Assembly (NCBI GenBank): GCA_039630245.1
Contig: JBCNVK010000003.1
Location: 88,754-152,753 of the forward strand
Reading direction: 5' to 3'
Source of the DNA: Bacteroidia bacterium
GTDB taxonomy: Bacteria; Bacteroidota; Bacteroidia; SpSt-205
Length of the DNA stretch: 64,000 nt
A program made the translations under genes and the position numbers. Positions 1-64,000 of this stretch are shown here, one piece after another. Numbering within the stretch: position 1 is the stretch's first letter; each line of letters starts with the position of its first letter. The notes below the pieces were generated by a model. It was not told the origin of the DNA. It worked only from the letters and a program-made list of their open reading frames with translations, and did no database searches.

Positions 1-2
1 GT

Positions 3-545
3 CAGCAACTGCAATCCTCCCTACCGGCTCTGGAAGTGTGGATTCACAAGCGCATTCCGATTAGCGCTGGGCTTGGCGGCGGCTCCAGCAATGCGGGTAC
101 CTTCCTCCGGCTCCTCGCCGAGCTTATGGAGCCCCCTCTTACTTTGGAATTTCTTCACAAGGTAGCGGCCCGAATAGGCAGCGATGTGCCATTTTTCCTG
201 TATAACCGCCCCATGCTGGCTAAGGATACGGGTACAGTACTTGAGCCTTTTGATCTTTCGCTAGAGGGTTATCAGGTCTTTGTCATCACACCACCTGTGC
301 CTTGTTCTACTAAGCACATCTATCGGGCCCTCCGCCCTACGCAGTGGAGCCGGCTGCCTATTGAGCCGATTTTGCGCCAGCCAATTTCGGAATGGCGCCA
401 TCAATTGCGCAACGACCTAGAGCTGGTGAGCTTCCAAATTTATCCAACGCTTCTGTGCTGGAAAATGGAACTTTATGCGGCGGGGGCGATTTATGCCAGC
501 ATGAATGGTAGTGGGAGCAGCTTATATGGAATTTTCCCCGCCTAA
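3..545 (+). CDS. ispE: 4-diphosphocytidyl-2-C-methyl-D-erythritol kinase (5' truncated by window edge)
   Basis: GHMP kinase motifs KRIPISAGLGGGSSN, GSDVPFF, NDLE and MNGSGS; frame is open back to the window start. Confidence 0.93.
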   Translation, partial: QQLQSSLPALEVWIHKRIPISAGLGGGSSNAGTFLRLLAELMEPPLTLEFLHKVAARIGSDVPFFLYNRPMLAKDTGTVLEPFDLSLEGYQVFVITPPVPCSTKHIYRALRPTQWSRLPIEPILRQPISEWRHQLRNDLELVSFQIYPTLLCWKMELYAAGAIYASMNGSGSSLYGIFPA

Positions 546-1726
546 TTGGAGGCGAAATAGCGCAAAGCCTCAAGGGCGAGGTGGGTAAAAAGGGCGGTTC
601 CTATTGCCAGGGCCTCTTCGGCGATATCAAACGCCGGGTTGTGTACGGGTAGATGGCTGGCGGGATTGGCCCCAGCGGTGCCTAACCGAATAAAGCAGGT
701 AGGCACATAACTCCCATAGAAGGCGAAATCTTCCGAACTAAGCCAGAGGGGCATCTCTATTACATTTGCTGCGCCCAGAAGGTCGGCGCTCCACTGGTGC
801 GTAAGTCGGGTAAGTTCGGGGTCGTTGATTAGGACAGGGTAGCCAGGGGCAAATTTTATCTCTGCGGCTACTTGCCAGGCGGCGGCGAGGTGCTGGGTAA
901 TCCCTTGGATGCGGGATTTAGCCTCTGCGCGCCAGCTCTCTTCAAAGGTGCGGAGCGTCCCGTGTAGATAAGCCTCTGTGGGGAGGATATTAGGCGCTGT
1001 GCCCGCTCGGAAAATACCAAAGGTAAGTACGGTAGGCGTGCGGGGGTCCGCGGCGCGACTTACCACAAGCTGAAGCTGGGTAAGGAGGTGAGCGCCTAAA
1101 ACTACGACATCGGGGGCTAGGTGAGGATAGGCGCCATGCCCACCTCGGCTGCGCAGCCAGATCTCTACCTCATCGCTGGCCGCCATAAAGGGGCCGGGCC
1201 TCAGGCCTATCTGTCCCACGGGGAGCTGGGGGGTGACGTGCAGGCCCCATAGCGCCCGCAATGGCCTTTCGCTGAGCACCCCTTCGGCAATCAATCGGCT
1301 AGCACCGCCCGGCGCCCGCTCCTCGCCTGGCTGAAAAATGAGCCGAACCCCCCCTTGCCAGCTTTCGGCCGACTCCTTCAAAAGGTAAGCTGTACCCAAG
1401 AGAATCGCCATGTGGGCGTCGTGGCCGCAGGCGTGCATTACGCCAGCTCGCTGTGAGGCGTAGGGCCTATCCGAGACCTCGGTCAAGGGTAGGGCATCCA
1501 TATCCGCGCGTAGGGCTATCCAAGGGCCATGAGGCGCCGTACATAGCTCCGCTACTACGCCTGTGCCGCCGCGCACCGAGGCGGGAATGCCCCACTCCCT
1601 CAGCCGCTCTAGAATAAATCGCTGGGTCTCATACTCCTCAAAGGAAAGTTCTGGATTCTGGTGAAAGTGGCGCCGCCACGCAATCAGTTTCGGTAGAAGC
1701 GCTTCGGCTGCTCGGCGTGCCTGCAC
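542..1726 (-). CDS. M20D family amidohydrolase
   Basis: RRHFHQNPELSFEE, LRADMDALP, MHACGHDAH, FQPGEE and SEDF motifs. ORF track starts at TTG 1732; GTG 1726 follows a -7-like box. Confidence 0.9.
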   Translation of the reverse strand: MQARRAAEALLPKLIAWRRHFHQNPELSFEEYETQRFILERLREWGIPASVRGGTGVVAELCTAPHGPWIALRADMDALPLTEVSDRPYASQRAGVMHACGHDAHMAILLGTAYLLKESAESWQGGVRLIFQPGEERAPGGASRLIAEGVLSERPLRALWGLHVTPQLPVGQIGLRPGPFMAASDEVEIWLRSRGGHGAYPHLAPDVVVLGAHLLTQLQLVVSRAADPRTPTVLTFGIFRAGTAPNILPTEAYLHGTLRTFEESWRAEAKSRIQGITQHLAAAWQVAAEIKFAPGYPVLINDPELTRLTHQWSADLLGAANVIEMPLWLSSEDFAFYGSYVPTCFIRLGTAGANPASHLPVHNPAFDIAEEALAIGTALFTHLALEALRYFASN

Positions 1727-1728
1727 AT

Positions 1729-1748
1729 GCAAAAGTGCCTACTTTTGC
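1729..1748. promoter_or_regulatory. Back-to-back -7 promoter boxes forming an inverted repeat (GCAAAAGT-gcct-ACTTTTGC)
   Basis: TACTTTTG 1740-1747 lies 4 nt before GTG 1752 (+); CACTTTTG 1737-1730 lies 3 nt before GTG 1726 (-). Confidence 0.7.
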
Positions 1749-1751
1749 TGA

Positions 1752-2840
1752 GTGCGGTGGCTATTCGACCGCTATATCCCGCGCCACTTTCATTTAGATG
1801 AGGTCCTATCCCTTCCTAACCTTCCCCCACCAGCGCCAGCCCCTCCTCTTCGTCGGCGCTATAAAATCATGGCCCGCCTCCTTCGGTATGCGCCCCACTT
1901 CTTAGGTGGGGTAGTGGTAGTTTGCCTTTGTCATAAGTACTGGAAGTTTCTCCCGGCTGCCTATGAGGAGTGGTACCATACGGCGTATGTACTCGCTGTA
2001 ACGGGCCTGGTGGGGTATGGTACGAACTGGCTTGCTATCAAGATGCTTTTTCACCCACGCAAGCCGCGGCCTATCTGGGGCCAAGGGTTAGTCCCTGCCT
2101 ATAAGGGACGAATCGTAGAGCGCTTCGCCGAGGCCATTACGCGCTATATCCTAAACGAAGAGGTACTGCATCGGGTACTTCACGAGGCTGGGGTAGCCCA
2201 GCGGCTTGCTTTAGCCCTTACGGAGGGCACCTCCAGCCTCCTCAAAGACCCAGAGTTCCGTGAGGACATCATTCGCCGAGGCAAGCGGGTCTTGATGCAG
2301 ATTGTGCAAGACCCAGTACAGCAAAAGAAGCTCGTCCATGTGCTGGACATGCGGCTGCTTCAGGTAGCGCCGGCGGGGATTGCGGGTAGCCTTTTCCGCT
2401 CCTACCGCCAGCTCAACGAAAAAGGCTATAAGGAGGTACTGGCCCGCACCATACTTTCCCTACCGGAGGCGTTTGAAGAGGCTATGCGGCTCACCGCACC
2501 GCCCGAGGAAGAAATCCATCGAGCCATCTTGTCCCAAACCGAGGAGCTTGAATCCCTTATTGCCGACATTTTACGGGCGGTCATCACGGCCTTGCCCATC
2601 CATCCGATTATTTATAATCAGCTAAGCGGCTTTGATGAGAGGCAGCTGGAGCGGCTCTTTCTCTATACGACCAGCGAGCATCTGGAATTCATACAGAATT
2701 TGGGGGCCCTTCTGGGGGTGTTGGCCGGGGTTTTCATCATGAATCCCTGGCTTTCCTTGGGTGGAGCTACCCTTACGATTGGCGGGCTCTGGATTTTGGA
2801 CGAGCTGCTCTATCGCTGGCAGAATCGGCGGCGTGCGTAG
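1752..2840 (+). CDS. DUF445 family membrane protein
   Basis: GLVGYGTNWLAIKMLFHP..GLVP near the N-terminus and HLEFIQNLGALLG near the C-terminus. Confidence 0.85.
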   Translation: MRWLFDRYIPRHFHLDEVLSLPNLPPPAPAPPLRRRYKIMARLLRYAPHFLGGVVVVCLCHKYWKFLPAAYEEWYHTAYVLAVTGLVGYGTNWLAIKMLFHPRKPRPIWGQGLVPAYKGRIVERFAEAITRYILNEEVLHRVLHEAGVAQRLALALTEGTSSLLKDPEFREDIIRRGKRVLMQIVQDPVQQKKLVHVLDMRLLQVAPAGIAGSLFRSYRQLNEKGYKEVLARTILSLPEAFEEAMRLTAPPEEEIHRAILSQTEELESLIADILRAVITALPIHPIIYNQLSGFDERQLERLFLYTTSEHLEFIQNLGALLGVLAGVFIMNPWLSLGGATLTIGGLWILDELLYRWQNRRRA

Positions 2841-4326
2841 GTTGTGGGCGCGCTATGTGGCAGGTGACCCGGCCCTAAGCGGGCTTTTGCTAGAGCATTA
2901 TGCCACCCCGTCTTGGGAGGCCGTCCGCCGTCGTAAAGCGGCCTTTCCGTATGACCGTTCCCGCCTCGTGGCGGCTCTAGAGCGGCAAAACGCCCCCTTT
3001 TTAGCAACCTATCCAGCTTTACGAGGGCTTTTGGAGGCTTTGCGTCAACCTACTACTTTCACCATCACTACGGGCCAGCAGCTGGGGTGGCTCACTGGCC
3101 CACTTTATACGATTATCAAGGCGCTTCATACCTGCCAGTTAGCGCAGCAGGTGGAGGCGACCCTTAATGGACGCTATCGGGTTGTACCCATTTTCTGGCT
3201 TGCTTCGGAAGATCATGATGCCGAGGAGGTAAGGGAAATAGCCCTTAGCTGGACTCAGCGTCTGCGCTACGCTGGCTACTTTCAAGGCCCGGTAGGTCGG
3301 CACATAATTGAGGCAGCCTTTCCCGAAGCGGCCCAGTCCCTGGCGCTTCAGCGTTTCTGGCAGGCCGGCCTTTCATGGGAGATGGCTTTCCGCTCAGCTT
3401 TCTATGCGCTCTTTGAAGGGCGAATTCTTCTTGTTTCAGGCGATGACCCTGAGCTCAAAGCCCTTGCAGCTTCCCTCTGGGTGCGTGAGGTAGAGGAGCA
3501 GCTCACCTTACACAGCCATCGCTTGGCCTGTGCCTACCTGCGTCGCATAGGCGAGAGACCCCTGCTGGCTTCGCGCGCCGTAAATCTTTTTTGGCTCTCG
3601 GATACGGAGCGCCGCTATCCTACCCCAGAAGAAGAGGCCCTTCTGCGCCGTGCGGCTCATGCGGAGCCGCACCGCCTCAGCCCAAACGTACTTCTACGGC
3701 CCCTCTACCAAGAGTACCTCCTTCCCAACTTAGCCTACCTTGCGGGGCCGGCGGAGGTGGCTTACTGGATAGAGCTTATGCCTACCTTTTCGGCATTTGG
3801 CGTGCCGCCGCCGCTGATTTATCCGCGCGGGCATTTGCGTGTGTTACCGGCTACAGCACTTGAGCTGCCTTCTGACTGGGCGTTGCCTGATTTATGGCGA
3901 GTGCCCTTTGCCAATCTACGCCGTGCGCTGGCGGAGGCCTGGGGCAGCGACGAAGTAGAACAGCTTATGGCCTGGTGGCGCCAGCATCGCCCCCCCCTTG
4001 AGAACCTACAAGGCCGGCCTTTCCTGCGCCATACCCTGCGCCTAATGGAGCGCTTCTGGCAAAAGTGGGGCGAAAAGCTCCGGCAAGCCGCCTTACGCGC
4101 TACCTATACCCAAAAGGCCGAAGCCATTCAAGAAATCTTGGCCTATCGCCTAGCCGTAGAACCCCCCGAGGCCCTTCAGGAACGCACCCTAAATGTCCAT
4201 GCCTTTAGCGAGGACCCTATTACTTGGGTTCAAAAGCTTGGCGAAAGCCTCTCTTTCCAGCCGGCGCAGTGGCACTACTGGATCACACCTGAGCCTCTAC
4301 CTTACCTCAGGCCAGAGCAGATTTGA
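2833..4326 (+). CDS. bshC: Bacillithiol biosynthesis cysteine-adding enzyme BshC
   Basis: TTGQQLGWLTGPLYTIIK, VPIFWLASEDHD, SPNVLLRPLYQE, YLAGPAEVAYW and LQER motifs. Start placed at GTG 2833 overlapping the upstream stop (ORF track 2761). Confidence 0.9.
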   Translation: MRRLWARYVAGDPALSGLLLEHYATPSWEAVRRRKAAFPYDRSRLVAALERQNAPFLATYPALRGLLEALRQPTTFTITTGQQLGWLTGPLYTIIKALHTCQLAQQVEATLNGRYRVVPIFWLASEDHDAEEVREIALSWTQRLRYAGYFQGPVGRHIIEAAFPEAAQSLALQRFWQAGLSWEMAFRSAFYALFEGRILLVSGDDPELKALAASLWVREVEEQLTLHSHRLACAYLRRIGERPLLASRAVNLFWLSDTERRYPTPEEEALLRRAAHAEPHRLSPNVLLRPLYQEYLLPNLAYLAGPAEVAYWIELMPTFSAFGVPPPLIYPRGHLRVLPATALELPSDWALPDLWRVPFANLRRALAEAWGSDEVEQLMAWWRQHRPPLENLQGRPFLRHTLRLMERFWQKWGEKLRQAALRATYTQKAEAIQEILAYRLAVEPPEALQERTLNVHAFSEDPITWVQKLGESLSFQPAQWHYWITPEPLPYLRPEQI

Positions 4327-4327
4327 G

Positions 4328-5071
4328 TCAGTGACGCAGGAAGACTTCGTATTGCAGGCCCAGCTGCAGCCCAATCAGCTGGTAGAAGGCCGGCTTGCGG
4401 TTAGGGTTGTAAAGCGGCGTCCCTTCGCTACCTAAGCGGAAGTTCTTTTTCTCCATGTCGCCCAGGCTTACCTCATAGCTGAGTAGGCCAAGAAGCCACA
4501 CTTGAGGCACTAGGCGGAAGCGTAGGCCAGCAGCTACATGCAGGCTGCCGCCTGCGGGCTGATACATGCGTTGGAGAATAAGGTGATCCTCTGGGCGGGT
4601 GCTACGGTCTAAGTAAGCCAGCACGGTTTGGATTACTTGCGGCGCTATGGTGTTACCTGGGCTCACGCTGTCCCCCTGTAGCGTCATGTCAGCCTGGGTA
4701 AGAAAGATAACGCTAGGGCAAAAGCTCATCCAGAGGCCCCAGTTTTTGCCTTCGCGCTGGTACTGGGGCTGGAAAGCTAGACCGACACGCAGGTAATGCA
4801 GGTTGATTTCGGCACTATAGTCGCGTCCGCTCAGCCCTAAACCGTAGTATTTCTGCCCCACGCCCTGGTAGGCTAGCTCTATCCCCGCTCGGAGGAAAGG
4901 CTGCCAACCCCAGCTCAAAAATCCCGTTATGCCTGCGGTGTAAGTAGGCGAAAAGCTTACGAGGGGAGAGGTCTTATCGGTAGGGCAGGCGATGTGCGAG
5001 TTCATCAGCTGAACCCGTGCACCCATGCTCAAGGCCGACTGAAGCCATATCAAACACCCACCAAGGCTCAT
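4328..5071 (-). CDS. Outer-membrane beta-barrel protein (PorT/OMP_b-brl-like)
   Basis: Alternating aromatic/aliphatic strands, ELAYQGVG..INLHYL pattern, terminal strand LQLGLQY. Confidence 0.6.
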   Translation of the reverse strand: MSLGGCLIWLQSALSMGARVQLMNSHIACPTDKTSPLVSFSPTYTAGITGFLSWGWQPFLRAGIELAYQGVGQKYYGLGLSGRDYSAEINLHYLRVGLAFQPQYQREGKNWGLWMSFCPSVIFLTQADMTLQGDSVSPGNTIAPQVIQTVLAYLDRSTRPEDHLILQRMYQPAGGSLHVAAGLRFRLVPQVWLLGLLSYEVSLGDMEKKNFRLGSEGTPLYNPNRKPAFYQLIGLQLGLQYEVFLRH

Positions 5072-5075
5072 GCTA

Positions 5076-5083
5076 CAAAGTTA
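5076..5083 (-). promoter_or_regulatory. -7 promoter box TAACTTTG, sharing its TAA with the aroC stop codon
   Basis: Matches Bacteroidota TAnnTTTG; 4 nt before ATG 5071. Confidence 0.7.
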
Positions 5084-6157
5084 GGATTTGTAGAGCCGAT
5101 TGAGAAGGATAAAGTCGGCTAAGACTAAGGCGGTCATGGCTTCTACGATCGGTACGGCGCGCGGGACAGGGCAAGGATCATGACGCCCCTCAGCGATAAA
5201 CTCCACTTCTTCGCCGTGGCGTGTGACGGTGCGTTGAGGCTGCCGAAGGGTAGCAATAGGCTTGAAGGCTACCCGAAAAAAGAGGGGTTCTCCAGTAGAG
5301 ATCCCGCCTAATACGCCGCCGGCGTGATTGGTGGCGGGTCGTATGCGACCTGAAGGGTCTTTATGAAAGGGGTCATTATGCACGGAGCCTAAGGTAGAGG
5401 CTGCTGCAAAGCCCTCGCCTATTTCAAAGCCGCGGGCTGCATTGATGCTTAGCATGGCGTAGGCGAGGCGGGCCGGGAGTTTGTCATAAATGGGCTCGCC
5501 TAAGCCGGGGGGTACCCCGTGGACTTCTACCGCGATGACTCCGCCTGTGGTATCGCCAGCCGCTTGTAATTCGGCTAAGTAGCGCTCCATTTCGGCGCTT
5601 ACCACGGGATCGGGGCAGCGGACAGGGGAGCGCTCTACTTCGGTGCGGTCAGCTGGGCGATAGGCCGTAGCAAAGGGGCCAATTGCACAGCTCCAGGCTA
5701 CAATCTGCAGGTCAGGCACCGTTTGGTGGAGAAACTGCTGGGCTACGGCGCCAGCGGCTACGCGGGCAGCCGTCTCTCGGGCCGAACTGCGCCCACCGCC
5801 TCGTGGGTCCGTATGCCCGTATTTGAGGGCATAGGTAAAGTCGGCGTGGGAGGGCCGGTAAAGTTGGGCCAGCTTAGCGTAGTCGGCTGGGCGGGCGTCG
5901 GTATTAGCGATCCAAAGCGCCAGCGGTGCACCCGTGGTACGCCCTTCGTAGAGGCCGCTTAAGACCTCTACGCGGTCGGCCTCTTGGCGCGGCGAGGTGT
6001 AGGGGGAAGCGCCAGGCCGACGCCGGTCCAGTTCCGCCTGTATAGCCTCCACCGAGATAGCCACCGCACTTGGTAGGCCATCTATGACTACGCCTATCCC
6101 CACGCCGTGGGACTCGCCAAAAGTGGTAATCCGCAGCGCTCTACCGAAGGTATTCAT
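5081..6157 (-). CDS. aroC: Chorismate synthase
   Basis: TTFGESHG, RPSHAD, GGGRSSARET and GRHDPC motifs. Confidence 0.97.
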   Translation of the reverse strand: MNTFGRALRITTFGESHGVGIGVVIDGLPSAVAISVEAIQAELDRRRPGASPYTSPRQEADRVEVLSGLYEGRTTGAPLALWIANTDARPADYAKLAQLYRPSHADFTYALKYGHTDPRGGGRSSARETAARVAAGAVAQQFLHQTVPDLQIVAWSCAIGPFATAYRPADRTEVERSPVRCPDPVVSAEMERYLAELQAAGDTTGGVIAVEVHGVPPGLGEPIYDKLPARLAYAMLSINAARGFEIGEGFAAASTLGSVHNDPFHKDPSGRIRPATNHAGGVLGGISTGEPLFFRVAFKPIATLRQPQRTVTRHGEEVEFIAEGRHDPCPVPRAVPIVEAMTALVLADFILLNRLYKS

Positions 6158-7547
6158 AGGCGCCTATATCAGGCTGAGCATCACGCGGTCGCCCCAAAAG
6201 ATCAACCATGGGGGTAAGGCCGGGTTCGTTCTTACCTCGGTCTATGAGGGGGCTTTCGGCACGCAGCGGATAGAATTCCGCCGCCGGCCCTACCTCTAAG
6301 CTGCGGGGATAGAGGTGACCCGGACCCGGTAAGGGATTTTTCTGCTGGAAGGCGCAAAACTCCCAGCTTAGCTGAGGCTGGGTGCCGTAGGTTTCTACGA
6401 CCACGGCGTCTTCCTTCACACTCCAGAAAACGCTATTTAGGGCTTGCCAGTTCAGAGGGTAAGTGCGAAGGGTTTGGTCGGGAAAGCGGTAGAAGTCACC
6501 GATCAAGAGCGCCGTCTGACCGCGTCGGGGGTCTGGCTGGTCATACAGAAGGGTACAGTGAATAAGCTGGTAACTCCCCCCGCCGACGAAAGCCGCACAG
6601 GCTTGGCCGCACTGAAAAATGAGCGTATTTACGGCTTGGAGCGTGGGCTGGGGCGGTAGCTGCGGCGCAAAACTTAGCCCTAAAATTCCATAATTGGCCG
6701 CCTGATAAATGATACACCCCTCCAGGTAGAGCTTCGGCGCAGAGGCATCGCCTACGGAGTCCAAGCGTATGCCGATACTGCTTTGGCTGATGCGCGTGTA
6801 GAGGAGGCGGTTAGCGCGGCTTGTGGGCAGAAACCACAGGCCCTGCCACTGGCCCGCCGCGGTAGCGTAGTAGGGTTCTAAGCGCCATCCCTGCATGGTG
6901 ATGGGCTGGGCGGGGGTCCCTAGGGCTTCCAAGCGCCCGGCTATATATAACCCCGAAGCGAGCTCGCCGCGTAGAGGTCCGCTTTCCCAGCGCTTACCCG
7001 AGAAGAAAAGCCGTGTGCCCGGCAGAATGCGCAGAACTGCCGCCGGGCCTACGTAAAAATAGCCGTCAATCACTATCGGTTTGTCCGAAGGAAAGGATAC
7101 TATAGCGCTGTCAAATCCGAAATCCCTATAGACATATGCCGCTATGAGGGTAGCGCGCAGTACCACGGCCTGGAGGCCCTTTTCGGTTTCCCAGAGCAGG
7201 CGATCCATTCGGGTGTCGTTGACAAAGGTGGTATCCTGAAGGGTGAGGAAGACCTGCGCGCTATCACGCGGCCGAAGCGTGTAAGGCTGAGTAAGAGGCC
7301 CGGGCTGCCCATCAAAAATAAACCGGAAAGGACTCCGCTCGGCTTTCTCCAGGCGTATGGAGCGGATAACTACGGGAAAGGGGTGGGGATTATATACCCA
7401 CAGGCGCTGCGTAGGGGAGAGGAGGGTAGAGAAGAGGGAGTCAAATACGACGGTGTCGCGGGAGAAGCGCAATTCGCCAGCTTGAGGGGGTAGCCACTCG
7501 CGGCGGCAGCTCCATAGCAGGAGCAGCCCTATCCACACCCTACGCAC
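6141..7547 (-). CDS. Putative lipoprotein with Ig-like and right-handed beta-helix domains
   Basis: LLLWS-C lipobox, FSRDTVVFD, GQWQGLWF and C-terminal DLLGRPR..PDIGAYE. Start placed at GTG 7547, 3 nt after TACCTTTG (ORF track 7553). Confidence 0.65.
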   Translation of the reverse strand: MRRVWIGLLLLWSCRREWLPPQAGELRFSRDTVVFDSLFSTLLSPTQRLWVYNPHPFPVVIRSIRLEKAERSPFRFIFDGQPGPLTQPYTLRPRDSAQVFLTLQDTTFVNDTRMDRLLWETEKGLQAVVLRATLIAAYVYRDFGFDSAIVSFPSDKPIVIDGYFYVGPAAVLRILPGTRLFFSGKRWESGPLRGELASGLYIAGRLEALGTPAQPITMQGWRLEPYYATAAGQWQGLWFLPTSRANRLLYTRISQSSIGIRLDSVGDASAPKLYLEGCIIYQAANYGILGLSFAPQLPPQPTLQAVNTLIFQCGQACAAFVGGGSYQLIHCTLLYDQPDPRRGQTALLIGDFYRFPDQTLRTYPLNWQALNSVFWSVKEDAVVVETYGTQPQLSWEFCAFQQKNPLPGPGHLYPRSLEVGPAAEFYPLRAESPLIDRGKNEPGLTPMVDLLGRPRDAQPDIGAYEYLR

Positions 7548-7571
7548 ACACAAAGGTAGTTATCCCGTCAG

Positions 7572-7604
7572 GTGGAGCAAAGTGGGAGAGAGTGGCTATC
7601 TTTG
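7572..7604 (+). promoter_or_regulatory. dcw promoter: three MraZ boxes (GTGG at 10-bp spacing) followed by the -7 box TATCTTTG
   Basis: GTGG at 7572, 7582 and 7592; TATCTTTG at 7597-7604; directly upstream of mraZ. Confidence 0.8.
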
Positions 7605-7611
7605 CCAACAA

Positions 7612-8055
7612 GTGTTTCTATTTGGCGAGTACAAGGCGCGCTTGGACGCTAAGCGGCGATTTGTTGTGCCGGGGGCGCTGCTGGCCCTTTTGCCAGAGGG
7701 GGCCCGCACGGAGTTTGTACTGCAAAAGGCCCCTGACCCTTGCCTCTGGCTTTACCCCTTAGCCGTGTGGAAAGGGGAGCTGGAAAAGCTTCACGCGCGC
7801 CTCAACCTCTTTACACCTGAGGGCCGAAACTTCCTTCGGCTCTTTCAATCTGGGGCTCAGCCTGTGCAGCCGGATGCGGCGGGCCGACTCCTTCTACCTA
7901 AGCCATTTTGCGATTATGCGGGGCTGACGGGTGAGATTGTGCTTATCGGCCTGAAGGACCGCATAGAGATATGGGACCAAGCTCAGTATGAAACCTGGAA
8001 AACTCGGCACGAAAGCACCTTCTCGGAATGGCTGCAGAGGTTCTTGGGGAGCTGA
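7612..8055 (+). CDS. mraZ: Division/cell-wall cluster transcriptional repressor MraZ
   Basis: FGEY..LDAKRRF, DAAGRLLLP and RIEIWD motifs; first gene of dcw. The ORF-track start 7582 lies within the MraZ boxes. Confidence 0.93.
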   Translation: MFLFGEYKARLDAKRRFVVPGALLALLPEGARTEFVLQKAPDPCLWLYPLAVWKGELEKLHARLNLFTPEGRNFLRLFQSGAQPVQPDAAGRLLLPKPFCDYAGLTGEIVLIGLKDRIEIWDQAQYETWKTRHESTFSEWLQRFLGS

Positions 8056-8930
8056 AAAAGGGTTATCATACGCCTGTTCTTCTAACGGAGGCGGTGGAAG
8101 GTTTGATTACTGCGCGCGAGGGGCTGTATGTGGATGCGACATTTGGGGGGGGCGGGCATAGCCGTGCCATCCTAGCGCGGCTTGGCCCAAAGGGCCGACT
8201 CATGGGTCTGGATTGCGACCCTGAAGCCCCCTTGGATAGTCTGCAAGACCCGCGCTTCATGCCTCTACGCGGAAACTTCCGCTACTTGGGCGCTTTGCTG
8301 GCCCAGCAGGGTATTCAAGAAGTGACGGGGATTTTAGCCGATTTGGGGGTGTCGTCCCACCAGTTAGATACGCCTCAGCGCGGGTTTAGCTATCGCTGGG
8401 CGGCGCCTTTAGACCTTCGGATGAATCCAAATGAGGGTCAGCCGGCGTGGGAATGGCTTCGCCAGCAATCTCCTGAGACTTTAGCCTACTACCTGCGTGA
8501 GTATGGCGAAGTGCCCTACAGCCGGCGCTTGGCCCGCCGCCTTAAGGCCGCCCTACGCCCGCATTTTTCCACGCAGGACCTGCGCGCCTGCATAGAGGCA
8601 GTGTATGGGCCAGCCGCTCGCCGCTACCTTGCGCCCGTATTCCAGGCCTTGCGCATCGCCGTAAATGACGAACTGAATGCACTGGCCGAATTTCTCGCGC
8701 AAACTACTTCCCTCGTGCGGCCAAGGGGGCGGCTGGTGCTTCTTACCTACCATAGCGGCGAGGCGCGTTTGGTCAAAGCGCATCAGCGGCAGCTTCTATG
8801 GGCCGACCCTCTCACGGGCGCAAAAACCTACGCTTGGCGCCTCCTTGCTAAGTCCCGCCCTTCACCCCAGGAAAGGGCTGCCAATCCGCGCAGCCGCTCG
8901 GCTACCCTCTGGATTTTAGAAAGGCTATGA
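8028..8930 (+). CDS. rsmH: 16S rRNA m4C1402 methyltransferase RsmH
   Basis: HTPVLL, YVDATFGGGGHS, DLGVSSHQLD..RGFS, FQALRIAVN and NPRSRSA motifs. Confidence 0.96.
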   Translation: MAAEVLGELKKGYHTPVLLTEAVEGLITAREGLYVDATFGGGGHSRAILARLGPKGRLMGLDCDPEAPLDSLQDPRFMPLRGNFRYLGALLAQQGIQEVTGILADLGVSSHQLDTPQRGFSYRWAAPLDLRMNPNEGQPAWEWLRQQSPETLAYYLREYGEVPYSRRLARRLKAALRPHFSTQDLRACIEAVYGPAARRYLAPVFQALRIAVNDELNALAEFLAQTTSLVRPRGRLVLLTYHSGEARLVKAHQRQLLWADPLTGAKTYAWRLLAKSRPSPQERAANPRSRSATLWILERL

Positions 8931-9214
8931 AGCGCTGGCTCTTTTTGGGCTTGCCACAGCACCTGGGGGTATGGCTGTATGCCCTGCTGTGGATAATCAT
9001 ATATGTAGCCTCTCAGTATCGAGCGGAGCAAAAGATTCGTCGCCTGCATGTTTTGCGTCGGGCCCTTTCGGAGAAGCGGGCCGAATACCTCCAGCTTAAC
9101 GCCAGCGTAAGTCAGAAGCGCAGCTATTCGGCCCTACGCCCTAAGCTGGATAGCCTGAACCTTTTCCTCCCGCGCGAAGCCCCCATTCAGGTAGTCTATG
9201 AGCAAAGTCCTTAA
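8927..9214 (+). CDS. ftsL: FtsL-like cell division protein
   Basis: Single TM segment plus coiled coil, located between rsmH and the PBP gene. Confidence 0.7.
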   Translation: MKRWLFLGLPQHLGVWLYALLWIIIYVASQYRAEQKIRRLHVLRRALSEKRAEYLQLNASVSQKRSYSALRPKLDSLNLFLPREAPIQVVYEQSP

Positions 9215-11243
9215 GCGGTTTTATCTCCTACTTGTGCTGGTAGGGCTGGCGTGGGTAGGATTGGGAGTGCGGCTAGGGTATCTGCAGTGGAAGTACCAGG
9301 GCTTATCGCCCTACGAGCCATATACGAATCGGCCATATCTCCGTAAAGTGCGAGGTGAGCGCGGGAGCATCCTCGCTCGGGACAATACCGTGCTGGCTAC
9401 CAGTATGCCTTTTTTCCGTCTGGCGGTGGATCCCACGGCCTGGCAGGCCCAGGAGGTACAGGATTCGCTGGGTCTCTTAGCGCAGCGTCTTGCAAGCCTT
9501 TTCCCCCAAATTTATCCTGATCCGAATAAGCTCCATAAGTTTTTATGGGAGCGGTGGCAAGCTCGCGACCGCCATGTGTACCTTTTGCCGTACAAGTACC
9601 TTCTTACCTATTCCCAAAGGACCCAACTGGCTCAGCTTCCTCTCCTGAATGGGCGGCCGCGTGCCCTTATCGTGGAGAAAATTACCCATAAGCGCTCCTA
9701 TCCTTATGGCGGACTGGCGCGTGCTACGCTAGGGTACCTTGTGAGCGACTCGGTAGCCTGGCGCGGCTTAGAGAGCGCTTTCCACGAGAAGCTTCGCGGG
9801 GAGGAGCGTTGGATCCTCGTGCAGCGCCTACCCAGTGGGATAGAAGTGCCCTTAGAGGACTTAGCGGAGTATGAGCCGCAGCCGGGGGCTGACCTCTACA
9901 CTAGCCTAAATCCTCACCTTCAGGATATAGTTAGTCAGGCCCTTGCGCGTGCGATTGAGCGGCATAAAGCCCGAGGCGGAGTCGCTATCCTTATGGAAGT
10001 GCGCACGGGCGAAATCCTAGCCCTGGCTAACTGGGAGGAGAAATTCAACGATGCGGTTCTTACTCTGTGGGAGCCGGGCTCTACCTTCAAGGTAGCTACG
10101 GCAGCTGCACTCTTAGAGCTGGGCCTTTGGCGCCCCCAGGAGCGCCTATTGGTGCCTGCGGCACTTCAGGTGGCCGATCGCACGCTCTCGGATGGGCGTC
10201 CAGCCCTCTCCCTCACTTTGGAAGAAGCCCTTACCTTCTCTAGCAATGTAGCCTTTGCCACCGCCTGCTACCGTCTTTTAGGTAGTAAGCCCGAGACCTT
10301 CTACCAGCAGCTGGCCAAATTTCACCTCTTGAGTCGGACGGGCATTTCGCTTTACGGGGAGCCTGAGCCGACTTACATCCCCCCTCACAGCCGCCAGTTC
10401 AATTCCACCACCCTGCCCTGGCTTTCTATAGGCTATAACATTCGCCTTACGCCGCTTCAGCTTCTGAGCTTTTACAATGCTATTGCTAACGATGGGGTCT
10501 GGGTTCCGCCGCGTCTGGTGCGGGAGATACGGTATCCTAACGGTGAATCTGAGATACCGCCGCTACCGCCTTCTGAACGCATTCTTTCGGAACGCACCGC
10601 TCGCTACCTGCGCCAATTTCTGCGTAGCGTAGTAGAGAAAGGCACAGCTAAGGGGATTTACACCCCCCTCTACGCTATCGCAGGAAAGACGGGTACGGCC
10701 AAAAAGGTGGAGCATGGCGCCTATGTCAATCGCTATCGGGCTTCCTTTGTAGGCTTTTTCCCGGCGGAGCAGCCGCTCTATTCCTGCATCGTGGTCGTAG
10801 ATGACCCGCAGGAAGGGGGGTTCTATGGCGGCGAGGTGGCAGCCCCCGTTTTTCGGGAGATTGCTGATGCAATTGTATTTCGGGATTTGCGGATTGCCCC
10901 GCAGCCGCTTACGCCTAATGCAGCTCGACTTCAGCCCGCCTTACCCATACTTCCCAAAAAACAAGCTGTGACCCTTTACAATGAGCTGAATGTCTCCACG
11001 CCTGAGCGCCCGCCTACTGCATGGGTGAAAGCTATACCTACCATGCATTTTGTACGTTTTAACCCTTACAAGCCTCACCTTCCTGAGGGGGTGGTAGGCA
11101 TGAGCCTGCGCCAGGCCTGGCACCTTCTCCGCAGCCAGGGGTATGAGGTTTTTTGGACGGGCGAAGGACCCATAGTAGCCGCTCTAACGATGCGCAGGCC
11201 GAAAGAAATACTCCTTCATTTAGGCCATGAAACGACTAGGTGA
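9198..11243 (+). CDS. ftsI: Class B penicillin-binding protein (FtsI/PBP3) with C-terminal PASTA-like segment
   Basis: RGSILARD, EPGSTFK (SxxK), SSN and GKTGT motifs; dcw position. Confidence 0.9.
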   Translation: MSKVLKRFYLLLVLVGLAWVGLGVRLGYLQWKYQGLSPYEPYTNRPYLRKVRGERGSILARDNTVLATSMPFFRLAVDPTAWQAQEVQDSLGLLAQRLASLFPQIYPDPNKLHKFLWERWQARDRHVYLLPYKYLLTYSQRTQLAQLPLLNGRPRALIVEKITHKRSYPYGGLARATLGYLVSDSVAWRGLESAFHEKLRGEERWILVQRLPSGIEVPLEDLAEYEPQPGADLYTSLNPHLQDIVSQALARAIERHKARGGVAILMEVRTGEILALANWEEKFNDAVLTLWEPGSTFKVATAAALLELGLWRPQERLLVPAALQVADRTLSDGRPALSLTLEEALTFSSNVAFATACYRLLGSKPETFYQQLAKFHLLSRTGISLYGEPEPTYIPPHSRQFNSTTLPWLSIGYNIRLTPLQLLSFYNAIANDGVWVPPRLVREIRYPNGESEIPPLPPSERILSERTARYLRQFLRSVVEKGTAKGIYTPLYAIAGKTGTAKKVEHGAYVNRYRASFVGFFPAEQPLYSCIVVVDDPQEGGFYGGEVAAPVFREIADAIVFRDLRIAPQPLTPNAARLQPALPILPKKQAVTLYNELNVSTPERPPTAWVKAIPTMHFVRFNPYKPHLPEGVVGMSLRQAWHLLRSQGYEVFWTGEGPIVAALTMRRPKEILLHLGHETTR

Positions 11244-12763
11244 ACTGCTTGTAGGCCTTCCCGACACTCGGCTTCTGCAAGGTAGTGCGGAGCAGCCGAT
11301 TTTGGGGATTACGGCAGATAGCCGTCAGGTGCAGCCCGGCTTTCTCTTTGTAGCCTGGCGGGGCCGTTCTCTCGATGGCCACCGGTTTATTCCCGAAGCG
11401 ATAGCACGCGGCGCTACAGCCATACTCGCTGAGACCCCCATTGAAATCCCCCCCGAGCTGGCCTATATCCACACTACCCAAGCCCGGCGCGCCTATGCCC
11501 TTCTTTGCCGAAACTGGTTTGACTCACCGCAGCAGCATCTGCATATCGTTGGAATTACTGGTACAAACGGCAAGAGTTCTACGGCGTATTACCTGTACCA
11601 GCTTTGGCGGCAGTTAGGCTATCGGGCTGGTCTCATTGGTACGGTATTTTGTAAGGCGGACGAGGAGACCCTACCGGCTTCACTCACGACGCCAGATAGC
11701 TACGAGCTATATCGCCTGCTGGCCTATTTCCGCCAGAAAGGGATTACGCATGTGGCGATGGAGGTAAGCTCTATCGCCTTAGACCAATATCGCACAGAGG
11801 GCCTATCCTTTGCGGGGGCGGTATTTACAAACCTTTCGCACGATCACTTGGACTATCACGGCACCTTCACCGCCTACCGCGACGCAAAGAAGCGGCTTTT
11901 TGATGGGCTTTCGGCTGGCAGCTTTGCGCTTACGAATGTGGATGATCGGCACGGGCGATTTATGCTGCAGAATACCGCTGCGCGCGCGTATGGATATAGC
12001 TTAGAGGGGGGAGGCGAGTTTTATCTACGGCTTACCGAAGCTACACTCTGGGGACTTGAGTATAGGCTAGGCGTGCGGTTAGGTGGAATTTCGCGGCGGC
12101 GGGCCGAGCCGCTTCTTAGTGAAGAGGTAGAAGGGCTCTCAGCGGCCCTAATTGGGCGGTTTCAGGGCTACAACCTTTTGGCGGCGGTAGCCGCAGCCTT
12201 TTTGAGTAAGTGGGAGGGCCAGCAGAAAGACGGCTCTGCTTTATGGCGAGAGCTGGCGCGCTTGTCCACGCTTTTGCAGACGCTGCCGGGTCGGCTGGAG
12301 CCTGTGCCGCTTTCGGGCGAGCGGTTAGGACTTGTGGATTATGCCCATACGCCAGACGCCGTGGAGAAAGTCCTGCGTACCCTGCGTCCGCTGGTACCGC
12401 CGGGGGGCCAGCTGATCGTAGTTATAGGCGCAGGTGGCGACCGCGACCCCTCCAAGCGCGCTCCTATGGGCAAAGCCGCAGCCCTCTATGCCGATCGGAT
12501 TATTCTCACTAGCGATAACCCCCGTTCAGAGGACCCCTGGGCTATCATTCAGGCGATGGCGCAGGGCGTACCTCCTGCCCATCGGGACAAAGTCCTGTGC
12601 CTTCCGGATCGCCGAGAGGCCATTCGCACGGCTATTCAGCTTTCGCCTCCCCGCAGCCTTGTAGCTGTTTTAGGTAAAGGCCACGAAACCTATCAGGAAA
12701 TTCAGGGGAAGCGCTATCCCTTTAGCGACCGAGCGGTGCTTTTGGAATTAGCTGGCGTGGGGT

Positions 12764-12774
<11 letters not shown>
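11227..12774 (+). CDS. murE: UDP-N-acetylmuramoyl-L-alanyl-D-glutamate--2,6-diaminopimelate ligase
   Basis: GITGTNGKSS, MEVSS, DHLDYH, VDYAHTPD, DNPR (DAP specificity) and GKGHE motifs. Confidence 0.96.
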
Positions 12775-14169
<1,395 letters not shown>

Positions 14170-14173
<4 letters not shown>

Positions 14174-15546
14174 GCCAGCGAGTGGGGATATGGGGGCTGG
14201 GGGCTAGTGGGGTAGGTGCGGCGCTTTTGGGAAGGGCAAAAGGCTACGATATGGTGCTTGTGGCGGCTGAGCCTCCCACGCCTGCACGGGCGGCGCGCCT
14301 TCAACAGGCAGGCCTAAGCTGGATCGTGCAGGAAGACCCTTATGCCCTCCTGCGGGATACAGACCTTGTCGTACGCAGTCCAGGCATACCCCCTACTAAC
14401 CCCACGCTCCAGCGCCTGCTTGCGGATGGGAAGCCCGTGATTTCGGACCTGGAATGGGGCTGGCGCCATTTTCCCTCCCACGCGCGCCTTTGGCTGGTTA
14501 CGGGTAGCGCCGGTAAGTCCTCTACGACCTACCTTCTTACGCACCTTTTACATACCGCTGGGCGCCGTGCCGTAGCCTGCGGCAATATCGGCTACAGCTT
14601 CTGTCAGGCCATTTTAGAAGCCCAGGCGGACTACTTCGTAGTGGAAGCCAGTTCCTTTCAACTGCGGGATACCCTTACCCTTGTGCCGCGTTATCTGGTT
14701 TTGACGGGCTTAGTGCCAAATCATTTGGACTGGCATGGGAGCTGGCAGCAATATGTGGAGGATAAGCTTCATATTCTGCGTCGCCTTCCCTCTACGGTGG
14801 AGGTGATTCAGGAGGCGGGCAGTCCGTACTGGACGGAGGTCTTGCCCGCTTTTCCTACCCAGGCGCGCGTGTGGCGCTACCGGGAGGCGCCTGGCCCAGG
14901 GATTCATGCTTGGCTGGAAAACTCCAAACTCATCTGCGATATGGAGACCCTAGAGGATTCCGAAAAATGGGAAGTCTCCTACGAGGGGACGCCGCTTGTG
15001 GATTTGCCGCAGCGAAAAAATTCTCTGGCGGCAGCTATTGTAGCTCGGCTAGAAGGGCTTCGGCGGGCCGATTTGCGCCGTACCTTTGAGACGCTTCAAC
15101 GCCTTCCACACCGCTTAGAGCCTGTGGATGTGATTCAGGGGGTGCTGTATGTGAATGACTCCAAGGCTACTACGACAGATGCTGTATGGTATGCGCTTCA
15201 GAGTTTTCAGCGGCCCATAATCTGGATAGCGGGCGGCGTGGACAAGGGCAATGACTGGGGCGAGCTACTCAGTACGGTGCGAGCCAAGGTACGGGCCCTG
15301 ATTGTGATTGGGCGGGACACGCGCCGGCTGGAGGAGGCTTTTCAGCGGGAAGTGCCGGTTTTAGTTCGGGCTTCTTCTATGGAGGCGGCGGTACAGCAGG
15401 CGCATGCCTTAGCCCGGCCGGGCGATGTAGTCTTGCTCTCCCCGGCCTGCGCCAGTTTTGACTGGTTTGCTAGCTACGAGGCGCGCGGCCAAGCCTTTCG
15501 CGAAGCGGTGCAGCGGCTCAAAGAAGCCTATGAAGGCCAAGCCTAA
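14170..15546 (+). CDS. murD: UDP-N-acetylmuramoyl-L-alanine--D-glutamate ligase
   Basis: GLGASG, SPGIP, EASSFQL, NDSKAT and LLSPACASFD motifs. Confidence 0.95.
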
Positions 15547-16246
15547 CCCTTTTCGCCTTGGCCTTAGAGCTCTGCGACGCCCTTCACCTAAGCGCATTTA
15601 CCGCTTCCGCCGCCGAGTCAAGCGCCTGCAGGCCTACCTGGCGGTTTATACCTTTCCCGCTGAGCCGCCTATTTCCGAAGCGCTCCTTACGCTCTACCGT
15701 GCCGCAGGTAAGCTGCGTCAGGCCCACCTCATCCAGAAAGCCCTCAAACCCTACGGCCCACCTTGGTACAAGCTAGCCAAAAAGCGCCGTAAAAAGTGGC
15801 TGCGCCGTTTCCGCAGGGTCTGGAAAGCCACTTATAGAACGATTCGGGCGGATTTGCGCCGCTGGGCTGAATCCTTCCCACCGCCCTGGAAAAGTAGTTT
15901 GCGGATGCGCCGCTTCTGGCGCCACCAAGTACAAAATTGGGTAGAGGCACAAAAAAAGCGCGTTTTAGCTTTGCCTGAGGTGCCGACTACACCTGAGGCG
16001 CTTCATCAGGTTCGTCAGGCCTTGCGCCGCTGGGAGCTTGTAGGAAAATGGGCTGAGCTCCCCCTTATGCCCCCAGCGGCACTTACGCAGCTTTTAGGCG
16101 AAGCGCGCGACCTCTATCTACTTCTGCGCTGGCTTCGGAAAAAGGGCGCTTCCGAGGATTTTCTTCAGCCTATTGTAGCTGCTCAGCAGGAGAAGGAAAC
16201 CCAAGCACTGGAATTATGGCGAAGTTGGCGCTCCTCTTTATCCTAA
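15530..16246 (+). CDS. CHAD domain protein (basic, putative polyphosphate-binding)
   Basis: Two half-repeats, YRFRRRVKRLQAY..AGKLR and LHQVRQALRRW..LGEARD. Start placed at ATG 15530 overlapping murD (ORF track 15458). Confidence 0.7.
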   Translation: MKAKPNPFRLGLRALRRPSPKRIYRFRRRVKRLQAYLAVYTFPAEPPISEALLTLYRAAGKLRQAHLIQKALKPYGPPWYKLAKKRRKKWLRRFRRVWKATYRTIRADLRRWAESFPPPWKSSLRMRRFWRHQVQNWVEAQKKRVLALPEVPTTPEALHQVRQALRRWELVGKWAELPLMPPAALTQLLGEARDLYLLLRWLRKKGASEDFLQPIVAAQQEKETQALELWRSWRSSLS

Positions 16247-19185
16247 AGGCTCAGCAGCTACCTTTCCTGTGGGGGCCAGAGGCCCTTCACACGCAGGCCG
16301 AGCTAGCGGGCTTTCACGGCGCCCGAAGCTGGGGTCGCCAGCAGGCGCTGCTGTACAGTGAGGCTCTACCCATGGTAGTACCACAGCCACCCCCCTCCGA
16401 AATAGTGCCCTTGTGGGAAAAGTACGCGCAGTTTGATCTTCTGCGCGCCAGTGCACCAGCTGAGCTGCGCGCCTACGCCCTTGCGGAGACCCCTTCCTAC
16501 CGCAGTCAGCTAGCCCAATTCTATGCGGCTAAATACGCCTTTCTTCGGCGGGCCTATGGAGAAGTGCTGGATTATTTAGCTGGGACCCAGCCGCAGGACT
16601 TCCCCCCTGCTCTCCGAGCCGAAATGCAGTTTATGGAAGGTTATGCGGCGTATGCGCAGGGCGACCAGGGGCGGGCTCTGGCGCGGCTGCGCCCCCTTAC
16701 AGAAAAGCTCGGCCCTTTCCACGATGCAGCCAACTACTACGTGGGACTGATCTACTACGCCCGTGGGGATTGGAAGGCAGCGGCCGAATACCTTCAAGCC
16801 GTCCAGACGCGCCCACCTTATGCGCAAGAGGCGCCTTTATGGCTGGCATATGCCTTAGCTCAAGCGGGTGATATAGAAGGCTTAGAAGCTCAGGCGGAGC
16901 GCTGGATAAGTCTTACCCCACCTCCAGCTCATGCGGACACGCTGTGGAGCTTTGTGGCCGTTACCCTTGCCTATCATCGGCGCTGCGCTAGTGCCGAGCG
17001 GTATGCTAAACTGGTGGAGGCCAATCGCTTAGTCCGCTTCTGGCTTGGCTGGTGCGCCTATCAGCAAAGGCAGGATAGCCTAGCACTGCAGACTTGGGAG
17101 TCGCTGCTGGGGGTGCAGGATAGTTTGACCGCCTGGGCACGCTACGGCTGCGCACAGGCGCTCATACGCCTCAATCAGCCCGAGGAGGCTTTAGGTATGT
17201 TGCGTCAAATTCCGCCTAGCATGCGGCCACCCGCCCCCGAAGCCCTCTGGCTTTCGGCGCAGCTTAGTTGGCAGCTTCGCTTGTGGGCTTCGGGTCGGGA
17301 AGCGCTCCAAAGCTACCAGCGTCTCCCAGGCCTTCCCCGCCAGTTGGAGGCCCAGCGCTGGCTGGCCGAATTCTACGCGGCTGAGCGCCAGTATGCCGAA
17401 GCCCTGCGCCTTTTAGACAGCCTGCGCGACCCCAGCCTCCAAGAGCCGCGCCAGCGCCTACGCCTATTAGCTGGCCTTCAGGCCCTCTACGAAAAGGCCT
17501 ATACCGAAGCCGAAAGCCTTTTCGCTCAGAGTGCCCGTATAGGTGGGCCGCATTCCGCTACCGCGCTTTTCTGGCAGGCCGAAGCGCTCTACCGCCAAGG
17601 TAGCCTTACCAAAGCTATCGCCGCCTATCAAGCCTTCCTTCGCCATCCGCAGAGCAGCCAAAGTGCCTACTTTTGGGAAGCCCAATTAGCCTTAGCCTGG
17701 AGTCATTTGCAGCTGCATGCCTCCGAGGAAGCTCTGCGGATTAGTCAGCTGGTGCGCCAGAAAGCTCCAGCGAGCTACCGGCCCTTAGCTAGTTTTATCG
17801 CGGCGGGGGCTCTCTACCTCCAAAAGCGCTACACGGAGGCCTTAGGTCTTTACGAGCAGCTTCTGCATTCTTCGCTTCCCTCGGCTCAGGTGCGGTATCA
17901 TTTGGCCCAGACGCTGGCGCGCCTGGAGCGGTATGGCGAAGCCGAGCAGGTTCTGAGGGAAGTGCCACCGCAGGCGCCGGGGGCAGATGCAGCTCTTTAC
18001 TTACGCGCTGAACTCTGTGCGCTCTGGCTCAACCGGCCCGGCTGTACGAAAGAGGCCGCTGAGCTTCTCCTGCGCCACTTTCCGGCTTCACCGAAAGCCC
18101 CTCTGGCTCGGGCTCGGCTGGGCCTAGCCTTAGCCGAGCTCGGCGATAAAGCCGCCGCCCTCCAAACCCTGCGCCAGACCCTCGAAACCGCTACCCATCT
18201 GCCTGAAGCGGTACGCTTGGCTATGGAAGGCCTGCGCAACCTCCTCAGTCCCGCCGAGTTTGATACGCTCTACCAGAATTTCCTTCGTCGGCTTCCCCCT
18301 ACAAGCGAAATGCGTCTCAGTTTAGAGCGCGATCGGCTGGCCCAGCTTCGGGAAGCGGGGCAGTGGGCGTCGCTTCGCACCGAGGCCCTTCGCATTCGGC
18401 AGGCCTATCCAGCCTTAGAAGCTGAGGCCCTTCTGGCCTTAGGCCTAGCCTGTGAGAATCTGGGCGACACGGCGGCTGCCCTAACAAGCTACCAAGCCCT
18501 GGCAGCTTTTCCCGACTATGCCCTGCGGGCCTGGGAAAAGCTTGCCCGAATCTACCAAAGCCAAAATAGGATTAATGAAGCCTGGGCGGCTCAGGAGTCG
18601 CTCTTGCGTTGGCTGCCCTCCGCTGGCCCTTTACGAACCGAAGGACTCTTCGTATGGGCTGAGCTAGCCGTAGCCTTAGGCCGGGCCGACACGGCCCTCG
18701 AGGCTTTCCGTGTGCTCATAGCCGATCCGTTTCTGCGCCCTTGGTATCGCCAAAAAGCCCTCCTCACCTATGCGCTCCTCCAGGAAAAGATGGGCCAGTC
18801 CGACTCGGCGCTCTTCTACCTCCGCCAGGTGCAGAACCTAAATAAGAACGAACTGGCCGCCGAGGCGCTTTTTCATGAGGCGCGCCTGCTATTTGCCCAA
18901 GGGCGGCTGGAAGAGGCGCGCCGGCCTATCTACCGCTTGCGAGATGAGCTACCCGATTACACTGAGGCGCGCGCGAGGGCCTATCTTATTTTAGCCCAAA
19001 TCCAAATAAAGGAGAAAAAGTTCAAATCTGTACGACCTCTCTTAGCAAGCCTTATTGAAAATGCACCGACAGAGGAGATTCGCCGGCAGGCTCAGGCGCT
19101 GCGCGACTCACTTCCGCCCGATACCCTCCCCCCAGACAAGCCTAAAAAGCCTACCAAGCGCCCCCGTCCACGCAGCGATAAGTAG
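16216..19185 (+). CDS. Large exported tetratricopeptide-repeat protein
   Basis: Many TPR-like helical repeats (ANYYVGLIYY, ALFWQAEALY); short signal peptide ending A-Q. Confidence 0.85.
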   Translation: MAKLALLFILKAQQLPFLWGPEALHTQAELAGFHGARSWGRQQALLYSEALPMVVPQPPPSEIVPLWEKYAQFDLLRASAPAELRAYALAETPSYRSQLAQFYAAKYAFLRRAYGEVLDYLAGTQPQDFPPALRAEMQFMEGYAAYAQGDQGRALARLRPLTEKLGPFHDAANYYVGLIYYARGDWKAAAEYLQAVQTRPPYAQEAPLWLAYALAQAGDIEGLEAQAERWISLTPPPAHADTLWSFVAVTLAYHRRCASAERYAKLVEANRLVRFWLGWCAYQQRQDSLALQTWESLLGVQDSLTAWARYGCAQALIRLNQPEEALGMLRQIPPSMRPPAPEALWLSAQLSWQLRLWASGREALQSYQRLPGLPRQLEAQRWLAEFYAAERQYAEALRLLDSLRDPSLQEPRQRLRLLAGLQALYEKAYTEAESLFAQSARIGGPHSATALFWQAEALYRQGSLTKAIAAYQAFLRHPQSSQSAYFWEAQLALAWSHLQLHASEEALRISQLVRQKAPASYRPLASFIAAGALYLQKRYTEALGLYEQLLHSSLPSAQVRYHLAQTLARLERYGEAEQVLREVPPQAPGADAALYLRAELCALWLNRPGCTKEAAELLLRHFPASPKAPLARARLGLALAELGDKAAALQTLRQTLETATHLPEAVRLAMEGLRNLLSPAEFDTLYQNFLRRLPPTSEMRLSLERDRLAQLREAGQWASLRTEALRIRQAYPALEAEALLALGLACENLGDTAAALTSYQALAAFPDYALRAWEKLARIYQSQNRINEAWAAQESLLRWLPSAGPLRTEGLFVWAELAVALGRADTALEAFRVLIADPFLRPWYRQKALLTYALLQEKMGQSDSALFYLRQVQNLNKNELAAEALFHEARLLFAQGRLEEARRPIYRLRDELPDYTEARARAYLILAQIQIKEKKFKSVRPLLASLIENAPTEEIRRQAQALRDSLPPDTLPPDKPKKPTKRPRPRSDK

Positions 19186-19240
19186 CTGGGCCTCGCTGCC
19201 TAAAACGCCTAAGTCTTATCCAAGCCTGCAGCTAGGTTTA

Positions 19241-20953
19241 TCAGTCCCAAATGTCAAACTCCCACACAATTGCCACGTAGTAAGCCGTATCTTCGGCGTA
19301 ACAGCCGCCGCAATTCATATCTAGTCCTACAGCGATACGGTCACCGCGCTCAAAGGTATTATTCTGATAGCAGTTGAAGGCGCGCCAGTCGTTATCGTTG
19401 GCTCCATCTATGTCGCTCATGACGGCGTAGTTTCCGTTGAAGGAGCGGCAGATGCGGCCGCGAAACTCCGGATTAGAACCGCTATCAGCTCCTGCCCGGA
19501 TAATCACCCGTACGATACGCCCTCTGAAAGGTGCTACCCACTGCTGCCTATAATCATTCAAGCCTGGCGTACCTGTACCTCCTATTTGGCTGTCGTCGCA
19601 GCCATCACCCCCTGGACAGGGGAACCAGAGCACCCGATTGCCTGGATTGCCGGTCCATACGCTATTGTAGAGGGTGTGGTAGCTTACGTGGCGAAAGCGT
19701 CCAAATATTTCGCCACTGGATTGGATGCGCATGCGTTCCTCAGGAGCTGGATTACCAAGAGCACCAGGCGGGGCGGTGTAAAAGCGCAGGTGAGCGCTGT
19801 AATTTCCGTCATCTTCGCCGATGATTTGCGCGGCTGGGCCGCCAGGCCGCCCGCGCCAAGGCATAAAGTCTAAATACGTTCTACGATTTGGATCGCCACC
19901 TGATGAAAGGCGGAGGCGCCCCCCTACAGCGGTATTCCCTGCATTGAAGGCGTAAATCTCCAGCTGCACCTGTGGGTCTGTAATGCCAATCCCTACATTC
20001 CCGATTTCCGTAATTATCATGCGAGTATTCCAAGCTCCACCCCAGTCGTTTTGTATGGCTAAATCATGGTTTCCTGTAGCGAAGCCCCAGCGCGCTCCGG
20101 GTACATCATTGATAACCAGATGGCGACCCCCTCCCGCATGTCCCACCACGAGGAAGTGGTCGGGATTGCTATTGCCTATCCCTACATAGCCCGCGTTCGT
20201 GATGCGCATCCGCTCCACAAGCGTGCCACTGCCATCGGGGGTGGTGTGGAAGGTAATTCGCCCGGGCATATCCGTGCTTGTGCCGCCTGTAGCGTCCGTA
20301 GCCATCTCTATACGGGCAGCGGATGTGAAGCCCGTACCATTGTAGCCTTGGGCATCTATGCGGCCTAGGACTGTACCGGCTCCACTCGTCGCTGTGGGAT
20401 TATCTATCGTCCCTTGGGCTCGGCGGAGGAAAATTCTATTCACGGCACCATAAGTAGTAAAAAGCGCAACCTCATTATCGCTCGGCTGGCGAACATCCAG
20501 CCGAGCATCTGGATTAGTGGTGCCAATACCTAAATTGCCGACATTGGTGAGGCGCATGCGTTCTTGATTGTTAGTCCGAAAGGCTAGGCCTGTATTATCA
20601 GTGGTACCGATGAAATGCGTAGCGATATCTGTGCCACTATTCCCAGTCAAGCGCCAGAAGAGGCCGTTTCCATCGCTCCAGGCCGGTACGAAGTTAGCCC
20701 CGCTGGCGGTGCTACTTAGCACTTGGCCAGCTGAGCTGGGGGCCGCTAACCACAGGGGCGGGGTGTCAGCGCCGCCTGAATAAAGGAGGGCGCCTACGGC
20801 GCCAGCTTGACCATTCGGCATAAAAGCCCCATCTAAGCGCAGATTTCCACTAACATGCAGGCGTTCCGAGGGATTAGCCGTGCCTATCCCTACATTCTGC
20901 GCCCATATAAGCCCGCCTAAACCCAAGCAAGCCGCAATGGTGTAATGCCGCAC
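19241..20953 (-). CDS. Secreted GIGT-repeat, fibre-like protein
   Basis: Signal peptide ending WA-Q; repeated (N/Y)(V/L)GIG.(N/D)P and ERMRI units; W.LTGNSGT..FIGTTD..LAFRTNN module; Cys-containing C-terminal domain. Confidence 0.65.
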   Translation of the reverse strand: MRHYTIAACLGLGGLIWAQNVGIGTANPSERLHVSGNLRLDGAFMPNGQAGAVGALLYSGGADTPPLWLAAPSSAGQVLSSTASGANFVPAWSDGNGLFWRLTGNSGTDIATHFIGTTDNTGLAFRTNNQERMRLTNVGNLGIGTTNPDARLDVRQPSDNEVALFTTYGAVNRIFLRRAQGTIDNPTATSGAGTVLGRIDAQGYNGTGFTSAARIEMATDATGGTSTDMPGRITFHTTPDGSGTLVERMRITNAGYVGIGNSNPDHFLVVGHAGGGRHLVINDVPGARWGFATGNHDLAIQNDWGGAWNTRMIITEIGNVGIGITDPQVQLEIYAFNAGNTAVGGRLRLSSGGDPNRRTYLDFMPWRGRPGGPAAQIIGEDDGNYSAHLRFYTAPPGALGNPAPEERMRIQSSGEIFGRFRHVSYHTLYNSVWTGNPGNRVLWFPCPGGDGCDDSQIGGTGTPGLNDYRQQWVAPFRGRIVRVIIRAGADSGSNPEFRGRICRSFNGNYAVMSDIDGANDNDWRAFNCYQNNTFERGDRIAVGLDMNCGGCYAEDTAYYVAIVWEFDIWD

Positions 20954-21018
20954 AAAGGTAAATATACGAAAACGGAGCTTCCTGATAGAGCGAGCAAGGA
21001 GGGCGATAGCCCTCGGCG

Positions 21019-22566
21019 TTAGGCCAGTGTGGCTATTACCTTTCCTTCTAAGGTTTGGAGGATGGCTTCACCGAGCGTGAGCTCGGTATCAGGTTCTACA
21101 TAAGTCCAGCGGTGGGGTAGAAGGTTCCATACCCAGGGCCCGTGCCAGCGGTATTTTTGGGTCCAGATGGCTACCCAAAAGGGGTGGAGGCGCACTTTGA
21201 GAAAGAGGCGTGGGTAGGAGCTGGCCCAGTATTGAAGCATTTGCTGGAGGTGAAAAAGAAGGTCTTCAGGACGGAGGGCCTGACCTGAGCCTTTGCAGAA
21301 AGGACAGAGGGCGGATTGAGGCAGCTCTAGAGGAGCCCGTCGGCGCTGGCGCGTTAGTTGAACTAGACCAAACTCGCTCATCGGGAGAATAGTGTGGCGG
21401 GCTTTGTCCGCCCGCATAGCCTCACGCAGCCGCTCATATACCTTCTGGCGGTGCTCGGGGTTCTTCATGTCTATGAAGTCTATGATGACGATACCCCCTA
21501 AGTCCCTTAGCCGCAGCTGGCGGGCAATCTCCTGAGCTGCCAAGAGGTTGGTCTGCAGAATAAGTTCATCCGGGCTAAGGTTTTGAGCTGCCAGCGAGCC
21601 CGTATTTACGTCAATCACGTGGAGGGCTTCGGTATGTTCAATGACGAGGTAGCCTCCATTGGGTAGGGTTACCGTGCGGCCTAAGAGGCTGCGTACGGAC
21701 CGCTCAAGCTCAAAAAGGCTTTCTAAATTCTGTCGGCGGCGGTGGAAGCGCAAGGCCGGCGGTGGCGAAAGCGCCGCCGTGCGGAGAAATTGCTGAATCT
21801 GGTAGTACAGCGACTCATCGGCGGTGTGAACTACTTGGGGTGGAAGGGAGAGAACCTCTTGCAGGAGCTGATGCAGGGGAAGCTCGGCTTCGGTGAGGCG
21901 GCGTGGCGGGAGCTGCCCAGCCAGTCGTTTCATTAGCTCCTCCCAGCGCTGGATAAGGCGCAGATACTCCGCCTCCACTTGGTGAGGTGGAAGGGCCTGA
22001 GCACTAGTGCGCAGAATAATTCCATAAGGCGGGCGGTATATTTGCTGGAGGGCTTCTTTCCAAACATGGCGTACGGCGGGGTCCGTAATCCGATGGGAAA
22101 TCCCTACCTCTGGCGAAAAGGGTAGCATTACGACGGTTTGGCCTGTAAGGGCTATTTGGGTAGTGAGGCGCGGCCCCTTGTTATCTACCATTTCTTTGAC
22201 TACTTGGACAATTACCCAGTCGCCTGGCTTTAGATAGTTGCCAATTTGCCCTTCTTTCGGCAGGGGGCCTTCCGTAAGGGGAAGGGGTGGAGGCAAAGGT
22301 TGGCGGCGCCGCAGGGCTTCCGCCCAGGCGCGCTGGATGGAAAAGCTCCAAGCTAAGTCACTATAGTGCAAAAAACCCTCTCGGCTGAGCCCCAAATCTA
22401 CGAAAGCCGCATTGAGGCCGCGTACCACCTGAGTTACCTGCCCTAAAAAAATATCGCCTAAATTGCAGGGCGCGGCACGCAGTTGGTAGTACTCTACAAG
22501 CTGCTTGTGCTCAAAAAGTAAGGCACTAACGGCTTCTCCCTCCTTCAGGAGGACTAGCTCCCGCAA
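21019..22566 (-). CDS. rng: Rne/Rng family ribonuclease
   Basis: S1 domain (NAAFVDLG..GFLHYSD), TEALHVIDVNTG and LRLRDLGGIVIIDFIDM motifs. Confidence 0.92.
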   Translation of the reverse strand: MRELVLLKEGEAVSALLFEHKQLVEYYQLRAAPCNLGDIFLGQVTQVVRGLNAAFVDLGLSREGFLHYSDLAWSFSIQRAWAEALRRRQPLPPPLPLTEGPLPKEGQIGNYLKPGDWVIVQVVKEMVDNKGPRLTTQIALTGQTVVMLPFSPEVGISHRITDPAVRHVWKEALQQIYRPPYGIILRTSAQALPPHQVEAEYLRLIQRWEELMKRLAGQLPPRRLTEAELPLHQLLQEVLSLPPQVVHTADESLYYQIQQFLRTAALSPPPALRFHRRRQNLESLFELERSVRSLLGRTVTLPNGGYLVIEHTEALHVIDVNTGSLAAQNLSPDELILQTNLLAAQEIARQLRLRDLGGIVIIDFIDMKNPEHRQKVYERLREAMRADKARHTILPMSEFGLVQLTRQRRRAPLELPQSALCPFCKGSGQALRPEDLLFHLQQMLQYWASSYPRLFLKVRLHPFWVAIWTQKYRWHGPWVWNLLPHRWTYVEPDTELTLGEAILQTLEGKVIATLA

Positions 22567-22578
22567 GCTTCAGGACCT

Positions 22579-22674
22579 TTAGTGCGGTTTTTTCTTGTGG
22601 CGGTTAAGCCGGCGGCGCTTTTTGAGCTTGTGCCGCTTGATCTTACGGAGTTTCCGCTTTCGGCCGCAAGGCAT
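22579..22674 (-). CDS. 30S ribosomal protein bS22 (AURKAIP1/COX24/mS38-like), 31 aa, absent from the ORF track
   Basis: Manual translation MPCGRKRKLRKIKRHKLKKRRRLNRHKKKPH*; TATCTTTG box (22688-22681) lies 6 nt upstream. Confidence 0.85.
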   Translation of the reverse strand: MPCGRKRKLRKIKRHKLKKRRRLNRHKKKPH

Positions 22675-22695
22675 ACGGCGCAAAGATACGCAAAC

Positions 22696-25600
22696 TCACA
22701 GATACCGAAGCTTCCAACGGTGCAAGCGGCGCTGCCAGCTCAAGGTGAAAAGGTGAAGGAGGTAATACAGCACCGGCACCACGACGAGGGTAATGACAGT
22801 AGCAAAACTTAGACCGAAGATAATCGCACTCGCTAAGGGCAGCCAGAAGAAGGTCGCATCCCCGCCAAAAAAGATCTTTGGATCCAGCTCGGCGAAAAGC
22901 CCTACAAAATCTATGTTGAGCCCCACCGCTAGAGGTATAAGGCCCAAGATCGTAGAGGCAGCCGTAAGCAGGACCGGCTTGAGGCGTATGGAAGCCCCCT
23001 GGATAATAGCGGGACGGGTGCGATAGCCTCGGCGCCGCAGCTCCTCTATGAACTCCACCAGCAAAATCCCATTTTTCACCACCACGCCTAAGAGAGCCAC
23101 AATCCCCACTCCAGCCAGTACAACGGAAAATTCTATCCGGCTGAGGGCAAAGCCCCAGAGCACACCTATCAAGCTGAAAATCACCTGTGAGAGAATAACT
23201 AAGGAAAGCCCGATGGAGTTGAACTGCGCTACTAAAATCAGGAAAATGCCCGCCACGGCTATGAGGAAAGCCCTTTGGAGGAAGCGGGCGGCCTTGGCCT
23301 GCTCCTCCTGCTCGCCCCCTAAGCGTACGGTGACATTTTTGGGAACGGGAAAAGCGGCTAAGGCCTGGCGAATTTCCTGATTGACCTGAGTGGCGTTATA
23401 GCCCGGCAGTACATCGGAAGAGATAGTTATAGTGCGCTTGAGATTTTTTCGTCGGATAAGACCGGGACCTGAGGCGTAGGTGAGCGAAGCGAAGCTAGAG
23501 AGCGCGTAGAGGCGGATGCGTCCATCGCTCATGTCCCGAAATACCACCCGATGCGCTAAGAGCTGCTCGGGCTGCTGGCGGTAGTTTTCCTTATAGCGTA
23601 TCCAGATGGGGTATTCCTCTTCGCCTTGGCGGAAGCGGGAAGCTTCTTTGCCATAGAGGGCGGTGCGCAGCTCGTTTCCCAGCTGTACTGAAGAAAGTCC
23701 TACCCGTTGGGCTCTCTCCCGCTGAACTACGAAGCGTATCTCTGGGCGGCCCAGTACAAGGTCGCTGCTCAGCTCCTGTACGCCCGGCAGACGCAGAGAG
23801 TCTAGATACGCCTTCAGCCGCTGAGCGGTTTGAATGGCCAGCATAGGCTCCTCGCTGCTTACTTCTATTTGAATGGGCTTACCGGCAGGGGGCCCCGCGC
23901 GATCGCCTTCCACAAGGAGCGTTACGCCTGGCAGATCCTGCAGGGCATTGTAGATAGAATCCAAATAAGGGCGGGTAGAGCGCCCTTGCCGTCGGCGAAA
24001 TTCCACAAAGGCCACGGTAATTTTAGCCCTATTTGGCGCTACATTGCTGGTACGGTCAAAGGGGTCCCCTGCCCCTACGCCTACATTGACGAGGATAGAG
24101 CCTACCAGCGGATTAGAGGGTCCTAAGACCCGCTGGACGCGTTCGTAAGCTATGCGTGCCACTTCGTAAGTATGAGCGGCCGAGGTGCCCTCAGGAAGGC
24201 GCAGATAGGCATAGATGTAGTTCGGATCGCGAGTGGGGAAGAAGGTAATTTTCGGCGGACGAAGGCCGAAAAGAACTATCCCCCCTATGAGAAGTAGTGC
24301 TACCATCCCGAGAACCCATGCTGGGCGATTGCCCCGTATGCTCCAAGCGAGAATCTTTCTGTGCCCTTCCATGAAGCGGGGCAAGAGGCTCTTTTGAAAG
24401 CCTTCTATAAGCCAGCGTATCACCGTGCGCGCAACTATAAGAAGTAGGCCGAGGAAAAGTAAAAAGTTTCCCATTCCTATGCTTCCAAGGGCGTAGGCAC
24501 CTAAGGCCAGTGTCCCTATAAAGCCTAGGCTCAATAAAAGCCCGCGCGTCCAGATGCGCCTTTGGGTAGTAGCCGGTCGCATAAAGTCCACGGCGAAAAC
24601 GGGATTGATGATATAGGCCACAAAAAGGGAGGCAAAAAGCGTAATGAGGAAAGTTACAGGTAAGTATTGGAGAAATTTGCCCGGAATGCTTTGCCAAAAA
24701 AGCAGGGGTATGAACGGTGCAGCGGTGATAAGGGTGCCCGAGAACACCGGAATAAATACCTCGGTAGCCGCTATTTGGGCGGCTTGGAGAGTAGGAAGGC
24801 GCCCATTGTCAAAGAGCCGATAGGTGTTTTCCACGACTACAATCGCATCATCCACTACTATCCCTAAGGCGAGAAGGAAGGTAAAAAGCACTACCAGATT
24901 CAGGGTGTAGCCGAGGGCAGGGAAGAAAAGAAAGGCCACGAAGGAAGAAAGCGGCACCGAAAGCCCCACAAAAAGGGCATTTTCTAAGCCTATGAAGAAC
25001 ATCATGACCAAGGTTACCAGGATAAAGCCGATGATGATGGAATTTACGAGATCGTTAAGCTGGAGTCTTGTGCGTTCGGACTGGTCATTGGTAACTACCA
25101 CGCGCAGGTCGTCGGGAAAAACTTGACCGCGAGATTTTTCAAGAATTTTGAAAATAGCATCAGCGGCCTCTATGAGGTTTTCTCCGCCTTTCTTTATGAC
25201 ATTTAGGGTTATGACGGGCTTACCATCTAAGAGCGCATAGCTTTCGGCTTCCTTGTATCCATCGTATACGTCTGCCACGTCGCGCAGGTAGATAGGGGCG
25301 CCGAACCCCGAGCGCACGATTAGGTTGCGAATTTCCTCTACCGAGCGGAAGCGCGCATCTAGGCGGAGCGTGCGTTTTTGCCGACCGAAGTCCGCTTCTC
25401 CCGCCGATATCAGAACATTCTCGCGGAGGATGGCGTTTTCTATGTCCGAAAAGGACAGGTTGTAAGCCTGTAGGCGCCCCATTTCTACATCTACCCGAAT
25501 CTGCCTTTCTAAGGCCCCTACTATATCTACGCGTCGGATTTGGGGAAGGGCCTCTATAAGGTCTTTGAGGTCGTCGGCAAATCGCTTAAGCTGGGCTGGG

Positions 25601-26055
25601 GAGTAGTCGCCAGCTAAATTAATGGACATGATGGGTATCTCGGAAAAGTCCACATCGGTTATGACGGGGTCTTTAGGCAGGTCACTAGGGAGGTCTGGGC
25701 GGGCCTTATCTACTGCATCCCTGACCTTATCCTTGCACTCCTTGGGGTCTAAATTTACCCCAAACTCCACTACTATGGTGGAGACGTCCTGCTGGGAGTA
25801 GCTGTTGATTTTTTCTACGCCGGAGAGGCCTTTTAGGCGCTTTTCTATAGGGCGTGTGATAAGGTTCTCAATATCCCCTGGCGAAGAGCCCGGATAGGTG
25901 GTAGTTATCACAATCGTGGGTATGACTAAGTCGGGGAAAAGCTCTTTAGGCAGCGAGAGGTAGGAGGAGATGCCTAAAGCCGTGATGAGAAAGGTGAGGA
26001 AGTAAACGGTCAGGCGATTGGTGGTGGCCCAGCGCGTCGGACCAAAAAGACGCAT
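22696..26055 (-). CDS. RND efflux transporter permease (AcrB/AcrD/AcrF family)
   Basis: LPKELFPD, LGIVVDDAIVVVEN, GVVVKNGILLVE and RLKPVLLTA motifs. Start placed at ATG 26055 (ORF track 26139). Confidence 0.93.
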   Translation of the reverse strand: MRLFGPTRWATTNRLTVYFLTFLITALGISSYLSLPKELFPDLVIPTIVITTTYPGSSPGDIENLITRPIEKRLKGLSGVEKINSYSQQDVSTIVVEFGVNLDPKECKDKVRDAVDKARPDLPSDLPKDPVITDVDFSEIPIMSINLAGDYSPAQLKRFADDLKDLIEALPQIRRVDIVGALERQIRVDVEMGRLQAYNLSFSDIENAILRENVLISAGEADFGRQKRTLRLDARFRSVEEIRNLIVRSGFGAPIYLRDVADVYDGYKEAESYALLDGKPVITLNVIKKGGENLIEAADAIFKILEKSRGQVFPDDLRVVVTNDQSERTRLQLNDLVNSIIIGFILVTLVMMFFIGLENALFVGLSVPLSSFVAFLFFPALGYTLNLVVLFTFLLALGIVVDDAIVVVENTYRLFDNGRLPTLQAAQIAATEVFIPVFSGTLITAAPFIPLLFWQSIPGKFLQYLPVTFLITLFASLFVAYIINPVFAVDFMRPATTQRRIWTRGLLLSLGFIGTLALGAYALGSIGMGNFLLFLGLLLIVARTVIRWLIEGFQKSLLPRFMEGHRKILAWSIRGNRPAWVLGMVALLLIGGIVLFGLRPPKITFFPTRDPNYIYAYLRLPEGTSAAHTYEVARIAYERVQRVLGPSNPLVGSILVNVGVGAGDPFDRTSNVAPNRAKITVAFVEFRRRQGRSTRPYLDSIYNALQDLPGVTLLVEGDRAGPPAGKPIQIEVSSEEPMLAIQTAQRLKAYLDSLRLPGVQELSSDLVLGRPEIRFVVQRERAQRVGLSSVQLGNELRTALYGKEASRFRQGEEEYPIWIRYKENYRQQPEQLLAHRVVFRDMSDGRIRLYALSSFASLTYASGPGLIRRKNLKRTITISSDVLPGYNATQVNQEIRQALAAFPVPKNVTVRLGGEQEEQAKAARFLQRAFLIAVAGIFLILVAQFNSIGLSLVILSQVIFSLIGVLWGFALSRIEFSVVLAGVGIVALLGVVVKNGILLVEFIEELRRRGYRTRPAIIQGASIRLKPVLLTAASTILGLIPLAVGLNIDFVGLFAELDPKIFFGGDATFFWLPLASAIIFGLSFATVITLVVVPVLYYLLHLFTLSWQRRLHRWKLRYL

Positions 26056-26146
26056 GGAAGAGGAAACCCAAAAAACTCGGAGAAAGTTCCCAGTTTCCAC
26101 TGGGATTGGCAGGGGTGTCGTATTTTTGAGAAAACCCATAAGGCGG

Positions 26147-29100
26147 ATGTGGCGGCTTGGCTTAGCGCTTGGGCTTTTGTGGGCGCAGGGCTACGAGTAT
26201 GGGAATGGATGGATAGAGGCTGGGGCTCCGTACCTCAAGTTGCTGGTAGGTCAGGATGGGGTCTATCGCGTAACGGCAGCGCAGCTGGGCCTGAACGGTG
26301 TGCCTTCTGCTACGCTTCGCCTTTTTTGGCGCGGCACCGAGGTACCCATCTATGTGGAGGATGGCGGAGATGGGCAATTTGAGGCGAATGACTACCTTGA
26401 GTTTGTCGGTCAGCGTAACGATGGCGAGCCAGATACCCTAGCCTTTCGCCATGCGCACCTCTTGCGGCGTTTCCCTGGTTTAGCCGGTAATCCATACCAG
26501 TCGCTCAATCACAACGATACCTCTGCTTACTTTCTTACTTGGGGCGGGCGGGATGGCCTTCGCCTTCTGCCTTATAGCGACCCCCACGCCTTAGCCCATC
26601 CCCGCCAAGACTGGTTCTGGTGGCGGCAGGAAATTCCCTACCACACTAGTGCAACCTTCAATTACTGGCCTGGGGCTGGCGGCTTAGGTAGCGGCGGCTA
26701 CGAACAGCATAATAACCCCATGTACATCGCCGGCGAGGGGCGCGGCCGAGGCATGAATCCCCTCCAAATTAGCTTCACCCTCCCTGAAATCCGCCCAAGT
26801 GCAGCCCCTAACTTCACCGTAGAACTTTCTCATGCGGCTCTCTCCATAAGTGGAACTTTCAATTTGGAGTGGCGTGTGAATAACACGCCAATAGCCAATC
26901 AGACTTCCACCGCCCCTTATTACTTCCGACCTACCTTCACCGTAAGCACGACTTTGCTGAGCTCGCCGCTCACCGTGTCGTGTAGGAGCTTGGACCAAGG
27001 GTATGCTGGGGAACTTGTGCACTATGGTGCCGTAGTGTATCCGCGCGGCGCCGTGCTTAGTGCTAATGAGGGCTTTTTGAAAATAGGGGTTCGGCTGAGC
27101 TCGGCCCAGCCGATTACGCTCGTGCTGAGCAATGTGCCTGTTGCGCCAGGCGATTCGCTACTTGTGTATGATGTAGGCCATCGCTGGCGGTGGCAGGCCA
27201 TCTCCCAAGGCACCCAGTGGTATATACCCCTTCCACCGCTCGCGGATACCTTTGCGCTATACCTGTGCCGCGGCGCCAGCGTACAAACGCCGCTGATCCA
27301 ACAGCCAGTTCTAGAAAATTACAGCCAGGCTGCGGGGGCTTCGGTGATTCTAATTACGCACCGAAGCCTTGCGACCTCGGCCCAAGCATACAAGACCTAC
27401 CGTGAAACTAGCCCCGCTAATCCACTTAGCGTATTTATTGCTTATACAGATGCCATTTACGATGAATTCGGCTGGGGTAGGGTAAATCACCCGCTGGCTA
27501 TTCGGAATTTTATTCGGTGGGCCTTGGACCGCTGGTCAATTCGGCCACGCTACGTGCTTATCTGGGGGGATGGGGTGGGATTCTGGCGGGTGGCCTACAA
27601 TACCCCTCTTCCGCCCTATCACAAGGTGCCCTTTTTTGGCCTGCCCGCTTCGGACTGGGGGTATGTGTCGGATTTCTACGGCGATGGGAACGTGGTACCT
27701 GAGATCCCTATTGGGCGTGTGCCCGTCCACACCGATGCCCAAGGGCTGGCGTATGTAGAAAAGCTTCGGCAATATGAGGCCCGCCCGAACGAGCCCTGGC
27801 ATAAATGGGCTCTTCATTTGGGAGGCGGTGCCGACGCAATAGAACAAGCGCTTATTGAAGCGCAGCTGCGCGCATGCCAGCAGATTTTTGAGAGTAGCCC
27901 TTATCATGGCCAGGTAGTGTATTACCAGAGGCGCACCGACGGCATGCAGGCTCCCCCCGGCAGCCCCTCCATCAAAGAGCGCATGGATAGCGGTGTAGCG
28001 GTTCTCCAAGGCTTTGGCCACTCCTCCTTTGATATATTTGACATAAGCCTCTATGATGCCCAGGATTACGACAATTGGGGCAAGTATCCCTTATTGATTC
28101 TCAATGGCTGCTACCAAGGTAGCTACGACGGAATCAATCAGGCGGCCCTGCTCCATGGGGAACGTTTTGTGCTGGAGCCCGGGCGGGGCTGCTTATGGTA
28201 TCTAGCAGGCTCTGGGACCGGCTTCATAGGCCCCCTTGGCCGTCAGACGACGGAACTGTATGCCGTGCTTTTTCGGGATTCGCTGGGTATCGCTATGGGG
28301 GATGCCCTCGTAGCCGTATTTCGGCGGCTTTTTGGGCAAGGGGCTGCGGCTTTTGACTACTACCACCTTGCTGGGCAACCCCTTCTGGGAGATCCGTGCG
28401 TACGCTTTGCTGGACCACGCTTACCCGACCTAGCAATCACTAGTGCGGACATTCAGGTAATCCCGCCAGAGCCTTCCGCCGAAAGCGCTTCCTTTTCGCT
28501 GCGCCTGCGCTACTCAAACCTAGGAATTGCTTTTCGCGACAGCTTTTGGATAGAGATTGTGCATCGCATCAGTAGCACTTCCCAAGCTTTTACCTATCGG
28601 TACAGGCGGCCGGCTTTTGCTCGCATAGACAGCCTAGAGATCGTTCTCCCTTCACCCGTCGGAGAATGGGCTGGGATAAACGAAATAGAGGTGCATGTGG
28701 ATGCGCAAAATGACATCCCTAACGAGGCTAGGGAGGATAACAACCGCGCTCGGATAGAGTTTTTTGTGCGTTCGGCGCGGCCTATCCCCATCTATCCTTG
28801 GCCTTACGCTGTCATAAATAAGCCTCGTATCGCCTTAGTAGCCGCTACCTATAATCAAAGTACCTATGCGCCGCAGGGCTACTATTTTGAGATAGATACG
28901 AGTTATCGCTTTGACTCACCTTGGCTGCGGCGCAGTGGGCGAATTCAAGGTAGCACGGCTTTGGGCCGATGGGAACTCCCCTTTGAGCTGGAGGATAGCG
29001 TAGTGTATTACTGGCGGGTTCGCTTGGAAGGGTCGGGGCAGCAGGAGTGGGCGGCGGCTTCGTTTCAGTACATTGCGGGGGATAAAGAGGGGTGGGGGCA

Positions 29101-31114
29101 GAGTGGGCGGGCCCAGTTTTTGGAGAATGAGCTGCGTGGCCTACGTTACGAGGCGCCGGGCTTCCGGTGGGAATTTACACGGCGGCAGGTACGTATTCGG
29201 GCGGTGGAATCTTACGGCCCTTACACGATACGCCGCTTCTTAGAGCGGGATGATGAAGTCCTCTCTGGACAGGGCAGCTATACTTCACGTGCGGGATGGT
29301 GGTGGGGGGCCCGTCCGCCCGGCGTATTTGTGGGCGTATTTGACCCGCAGACCTTTGAGCCACTTGAAAGCATAGCTGGCCTCGGCGGCTGGCGCTATTT
29401 CTGCTCGGGCGGTCCCTGCCACATGGTGATTGTGGAGGGGGGAACCTCGTATTGGATAGAGATGGATGCGGAGGCTATGGCCGAGTCCTTGCGAGTGGTA
29501 GTGGCGCGCGCGCCGGCTGGGGCGCCCGTGGTGCTCCTCTTTACCACGGGGCATCAGGCCCAGCGCTGGCCCGCACGCCTAGCGCAAGTCCTACCGCAGA
29601 TCGGCGCTACCTCAGCCGTTTTAGCCCTTACTCCCAACCAAAAAGCCATCATAATAGGCGTCAAGGGGGCCCCGGTAGGCACAGCCATAGAGGTCTTTTG
29701 CGACGAAACCGCCTCCTGTGCCGCTGAACGCCTCTTTGAGACTAATCATCCTTTGGGATGGATGGTTTCGCCAAGCATTGGGCGGCCTGTAGCATGGGAA
29801 GAGGCCTTTTTTGCCTATCAGCCCCAGGACCCCTCCGACCAAATTACCATGAACGTGTATGGGCTTCGTCCAGAAGGGCGCTGGGATACCCTCTGCCGGC
29901 AAGTGGTCGCTCAGCAGGTATGTGATCTGAGGCCCTACAACGCCTCCCATACCGAGCTTCGGTTGGAAGCCCGCTTCAGCGACCCGCAGCAGGCCACCGC
30001 GCCTCAACTGGCTTACTGGTATGTATTCTTCCGACCTTTTCCCGATCTAGCTGTAGACCCGGGTTTGCGCTGGCGCTTCATACGGGATACCCTAGAGGAG
30101 GGCGAGTGGGCCGAACTAGAGCTGGGGGTGCGGAATTTGCTTTCGGCCGATACACCAGATAGCATAGAAGTGGTCTTCTTACTGCAGCGCTCCAGCGGCT
30201 GGGATACAATTGGATGGCAGCGCTATGCGCCTTTGCGGGCCTTAGATAGTATGATCGTGCGCTGGCGCTTCAGTACGGTCGGCTTAGGCGGACCCCACCG
30301 GCTACGCCTTATCCTGAATCCTCGTCCCCTTTTCAATGAGCGCACCTTCGCAAATAACCGCTGGGAAATCGCTTTCTTTGTGCGTATAGATAGGATTAAC
30401 CCCATAGTGGATGTCCTATTTGATGGGATTCGCATTCAAAGTGGCGATATTGTTTCGCCGGAGCCGACCATAACTATAGACATCAAAGATGAAAACCGCT
30501 ATCTTTTGCTGGATGATACCTCGGTAGCGGTAGTTCGGCTGCGTCGGGCTGAAGCGCGCGGGTTAGGAGAGCGTATCAGCTACGCTTCGGGTAAGCTGCG
30601 CTTTCTACCGGCTACTGGCGGGGAAAATCGGGCCCGCGTAGAATTTCGCCCGGGCCGGCTAGAGGATGGGGATTACATTCTGAGTGTAGAGGCTTTCGAC
30701 AAAAAGCGCAATCGCTCGGGCTTCCTGCCTTATGAGGTGCGCTTCCGCGTAATAAATCAAAGCACTGTCACATATGTGGTGAATTATCCTAACCCCTTCT
30801 CCACCTCCACTCGTTTTTACTATGAGCTGACGGGTGCGATACTGCCTGAGGTCTTTCAGATACATATTTACACGGTGTCGGGTAGGCTAGTGAAGGTGAT
30901 AGACCTTAAAGCGCTGGGCGAGGTGCGGATTGGGCGGCACCTCACGAATTATGCCTGGGATGGCACCGATGAATACGGGGATCGGCTGGCTAATGGGGTA
31001 TATCTCTATCGGGTGGTGCTACGCATGCCTGAGGGCTATACGATAGGGCAGCGGGAAGAAGGGATGGGCCGTTACTTCCGAGGGGGCTGGGGGAAAATGG
31101 TGCTTATGCGATGA
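26147..31114 (+). CDS. C25 (gingipain-family) peptidase, PorU-like, with T9SS/FlgD-Ig C-terminal domain
   Basis: DGVYRVT, IYDEFGWG..AIRNFI, PIGRVP, putative catalytic GH and NGC, LLGDP, NYPNPF..WDG.D..LANGVYLYRV; signal peptide MWRLGLALGLLWA-Q. Confidence 0.85.
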   Translation: MWRLGLALGLLWAQGYEYGNGWIEAGAPYLKLLVGQDGVYRVTAAQLGLNGVPSATLRLFWRGTEVPIYVEDGGDGQFEANDYLEFVGQRNDGEPDTLAFRHAHLLRRFPGLAGNPYQSLNHNDTSAYFLTWGGRDGLRLLPYSDPHALAHPRQDWFWWRQEIPYHTSATFNYWPGAGGLGSGGYEQHNNPMYIAGEGRGRGMNPLQISFTLPEIRPSAAPNFTVELSHAALSISGTFNLEWRVNNTPIANQTSTAPYYFRPTFTVSTTLLSSPLTVSCRSLDQGYAGELVHYGAVVYPRGAVLSANEGFLKIGVRLSSAQPITLVLSNVPVAPGDSLLVYDVGHRWRWQAISQGTQWYIPLPPLADTFALYLCRGASVQTPLIQQPVLENYSQAAGASVILITHRSLATSAQAYKTYRETSPANPLSVFIAYTDAIYDEFGWGRVNHPLAIRNFIRWALDRWSIRPRYVLIWGDGVGFWRVAYNTPLPPYHKVPFFGLPASDWGYVSDFYGDGNVVPEIPIGRVPVHTDAQGLAYVEKLRQYEARPNEPWHKWALHLGGGADAIEQALIEAQLRACQQIFESSPYHGQVVYYQRRTDGMQAPPGSPSIKERMDSGVAVLQGFGHSSFDIFDISLYDAQDYDNWGKYPLLILNGCYQGSYDGINQAALLHGERFVLEPGRGCLWYLAGSGTGFIGPLGRQTTELYAVLFRDSLGIAMGDALVAVFRRLFGQGAAAFDYYHLAGQPLLGDPCVRFAGPRLPDLAITSADIQVIPPEPSAESASFSLRLRYSNLGIAFRDSFWIEIVHRISSTSQAFTYRYRRPAFARIDSLEIVLPSPVGEWAGINEIEVHVDAQNDIPNEAREDNNRARIEFFVRSARPIPIYPWPYAVINKPRIALVAATYNQSTYAPQGYYFEIDTSYRFDSPWLRRSGRIQGSTALGRWELPFELEDSVVYYWRVRLEGSGQQEWAAASFQYIAGDKEGWGQSGRAQFLENELRGLRYEAPGFRWEFTRRQVRIRAVESYGPYTIRRFLERDDEVLSGQGSYTSRAGWWWGARPPGVFVGVFDPQTFEPLESIAGLGGWRYFCSGGPCHMVIVEGGTSYWIEMDAEAMAESLRVVVARAPAGAPVVLLFTTGHQAQRWPARLAQVLPQIGATSAVLALTPNQKAIIIGVKGAPVGTAIEVFCDETASCAAERLFETNHPLGWMVSPSIGRPVAWEEAFFAYQPQDPSDQITMNVYGLRPEGRWDTLCRQVVAQQVCDLRPYNASHTELRLEARFSDPQQATAPQLAYWYVFFRPFPDLAVDPGLRWRFIRDTLEEGEWAELELGVRNLLSADTPDSIEVVFLLQRSSGWDTIGWQRYAPLRALDSMIVRWRFSTVGLGGPHRLRLILNPRPLFNERTFANNRWEIAFFVRIDRINPIVDVLFDGIRIQSGDIVSPEPTITIDIKDENRYLLLDDTSVAVVRLRRAEARGLGERISYASGKLRFLPATGGENRARVEFRPGRLEDGDYILSVEAFDKKRNRSGFLPYEVRFRVINQSTVTYVVNYPNPFSTSTRFYYELTGAILPEVFQIHIYTVSGRLVKVIDLKALGEVRIGRHLTNYAWDGTDEYGDRLANGVYLYRVVLRMPEGYTIGQREEGMGRYFRGGWGKMVLMR

Positions 31115-31140
31115 GGGAAAATTCTTATCTTTGCGAAGCT

Positions 31141-31213
31141 GCGGCAGTAGCTCAGCTGGTAGAGCGCAACCTTGCCAAGGTTGAGGTCGCGGGTTCGAGT
31201 CCCGTCTGCCGCT
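31141..31213 (+). tRNA. tRNA-Gly (GCC), no encoded CCA
   Basis: Cloverleaf GCGGCAG..CTGCCGC-T, anticodon loop TTGCCAA, T-loop GGTTCGAGT. Confidence 0.97.
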
Positions 31214-31214
31214 C

Positions 31215-31300
31215 GCCGAGGTGGTGGAATTGGTAGACACGCAGGACTTAAAATCCTGTCGCCCGCAAGGGCGGTACGGGTTCGAGTCCCGTCCTCGGCA
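31215..31300 (+). tRNA. tRNA-Leu (TAA), no encoded CCA
   Basis: GCCGAGG..CCTCGGC-A, anticodon loop CTTAAAA, long variable arm. Confidence 0.96.
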
Positions 31301-31304
31301 TGCG

Positions 31305-31502
31305 GTGCCAGTAGGGCTGGCCGAGTTTTTACGGCAGAAAGGAATAGCGGCAGAGCAGTGGTGGGACGCTCTCCCGCCTGAGGCGCAGACCTACCATGCA
31401 GAGGCTTTTGCGGCGTTAGGGCCTGCAGCGTATGCCCAGCGGTGGGCTTTCCATTTCTCTCAGTGGCGTCGGCGCTATCCGCTTTCCACCTCGCGCACCT
31501 AA
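31305..31502 (+). CDS. Small hypothetical protein (65 aa)
   Basis: GTG 4 nt after tRNA-Leu; EFLRQKGI..AFAALGPAAY..WRRRYPL resembles, from recall, small conserved Bacteroidota proteins. Confidence 0.55.
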   Translation: MPVGLAEFLRQKGIAAEQWWDALPPEAQTYHAEAFAALGPAAYAQRWAFHFSQWRRRYPLSTSRT

Positions 31503-32671
31503 GCTGGCGCCTACTGCTGGGCCAAGGCCTGCGCCGGCAGCGGCTTATCTTCTTTCTCCACATAACGAGTATCGCCTTAGGTGCTGGCTCAGCCTTGCTT
31601 ATTCTCACGCTCTTTGATTCGTTTCAACGAGCCATCGTAGGGTACTTATACGATGCAGTAGGCGCCCTCTGGGTGCGAGCGTATGGAGAAGAGCAAGAAA
31701 GTCGGCCGCTCCCTATAGAAAAGCCCTATGTACGAGCTTTAGCGGGAAGTTCCGTGCGTGCCGAACCTGCTATCCACCTGCCCGTACTGCTTCAGGGGAA
31801 AGGCGAACGCTATGAAGGTGTGCAACTCATTTCGGTGGCTCCGAGCTGGTGGCAAGGGCGATGGGCAGAATGGGTCAGACCCCTTCCCCAGGCGTGGGTA
31901 GGCGAAGGTAAAATCGTCATCTCGCGTAAGCTAAGTCAGCGCCTCAATCTCCAATTAGGCGATAAGGCAACGGTAGTGTGGCTGGCCGACCCGCCCCGTC
32001 TGCGACGCCTAACCGTAGTAGGACTGTACGAAGCCCGCCTAGATGAAATAGACCGACAAATAGCCTTTGTACCCTTAGAGCTAGGCCAGCGCCTGTTAGG
32101 ATGGGACTCTACGCAGATTCAAATAGGGCATCTTTTTGTGCAATCCAGCCAAGACCTTGATCAGCTTGCTGAGGCCCTCAGCCAGAGAATACCCATAACG
32201 TACGAGATTACACCGCTGACAGCCATATTTCCCGATATTTTTGATTGGCTTGGGCTTATTCGGCAAAATGTTCAGCTTATTCTCCTTCTAGTGGGGGCGG
32301 TAAGCTTTTTTACGGTGGCGGCGGCTTTTTTAGTCCTTCAAATGGCCCAGCGGCTTCGCTACGAGGTGTGTGCCGCGTTAGGGGCTCGGTCTTGGCAGCT
32401 GTGGAGCCTTGCCCTCTATCAAGCCCTCTTCTCTGTAGCTATAGGGGTCGGCCTAGGCGCCGGGCTTGTATCCCTTTTTCTACTCAGCCAGCAGGTGTGG
32501 GAATGGGTGCGTTTAGACCCAGAGAACTATCTCCTCTCTACTTTGCCGGTGTATTGGAATTGGCGGGCCTATGGGTATGTGGGCGGTGGCGCTCTGGGCT
32601 TAGCCGTATTGCTTACGGCTGTGGCCTACCCCTATCGGCGCGTGGTGCGCATTTTAAGTCAGGTTGAATAA
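31442..32671 (+). CDS. LolC/LolE-like (FtsX family) ABC permease
   Basis: N-terminal TM, periplasmic domain (LNLQLGD..VVGLY), ALGA..three TMs, LDPENY motif; exact start uncertain. Confidence 0.8.
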   Translation: MGFPFLSVASALSAFHLAHLSWRLLLGQGLRRQRLIFFLHITSIALGAGSALLILTLFDSFQRAIVGYLYDAVGALWVRAYGEEQESRPLPIEKPYVRALAGSSVRAEPAIHLPVLLQGKGERYEGVQLISVAPSWWQGRWAEWVRPLPQAWVGEGKIVISRKLSQRLNLQLGDKATVVWLADPPRLRRLTVVGLYEARLDEIDRQIAFVPLELGQRLLGWDSTQIQIGHLFVQSSQDLDQLAEALSQRIPITYEITPLTAIFPDIFDWLGLIRQNVQLILLLVGAVSFFTVAAAFLVLQMAQRLRYEVCAALGARSWQLWSLALYQALFSVAIGVGLGAGLVSLFLLSQQVWEWVRLDPENYLLSTLPVYWNWRAYGYVGGGALGLAVLLTAVAYPYRRVVRILSQVE

Positions 32672-32696
32672 AGGCACGCTACCTTTGCACCCCGTC

Positions 32697-34196
32697 ATGC
32701 GCAGCCTCGCGCTCCTCCTCAGCGTAGCTTGGGGGCAGCGGGTACCTCTACCTAGCTATATCAACACCCCTCTTCATGAAAGCGCCCCTGTGCTTTCCAG
32801 TGACGGGCGCTTGCTTTTCTTTTGGCGACTTGACGACCCGCTAGGCTTTGGTGCACAGGATATTTTTTGGGCTCAGTGGGAGGACTCTTTAGGTGGTTTA
32901 GGGCCAGCCCAGCACTTAGGCGGTGCCGTAAATGATGCCCGCGGAAACATTCCGTTTGGAATTAGCCCCGATGGGCAGTTTCTTCTAGTCTATAAGGAAT
33001 TTCGCAATCCGCGCAATCCCTGTGAGTTGGGGTTTTCCCGTCGGGTTTTAGGGGATCTTTGGTCTGCCCCCGTTCAGTTGCGCATTCAAAATTTCTATAG
33101 CGAAAGCGGCTCTTCGCTAACGGCCGCTTTGGGGTGGGATGGGCGCACTCTCCTCCTTTCCATGCGCGGGAAGGAAAGCCTCGGCGGGGAAGACCTCTAC
33201 GTCAGTTTCTACGACCCGGATCAGCGGCTCTGGAGCGAACCTAAACACCTAGGGCCCGTCCTCAATACCCCTAAGGATGAAATCACGCCCTTTTTAGCCT
33301 CGGATGGGATTACGCTTTACTTTTCCAGCAATGGGCGGCCCGATTCTAAGGGCCTAGACATTTATGTGAGCCGGCGATTGGATGACAGTTGGCAGCAGTG
33401 GAGTCCGCCTCAGCGCCTCCCTGCACCGATTAACTCCGAGGCGGATGACTACTACTTCAAGTTTGCGCCCTTGCGCCCCGATGTGGCCTATTTGGTATCT
33501 AACGATTCGGCGGAGGTGTGGGGGCGTCAGATTTATCGGGTGCCTCTGCCGCCCGCTTATCAGCCACGTCCTGTAGCCCTTGTGCGCGGCAAAGTACTGG
33601 AACGCAGCCTCAAGCGCCCTATTCCCAACGCCGAAGTGCGCTACTATAACCTTGAAGAACGGCGCTTAGAAGGCACGGCGCTTTCCGCCGACTCCACTGG
33701 CGAGTACCAAATGCTCCTACCACTAGGCGGGCTTTATGGAATTGTGGTGCTCAGTCCAGGGTACTTCAGCATCAGCGAGCAGATCGATCTTCGGCAAGGT
33801 GCCTCTAAGTCCCCCATAGAAAAAGACATTCTGGTAGCCCCGATTCAAGTAGGTGAGGTTATTCGGCTAAACGGCCTGTTTTTTGCTACGGGGGATAGTA
33901 CCCTTTCTCCTGAAAGCTATGTGGAGCTTGAGCGGCTGGCCTGGCTGCTAAGCGATCGCCCAACGATGCGGATTGAGATTATCGGCCATACGGATAATGT
34001 AGGCACGCTGGAGAAGAATTTAGAACTTTCGCGTCGCCGGGCTCGGGCCGTAGCGCGCTACCTAACTGGCCGGGGTATTGCCAGCGAACGCCTGATCGTA
34101 CTGGGCAAAGGCCCCTTAGAGCCGATTGCCGATAATCGCCTCCCTGAAGGCCGCGCGCTCAACCGGCGAGTGGAATTCCGCATTATTTCCCCCTGA
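32697..34196 (+). CDS. OmpA-family protein with PD40 beta-propeller (PorE-like architecture)
   Basis: PD40 repeats (PFLASDGITLYFSS) and OmpA_C motifs IIGHTD..LSRRRA..NRRVEF; ATG 32697 lies 9 nt after TACCTTTG. Confidence 0.88.
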   Translation: MRSLALLLSVAWGQRVPLPSYINTPLHESAPVLSSDGRLLFFWRLDDPLGFGAQDIFWAQWEDSLGGLGPAQHLGGAVNDARGNIPFGISPDGQFLLVYKEFRNPRNPCELGFSRRVLGDLWSAPVQLRIQNFYSESGSSLTAALGWDGRTLLLSMRGKESLGGEDLYVSFYDPDQRLWSEPKHLGPVLNTPKDEITPFLASDGITLYFSSNGRPDSKGLDIYVSRRLDDSWQQWSPPQRLPAPINSEADDYYFKFAPLRPDVAYLVSNDSAEVWGRQIYRVPLPPAYQPRPVALVRGKVLERSLKRPIPNAEVRYYNLEERRLEGTALSADSTGEYQMLLPLGGLYGIVVLSPGYFSISEQIDLRQGASKSPIEKDILVAPIQVGEVIRLNGLFFATGDSTLSPESYVELERLAWLLSDRPTMRIEIIGHTDNVGTLEKNLELSRRRARAVARYLTGRGIASERLIVLGKGPLEPIADNRLPEGRALNRRVEFRIISP

Positions 34197-34326
34197 GCTT
34201 GGGGAATTGCGTATTGCCTTGCCTAGCCCGCCAAACTGCCCGAACCGCTTTGGGGGTCATCCTTCCTTTTTCTTAGTTGGCCCTATTTAGCCTTTAGCCT
34301 AGAAAAGCGCTAACTTTGTGGCCTCC

Positions 34327-37275
34327 ATGCTCCGACACCGTACCTTTATCCTCACCCTCCTCGGCCTATTTTTCCTGATTGTGCTCTATAACCTTTACTG
34401 GGTGATAGAGCGCTTTCGTATTGAGACGCGCTTGGGTCAGCTCTCCGCTGAAGCCCGCGCCGAATGGCTGAAAGACCCGGCTAATTACGCCCATTACCGC
34501 CGCGCCGTAGAAAATGCCTTTACCCTCGGCCTAGACCTGCAAGGCGGGATGTACGTAACCCTAGAAGTGGGCGTAGAAGACATCCTACGCGGGTTATGCG
34601 AAGTGCCCGACGATACGCTCTTCCAAAAAATTTTGACCGCTGCAGTCCAGCGCTATAGGAAAGAAGGCGGGAATTTGGTAGAGCTATTTGCTGAGGAGCA
34701 TCGGCGGCAAGGGGCCGGCACCGCCCTGGCTCAGTTCTTCGCTGGACCTAAGCTGGGTCTGAGCTATAATGCGTCCGATAATGAGGTTTTGAGCCGTCTG
34801 CGCCAAGAAGTAGAAGAGGCCGTAGAACGCACGTACAAAATTTTGCGTGTAAGGATAGATCAATTTGGCGTGGTCTCGCCGAACATTCAGCGTCAGGCTG
34901 GTACGGGACGAATCCTTTTGGAGCTGCCTGGGGTAAAAGATAACATGCGTGTGCGACGGCTCCTGCGCACCACCGCTCAATTGGAGTTTTGGCCTACTTA
35001 CACATTGAAAGAGTTTGGGCCCCTTCTTCAAAAAGCCGCTGAGAAGGTAGCGGCGCTCAAGCGTGGCGAGACCGCTGATACCACCGCCAAGGACACTGCT
35101 CAGCAAACGGCCTCCGAAGGGCTTCGGAGCCTCTTGAAGGGAAAGCCTTCTCCCCGCGATACGGGCGCTGCGCCAGGTCCTTCCCCCAGCCCTACCCAAA
35201 AGAAATCCCCAAAAGAAGAGAACCCCCTCTTTGCCGTGCTTCTGCCTGCTGTAGATCGGGGCGAAAATTCACCCGTAGTGGGCTATGCTCGGCCCAGCGA
35301 TACTGCCCAGGTAATGGCCTACCTACGCCATCCGGAGGTTCAGCTTCTTTTCCCCGAAAATTTAGCCTTCGCTTGGACCATAAAGCCTGAAACGGAAAGT
35401 TCGGATCTCCTTACGCTTGTTGCCCTGCGCCTCACGCCTAACCGTCAGGCACCTCTCACAGGCGAGGTGATTGAGGATGCGCGTCAGGACTTCAACCCGG
35501 ACGATGGCCGCCCCATGGTAACTATGCGCATGAATGCGGAAGGCGCCCGCATCTGGAAAAAGCTCACCACCGACTACTTAGGTAAGTCTATCGCCGTCGT
35601 CTTAGATGGGTATGTATATACCTACCCTGTCGTCCAGAGCGTCATAGCGCATGGAAACTCTCAAATTACGGGCAACTTTACTATAGAAGAGGCTAAGGAC
35701 TTAGCTAATGTCCTGAAAGCTGGTCGCCTTCCAGCTACGATTCGTATAGAGGCGGAAGAGATTGTAGGGCCCTCCTTAGGCGAGGATACTATCCGCCGCG
35801 GCCTTATCGCGCTTAGCCTGGCCTTCTTGTCTATCCTCCTCGTGATGTGGCTTTTCTATAGCACCGCAGGGATCGTAGCTGATGTGGCGCTCCTTCTCCT
35901 GCTCTTATTTATCGCTGGGGTCATGGCGGCCATGAATGTCGTACTAACCCTACCCGGGATAGCCGGAATTGTCCTGACCTTGGGTATGGCCGTAGATGCC
36001 AATATCCTCATCTACGAGCGCATCTTAGAGGAGCTGCGGGCGGGTAAATCCCTCAAAGGCGCCATTGAAAACGGTTTCAACAACGCGCTCTCCGCCATAG
36101 TGGACTCCAATCTCACTACGTTGCTGGCAGGGATAATCCTCTACATTTTTGGGATAGGGCCTATACGCGGCTTTGCCGTAACCCTCATAATTGGCGTCTT
36201 AGGCACCCTTCTGACGGGCGTAATCATCACTCGCCTTCTCATAGAAGGGCTTTACAATTCCAAGCGGTGGAGTTCCTACCTGCGCTTCCGTTCGGAGAAA
36301 GTGGAGCGGCTTTTTGGGCGGGTGCCTGATATCCGCTTTGATCGCCACTACCCCGTCAGCCGGTGGGTTGTACTGGGCCTGGGCGTAATAGGAGCAGCGC
36401 TCCTTTTCGGCGTAGGTATCCGCCAAGGGCTGGAATTTACCGGCGGCTACCAGTTCCAAATAGGCCTTTCTCGCCCTCCTAATTTAGACCTCTTGCGCCG
36501 TGACCTTACGGAAGCTTTTGGCGGGAATGTGCCCGTGATCAAAACTATCGGGGCCAAAAATGATGTGCTTATCAGCACAAGCTACCTCTATGATCAGCCT
36601 AATATGCAGGCGGAGGTGGAAGCGGCCCTTTTCCGGGGCCTGAATAAGCATCATGCGGACGCCAAGCCTACCCTCTTGCGTTCAGCTTTAGTTGGCCCCA
36701 CCATAGCGGAGGATATTCGCTCCAGTGCTATTACCTCGGTCATCTTCGGCATACTGGGGATTGCGCTTTACATCCTTTTGCGCTTCCGAAGCATAGCTTA
36801 TTCTATTGGCAGCGCGCTATCGCTTACGGCTACGGTGATAGTGGTTCTGGGGCTCTATGCTTTGTTTAGCCGTTTGGACATCCTACCTTTCTCGCTGGAA
36901 GCAAATCAGGACACTATTGCGGCGGCGCTTACGGTGATTGGGTATGTCATCAATGACGCAGTGGTCCTCTTTGACCGCATACGGGAGGAACGGCCTCGCC
37001 TTAGCCTAACTATGGGTACGGCGCAGCTGCATAGTCGTAGCATCAATCTCGTACTTTCCCGTACGATTCTGACGACTTTCACCTCGGCTTTGGTAGTACT
37101 TATTTTACTGCTTGTAGGCGGGGAGAATACCAAGGGGTTCGCGCTGCTTCTTCTGAGCGGGTTTATTTTGGGCATATTTGCGACGATATATGTGGCAAGC
37201 GATGTGTCGGCGCTTTTGTGGGATAGGCTGGCGCGGCGCGCAAAGGTGGTGGCTTCTCCTCCTGCTCGTCGCTGA
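34327..37275 (+). CDS. secDF: Protein translocase subunit SecDF (fused)
   Basis: LGLDLQGG, RILLELPG, GMAVDANILIYERI, GLEFTGG and GYVINDAVVLFDRIRE motifs. Confidence 0.96.
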   Translation: MLRHRTFILTLLGLFFLIVLYNLYWVIERFRIETRLGQLSAEARAEWLKDPANYAHYRRAVENAFTLGLDLQGGMYVTLEVGVEDILRGLCEVPDDTLFQKILTAAVQRYRKEGGNLVELFAEEHRRQGAGTALAQFFAGPKLGLSYNASDNEVLSRLRQEVEEAVERTYKILRVRIDQFGVVSPNIQRQAGTGRILLELPGVKDNMRVRRLLRTTAQLEFWPTYTLKEFGPLLQKAAEKVAALKRGETADTTAKDTAQQTASEGLRSLLKGKPSPRDTGAAPGPSPSPTQKKSPKEENPLFAVLLPAVDRGENSPVVGYARPSDTAQVMAYLRHPEVQLLFPENLAFAWTIKPETESSDLLTLVALRLTPNRQAPLTGEVIEDARQDFNPDDGRPMVTMRMNAEGARIWKKLTTDYLGKSIAVVLDGYVYTYPVVQSVIAHGNSQITGNFTIEEAKDLANVLKAGRLPATIRIEAEEIVGPSLGEDTIRRGLIALSLAFLSILLVMWLFYSTAGIVADVALLLLLLFIAGVMAAMNVVLTLPGIAGIVLTLGMAVDANILIYERILEELRAGKSLKGAIENGFNNALSAIVDSNLTTLLAGIILYIFGIGPIRGFAVTLIIGVLGTLLTGVIITRLLIEGLYNSKRWSSYLRFRSEKVERLFGRVPDIRFDRHYPVSRWVVLGLGVIGAALLFGVGIRQGLEFTGGYQFQIGLSRPPNLDLLRRDLTEAFGGNVPVIKTIGAKNDVLISTSYLYDQPNMQAEVEAALFRGLNKHHADAKPTLLRSALVGPTIAEDIRSSAITSVIFGILGIALYILLRFRSIAYSIGSALSLTATVIVVLGLYALFSRLDILPFSLEANQDTIAAALTVIGYVINDAVVLFDRIREERPRLSLTMGTAQLHSRSINLVLSRTILTTFTSALVVLILLLVGGENTKGFALLLLSGFILGIFATIYVASDVSALLWDRLARRAKVVASPPARR

Positions 37276-38143
37276 GCCGGTAGGTTGTCGTGAGGGCGGG
37301 GGTGTGGAAAGCCCCACTACAGGCGAAGCCACGATTGCAGCGGATATCAGCCTAAAGCCCGCTATAGAGCCGGTGCTGGAGCAGTTCCATCGAGTCTATC
37401 CGCGCGCCCATTTAAGGGTGGTTTATACCTCTGAAGAAGCGGCGGTGCAGGGCCTTTTGGCCGATAGCTTCAAAGTAGCCCTCGTCACGCGCCCCTATAG
37501 GGCCCAAGATTCGGCTGCCCTGGCTGAACAGAAGATTCGTCCCAAGCTCACGCCGATCGTGCGAGAAGGCATAGCGATAGTGGCTCACCCAGCCTGTCCA
37601 GATAGCCTCCTAATCTTAGATACCCTGCGGGCTTGGCTTTTGCGTAAAGATAGCCCTTATGGCTTCGTGATTGAAGGAGGAAGTGGCTCGGGTATCTTAC
37701 GACATCTGCGCGATTCCCTCTTAGGCGGTCAAATGCCCCAAGCTAAACTCTATCGGGCGGACTCGGCCCCGGCCGTGCTAAAGTACGTGCAGGAAAATCC
37801 GCGCTTTCTCGGCCTTATTGGAGCGGCTTGGGTATGCGACCGTGAGGCTGAAGTAACCCATAAGTTTCTAGGCCCTGCCCGGGTCGTAGCCCTCTCTGCA
37901 GAAGGAAAGAATTACTACCACCCTTACGCTGGCTATCTGGATCCACGGTTCTATCCCCTTTCCCGTCTTGTTTATGCGCTAAATAGGGAGCCCCGTATGG
38001 GTGTGGCGAGCAGTTTTGTAAGCTATCTTGCTGGTCCAGATGGTCAGCGCATCCTCCTCAAATCCGAATTACGGCCAGTAAATGCCCCTATCCGCGTGGT
38101 AGAGCTCAAGGAGCGGGCTATAGAGATAGAGCGTGGCAAGTAA
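37202..38143 (+). CDS. PstS-like substrate-binding lipoprotein
   Basis: VG-C lipobox, IAADISL, EGIAIVAH, YPLSRLVY and GQRILLKS motifs; start uncertain because it overlaps the secDF end. Confidence 0.72.
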   Translation: MCRRFCGIGWRGAQRWWLLLLLVAEPVGCREGGGVESPTTGEATIAADISLKPAIEPVLEQFHRVYPRAHLRVVYTSEEAAVQGLLADSFKVALVTRPYRAQDSAALAEQKIRPKLTPIVREGIAIVAHPACPDSLLILDTLRAWLLRKDSPYGFVIEGGSGSGILRHLRDSLLGGQMPQAKLYRADSAPAVLKYVQENPRFLGLIGAAWVCDREAEVTHKFLGPARVVALSAEGKNYYHPYAGYLDPRFYPLSRLVYALNREPRMGVASSFVSYLAGPDGQRILLKSELRPVNAPIRVVELKERAIEIERGK

Positions 38144-38154
38144 TCCTTTGTATT

Positions 38155-39282
38155 TTGTTTCAGTCTCTTGTGAAACCACCCCCTAATCTTACGCCTGAGG
38201 AAAAGCGGCTATGGGCTAAGGTAGAAACTGGCCAGCCTCTCACCGAAGCCGACGCACTTACTCTGTACGAATCCTCCAATTTGGCTTTCTTAGGCCTCTT
38301 AGCTTCAACAGTGCGAGAGCGCCTGCATGGAAAAGTAGCTTACTACAACCGCAATTTTCACATTGAGCCTACGAATATCTGTATCTACGAATGTGCGTTC
38401 TGTTCCTTTGCGCGCAAGCCAGGCGAGCCAGGCGGCTGGGAATACACGCCTGAAGAGATAGAAGCCATAGCTCAGCGCTATGTAGGCACGGGCGTTACGG
38501 AGGTGCATATCGTAGGCGGAGTCCATCCGAAACGGGGCATAGAGTATTACGCCGATATAATCCGCCGCATCAAGCGTATTCTACCCCATGTGCATGTGAA
38601 GGCTTTCACCGCTGTAGAGCTCAAGGTCATGTGTGCGCGCTCCCGGCTCAGTTATCGCGAGGGGCTTTTAGCCCTTAAGGAAGCCGGCTTAGACTCCTTA
38701 CCCGGCGGGGGAGCCGAAATATTCCATCCAGAGATTCGCCAGCAAATCTGTGCCACTAAGGCTAACGCCGAAGAGTGGCTAGAAATCCACCGTACAGCGC
38801 ACCTTTTGGGGATTCCTTCTAACGCTACCATGCTGTATGGGCATATTGAGCGGTACTTCCATCGGGTACATCACCTGGCGCTTCTCAGAAGGCTACAGGA
38901 AGAGACGGGCGGCTTCCTCTGCTTTATTCCCCTCAAATACCGCAAGGAAAATAATGCCCTCTCGCATGTGGGCGAGGTCTCTATCATAGAGGATCTCAAG
39001 AACTACGCGGTCTGTCGGCTTTTTCTCCACAATATTCCGCACTTGAAGGCATACTGGCCTATGATTGGGCGGGCGGCGGCTCAGCTCAGCCTAGCCTTTG
39101 GCGTGGATGACCTAGATGGCACTATAGACGATACTACACGCATCTACAGCATGGCGGGGGGCGAGGCGCATCCCGCCATGACTACGGCCGAGTTAGAAGC
39201 GCTTATCCGAGGGGCAGGGTATATTCCGCAGGAGCGGGACTCCCTTTATCGCCCCGTGAAGCAGCCCTTGGCTTCGGCCTAA
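38155..39282 (+). CDS. mqnE: Aminofutalosine synthase MqnE (radical SAM)
   Basis: CIYECAFC, GLDSLPGGGAEIF, NATMLYGHIE, HLKAYW and FGVDDLDGT motifs. Confidence 0.9.
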   Translation: MFQSLVKPPPNLTPEEKRLWAKVETGQPLTEADALTLYESSNLAFLGLLASTVRERLHGKVAYYNRNFHIEPTNICIYECAFCSFARKPGEPGGWEYTPEEIEAIAQRYVGTGVTEVHIVGGVHPKRGIEYYADIIRRIKRILPHVHVKAFTAVELKVMCARSRLSYREGLLALKEAGLDSLPGGGAEIFHPEIRQQICATKANAEEWLEIHRTAHLLGIPSNATMLYGHIERYFHRVHHLALLRRLQEETGGFLCFIPLKYRKENNALSHVGEVSIIEDLKNYAVCRLFLHNIPHLKAYWPMIGRAAAQLSLAFGVDDLDGTIDDTTRIYSMAGGEAHPAMTTAELEALIRGAGYIPQERDSLYRPVKQPLASA

Positions 39283-39800
39283 TGTGCCAATCGGTCTTTG
39301 TGGTTTGCTATGCGCCGCGACGACCCTTTCAGAGCAGCTTGACCTTCGCCCAGAAGTGGGAGAAAGTTCTGCAGGATATTCCGCTGCAGCTTATTGCCAG
39401 TCCCTCTGCTTTGGCGCTGCGAGGATGGAAAGGGGTATTCCGGGAAGGGCAGCCCCAAATAGTTATGGCCGTTTCAGAGATACCCTTGCACCGCTGGGTT
39501 CGCCTAGTTTTTCACAAGCAGTCGGATAATCCTCCCGAGAGCCTTCCGGCCTTCCGAAGGCCTCTCCAAGCCGCCTATCGGGCTTTTCAAAACCTTCAAT
39601 CGCAAGTTTCAACAGGGAATATGCTGCTTCTTATGCCGCCGCGGCTTACTCAGCTTTTTTTGTGTAGCCTTATGGGGTATCCAATAAAGGCCTATCGGCT
39701 CTTTACACACCTGCCTGGCCAACTGAGTTGGCTGGTGCGCCTGCCTCAGGGTAGCTTCTACCTTCGCCGCCTGGCTGCGTATGCAGATACTGCTTTTTGA
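39282..39800 (+). CDS. Hypothetical protein, possibly a degenerate histidine-phosphatase fold
   Basis: LIASP and LFLCSLMGYP..RLF recall the His-phosphatase fold, but there is no RHG motif; translationally coupled on both sides. Confidence 0.45.
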   Translation: MCQSVFVVCYAPRRPFQSSLTFAQKWEKVLQDIPLQLIASPSALALRGWKGVFREGQPQIVMAVSEIPLHRWVRLVFHKQSDNPPESLPAFRRPLQAAYRAFQNLQSQVSTGNMLLLMPPRLTQLFLCSLMGYPIKAYRLFTHLPGQLSWLVRLPQGSFYLRRLAAYADTAF

Positions 39801-40482
39801 CTTTTTGAATGCCTATCCCTATAGGAGGGCCTTAGAGAAAGCAGGTCTGAGGTATACGCTTTTGCCTACCCCTCGGGAGGTACTAAAAGCCTGGGAAGCT
39901 GGGGAAGGGGATGTAGCCCTTTTGCCCGTAGCGGCGGCAAGGGATGTGCGTTTTCTTCTGCCTTGGGGCATAGGTAGCCAAGGCCCCGTGCAAAGTGTGC
40001 TTTTAGTTAGCCATTTTCCCTTGGAGAAGTGGCGGCAGATAGAACTGGATGGAGCTTCCACCTCGGCGGCGGCCATGGTGCGCTACGCCATAAAGCAAGG
40101 GGCCCTACCTGACTTGCCTATCACGGCCGGAGAACTTTCCGAAATGCCTGGTGCACGCTTAGTAATCGGAAATGCAGCCTTGACGGCGGGGCTGCTTTAC
40201 CCCTACGTCTTAGATTTAGGCCAGCTTATGTATGAGCTTACCCACCGCACAGTAGTATTTGCGGTCTGGTGTGCGCGCCAGGCTGAAGCCCAAGTTCTAG
40301 AGGCGCATTGGCAAAATATGCCGTTTACTTCTCAGTTGCTGAAGGAGGCGGCTCAGCGTTACGGCTTCTCCTCTGCGCGTATCCAGACCTACTGGCAGGC
40401 GCTCCGCTACTTTTTGCCCCTGAGTGATATCCTTTTCTGGAAAGACCTGCTGTCAGCCTTTACTGCACCTTCCCGTCCATAG
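39781..40482 (+). CDS. mqnA: Chorismate dehydratase MqnA (futalosine pathway)
   Basis: FLNAYP, IGSQGPVQSVLL, ASTS, LVIGNAAL, DLG and VFAVW motifs; close to mqnE. Confidence 0.82.
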   Translation: MQILLFDFLNAYPYRRALEKAGLRYTLLPTPREVLKAWEAGEGDVALLPVAAARDVRFLLPWGIGSQGPVQSVLLVSHFPLEKWRQIELDGASTSAAAMVRYAIKQGALPDLPITAGELSEMPGARLVIGNAALTAGLLYPYVLDLGQLMYELTHRTVVFAVWCARQAEAQVLEAHWQNMPFTSQLLKEAAQRYGFSSARIQTYWQALRYFLPLSDILFWKDLLSAFTAPSRP

Positions 40483-40496
40483 GGTATTTTTGTACC

Positions 40497-41966
40497 GTGC
40501 CACTTCACCTGTACAATACCCTTACCCGCCAAAAGGAGCTTTTCACGCCCTATAAGCCACCTTATGTGGGCCTGTATGTCTGCGGCCCCACGGTGTATGG
40601 CGACCCGCACTTAGGCCATGCGCGAGCTGCAGTTACTTTTGATGTCCTTTTCCGCTACCTTACCTATCTCGGCTACAAGGTACGCTATGTGCGCAATATC
40701 ACCGACGTAGGGCACTTAGAAGGGGATGCGGACGAAGGTGAAGATAAGATTCTCAAAAAAGCCCGACTGGAAAAAGTAGAACCTATAGAAATCGCCCACC
40801 GTTATACGGCTCTTTATCATAAGGCGATGGACGCGCTAAATGTGCTGCGCCCTTCCATAGAGCCAGCCGCTACAGCTCACATCCCCCAGCAAATAGCCAT
40901 GATAGAGCGCATCTTAGCGCGTGGGTATGCCTATGTTGTAAATGGATCAGTGTATCTGGATATTGAGCGGTATCGGCAGGACTTTCCCTATGGGATTTTA
41001 TCCGGTCGCTCGGTAGAAGAGCTTCTGGCTGGCACGCGAGAGCTGGAGGGCCAAGGCGAAAAAAAGAATCCCTGGGACTTTGCCCTGTGGAAGCGCGCCG
41101 AGCCTACCCACCTCATGCAGTGGGACTCCCCTTGGGGACGCGGCTTTCCTGGCTGGCATATTGAGTGTTCCGCTATGAGTATTCATTACTTAGGAGTGCC
41201 CTTTGACATCCACGGTGGAGGGCTGGACCTCGTTTTCCCGCATCACGAGGCCGAAATCGCCCAGGCCCATGCCTGCTTCGGACCCGAAGCCCAGCACCAG
41301 GCCCGATTCTGGATTCACAATAACCTCGTTACCATAGAAGGGCAGAAGATGAGTAAATCTTTAGGCAATTTCATCACGGTGGAGGAGATCTTCACGGGTA
41401 GCCACCCCAAGCTTACACGAGCCTATCCACCTATGGCTTTGCGTCTACTTATCCTACAGGCGCACTACCGAAGTACGCTGGATTTCTCCGAAGAAGCCCT
41501 TCTGGGGGCCTATCGGGCCTACCTACGCCTCATGAGCGCCTATCAGCGCCTGAAAGAAGTAAGCCCAGGCAGCCACTCCGACTTCTCTGTACAGGCCTGG
41601 CGGGAGAAGGTTTTTGCCGCCTTAGATGATGATCTCAATACCGCAGCGGCGTTGGCGCTCTTCTTCAGTCAAATAGAGGACATCCTGCGGCTGCGGCGAA
41701 GGGAGCTTTTCCTGCTGCCTGAAGACCTAACCCTCCTTCAAAATACATGGCAAGAGGTACTGGAAAAAATTTTGGGCCTTACCTTCCCGCCTCAGGTAAG
41801 CTGGGCAAACTGGCAGAAGGTGGTGGAACTGCTCATCCAGCTGCGGCGCCAGGCCCGTCTAGAGCGGAATTATGGGTTAGCGGATCTCCTACGGGAGGAG
41901 CTAAGTAGGGCAGGGGTGCGGCTTATGGACTTTCCCGATGAGACTTTATGGGAGCTTTCCGTCTGA
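40497..41966 (+). CDS. cysS: Cysteine--tRNA ligase
   Basis: [31 protein letters not shown] and KMSKS motifs; TATTTTTG (40485-40492) lies 4 nt upstream. Confidence 0.97.
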
Positions 41967-42928
41967 AGGGCTGGCTGGGACTGGCAGTGGGTCTATGGAG
42001 CTGTACGTCTGCGCCTCCTACGCCGCCTTTGCCGGCGCGCCCAGCCTTCACGCTAGCAGCTCAGCGTCCGATCTTTTCGGCTGAGAGTGCGTATGTAGCA
42101 ATTGAACGGCAGCTGGCCTTCGGCCCGCGCATACCCGGCACCTCTACGCATAGAGCCTGTGGTGACTGGCTCAAAGCGGAGCTCCTTCGGCGCGGCGCCC
42201 GCCTTACCGAACAGATCGGCACCTATAAGGGCACGCCGATTCGCAACTTCATCGCTTCCTTTGGCGACACGGTGCCGCACGGTCGGGTGCTTCTGTCCGC
42301 CCACTGGGACTCGCGGCCGCGGGCCGATAGAGACCCGCAGAACCCTAACGCCCCTGTCCCCGGCGCTAATGACGGCGCCAGCGGCGTGGCTGTGCTTCTG
42401 GAGCTTGCGCGCCTTTTTGCTCAGCAGCCCTTGCCCTATCCCGTAGATATCGCCCTCTGGGATGCGGAGGATTTAGGGCAGGAAGGCGTAGAGGACTCCT
42501 ACTGCTTGGGAAGCCAATACTGGCTTGAGCAGCCGCGGCCCTATCCGCCGCAGGCCTACACCTGGGGCATTCACCTGGATATGGTAGGCGGGCGGGGGGC
42601 TACTTTCTTTCAAGAAGGGTACAGCCGGCAGTATGCACCTTTTCTTACTGAGCGGATATGGCAGGTAGCCGCCCAGCTGGGCTATGGGGGAATTTTCCGC
42701 TTTGCCGCTGGAGAGCCTATCCTAGATGATCCCTTCTACCTCTCCAGCCGCGGGCACATCCCTGTGTGCAATATTATCCAACGCACACCCGGTCAAGGCT
42801 TCTTCCCGGAATGGCATACCACCCAGGACGACCTAAGCGTCATAGATAAGAACACCCTCCAAGCCGTAGGGGAGACCCTCGTAGCCTTTTTGTATTCGTT
42901 TTCGCCGCAGAGCCTCAGCCCTAAGTAG
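41948..42928 (+). CDS. M28 family lipoprotein, probable zinc glutaminyl cyclase
   Basis: WS-C lipobox, AFGPRIPG, AHWDSR, GANDGASG, DAED, LDMVG and WHT motifs. Confidence 0.8.
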   Translation: MGAFRLKGWLGLAVGLWSCTSAPPTPPLPARPAFTLAAQRPIFSAESAYVAIERQLAFGPRIPGTSTHRACGDWLKAELLRRGARLTEQIGTYKGTPIRNFIASFGDTVPHGRVLLSAHWDSRPRADRDPQNPNAPVPGANDGASGVAVLLELARLFAQQPLPYPVDIALWDAEDLGQEGVEDSYCLGSQYWLEQPRPYPPQAYTWGIHLDMVGGRGATFFQEGYSRQYAPFLTERIWQVAAQLGYGGIFRFAAGEPILDDPFYLSSRGHIPVCNIIQRTPGQGFFPEWHTTQDDLSVIDKNTLQAVGETLVAFLYSFSPQSLSPK

Positions 42929-42933
42929 GGGAT

Positions 42934-44241
42934 CTACTGCGGCCGGTAGCGCACGGCTATCTTGAGCTCACCGCAATTTACCTCAGTCTCGCAATTACCT
43001 CCCATGACTATAGCTTGATTACCGCTAAAGCGATTGCCTCTTACATCATAAGTATAGGTGCCGGGGCTGAGCGTTTCGCGTGCTATTACCACTAGGGCAT
43101 CCATATCGGTAACAGCCCCGTCACCATTGTGAAGCTTGCGGCGATTCCACCCACCTATAGGAATATAGTTACCGTTCCGATAGATAATAAGGTCTGCTAC
43201 AGCCCAGGAGGTAGATACACCTCCCGTTAGCATTACGCCTGCCTGAGCCCAAATCTCCACATCCGCCGTATAACCCGTGGGAACCGTGATCACTTGAGAA
43301 AGGCCTGGCAGAGGGGTAACGACACCACTGATGTTTAGGGTTATCGCCCCTGTACTGCTGCGATGGTACCATACTACTTCATTATTTATGCTTACCCAGC
43401 GGGGGGCGGCTGGCGTGCCGGCGTTGTAGTAGTAGCCGGCCCCTGCGGGGAGAGCGGCATTCGTGTTATAAACCAGAAGGCTTGTAGCGGGGTTCGGGAT
43501 AGTAGTGGCATCGGTTACAGAGGTGAGGTTGACCCGTGGAATGAGTACGCCCGCATTTGTAGCTGATACCTCTAAGCGCGCCGAGGCATTCGGGCTGTTT
43601 GTGCCTATTCCGACATTTCCGCTATTTCCGCTGAGGGTAAAGTTGAAGCCGCTGAGGGCAATGTCGGTATTACGGGTTAGTTCGCCGCCCAGCTCTATGG
43701 CGGGGGAGGGATTGGTGGCAAAGGTAAGGCCGTTTCGCACGGGATGGCGGGTCAAAGTCCAGTTTGCACCGTCCCAGAAAAGGATTTGGCCAGCTTGAGT
43801 GCCAGACTGGAGGGTGATAGGGTTAGCTGCGGTGCCGTTTCCTTGGAGGGGTATGCTGGTAGCTACCGTAGGCAAGGCGAGTTCCCAGCTATCGCCGTCC
43901 CAGGCCCATACTTGGCCGGCTTGGGTGCCAGGTCGGAAGGTGATGGGGTTAGCTGTGGTGCCATTGCCTTGGAGGGGGCTACTGGTTTGCGCCGTGGTGG
44001 AGATAGCCGCCGGTACCCAGGCCGTGCCATTCCACTGGAGGACATCACCCGCATTATTACCCGCTATAGTGCCGAAGACGCCATTAGGGTCTATGGAGGC
44101 TATGCGCGTACCTGTACCGCTGTAGGCGCGTACCCGCAGTCGTCCGCCCTCCACATCCAGCCGTTCCGTAGGTGTAGTAGTGCCAATCCCAAAGTTCTGA
44201 GCCCACACGAAGGTCAGGCTACCTAGCCACAGGCGCCGCAT
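42934..44241 (-). CDS. Secreted GIGT-repeat, fibre-like protein
   Basis: WA-QNFGIGT start, GNVGIGT.SP..GVLIPRV..PATSLLVYNT module, internal 42-aa repeats; TATCTTTG (44253-44246) lies 4 nt upstream. Confidence 0.65.
   Translation of the reverse strand: MRRLWLGSLTFVWAQNFGIGTTTPTERLDVEGGRLRVRAYSGTGTRIASIDPNGVFGTIAGNNAGDVLQWNGTAWVPAAISTTAQTSSPLQGNGTTANPITFRPGTQAGQVWAWDGDSWELALPTVATSIPLQGNGTAANPITLQSGTQAGQILFWDGANWTLTRHPVRNGLTFATNPSPAIELGGELTRNTDIALSGFNFTLSGNSGNVGIGTNSPNASARLEVSATNAGVLIPRVNLTSVTDATTIPNPATSLLVYNTNAALPAGAGYYYNAGTPAAPRWVSINNEVVWYHRSSTGAITLNISGVVTPLPGLSQVITVPTGYTADVEIWAQAGVMLTGGVSTSWAVADLIIYRNGNYIPIGGWNRRKLHNGDGAVTDMDALVVIARETLSPGTYTYDVRGNRFSGNQAIVMGGNCETEVNCGELKIAVRYRPQ
43753..43980 (-). 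repeat. Intragenic tandem duplication, 126-bp (42-aa) period
   Basis: CCTTGGAGGG at 43841 and 43967; PLQGNGT.ANPIT...GTQAGQ...WDG..W occurs twice. Confidence 0.8.
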
Positions 44242-44261
44242 CCAACAAAGATAAAAAATCC

Positions 44262-45347
44262 TTAGAGCTCTTCATCGCTTGCGGGGATCAGGGCCGAGGC
44301 CTTTCGGTATTCGGTTACCCGCCCCTCAAAGAAGTTCTGCTCCTTTCGGATATCCATTAGCTCCGCCAGCCAAGGAAGCGTATTTTGAGCCCCAGGGAAG
44401 AGCGGCTCTAAGCCCACGCTTTGCAGGCGCCGGTTAGCGATGTAGTGAATGTACTCAATGAACTCCTCGGGCTTGAGGCCCACGGCGGGGAGGGGTAGGC
44501 AATCTTGGATAAATTCCTCCTCCAAGCGTACGCCCTCAGCCATAAGCTGGCGCAGCTCTTCTTGAAAGGCCGGCGTCCAAACGTCGGGATTCTCATTCAC
44601 AAGTTCTAAAAGAAGCCGGCGGAAAAGCTCTATATGATTGCTCTCGTCGCGCAGGGTGTAACGGAACATCTGCCCGATGCCGGGGAATTTACCTTGGCGG
44701 TAGAGGCTTAGCACCATGCCAAAAAGCCCATAGAACTGCGTGCCCTCCATAACAAGGCCAAAGGTGAAGATGTTTTTGGCTAAGAGCTGCTTATTTTCGG
44801 TTTTTGTCAGGTCTAAGTCGCGCCGCAGATCCTGAGAGATGCGCGTTACGAAGGCATTTTTGGCGCGGATAGTAGGAATATCTACAAACATCGCCTCACA
44901 TTCATACGGGTCTATGCCGAGGGAGGCAATCATGTAGAGTAGGGAGTCCGCATGGACGTTTTCCTCGTGGGCGTGCCGGCCCAGTACCAGCTTGAGTTCG
45001 CTAGCGGTTACCAGCTCACGCACTACGTGGATGATATTATCGCCGACGATTCCTTCTGCGGCGGAGAAGTAGCCAACCGCCATGCGAATAATCCAGCGGT
45101 CTAAATCGCTGATTTCTCGGCTTTTCCATTGGGCGGCGTCCTTATGCATGGGGATATCCTCTGGCTCCCAATGGTTAGCCTTCATGGTGCGGTAGAGGTC
45201 ATACGCCCAGGGGTACTTGAGGGGTAGGAGATTGAAGGCCATGGTAATGCGTCCATTGATGACGCGCTTTTCGGCGATGGCCTGCTCGGCTTTTTCTACA
45301 TCTAAGACGAACTCTCGTCCACCGAAGGTGTAGGTGCGCGTGGCCAT
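44262..45347 (-). CDS. nrdB: Ribonucleotide reductase beta subunit, R2c/class Ic-like
   Basis: EENVH, MEG and RDESNH ligands; C-terminal NFFE.RV.EY; TAACTTCG lies 4 nt upstream. Confidence 0.92.
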   Translation of the reverse strand: MATRTYTFGGREFVLDVEKAEQAIAEKRVINGRITMAFNLLPLKYPWAYDLYRTMKANHWEPEDIPMHKDAAQWKSREISDLDRWIIRMAVGYFSAAEGIVGDNIIHVVRELVTASELKLVLGRHAHEENVHADSLLYMIASLGIDPYECEAMFVDIPTIRAKNAFVTRISQDLRRDLDLTKTENKQLLAKNIFTFGLVMEGTQFYGLFGMVLSLYRQGKFPGIGQMFRYTLRDESNHIELFRRLLLELVNENPDVWTPAFQEELRQLMAEGVRLEEEFIQDCLPLPAVGLKPEEFIEYIHYIANRRLQSVGLEPLFPGAQNTLPWLAELMDIRKEQNFFEGRVTEYRKASALIPASDEEL

Positions 45348-45437
45348 ACGGCGAAGTTAACAGAAGCCCTCCTCTGGAGGCGCCAAAGGGCGGTGCAGGA
45401 GATGTGGAAAAGTGCCCTGTGGAAGGAGGCTCGGAAG

Positions 45438-47598
<2,161 letters not shown>

Positions 47599-47623
47599 AA
47601 GCCTCAAAGGTAGGGAAAAGCCC

Positions 47624-50446
47624 TTAGCCGAGGCGGTAGCGAATGGTAAGGTAGGCCCGCCAGGCCCATCGTTCCCATGCCGCTACGGCATCACGCGCCG
47701 AATTGAAGCTGTTTGCATTTCCCACCCGTTGCGTGCGGCGATAGGGCTGATTGATAAAGTCCCAGATGGCCAGCCGCACTTCCCACCGCGAACCGAGCCG
47801 ATAGGAGATTTGGGCTTCCCCAACTAGCCTTCCTTCTTCTATAAGGTGGGGATAAACATACGGATCAAACCCGATGGCCCAGATTTGGGCACTGGTGTAA
47901 TTGAAGAAGAGGGCCCCTTCCCAGCGACGGCGGGTATAAAGAAGACCCGCATTACCCACTATGGGCGAGTGGCCCTGTAAGCGTCCCTCCAACCGCCCTA
48001 TTTTACGCCAGACCGGCCTCTCTAGCGCACTCTCGCTAACCGTGATAGTGAGATAGCTCCAGAAGCGTCTCGTTTCAGTCTGCCAAAGGGTTTTCCGGGC
48101 CTCTATTTCTATGCCGACTATGTCGCCCCACCGACGCTGACGGCTGGAATAGGTGAAAACTAAGGTGTAACTCTCCGGTATTAGATATACTTCAGGAAGC
48201 TGGCGCAGATGCTTGTAAAAAAGTCCTATGGCGATCAGGTTATCCTTATCTCTTAGCCATTCATAGCGTAGGTCGGCGTTATAACTGCGAGCGGTGCGGA
48301 TAGTGGGTTCGCCTATCCAGTAGTAGGCCCAGAGGTAATCAAAGTAGGGCAGGGGTACTTGAGTAGGAAAAGGAGGACGCACTAAAGTTAGGTTTGCACC
48401 GAGCCGTAGGGTATGGCGCTCACCCAGCCAGCGTTTGAGCAGGAAGGCCGGAAGGAGGTGCCCGTCGCTTAGGCGGGTCAGGGTAGTTTCGGTTTCGGTA
48501 GCTATGGGGACGTTCCAAATTTGGCGCTGCCAGTGCTCGTATCGTGCGCCAAGCAGGGCTTCCCAGCGTGGACCTAAGCCCAGCCGTACCCAGGCATACC
48601 CGGCTACCGTCTGCGTTATGCCCCGATGCCGGTGGAAATCCCCCGTGCGCTCAATCAAGTACCACCCACCCGGCTGCCGATAGGGTAGGGCATAGACGTC
48701 TCGGATATTCTCCAAGCTATAGACCTCCTCAGGTAACGCGCCTCTTGGCCTGCCACCCGTCGTATCGGTTAGGAAACCTAGGAGTCGACCATGGAAGTGC
48801 TGCCGTTCCTGAGAGTACCAGCCGCCTAGGCGAACCTGAAGCCAACTTTCGCCCCCTTCCCACCGCCGCTCTAGGTAGGGATGTATATACCCTTGCCAGG
48901 CTCGTACCCGAGAGGTCCATACCTGCGCATATACCTCGGATGAACCGTAAAGCTCATGCTCGTACGAGAATGCCGTCGCACCAGGATACCGGATATAATT
49001 CATAGCGCCCGCTTGAGGGATGTCTTGACCTTGCAGAATAAGGCCGGCTTGAATAGCGCTGCGCCAACCGCCTTGGCTACTGAAGTGCCAACTAGGCCGT
49101 ACAATGGCTAAGTAGGAGCGAGGCAAGTAAAAAGATGAATAGTAGGCCTGTACGGGATTGACCGAGTCTATTTCAGGATTTATGTAGGCGCCTTGCTCAA
49201 GAGCGGTACGCTGCGTGGTACTAAGAATGCTGAAACCCTCCAGCATGAGGGTATGGTGAGGATGAGGCTGAAAGGCCAGATTCCAGGAGGCACCACCGCC
49301 CTGTGTGTAGTAACGCAGAGGATTAGAACGGCCTTTAACGGTGTAGTAGGATTGGAAGTGCCAGTGGCCATCTTCTTCTACAAAGGTGCCGTCATCAAAT
49401 CGTATGGCAGAAGCCAGATAGCGTTGGGAGAAAGCACCCCGCAAAGAGACTCGCCACTTCTCCCAGCGTCTGTCGTAGCTTACGGTAAGAAGGTGGCCAG
49501 GCGGGGCAAAAGAGAGCGAGTCAGGCACTGTGTAGCGCTCTACCCTCTGAGCATATTGGAAGTTCTCGGATGTAGGCACGCCGTTGTTTTCCGAAGCTTG
49601 AATTGTGTGGGGAGGGGGAAAGCCAGCCGGAATGGGAGAACGCAGCGGGGAAGAGAAGCGGGGGAAGCGTCGCCCTACCGCCGTAAAATCCCACTCGGTG
49701 GTGTAGGCTATCTGAAGACCTTCGCTCGTGGTTTGGGGAAGCTGGAAATCCACCATGCCGCCGCCGAAGTGGCCTAATAGTTCAGGCGTCCAAAACTTAC
49801 GTACCTCCACCCGCCCTAGAAGGGTAGTAATAAGCTGCTCTATCTCGCTGAAGGTAGCATCGTAGTTTAGCCAAGCCGGATAGGCCGCCCAAAAGGCAAA
49901 GGCATTATACCGTTCGCCCATTCCCCGGATAGAAATATACCGACCCGATAGGAGGGAAACCCCAGGCAGGCGCCGAAGTACATTCGGCACGTAGAAATCG
50001 GTGCTTCGCTTCATGATAAGCTCTTGGGAGTACAGCTCGGCAATTTCCAGGGCGCGCAACCGCTCTAAAAAGAGGCCGGCCTCAGTTTCGCGGGCTGCTT
50101 CGGCCACAATCGGTACCTCTTGGAGCTCGGTCTCCACCGCCGAGAGGCGCAAGAGGAGATCGGTCTCAGCCCGACTCAGCCCTACCCGCAGGGGGCGATA
50201 GCCCAGAAGGAAAACCGAAAGCGTATCCAGCCGTTCTACTATGAGGGTAAAGTAGCCTTTTTCATCGGTATAAGTACCCACGCTACCTAGGCGCACTTGA
50301 ACCCCCATGAGGGGTTCTCCTGTGCGGGCATCTATCACCCGCCCAGCGATGCGCTGGCGCACCGAAGGGGGACTGACTATAGTTAGGCGCTCTTCCTGAG
50401 CTAAGAGGATGGTAGAGAGGACAAAGGCAGCTACGAGTCTTTGCAT
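47624..50446 (-). CDS. TonB-dependent receptor
   Basis: N-terminal CarboxypepD_reg-like domain (GRVIDARTGEPL), plug (LRRLPGVS..IRGMGERYN), barrel strands (NADLRYEW); TATCTTTG lies 4 nt upstream. Confidence 0.85.
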   Translation of the reverse strand: MQRLVAAFVLSTILLAQEERLTIVSPPSVRQRIAGRVIDARTGEPLMGVQVRLGSVGTYTDEKGYFTLIVERLDTLSVFLLGYRPLRVGLSRAETDLLLRLSAVETELQEVPIVAEAARETEAGLFLERLRALEIAELYSQELIMKRSTDFYVPNVLRRLPGVSLLSGRYISIRGMGERYNAFAFWAAYPAWLNYDATFSEIEQLITTLLGRVEVRKFWTPELLGHFGGGMVDFQLPQTTSEGLQIAYTTEWDFTAVGRRFPRFSSPLRSPIPAGFPPPHTIQASENNGVPTSENFQYAQRVERYTVPDSLSFAPPGHLLTVSYDRRWEKWRVSLRGAFSQRYLASAIRFDDGTFVEEDGHWHFQSYYTVKGRSNPLRYYTQGGGASWNLAFQPHPHHTLMLEGFSILSTTQRTALEQGAYINPEIDSVNPVQAYYSSFYLPRSYLAIVRPSWHFSSQGGWRSAIQAGLILQGQDIPQAGAMNYIRYPGATAFSYEHELYGSSEVYAQVWTSRVRAWQGYIHPYLERRWEGGESWLQVRLGGWYSQERQHFHGRLLGFLTDTTGGRPRGALPEEVYSLENIRDVYALPYRQPGGWYLIERTGDFHRHRGITQTVAGYAWVRLGLGPRWEALLGARYEHWQRQIWNVPIATETETTLTRLSDGHLLPAFLLKRWLGERHTLRLGANLTLVRPPFPTQVPLPYFDYLWAYYWIGEPTIRTARSYNADLRYEWLRDKDNLIAIGLFYKHLRQLPEVYLIPESYTLVFTYSSRQRRWGDIVGIEIEARKTLWQTETRRFWSYLTITVSESALERPVWRKIGRLEGRLQGHSPIVGNAGLLYTRRRWEGALFFNYTSAQIWAIGFDPYVYPHLIEEGRLVGEAQISYRLGSRWEVRLAIWDFINQPYRRTQRVGNANSFNSARDAVAAWERWAWRAYLTIRYRLG

Positions 50447-50497
50447 CTTACAAAGATAGCTAGCAGCGGAATGAGCTGTAGGTTTTAGCTCAAATCG

Positions 50498-52605
<2,108 letters not shown>

Positions 52606-52638
52606 ACCACTGCAAAGGTAGGAACTTTTCGGCTTTTG

Positions 52639-53427
52639 TCAAGAGCTGGGCGCGCGCCGTTTGTAATGCGTAACCCACAGGGCATTCCAAAGGGCTAAGC
52701 TATACTCGGCCTGCTTGCGAAAGAAAGGGTAACCGCTCTCCCAGCGAGCACCCCGCTGCCAAACCGCTTGAAGGAAGTAAGTAGGATGAGGGTTGTAAAT
52801 CATCTCCCATACAATCCAAGAAGGCTGCACGCGTGCGAGAGGAAAGGGCGGCATGGCCTTCATCGCAGGAAACATCCCCACTGGCGTAGCCTGTACTAAA
52901 AGTACTTTTTCAGGAAAAACATAATCCTCGCAAGCTTCATAACTAATGCGCTGATGAGGCACTGAAAAGCCTACTAAGCGTGCCGCAGGCTCGCGGCTTA
53001 CAAAAAGAATAGGCACTTCAGGATAGAGCCGAGCATGCGCATACGCTACGGCCCGTCCTACCCCGCCTGTACCCAGAATTACAGCCATTTCCCAGGGTCC
53101 ATATACGCTTTCCATTTCGCCCAGAAGGTAATGGGCCGCTTGGTAGTCGGTGTTATGCCCCTGCCAACGTCCATCGGGTAAGAGGCTTACGGCATTTACG
53201 GCTTGCGTGGCCTCCACCTCGGCGTCACGCAGGTCTAAAAGCGGATAAATGGCGGTTTTGTAGGGAAAAGTTACATTGAAGCCAATCCAGCCCCGCTGCC
53301 TAATCGCTTGGCGCAAGTCGGTCAAATCGGGTGGGGTATACACCTCATAGGGCACACCAAAGACGCGCTGAAAAAGGAGCGGCGAAAAGGAACGCACCCC
53401 CTCACCAGCCAGTAGCCCAAGCTTCAC
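52639..53427 (-). CDS. aroE: Shikimate dehydrogenase
   Basis: SFSP, GFNVTFPYK, AVN, GHNTD, ILGTGG, ATPVGM and IYNP motifs; GTG 53427 lies 4 nt after TACTTTTG. Confidence 0.88.
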   Translation of the reverse strand: MKLGLLAGEGVRSFSPLLFQRVFGVPYEVYTPPDLTDLRQAIRQRGWIGFNVTFPYKTAIYPLLDLRDAEVEATQAVNAVSLLPDGRWQGHNTDYQAAHYLLGEMESVYGPWEMAVILGTGGVGRAVAYAHARLYPEVPILFVSREPAARLVGFSVPHQRISYEACEDYVFPEKVLLVQATPVGMFPAMKAMPPFPLARVQPSWIVWEMIYNPHPTYFLQAVWQRGARWESGYPFFRKQAEYSLALWNALWVTHYKRRAPSS

Positions 53428-53431
53428 GCGC

Positions 53432-53457
53432 CAAAAGTAAACCAAAACTTACCTTCG
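53432..53457. promoter_or_regulatory. Divergent pair of -7 boxes (TACTTTTG on -, TACCTTCG on +)
   Basis: Each box lies exactly 4 nt before its start codon (53427 and 53462). Confidence 0.7.
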
Positions 53458-53461
53458 CCTC

Positions 53462-54238
53462 ATGCGTCTCTATTTTGAGCGGCTGGGCAGCGGGGAACCT
53501 ATTTACGTTTTTCTGCATGGCCTATTTGGGAGTGCGGATAATTGGCGAGGCGTAGTCAAGCAGCTAAATCTACCCGGCACCTTTTACTTAGTAGATGCAC
53601 GCAATCATGGGCGCTCACCGCACGCGCCCTCTCATACCTACGCGGACCAGGCGCAGGATATTCTGGCGCTTCTCGCGTCGGAGGGGCATTCTGCGGCTCA
53701 TCTGCTGGGCCATTCCATGGGCGGCAAAACGGCCATGTACCTTGCGCTGAATTTCCCCCAATCCGTTCGCTCCGTAGTGGTAGGCGATATAGCTCCGCGC
53801 GCCTATACTGGTGGTCATGAGGCGATATGGGAAGCCCTTCGCCGAGCTGACCTTAGCGTGAGGCGCCGAGAAGAAGTGGAAGCCCAACTGGTTCCTTTTA
53901 TTCCCGATGGAGGGGTGCGCCAATTTCTTCTAAAAAACCTTGCGCGAGATGCGCAGGGGCGCTTCTACTGGCGCATTAACCTCACCGGCCTTTATGCGGC
54001 GTATCCGGCTATCTTAGCCGCTGTGTTCGGTAAGCCCTATACGGGGCCGGCCCTTTTCCTAAAGGGTGAGCGTTCAGAGTACCTTAGGCCAGAGGATGAA
54101 CCGCAGATAAAGGCGCTTTTCCCCCATGCGGTGGTAGAGGTAGTGCCTAGAGCAGGGCACTGGATTCATGTGGATAATCCCACTTATGTGGTCCAGGTGC
54201 TTGAGCGTTTCTGGGCCCAGCTCCTTACGGCCGCATAA
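53462..54238 (+). CDS. Alpha/beta hydrolase (YbfF-like esterase)
   Basis: HGLFGS, DARNHG, GHSMGG and AGHWIH motifs. Confidence 0.92.
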   Translation: MRLYFERLGSGEPIYVFLHGLFGSADNWRGVVKQLNLPGTFYLVDARNHGRSPHAPSHTYADQAQDILALLASEGHSAAHLLGHSMGGKTAMYLALNFPQSVRSVVVGDIAPRAYTGGHEAIWEALRRADLSVRRREEVEAQLVPFIPDGGVRQFLLKNLARDAQGRFYWRINLTGLYAAYPAILAAVFGKPYTGPALFLKGERSEYLRPEDEPQIKALFPHAVVEVVPRAGHWIHVDNPTYVVQVLERFWAQLLTAA

Positions 54239-56342
54239 AGACGTGCGTACATACCGTACGCGCCCGAATTTCCTCCGGATCAAGCGTCATTGGCTTGCAC
54301 TGGCGCTTGAGGTAAAGCGGGAGCTGGTCGTCGTAGTGCGGACTATTCGGTCTACCTGAAATCCCTAAAGGTAGCACCGACTCCACCTGCGGATAGGGCG
54401 CATCCCGCCGGAACCGTACGAACTGAATATAGGTATCTCCCGCCACGACCCGCAAAAATCCTCTTTTCTCATCCCAAATGGCATAGGTGGGCGCAAGCTG
54501 CTCAGGCAGGCCATCAAAGGGATACCGCTTGCCTTTTATTTCTAGCGCCTGTACTCTCTCTAAGGGCGGGGCGATATCTCGGTAGTAGCGGTAGAGCTGC
54601 TGCGTAGCATAGCGCAGGGACTCCCACAGGAGTTGGGCGGAGATAGTAGCTTTACCCTCTTCTAGCCAGTTGTAAGCTGGGAGGCCAGCTTTCTTGAGGG
54701 CATAGGCTACGGCGAGGCTGAGGAGGGAAGCAGCCCGGCTGCGTCCACTTCCCGACAGGTCCCAAGTGCGAATAACCCCCAGCGCTTCCCGCAAAGGCGG
54801 GGCAGCCGTATCAGGCAGGCTTGCATACGAAATCCATATCCGCTCTAAAGGCCCCTGGCGCGGGTATTGGCGGTCGTACTTGATTGCCTTGAAGTCTTCC
54901 CACGAAATCCGCTCTTTGGCGAAAATTAGCTCATGCAGGCGGCGCTCGCGATTATTATGCCTATTCCACTCCCAGGCGTGGTACGGAGGAAAGTCCGCCT
55001 GCCGCGGCGCCTCTTCGGGACAGGTCGTGCCAAAGGGGCTATTATTGACGCTGAATACTACGCCGCACTTAGGTGCCAAAACCTGTGGAAGTTCCTCAAT
55101 CGTTAGATAGCGCTTCCATAGAGTGGCGGTGGTGTCGCCCGGCAGTACCCCTTGCCAGTTGTACCCAGGCCCGCGCTCAGGTAGGAGGGCGTTGAAGAGG
55201 TAGTAAATTGTATCCTGGCGGTCGGCATACACGATGTTGAAGAGGGGTATGCCTTGCAGGCGGAGGGCTTGGTAAAACTCCGTGAAGGAGCGCGCCTTGC
55301 CCATTTCGTACCACTGCTGGGGCGCGCGGAAGAAGCGCTCGGCCGCAAAGCGTAGGGCATATACGCCTTTCTTTGTTCGCACAATAGGGCCGAAGCGGCT
55401 GCGCTCTATCTTCTGGCGAATCGGAATCACAGGCCCACGGGCGCGCTTGAGGCCGCCTACGGGCCAGCCATGGACAAATTCTATGCGTCGTCCAATCAAG
55501 CGTACATGCAGCCAGACCTGCTCCTCTTGCAGGGTATCCCACCTTCCATCTACCCAGTACACTCGTGGATTTTTAGGGTGCATGCGCAGCCGATAAATAT
55601 CCACGAAGTCGGGCCAGTTGAAGGTCATAGCCCACCCTAAATGCGGGTTAGTGCCGAGGCCAGGCGCCACCGCACCCGGAAAGAACCCTCCCAAAATGTG
55701 CCAGCCCTCCTCGCTATGCAGGAAAGCCTCATACCACCGCAAAAGGCCCTCCAATGGCACATGAGGATTAATCACTAAATAGGTGTGGCCATCGGCCGTA
55801 CGGGCGGAGCTTACCGCTATGCCGTTAGACCCCGCCTGCACCTCAAACGCATAATTTTCCGCTCTACCCTGAAAAACTGCTTGAAGGGCCTGACCTACAC
55901 CGACCATCCCGGCCAGCACAATAATGTAGCCGCGCAGAATGTCCTCTCCCCTTACTGGAAAAAGGGCATTATCTACTACCTCTTTGGGGTGGGCCTGAGC
56001 GTAGGCGTTGAGGCCCTCGGCGTAGCTCTCCAAAATCGCGCGGATAGCAGGAGAGAGGCTGTCATACTGCTGCCGCGCTAGGTGAAAGGCGCCTATAAAA
56101 TGGGCAAAATAGTCCGCCATGGCCCCCGTTTTGCCTAAAAGCCGGCCGAGGCGCCCTTGGGCTACCGCCATGAGATACTGGATGCGGCCGAAGTCATCCT
56201 CGGCGTGCGCCCAAGCTAGCCCGTACGCACAATCCACATCCCGTGTCCCAAAAATGTAAGGGGTCCCGAAACTATCGCGCCGAATTTCCACACGCTGGGC
56301 CAAGGCTAGCCCACTCAAACCTATGAGGAGAAGCCGCCGCAT
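54225..56342 (-). CDS. Penicillin acylase family (Ntn hydrolase, S45)
   Basis: [14 protein letters not shown] nucleophile site, NPH and PHYDDQ motifs. Confidence 0.9.
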
Positions 56343-56371
56343 AAGGGAAATCTACGAAGGGGGCCCTGCCG

Positions 56372-56453
56372 TGCCGAAGGTGGGACTCGAACCCACACGG
56401 GTTTCCCCACACGCTCCTGAGACGTGCGCGTCTACCAATTCCGCCACTTCGGC
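56372..56453 (-). tRNA. tRNA-Leu (CAG), no encoded CCA
   Basis: GCCGAAG..CTTCGGC-A, anticodon loop CTCAGGA, variable arm. Confidence 0.96.
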
Positions 56454-56476
56454 GTCGCGGCAAAACTAAGAAATAT

Positions 56477-57019
56477 TCAGTTAGCTTTAGCTGGCTCGGG
56501 GGCTAAAAGAAGCATATCCAAAAGATGATCCAGCTCTTGGATGTAGGCCGAGATGGGGCGGCCTTCACTTTCCTGCCATCGCTCGCTGATATGCATCAGA
56601 TGGGCCCGGTAGGGTAGCACCTGCATGCCGCAGTAATTCAGTACCCCATTCAGGTGTTCTAAGCCGCGCAGGTTTCCGAATCGTCCGTCCGATAGACCCA
56701 CTAATCCAGCCCACCGCCCCCGAAAGACCTCGCGCGGAAGCGCATCTATGAATACCTTCACCACGCCCGGATAGCTCCCGTTATACTCAGGTACCACCCA
56801 CAGCCACTTCGTAGCTTCATAGAGGACCTCTATAAAGGGCAGAAACTCCTCCGAACGTGCACCAAAAAGGTCGGAAAATAAAAACTCACGCGGTAGATAC
56901 TGAAAATCTAGAAATTGCGCTCTTACCCCGCGCGCTTCTAAGCGGCGCAGTAAGTAAAGAGCTACACGCCGGGTATAGCTCGCTGGGCGGTGGGTACAGG
57001 AAAGCACGACGACGCCCAT
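56477..57019 (-). CDS. NADPH-dependent FMN reductase family flavoprotein
   Basis: [16 protein letters not shown] and [12 protein letters not shown] motifs. Confidence 0.9.
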
Positions 57020-57056
57020 GCCTTAAGAACAAAAAATCGCTTCCTAACTTTGTGCC

Positions 57057-57977
57057 GTGTTTCGCACCGGCTTACTTTTAGGCCTACTTCTTGTGGTTAT
57101 CTCAGCCACAGCGGGTTTCTTATACTGGAAGCTGCGTAAATCCGAAAGCCAGCGGATACAGCTTACCGAAGAGAAATTAGAGCTAGAGGCGGAGATTCAA
57201 AGCCTAAATGAAAGAATTAAGGCCATGGAGGCGGAGATTAATCGCAAAGATTTAGAATTAGCTGAAAAATCTAAAAAAGTGGATGAACTCTCTCGCGAAT
57301 TAGCCCAAGCCCGCACACGCCTGCGCAAGTACGAAGAGCAAGGTAAAATATCAGCCCGGGAAGCCGAAGAAATGCGATTCAAGCTTGAACAGATGAGCTA
57401 TTACATTCAGGAGTACCAAGGGCGCATTAGCAAGCTTCAGGAGGAAAATGCCCAATTGCGCGCACGTACGGCCGAATTGGAGAAGCAAATCCAGCAAAAA
57501 GAGATGCAGACCCAGCAGGTTATTCAGGAAAAGGAGCGTTTGGAGATCAAAGTCAAAGCCGCTTCCTACCTCAAGGCTACCGATTTCCGCTTTGCGCTCG
57601 TGAAAGATAATGGAAAAGAAGATTGGGATACAGATTTTCGCGCGCGCCGGCTACACCGGCTAAAAATTTGCTTCACGGTGCTGGAAAATGAAATCGCCGA
57701 ACCGGGCGATCGTACCGCCTACATCGTGATATCGGATCCTAATGGCAAGGTAGTTACGAATTTCAGCAAGGCCACCGAAGGTAGCGGTTACTTCACCGTA
57801 ATGGATACCGAGCAGCCCTTCTCGGCTAAAGCGACCTTCAACTACCAAAAAGCCCGTCAAGAAGTCTGTAGCCTCTACGAAAAGGCGCCTGACCACGAGT
57901 GGGTCAAGGGTACCTATCAAGTAGCCGTATTTTGCGAAGGTGTAGAGATTGGGCGCGGGCGATTTGAACTGCGATGA
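57057..57977 (+). CDS. Membrane-anchored coiled-coil protein with C-terminal beta domain
   Basis: N-terminal TM, long heptad region, LKICFTV.EN..GTYQVAVF; TAACTTTG lies 4 nt upstream. Confidence 0.7.
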   Translation: MFRTGLLLGLLLVVISATAGFLYWKLRKSESQRIQLTEEKLELEAEIQSLNERIKAMEAEINRKDLELAEKSKKVDELSRELAQARTRLRKYEEQGKISAREAEEMRFKLEQMSYYIQEYQGRISKLQEENAQLRARTAELEKQIQQKEMQTQQVIQEKERLEIKVKAASYLKATDFRFALVKDNGKEDWDTDFRARRLHRLKICFTVLENEIAEPGDRTAYIVISDPNGKVVTNFSKATEGSGYFTVMDTEQPFSAKATFNYQKARQEVCSLYEKAPDHEWVKGTYQVAVFCEGVEIGRGRFELR

Positions 57978-60613
57978 GCGCCCTCCTACCTGCGCCCTTA
58001 CAGGAAGCTATAAAGGCGCAGCCCCAGAAAACCTACCTCCTGCCTGATCCTTTCTTAGCCCAAGCGCTTAGTAGTTACTGGCCCGATATAAAGTTTTACG
58101 AGCTCTACACGTGGGCTAGCCTTCAAAAAGGGGTAGCTCTCCCTGATCCCATAGACCTTTATCAGGCCTTTAAGGCGGCTTTTGGCTCTGACCTATCAAA
58201 GCTAGCGGACTTTCCCTTAATTTGGGAAGAGGCCCAAAAGCTGGGTAAAGATTGGGAAGAACTCCTAAAGAGTATCTCGCGGGCTGATTCGGCGATGAAC
58301 TTCTGGGCGCAGCTGGCCAACGAAATGCAGATCATCCTTCGGTACGCCCCCGATACCGAGGAAATGCGCGAGTGGGAGAGCCTCATTTTTTTGCCGCTTG
58401 TCTATGACCAAAAGAAAACGAATTTTTGGGAAAATTTTCTCAGAAAGATAAGGTCTTATTTGGCTTTTCTTTCAAGGAAAAAGCGAGCCTTTGCGGAGAT
58501 GCTTTTACACCAGCTTCTTAAGGAGGAGGCGGCTTGGGAGGGGGTGGTTTTCCTTCACCTCTACGATACCTATCCGCTCTTTGGGGAGCTTCTCAGGTTG
58601 GCTCAAGCGCGCCAGGCAGCGGCTTGGGGATGGGCCTTAGAGCCCCTCAGACAAGCATTACCCGAAATCTGGGGTGATAGGACCGCCCCCGCAGCTCTAG
58701 CCGTTCCCCTGCCTCAGGAGCCTAAGCCTACCTTCCTCTATCGGGTCTTTTCACCCGTAGAAGCCGTGGAAAGGGCGGCCCAAGCCATTCAGGAAGCCGT
58801 GAAGGCCGATCCAACAGCCACCATAGGAGTGCTGTGCGAGCCGACGTATGAGCCGCTTCTTCGGCAATTTTTAGGGGACACTCTGCCTCTTTCCCCTGCC
58901 CCGAGGAGCCTTTGGGAAGGTAGCACAATCGGGGTTCAGCTTGGTCCTTTTGTTGCCGCTGGCCTTCAGGGCCAGTGTCGGACGTGGCCACCTTTCCAGC
59001 CAGCTGACGCTACGCCTTTTGAACAGTATGCCGAAGCCCTCTATAGGCTTTTTACAACGGAGGCTGCACCCGATCGTCCAGAAAATTGGCGGCTCCTTCT
59101 CCACCTTCTCCAGCAGGCCCACAGCCCAAAAGCAGACTTTTCACCCGAGGCAAAGATTTTCATAGGGCGTTTAGCCCAACTGGCTGGCGGCGCTTACGAT
59201 AAGCTCTTTATTGTCTTACCCTCTGCGGAGCCACTGGGCCGATGGGAAAGACCTACCTTCTGGCTGGCTAAGGTGCGACAGCAATTCGCCAGCCGCTTGC
59301 AGCACCAGCGTATTGCCTGGCAGCTCCTCTCCCTCCTGCTGTGGGCCAGTAGGGAGATTTACCTCTGGCGAGAAGCCAGCCCTGCCTCTCAGACGCCCTT
59401 AGAAGAATTCCTACTTCATGCGGAAGAAATCGGCGTAAAGAACCTTTTCAAGGTGAAAGAGCTGGAGCTTTCGCTGCATGCTGCTGAACGCAAGCTGGTA
59501 GCCTCCCCGCCAGCGGCCTCCATCCCCTGGATACCTAATGGCCAGACAACCCCTTCACCTGAAAACCCATTAGGCTTTTCCATCACGGAAAGCCTCAAAC
59601 TGATGAGCTGTCCGCGTCGCTACTATTGGTCTAAGGCTCTTCCTGCTGAAGCGTACGCTGAACCTGCCCGGGCAGGCCAGCTCCTCCATCTGCTTTTAGA
59701 AGAAGCTTTTCAGAGACCAAAGCGCTCCTCCAAAGCCCCGGCTACTTCCCTGCCGGGAGCTTCGTATGCCTTTACGCTGCGTCGGCTGGGCTATAGGCTC
59801 AGTTCACGGCGGCTATTTTATCGTATTGGCCATCTGGAGGTTCTGATGAAGTCGGATAGGCTAGGGTGGCGCCGACTTCTGCCGCGTCAGAGCCGCCTTC
59901 TCCTTCGGCCGCTTTTAGCTGGAGTAGGCCAGCCCCTCCTTCATACCTTCTACGCTCTGCTCAAGACTATGCCGGCTGCAGAGCAGGACCCTAATCTTTG
60001 CTCTTTACCCTTCACAGAGGCGCTTCGTTGGTATCACCTGAAAGAGGAGAAAGAGGATTTCTACCTTTTCCCTGAGCTCTGGCTAGCCTTCCGCTCATTT
60101 CAGGCTACGGCGCGCCTTGATCTTTTGATGTACTTAAAGCAGCCTTCGGACCGATGGATTCTCTTAGACTTCAAAAGCACCTTGCCAGAACCTCTCAAAA
60201 ATAAAAAGAACGAAGAGCTGAAAGATTTCATCGATGAAGCCTTGGAGGGCTTGGGTATTTGGAGAGAAGGGGGGATTCTGGAATTGTCCCTTTGGCAAGA
60301 GGTCTGGGCACAGCTCCTTTTGTACTTAGCGCTTCTGAGGCAGAGGCAGATAGAAGTAGAGGAAGCGGTGATTGTTTCGCTCTGGTGGCGCCCCAGCCGT
60401 AAAAAGGAGAAGCAAAATCCACCCTATGTAAAAGTAGTGCGCGCCGAACTGCCGCCAGACTGGGAGCAGCGCATTTTAGCTCTTTGGAAAGAGCTTGTAG
60501 AGGGACTTCAGGCGAAGCTGCCGCAAGGGATGGAAGCTTTCCCTATGCGCCCACGCGGGACGCTGTGTACCTACTGCGACTACGCTCTGCTATGCGATCG
60601 CCTCAGCTCCTAA
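57974..60613 (+). CDS. PD-(D/E)XK nuclease family protein, AddB/RexB-like
   Basis: S.TE...CPRRYY, GQLLH, RLDL..ILLDFKS, QLLLY and C-terminal CTYCDYALLC (Fe-S staple pattern). Confidence 0.72.
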   Translation: MSALLPAPLQEAIKAQPQKTYLLPDPFLAQALSSYWPDIKFYELYTWASLQKGVALPDPIDLYQAFKAAFGSDLSKLADFPLIWEEAQKLGKDWEELLKSISRADSAMNFWAQLANEMQIILRYAPDTEEMREWESLIFLPLVYDQKKTNFWENFLRKIRSYLAFLSRKKRAFAEMLLHQLLKEEAAWEGVVFLHLYDTYPLFGELLRLAQARQAAAWGWALEPLRQALPEIWGDRTAPAALAVPLPQEPKPTFLYRVFSPVEAVERAAQAIQEAVKADPTATIGVLCEPTYEPLLRQFLGDTLPLSPAPRSLWEGSTIGVQLGPFVAAGLQGQCRTWPPFQPADATPFEQYAEALYRLFTTEAAPDRPENWRLLLHLLQQAHSPKADFSPEAKIFIGRLAQLAGGAYDKLFIVLPSAEPLGRWERPTFWLAKVRQQFASRLQHQRIAWQLLSLLLWASREIYLWREASPASQTPLEEFLLHAEEIGVKNLFKVKELELSLHAAERKLVASPPAASIPWIPNGQTTPSPENPLGFSITESLKLMSCPRRYYWSKALPAEAYAEPARAGQLLHLLLEEAFQRPKRSSKAPATSLPGASYAFTLRRLGYRLSSRRLFYRIGHLEVLMKSDRLGWRRLLPRQSRLLLRPLLAGVGQPLLHTFYALLKTMPAAEQDPNLCSLPFTEALRWYHLKEEKEDFYLFPELWLAFRSFQATARLDLLMYLKQPSDRWILLDFKSTLPEPLKNKKNEELKDFIDEALEGLGIWREGGILELSLWQEVWAQLLLYLALLRQRQIEVEEAVIVSLWWRPSRKKEKQNPPYVKVVRAELPPDWEQRILALWKELVEGLQAKLPQGMEAFPMRPRGTLCTYCDYALLCDRLSS

Positions 60614-61521
60614 AGGATCAGCGACAGCGCGCTACTTGGAAAGGCCACTTAGCTCTTTTAGGACAGACAGCGATTATATGTGGCGGCTATGTCTTTGGGC
60701 GAAAAGCCGCTCAGCATTTTGATCCTTTCCTCCTTACGGGTTTGCGGGCCGTCCTTAGCGGACTTATTTATCTGATGCTCCTGCCTTTCTTAAGGCGGTC
60801 GGGAACCTTTACAACTTCTTGGGCGGCGCTAGAACCTACTTGGCGCCAAAAGCTATGGCGACTAGCCCTGCTGGGCATATTTTTCAACCAGTTTCTCTTC
60901 AATGCGGGACTACGCTACACTACGGCCGCAACGACGGCGCTTATCTATGCCCTGACGCCTTCGGTAGTGTTTTGGCTGAGCGTGTGGGTATTTCGGCGTG
61001 AGCGCTTCCACTGGCGGAAGGTGGCTGGCTTGGTAGCGGCTTATACGGGGGTAGTCTTAGCCCTGTGGCATAACCTCCTGCATGCGGCCCACGGATGGGG
61101 TTGGCTAGCCATTCTGGCTGCTGTGGGCTTTTGGGCTTGGTACCTGCAGATTTCTCCCCCCGTTGTACAGACAATCGGTCCTTTAGGCACGACAGCGCTT
61201 GTGATGATTTTAGGGGCTTTCCTGCACCTGCCTACGCTTATTTTAGGCCTTTGGCGTCAAGAATGGGCGACATTATCAATAGCTGCTTGGGCCAGTCTAG
61301 CCTATCTAGTACTGGGTATGTCCGTGGTAGCCTACCTTTTTCTAAGCCTAGGCTTACGCTACCTGACCCCTACACGAACCGCCCTTTACATAAACCTTCA
61401 GCCTATTGGTACTTTAGTCCTGGCGGCGGCCTTGGGTCAGGAGCCGCTCTCTTGGCAATTGGCTTTAGCCACCCTTCTCACAACTGCGGGCCTTTTTCTT
61501 TTTAGCGATGAGGGACGATGA
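60592..61521 (+). CDS. DMT/EamA family transporter
   Basis: About 10 TM segments, GLRYTTA and YINLQP motifs; start placed at ATG 60592 (ORF track 60484). Confidence 0.88.
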   Translation: MRSPQLLKDQRQRATWKGHLALLGQTAIICGGYVFGRKAAQHFDPFLLTGLRAVLSGLIYLMLLPFLRRSGTFTTSWAALEPTWRQKLWRLALLGIFFNQFLFNAGLRYTTAATTALIYALTPSVVFWLSVWVFRRERFHWRKVAGLVAAYTGVVLALWHNLLHAAHGWGWLAILAAVGFWAWYLQISPPVVQTIGPLGTTALVMILGAFLHLPTLILGLWRQEWATLSIAAWASLAYLVLGMSVVAYLFLSLGLRYLTPTRTALYINLQPIGTLVLAAALGQEPLSWQLALATLLTTAGLFLFSDEGR

Positions 61522-61942
61522 GTACTACATGCGGCTTGCCTTAGAAGAGGCTGAGCGGGCTTGGGCTTTAGGGGAGGTACCGGTGGGTGCTGTATTAGTA
61601 GTAGAGCAGCGGATTGTAGCTAAAGACCACAATCGCACGGAACAGCTTCGCGATCCCACAGCGCATGCCGAGATCCTCTGCCTTACAGCTGCTTGTAGTG
61701 CGCTCCAGAGCAAATACTTACCTCAAGCTACGCTGTATGTTACTTTAGAGCCCTGTGCTATGTGTGCGGCGGCTTTGGGATGGGCCCAGATAGGGCATTT
61801 GGTCTATGGCGCCTCAGACCCGCAAAAGGGCTTCACACGGTACATGCCACCTCTATTGCACCCACGTACCCGGATTCGTCAAGGCATATTGGCCGAAGCC
61901 GCTCAGTACCTGCTTCAAGAGTTTTTCCGCAGCCGCCGCTAG
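61508..61942 (+). CDS. tadA: tRNA adenosine(34) deaminase
   Basis: EVPVGAV, HAE, TLEPCAMC and FFRSRR motifs. Confidence 0.9.
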   Translation: MRDDEYYMRLALEEAERAWALGEVPVGAVLVVEQRIVAKDHNRTEQLRDPTAHAEILCLTAACSALQSKYLPQATLYVTLEPCAMCAAALGWAQIGHLVYGASDPQKGFTRYMPPLLHPRTRIRQGILAEAAQYLLQEFFRSRR

Positions 61943-61993
61943 CTAAACTCGCCATGCAACCTCTTTAGAGGCCCCTTGCGTATTAATAGCGTT

Positions 61994-62206
61994 ATGCGAA
62001 AGATAGTCGTCTTAGTAGGGGCCTTAATGGGCCTAACGCTGGCCGAAGCCAAGATGGTCAGCTCTCTAGAGATAAAAACTTCTTCAGAGACCCACTCGGT
62101 GGTGTCGGTGGATCCCCGCAAAAAAAGAAGCCGAGTTAGGCTGGCTCAGCAGTACTTTGGACGGGGAGGAAAGTGCCGACGCTGGAGTCAGTTCTGTGGG
62201 CGTTGA
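61994..62206 (+). CDS. Small secreted cationic peptide (70 aa)
   Basis: Signal peptide MRKIVVLVGALMGLTLAEA; basic C-terminus with two Cys; followed by a terminator. Confidence 0.6.
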   Translation: MRKIVVLVGALMGLTLAEAKMVSSLEIKTSSETHSVVSVDPRKKRSRVRLAQQYFGRGGKCRRWSQFCGR

Positions 62207-62230
62207 GGCGCTCTTTGATTGAAGGTCTTG

Positions 62231-62266
62231 GGGGAGGGGCAGACTTTCTGCCCCTTCTCACTTTTT
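62231..62266 (+). terminator. Probable intrinsic terminator
   Basis: Stem GGGGAGGGGCAGA-CTT-TCTGCCCCTTCTC followed by ACTTTTT. Confidence 0.7.
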
Positions 62267-62302
62267 CCTAGATACCCCATTTTTTGTACCTTTAGGCCAC
62301 CC

Positions 62303-63370
62303 ATGCGGATGATTGCTTTCTTCTTAGGGCTCGGATGGGCCCAGCTTCAGCTTACTCAGGCCGACCTGCCCAGTGCGGGCGAGCAGTATATAGTCAGCCA
62401 AGCCCGCGCTTCTTTCCAGGTCGACTACCTGGCCACAGGAGCTGGCTACTCGTGGAACTTTGCCCAACTTAGTCCCGATACTCAGCTGAGAGTTGAATGG
62501 AAGCGTCCCACAGAAGTGCCACGGTATATCTTCAACTGCGGTAATCTCAGCTTTCAAGCCCTTCTACTCAAGCTAGCCGATAGCTTGGGTTCTTTTTCAA
62601 CACCTGGTTCTGGTACGATTCAAGCACGGGATTTATACGCATTTTTACGAAAGAGCTCTAGTGAGTTTGCGGTAAATGGTATCGGCGTTACCATAAATGG
62701 CCTTCCCATAACTTCCTGCTACAGAGACCCCGATGAAGTTTATGTCTTGCCTATGCAGTATGGCCGGCGGGATAGTACTACTTTTTGGGTACGCTTTGAC
62801 TTGACTTCACCGGGGGGGGCTCAAATTACTATCTCTCAGCGTGGCTACAGAATTCATCAGGTGGATGGCTATGGGACGGTTACGACTCCTTTAGGTACTT
62901 TTTCTTGTCTGCGCTTGAGGCAAGAGGTGCGCCAGTGGGACACCGTCTTCTTCAATGGACTTCCTGTGCAGCGGCGAGATACGAGCTATACCATTTTAGA
63001 TTGGCTTGGACGCGGGCAAGGGGTTCCACTTGTACGCGTCCAAGGCACCTTTCAGATGAACCGCTTCCTTCCTACGCTCGTGCAATACAAGGATACGCTG
63101 CGCTCTACAGGTTCTCCCACAGCTATGGCGGCGCCGTTTACTTTTCCAACCCTCCAGCCTAATCCTACCCGCGGCATGCTCTATATACCCCTACCTGGGG
63201 CGCGCTACATCCTGCGCAACGTAATCGGCCAAGTAGTGGGGGAAGGAGAAGTCCCACCAGAGGGCAAAATCCTACTTAGCTCCACTCTCCCAAGCGGAGT
63301 TTATTACCTTCAGCTCTTTTACGAAGGCCGAGAAAACTGGCAGCGGTTCGTGCTCCTAAATTCCGATTAA
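62303..63370 (+). CDS. T9SS type A sorting-domain-containing protein
   Basis: Signal peptide ending WA-Q, DGYGTVTTPLGTF, C-terminal PNPT.G..IGQ.V..LPSGVYYLQL. Confidence 0.85.
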   Translation: MRMIAFFLGLGWAQLQLTQADLPSAGEQYIVSQARASFQVDYLATGAGYSWNFAQLSPDTQLRVEWKRPTEVPRYIFNCGNLSFQALLLKLADSLGSFSTPGSGTIQARDLYAFLRKSSSEFAVNGIGVTINGLPITSCYRDPDEVYVLPMQYGRRDSTTFWVRFDLTSPGGAQITISQRGYRIHQVDGYGTVTTPLGTFSCLRLRQEVRQWDTVFFNGLPVQRRDTSYTILDWLGRGQGVPLVRVQGTFQMNRFLPTLVQYKDTLRSTGSPTAMAAPFTFPTLQPNPTRGMLYIPLPGARYILRNVIGQVVGEGEVPPEGKILLSSTLPSGVYYLQLFYEGRENWQRFVLLNSD

Positions 63371-63582
63371 TGGGTAAGTTTCTCTTAGCTACAGGACTTC
63401 TCTTAGCCGCAATAGGTCTTTTTCTTTGGCTATGGGAAACTAAAGGTTTTGCCCTTCCACGGCTACCAGGGGATATAGTTATTGAGCGCGATAATCTCCG
63501 CATCTACTTGCCGTTGGGTACCAGCCTGCTTTTGAGTCTTCTACTCAGTGGGCTTTTCTACCTCCTGCGCCGTACCGGCTAA
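63370..63582 (+). CDS. DUF2905 family membrane protein
   Basis: RLPGDI.IER..IYLPLGTSLLLS motif. Confidence 0.85.
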   Translation: MGKFLLATGLLLAAIGLFLWLWETKGFALPRLPGDIVIERDNLRIYLPLGTSLLLSLLLSGLFYLLRRTG

Positions 63583-63999
63583 GTGCGAACCTACCTCTGG
63601 GTGGATAATTTTTAGAAGCCCTAGAAATACTGTAACGGGATCCCGCATAGGTTCCTCTATCATCCATCGCTCTAAGCTAAATACCCGCTGATGCTGCAAA
63701 GCGGGCGAGATATATAAGTGAGGATACTGATAGAGGAGGGCATTTACTAAGTCTGTTTTGCCAGCGGGAAGGATAAGAATTTCGGGAGGCATGCGCTCCA
63801 TAATTTGAAGGGATTCACGCGGTAGAGGGGTACCGCCAGCCATTTTTATCAGTTCGCTTATGGGATGAGTGGAGTTGGGCACGTAGCCTGAATCCTTACT
63901 ACTTACAACTAATACCCGAAAGAGGCGTTCGGCTTGGGCTTGCTGAGCAAGGCGGGCGACTTCGGTCTGAAGACTTTCGGTTTCTTGCCTAAGATCGGG
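63541..63999 (-). CDS. ABC substrate-binding protein, BtuF/Fe-siderophore-like (5' truncated)
   Basis: Frame is open to the window edge; ISELIKMAGG, ESL..PEILIL, SPAL..RVF and IHPE motifs. Confidence 0.6.
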   Translation of the reverse strand, partial: PDLRQETESLQTEVARLAQQAQAERLFRVLVVSSKDSGYVPNSTHPISELIKMAGGTPLPRESLQIMERMPPEILILPAGKTDLVNALLYQYPHLYISPALQHQRVFSLERWMIEEPMRDPVTVFLGLLKIIHPEVGSHLAGTAQEVEKPTE

Positions 64000-64000
64000 G

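Follow-up and report, generated by a model that had tools for sequence, protein, structure and literature searches.

A -7 promoter box adjoining start codons points to mainly leaderless expression in a Bacteroidia family

In the genome studied here, and in the whole of its family (f1), the -7 promoter box abuts the start codon of most genes that stand first in a transcription unit, very probably giving rise to leaderless or near-leaderless mRNAs. As judged from the sequence, most messages are thus probably made without an untranslated leader, in contrast to those Bacteroidota that have been studied. What was observed directly is how box and start codon are arranged, how the arrangement fares statistically, how well it is conserved and how far it extends taxonomically; from these we strongly infer, rather than demonstrate, leaderless transcription, and the transcription start position and translation mode are likewise inferred. 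In the mechanism that we propose, the octamer would be the -7 element recognised by the primary sigma factor of Bacteroidota, and RNA polymerase would start 4–5 nt past it, on the A or G of the ATG or GTG or a few nucleotides earlier. The resulting mRNAs would carry no leader, or one of at most ~5 nt, and their translation would follow the leaderless route, beginning at an AUG or GUG at the very 5' end. Downstream genes of the unit, lacking a Shine-Dalgarno (SD) sequence, would mostly be read via a stop/start overlap (ATGA), and tRNA units would be driven by the same compact box design.

The sites found in the window, i.e. the whole stretch of 64,000 nt that was analysed, are listed in Table 1. 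The original prediction placed the octamer 4 nt before ten start codons, and all ten were indeed found at -12 to -5 relative to the start codon; seven are exact TAnnTTTG (1752+, 5071-, 40497+, 44241-, 50446-, 53427- and 57057+), two are TAnnTTCG (45347- and 53462+) and one is TAGATTTC (56342-). Nine further boxes were claimed at 3–9 nt, of which six are exact (7547-, 22674-, 47598-, 7612+, 34327+ and 32697+) and three are not, with 1726-, 62303+ and 20953- having one-mismatch boxes and the exact box at 20953- overlapping the GTG by one base. The amidohydrolase and DUF445 starts (1726- and 1752+) form a divergent pair with 25 nt between them, while aroE and the esterase gene (53427-/53462+) present back-to-back divergent promoters in an intergenic space of 34 nt. 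Across the window, TANNTTTG followed by 4 nt and RTG (TANNTTTGNNNNRTG) was observed 7 times against 0.48 ± 0.70 expected, a count reached in 0 of 100 shuffles. The spacing-4 pattern with TTYG was observed 9 times against 1.08 expected, and the TAnnTTTG box alone 44 times against 26.9 ± 5.5.

Table 1 Boxes in the window and the genes that follow them
Positions	Strand	Box	Spacing (nt)	Start or gene	Remarks
1724..1737	-	CACTTTTG (one mismatch)	3	GTG 1726	amidohydrolase; residue 7 aligns to CpsA model position 8
1740..1754	+	TACTTTTG	4	GTG 1752	DUF445 protein
5069..5083	-	TAACTTTG	4	ATG 5071	
7545..7558	-	TACCTTTG	3	GTG 7547	
7597..7614	+	TATCTTTG	7	GTG 7612	mraZ, heads cell-division/cell-wall gene cluster; MraZ model 2-133 aligns to residues 3-138
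20951..20966	-	variant TATATTTA	5	GTG 20953	exact box overlaps GTG by one base
22579..22688	-	TATCTTTG (22681-22688)	6	ATG 22674	31-aa ribosomal protein bS22 gene
26121..26149	+	TATTTTTG	18	ATG 26147	PorU2-like; short-leadered exception
31126..31300	+	TATCTTTG	7	tRNA-Gly 31141-31214	abuts tRNA-Leu 31215-31300
32680..32699	+	TACCTTTG	9	ATG 32697	OmpA/PorE-like
34311..34329	+	TAACTTTG	8	ATG 34327	secDF; SecDF model 2-977 aligns to residues 3-964
40485..40499	+	TATTTTTG	4	GTG 40497	cysS
44239..44253	-	TATCTTTG	4	ATG 44241	
45345..45359	-	variant TAACTTCG	4	ATG 45347	ribonucleotide reductase beta subunit
47596..47612	-	TACCTTTG	6	GTG 47598	DedA family
50444..50458	-	TATCTTTG	4	ATG 50446	TonB-dependent receptor
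52532..52620	-	TACCTTTG (52613-52620)	7	tRNA 52532-52605	
53425..53464	both	TACTTTTG (minus); TACCTTCG (plus)	4; 4	GTG 53427; ATG 53462	aroE; esterase
56340..56354	-	variant TAGATTTC	4	ATG 56342	acylase
56372..56468	-	TAGTTTTG (56461-56468)	7	tRNA 56372-56453	
57045..57059	+	TAACTTTG	4	GTG 57057	coiled-coil protein
62287..62305	+	TACCTTTA (one mismatch)	8	ATG 62303	protein with T9SS sorting tail

For the genome-wide analysis, genes were taken from our own caller, which accepted ORFs from 100 aa upwards only, chose starts partly by the box and gave 1620 genes in the 2.06-Mb genome. As this caller is crude, all genome percentages given here should be considered approximate. The distance between box and start codon, on which the original prediction had been staked beforehand, peaks sharply at 4 nt and next at 5 nt: from an exact box to the nearest ATG or GTG opening an ORF of at least 100 aa, spacings of 4, 5, 6, 7 and 8 nt occur 202, 83, 58, 49 and 34 times, respectively. 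Among the 1424 exact boxes in total, 479 have such an ORF start at 3–9 nt and 187 at 10–40 nt. Counted by genes, an exact box lies 3–9 nt before the ATG or GTG in 437 of 1620, as compared to 55 and 19 at two control offsets, and TANNTTTGNNNNATG is found 172 times in the genome against 6 for the backwards control. The commonest triplets at spacing 4 among 1423 boxes are ATG (172) and GTG (56), with the next triplet at 42. ORFs of at least 60 aa are opened by 159 of the 172 ATG sites (92%) and by 50 of the 56 GTG sites, whereas only 21% of all ATGs do so. As TTG (0/17) and CTG (0/18) at this spacing never open such an ORF, only purine-initial start codons occur.

Divergent unit heads are boxed at leaderless spacing in 296 of 468 cases (63%, a lower bound, as the gene set includes false ORFs), and so are 109 of 161 tandem genes with gaps of 15–40 nt, while only 23 of 502 overlapping internal genes (5%) carry the box. 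Both genes are boxed in 97 divergent pairs, with 25–80 nt between the start codons in 76 of them, a space that by its length leaves no room for leaders. The expectation that most unit-head mRNAs begin on the start codon or no more than about 5 nt from it is supported by the boxed divergent heads, with transcription starts placed from the box. It could be argued that leaderless units are real but form a minority, most units being leadered from unrecognised promoters with degenerate boxes or for alternative sigma factors. Genes below 100 aa are indeed outside the called set and, of the 172 divergent heads without a box at leaderless spacing, 138 (of all 468) show no recognisable box. The other 34 have an exact box 10–152 nt upstream, so leadered units do exist, such as that of the PorU2-like gene (18 nt). 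We nevertheless consider such a leadered majority very unlikely, since the proportion of boxed heads is a lower bound, since heads with an exact box number 220 at leaderless spacing against those 34, and since, where a long ORF starts no more than 40 nt from a box, the spacing is 3–9 nt in 72% of cases.

The proposed identity of the box as the Bacteroidota -7 element is supported by three properties. Its two free positions are depleted of G (frequencies of 0.10 and 0.06, i.e. TAHHTTTG), it is preceded at distances of one and two helical turns by weak A/T tracts like those of F. johnsoniae (rises at -8 to -3 and at -16/-15, counted from the first T of the box), and it also stands before tRNA genes. 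In agreement with the prediction that a consistently spaced -33 TTTG is lacking, TTTG shows no positional enrichment upstream of the boxes. An exact box ends 4–13 nt before the mature 5' end in 28 of 34 unit-first tRNA genes and at 24 nt in one more (29/34 in total) and, as the box precedes such genes, it should be considered a promoter rather than a translation signal. The primary sigma factor (292 aa) gives a single RpoD_Cterm match covering positions 2–237 of 238, with ~50 N-terminal residues left; it is short and, to judge by length only, probably without region 1.1. The box-to-transcription start distance is given as 4 or 5 nt in the account of F. johnsoniae, the same value as the favoured spacing between box and start codon here, and that of F. 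psychrophilum places the box at -12 to -5 relative to the transcription start. With the published distance of 4–5 nt, a box 4 nt before ATG or GTG would put +1 on the start codon itself, while spacings of 6–9 nt (162 of the 479 sites) would give leaders of ~2–5 nt, short rather than absent.

A box adjoining the start could instead act in translation, binding the ribosome or working in the manner of a Kozak sequence, on mRNAs that have leaders and are made from promoters further upstream. Bacteroidota do use non-SD upstream signals: the GeneMarkS-2 survey describes a non-SD motif near starts in 90% of the Bacteroidetes/Chlorobi genomes analysed, which it assigns to group B and not to group C, and gives as typical of Bacteroidetes in group B an A-rich motif upstream of both first and internal genes. 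We find a role in translation extremely improbable, however, as the same box precedes tRNA genes, which are untranslated, as hardly any internal genes carry it, in contrast to the motifs of group B, which are found before every gene, as it matches the experimentally defined -7 element even in its avoidance of G and in the A/T tracts that precede it, and as the divergent boxed pairs have no room for upstream promoters plus leaders.

Even as a promoter, the box might adjoin an ATG or GTG that is not the true start, with a downstream codon being used and ordinary leaders overlapping the annotated N-termini. This should be considered because starts here were picked partly by the box and because several longest-ORF starts in the window (LDH, PorU2-like and RND permease) are clearly over-extended, with the PorU2 model, for example, starting at residue 51 of the over-long PorU2-like ORF. 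Such a case is, in our view, very unlikely. ATG and GTG are the top triplets at spacing 4 and mostly open ORFs, and selection would not fix a codon at a single precise distance if it went unused. Moreover, the alignments of CysS, MraZ, SecDF and bS22 with family models or solved chains begin at residue 1–3. The NCBIfam model alignments of CysS, MraZ, SecDF and the amidohydrolase begin at profile position 1–8, and the 31-aa ORF from ATG 22674 aligns to PDB 8fmw_V, the bS22 of a solved ribosome, with residues 1–28 matching residues 1–28 (E 4.2e-7). The aroE, esterase, DedA and acylase products, even from the adjoining codon, fall slightly short of their family models, and the tRNA spacing requires a transcription start within 4–7 nt of the box.

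The predicted lack of SD sequences was confirmed, with SD 5-mers found upstream of 1–3% of genes and of 2% of boxed genes, and 176 tandem gene pairs overlap by 4 nt. Unboxed genes with gaps of 0–15 nt show a mild rise in A (31–37%) at about -17 to -13 and at -5/-4; boxed genes have the box instead. The genome encodes bS1, bS21 and bS22, and the anti-SD is kept in two congeners; as this ribosome toolkit looks ordinary for Bacteroidia, gene content provides no independent sign of a special initiation mode. A TPP riboswitch was found in none of the family's 17 genomes, despite the presence of a boxed thiC.

In the window and nine relatives, the cysS box lies 4 nt before the start in nine of ten cases and 5 nt in the tenth, while the other upstream sequence has diverged. 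When compared with a congener (G008, 400 kb of its closed genome), the box and its closeness to the start are kept in 50 of 57 orthologues of boxed genes, whereas 10 of 113 orthologues of unboxed genes have a box, with an identity of ~32% upstream of the box. All 17 genomes of family f1 show the trait, with 137–223 sites against 2–23 in controls. Among other Bacteroidia, family f42 reaches a similar site density, low levels are seen across the class and most families are not close. The suggestion of a Bacteroidota lineage relying mainly on leaderless initiation would extend to the whole of f1, although, given f42, this lineage is not alone.

A broader reading is that an entire small-genome, probably thermophilic Bacteroidia family has shifted to almost UTR-free expression, with an abutting -7 box, internal genes read by overlap, tRNA leaders of 0–5 nt, abutting tRNAs and leader-borne regulation largely lost; we consider this about equally likely to be right or wrong. 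If true, no other lineage of the Bacteroidota, which initiate independently of an SD, would have been known before to be dominated by leaderless genes. The family could then be set against Flavobacterium and Bacteroides to ask how start codons are chosen by their ribosomes, in which the anti-SD is sequestered and bS22 is present.

The promoters resemble those described for the primary sigma (sigma-ABfr type) of B. thetaiotaomicron, F. johnsoniae and F. psychrophilum, with a -7 box TAnnTTTG/TAHHTTTG at -12 to -5, a weak or absent -33 element, A/T tracts near -18 and -28 and a short primary sigma factor. Those bacteria have ordinary leaders, however, while in the present genome the box adjoins the start codon in ~63% of divergent heads. 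The F. johnsoniae report gives a mean leader of 33 nt, with 87% exceeding 10 nt, B. thetaiotaomicron has ~3.7% of its 5' UTRs below 10 nt, and the figure stated for F. psychrophilum is 5.5% leaderless. An earlier survey, which could see only Pribnow-like promoters, reported leaderless genes, at a level of 2.4%, for 1 of 37 Bacteroidetes/Chlorobi genomes. As in leaderless-rich Actinobacteria and Deinococcus-Thermus (GeneMarkS-2 group C, for which the GeneMarkS-2 survey predicts 25–50% of operons to be leaderless), first genes have a promoter element close upstream at a constant spacing, those genes lack an SD, the 5' end is ATG or GTG and a large share of units is involved. Group C is, however, described with a Pribnow-type -10 box 6–8 nt before the start, as opposed to the Bacteroidota -7 box. 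Archaeal leaderless transcription (group D in the same survey) is similar in that most units lack a leader and the distance from promoter box to start is fixed, but differs in that the promoter is of TATA/BRE type, at about -26, and in its transcription and translation machinery. Leaderless expression and the Bacteroidota -7 box are both known, while the driving of one by the other would be new.

The octamer TAnnTTTG, the -7 promoter element of the Bacteroidota primary sigma factor (hereafter the box), was found at positions -12 to -5 from the start codon of all ten window genes before which the original prediction had placed it; seven of these carry the exact octamer, two carry TAnnTTCG and one carries TAGATTTC. 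A box 3-9 nt upstream had also been proposed for nine further genes; the exact box is present at six of them and only one-mismatch boxes at the other three. In the window, TANNTTTGNNNNRTG occurs seven times, as against 0.48 +/- 0.70 in shuffled sequences (none of 100 shuffles reached seven), while the same motif with TTYG occurs nine times, as against 1.08 expected. As for the starts themselves, residues 1-486 of CysS align to profile positions 1-488, residues 3-138 of MraZ to positions 2-133, residues 3-964 of SecDF to positions 2-977 and residues 7-386 of the amidohydrolase to positions 8-388. The aroE, esterase, DedA and acylase products are, if anything, slightly short relative to family models. 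The divergent aroE/esterase pair has two back-to-back boxes within 34 nt. In a profile search, the window was found to encode, among others, parts of the T9SS (PorU2-like and PorE-like), a SusC-like receptor and BshC. Judging from family models, taking the longest ORF sets the starts of the PorU2-like, LDH and RND-permease genes about 35-55 codons too far upstream, with the real start of the PorU2-like gene being ATG 26147, 18 nt downstream of a box.

The whole genome (2.06 Mb in 39 contigs, 55% G+C, completeness 97.85%) was analyzed using 1620 ORFs of 100 aa or longer, selected with a simple codon-usage filter. A genome-wide spacing peak near 4 nt, on which the original prediction had staked itself, is indeed present. 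When spacing is measured to the longest-ORF starts of 1606 genes, the box lies 4 nt upstream in 143 cases, 5 nt in 56, 7 nt in 32 and 8 nt in 14, over a background of 0-6 per offset. Such calls also create an artefact peak, with 67 starts placed on a TTG within the box itself; in these MAGs, many starts will be set wrongly by longest-ORF or RBS-based callers. When any in-frame start within the first 80 codons is allowed, an exact box stands 0-12 nt upstream in 476 of the 1620 genes, with 188 genes at a spacing of 4 nt (145 ATG, 43 GTG and no TTG) and 83 at 5 nt. Counting from the boxes, without gene calls, an ATG or GTG that starts an ORF of 100 aa or more follows at 3-9 nt for 479 of 1424 boxes, at 10-40 nt for 187 and at 41-79 nt for 90. 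At a spacing of exactly 4 nt, ATG is found at 172 sites and starts an ORF of 60 aa or more at 159 of them (median ORF, 317 aa), GTG does so at 50 of 56 sites, and TTG (17 sites) and CTG (18 sites) do so at none; for comparison, 21% of all genomic ATGs open such an ORF. The commonest triplet after ATG and GTG is found at 42 sites. An independent pattern search for TANNTTTGNNNNATG in this genome yielded 172 matches, as against six for a backwards control.

The box is not spread evenly over gene classes. At leaderless spacing, it precedes 296 of the 468 genes with a divergent upstream neighbour (220 of these with the exact octamer) and 109 of the 161 tandem genes that follow a gap of 15-40 nt, but only 23 of the 502 genes that overlap the gene before them. 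Most of the 234 divergent pairs have a start-to-start distance below 80 nt, and in 76 of the 97 pairs in which both genes are boxed, 25-80 nt separate the two start codons. Such minimal intergenic regions would seem to leave no room for leaders.

The same box is found before tRNA genes. Of the 44 tRNAs identified by ARAGORN in this genome, 10 follow another tRNA within 0-3 nt, and an exact box lies upstream of 29 of the 34 tRNAs that come first in their unit. The end of the box is 4-13 nt from the mature 5' end in 28 of these (three at 4 nt, four at 5, two at 6, eight at 7, four at 8, two at 9, three at 10, and one each at 12 and 13) and 24 nt in one, and is 7 nt away in all three tRNA units of the window. 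As tRNAs are not translated, the box is here a transcription signal, and, judging from these distances, transcription must begin within a few nucleotides of it. Seven tRNA pairs have 0 nt between neighbours and three more have 2-3 nt; where there is no spacer, a single cleavage at the 5' end of the downstream tRNA would at once yield the 3' end of the upstream one.

In composition, the two free positions of the box are poor in G (0.10 and 0.06) and A/T rises before it at -8 to -3 and at -16/-15. No positional -33 TTTG was found upstream of the boxes in this genome, so that the earlier remark on the lack of a consistently spaced -33 element applies genome-wide. In all three respects, the boxes match F. 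johnsoniae promoters, described as TAHHTTTG with AT-rich motifs near -18 and -28 and with no evident -33 element. A single RpoD-type sigma gene, of 292 aa, was found, a short primary sigma being the form expected in Bacteroidota. Transcription in F. johnsoniae is reported to start 4 or 5 nt past the box, the final G of which is at -5, and the box of F. psychrophilum is reported at -12 to -5. Given this published distance, we infer that a box 4 nt before an ATG or GTG would make the first base of the start codon +1. Such a placement is consistent with the finding of only purine-initial start codons at this spacing, as well as with the tRNA mode of 7 nt, which would leave a leader of 2-3 nt.

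As for genes inside units, an overlap of 4 nt is seen in 176 tandem pairs and one of 1 nt in 31. SD 5-mers lie upstream of only 1-3% of genes in every gene class, which agrees with the earlier observation of no Shine-Dalgarno and rules out SD use by internal genes. The 16S gene was not found in the 39 contigs and two congeners were examined in its place. Their 16S 3' end (...GGATTACCTCCTTTCT) retains the anti-SD, which goes unused; this is described as usual in Bacteroidota. Of the ribosomal proteins relevant here, bS1 and bS21, both raised in the original prediction, are present, as is bS22. The latter is a basic protein of 31 aa that opens at ATG 22674, between the RND permease and RNase G genes, an ATG that the initial ORF listing had left unassigned to any long ORF. 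It matches solved ribosomes from residue 1 (8fmw_V, E 4.2e-7; 7jil_5, E 2e-4) and has no NCBIfam or Pfam match, and can therefore be easily overlooked in annotation. It has been proposed in print that bS22 may influence leaderless initiation. The bS21 gene, rpsU, lacks an SD and has its ATG 5 nt past the variant box TATCTTCG, in contrast to rpsU of F. johnsoniae and relatives, for which a strong SD is reported.

Coordinates of genes and tRNA clusters referred to in the text (G000, the genome under study; C, contig; the window spans G000:C23:88754-152753)
Feature	Location	Strand
tRNAs without spacer	window 31141-31300	+
tRNAs without spacer	G000:C1:6237-6394	
tRNAs without spacer	G000:C1:256487-256634	
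tRNAs without spacer	G000:C23:59566-59724	
tRNAs without spacer	G000:C35:50201-50359	
tRNAs without spacer	G000:C38:110567-110808	
bS22 (31 aa)	window 22579-22674	-
RND permease, over-extended	window 22696-26139	-
PorU2-like, over-extended	window 26018-26149	+
LDH, over-extended	window 46025-47125	-
rpsU (L116), outside the window	G000:C23:38369-38530	-
thiC (L140)	G000:C12:236325-238154	-

The arrangement is conserved. The cysS box precedes the start by 4 nt in the window and in eight relatives and by 5 nt at locus L007 (10 of 10), with the free positions of the box varying and the remaining upstream region having diverged. As cysS was the only comparable gene in nine such loci, orthologues were instead sought in 400 kb of a closed congener (G008), with a median N-terminal identity of about 70%. 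Among own genes with orthologous N-termini in the congener, 50 of 57 exact-boxed genes are boxed 3-9 nt upstream there, as against 10 of 113 unboxed genes. Upstream of the box, identity between the two genomes is about 32%. Box spacing drifts between 4 and 7 nt, which points to constraint on the box and on its nearness to the start codon. The best CysS matches outside the family (36-44% identity) are in Patescibacteria, Dictyoglomota and Verrucomicrobiota and not in other Bacteroidota, which could mean that cysS is divergent or was transferred, or that the peptide-pattern search is biased.

By taxon sampling, the genome belongs to a family (f1) comprising 17 genomes from two genera, inside a large class. 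All 16 other members have 137-223 matches to the box followed by ATG at 4 nt, as against 2-23 for controls, and the family, including the genome under study, has about 71-106 net matches per Mb, such values being computed from table counts with rounded genome sizes. The box-start arrangement is thus confirmed beyond the window, in the whole genome and in the family. G017, of the sister family f2, has no excess at 4 nt (55 vs 41 for the control) and a moderate one at 5 nt (98 vs 39); a 104-kb sample of it (loci L084-L093 and L108-L113; 40% G+C, as against 55% here) has fewer boxes at 3-9 nt (12) than at 10-40 nt (22). Across 401 genomes of the class that are at least 80% complete, including the unpublished G190 and G109, on neither of which any claim depends, the match/control ratio is 1-2 in most; G038, a typical genome, has three boxes at 3-9 nt as against 18 at 10-40 nt.

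Nonetheless, the trait is not unique to f1, as three genomes of family f42 reach about 70-97 net sites per Mb (G057, 357 vs 75; G100, 284 vs 80; G136, 306 vs 97). This unrelated Bacteroidia family, with genomes of about 2.9 Mb, has a site density similar to that of f1 and many leadered boxes besides. Indeed, a 121-kb sample of G057 (loci L081-L083 and L094-L100; 36% G+C) shows a peak at 4-5 nt (seven and seven) and 42 boxes at 10-40 nt, as against 21 at 3-9 nt. Families f66, f54, f55 and f30 come next, with about 30-48 net matches per Mb, and from the table nothing else in the class sample beyond f1 and f42 exceeds about 50. In about 189 genomes of other classes of the phylum, ratios are near 1, with the highest values at about 20-24 net per Mb (G571 and G458). 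The family is the extreme of a graded trait, with one unrelated family near it. Small genome size alone was rejected as the cause, as Bacteroidia of 0.5-2.0 Mb (G032, G033, G054 and G092) show no enrichment.

A TPP riboswitch was not found in the 17 f1 genomes or in G017 but was found in 37 of 43 genomes sampled in other families of this class, and is retained in f42; a cobalamin riboswitch was not found in the genome under study. The genome does encode thiC, and an exact box precedes its ATG by 5 nt, immediately following a terminator-like hairpin. Riboswitch absence may be taken as side evidence for a leader-poor genome. Compaction is seen in promoters, tRNAs and terminators packed almost without spacer and in a missing near-universal riboswitch. 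An IVYWREL fraction of 0.441 in the proteome weakly suggests a thermophile.

The original prediction that most unit-head mRNAs would start on the start codon, or within about 5 nt of it, finds support in six independent lines of evidence from the sequence, namely a spacing equal to the known distance from box to transcription start, ATG and GTG alone at the start-codon position, restriction of the box to unit heads, the same box before tRNA genes, minimal divergent intergenic regions and an arrangement kept in orthologues.

The case joins two elements already known, leaderless expression and the -7 promoter of Bacteroidota, on a scale unreported for the phylum in the literature searched. No report of a leaderless-dominated Bacteroidota lineage was found in the full-text literature searched, although earlier in-silico hints may exist in the supplementary tables of the GeneMarkS-2 survey, which may list the 10% of Bacteroidetes/Chlorobi genomes outside its group B. 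That study places 408 of 450 such genomes in the non-SD-RBS group B, with its leaderless group C being chiefly Actinobacteria and Deinococcus-Thermus. An earlier survey, in which only Pribnow-like promoters were detectable, is reported to have found leaderless genes in one of 37 Bacteroidetes/Chlorobi genomes, and one paper mentions in passing that Bacteroidetes are reported to harbour many leaderless mRNAs. For Segatella copri, 35-36 leaderless transcripts are reported.

The main model for initiation without an SD, on leadered and A-rich mRNAs, is the Bacteroidota. If the leaderless reading is true, a second mode of initiation works genome-wide with the same sigma and ribosome toolkit, and the family offers a comparative system for testing enabling factors, such as the proposed bS22 link. 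According to the published maps, 87% of leaders in F. johnsoniae exceed 10 nt (mean, 33 nt), about 3.7% of 5' UTRs in B. thetaiotaomicron are below 10 nt, and 5.5% of F. psychrophilum transcripts are leaderless. Transcription start maps thus put leaderless mRNAs at about 4-13% in these three model species, whereas in f1 most unit heads look leaderless.
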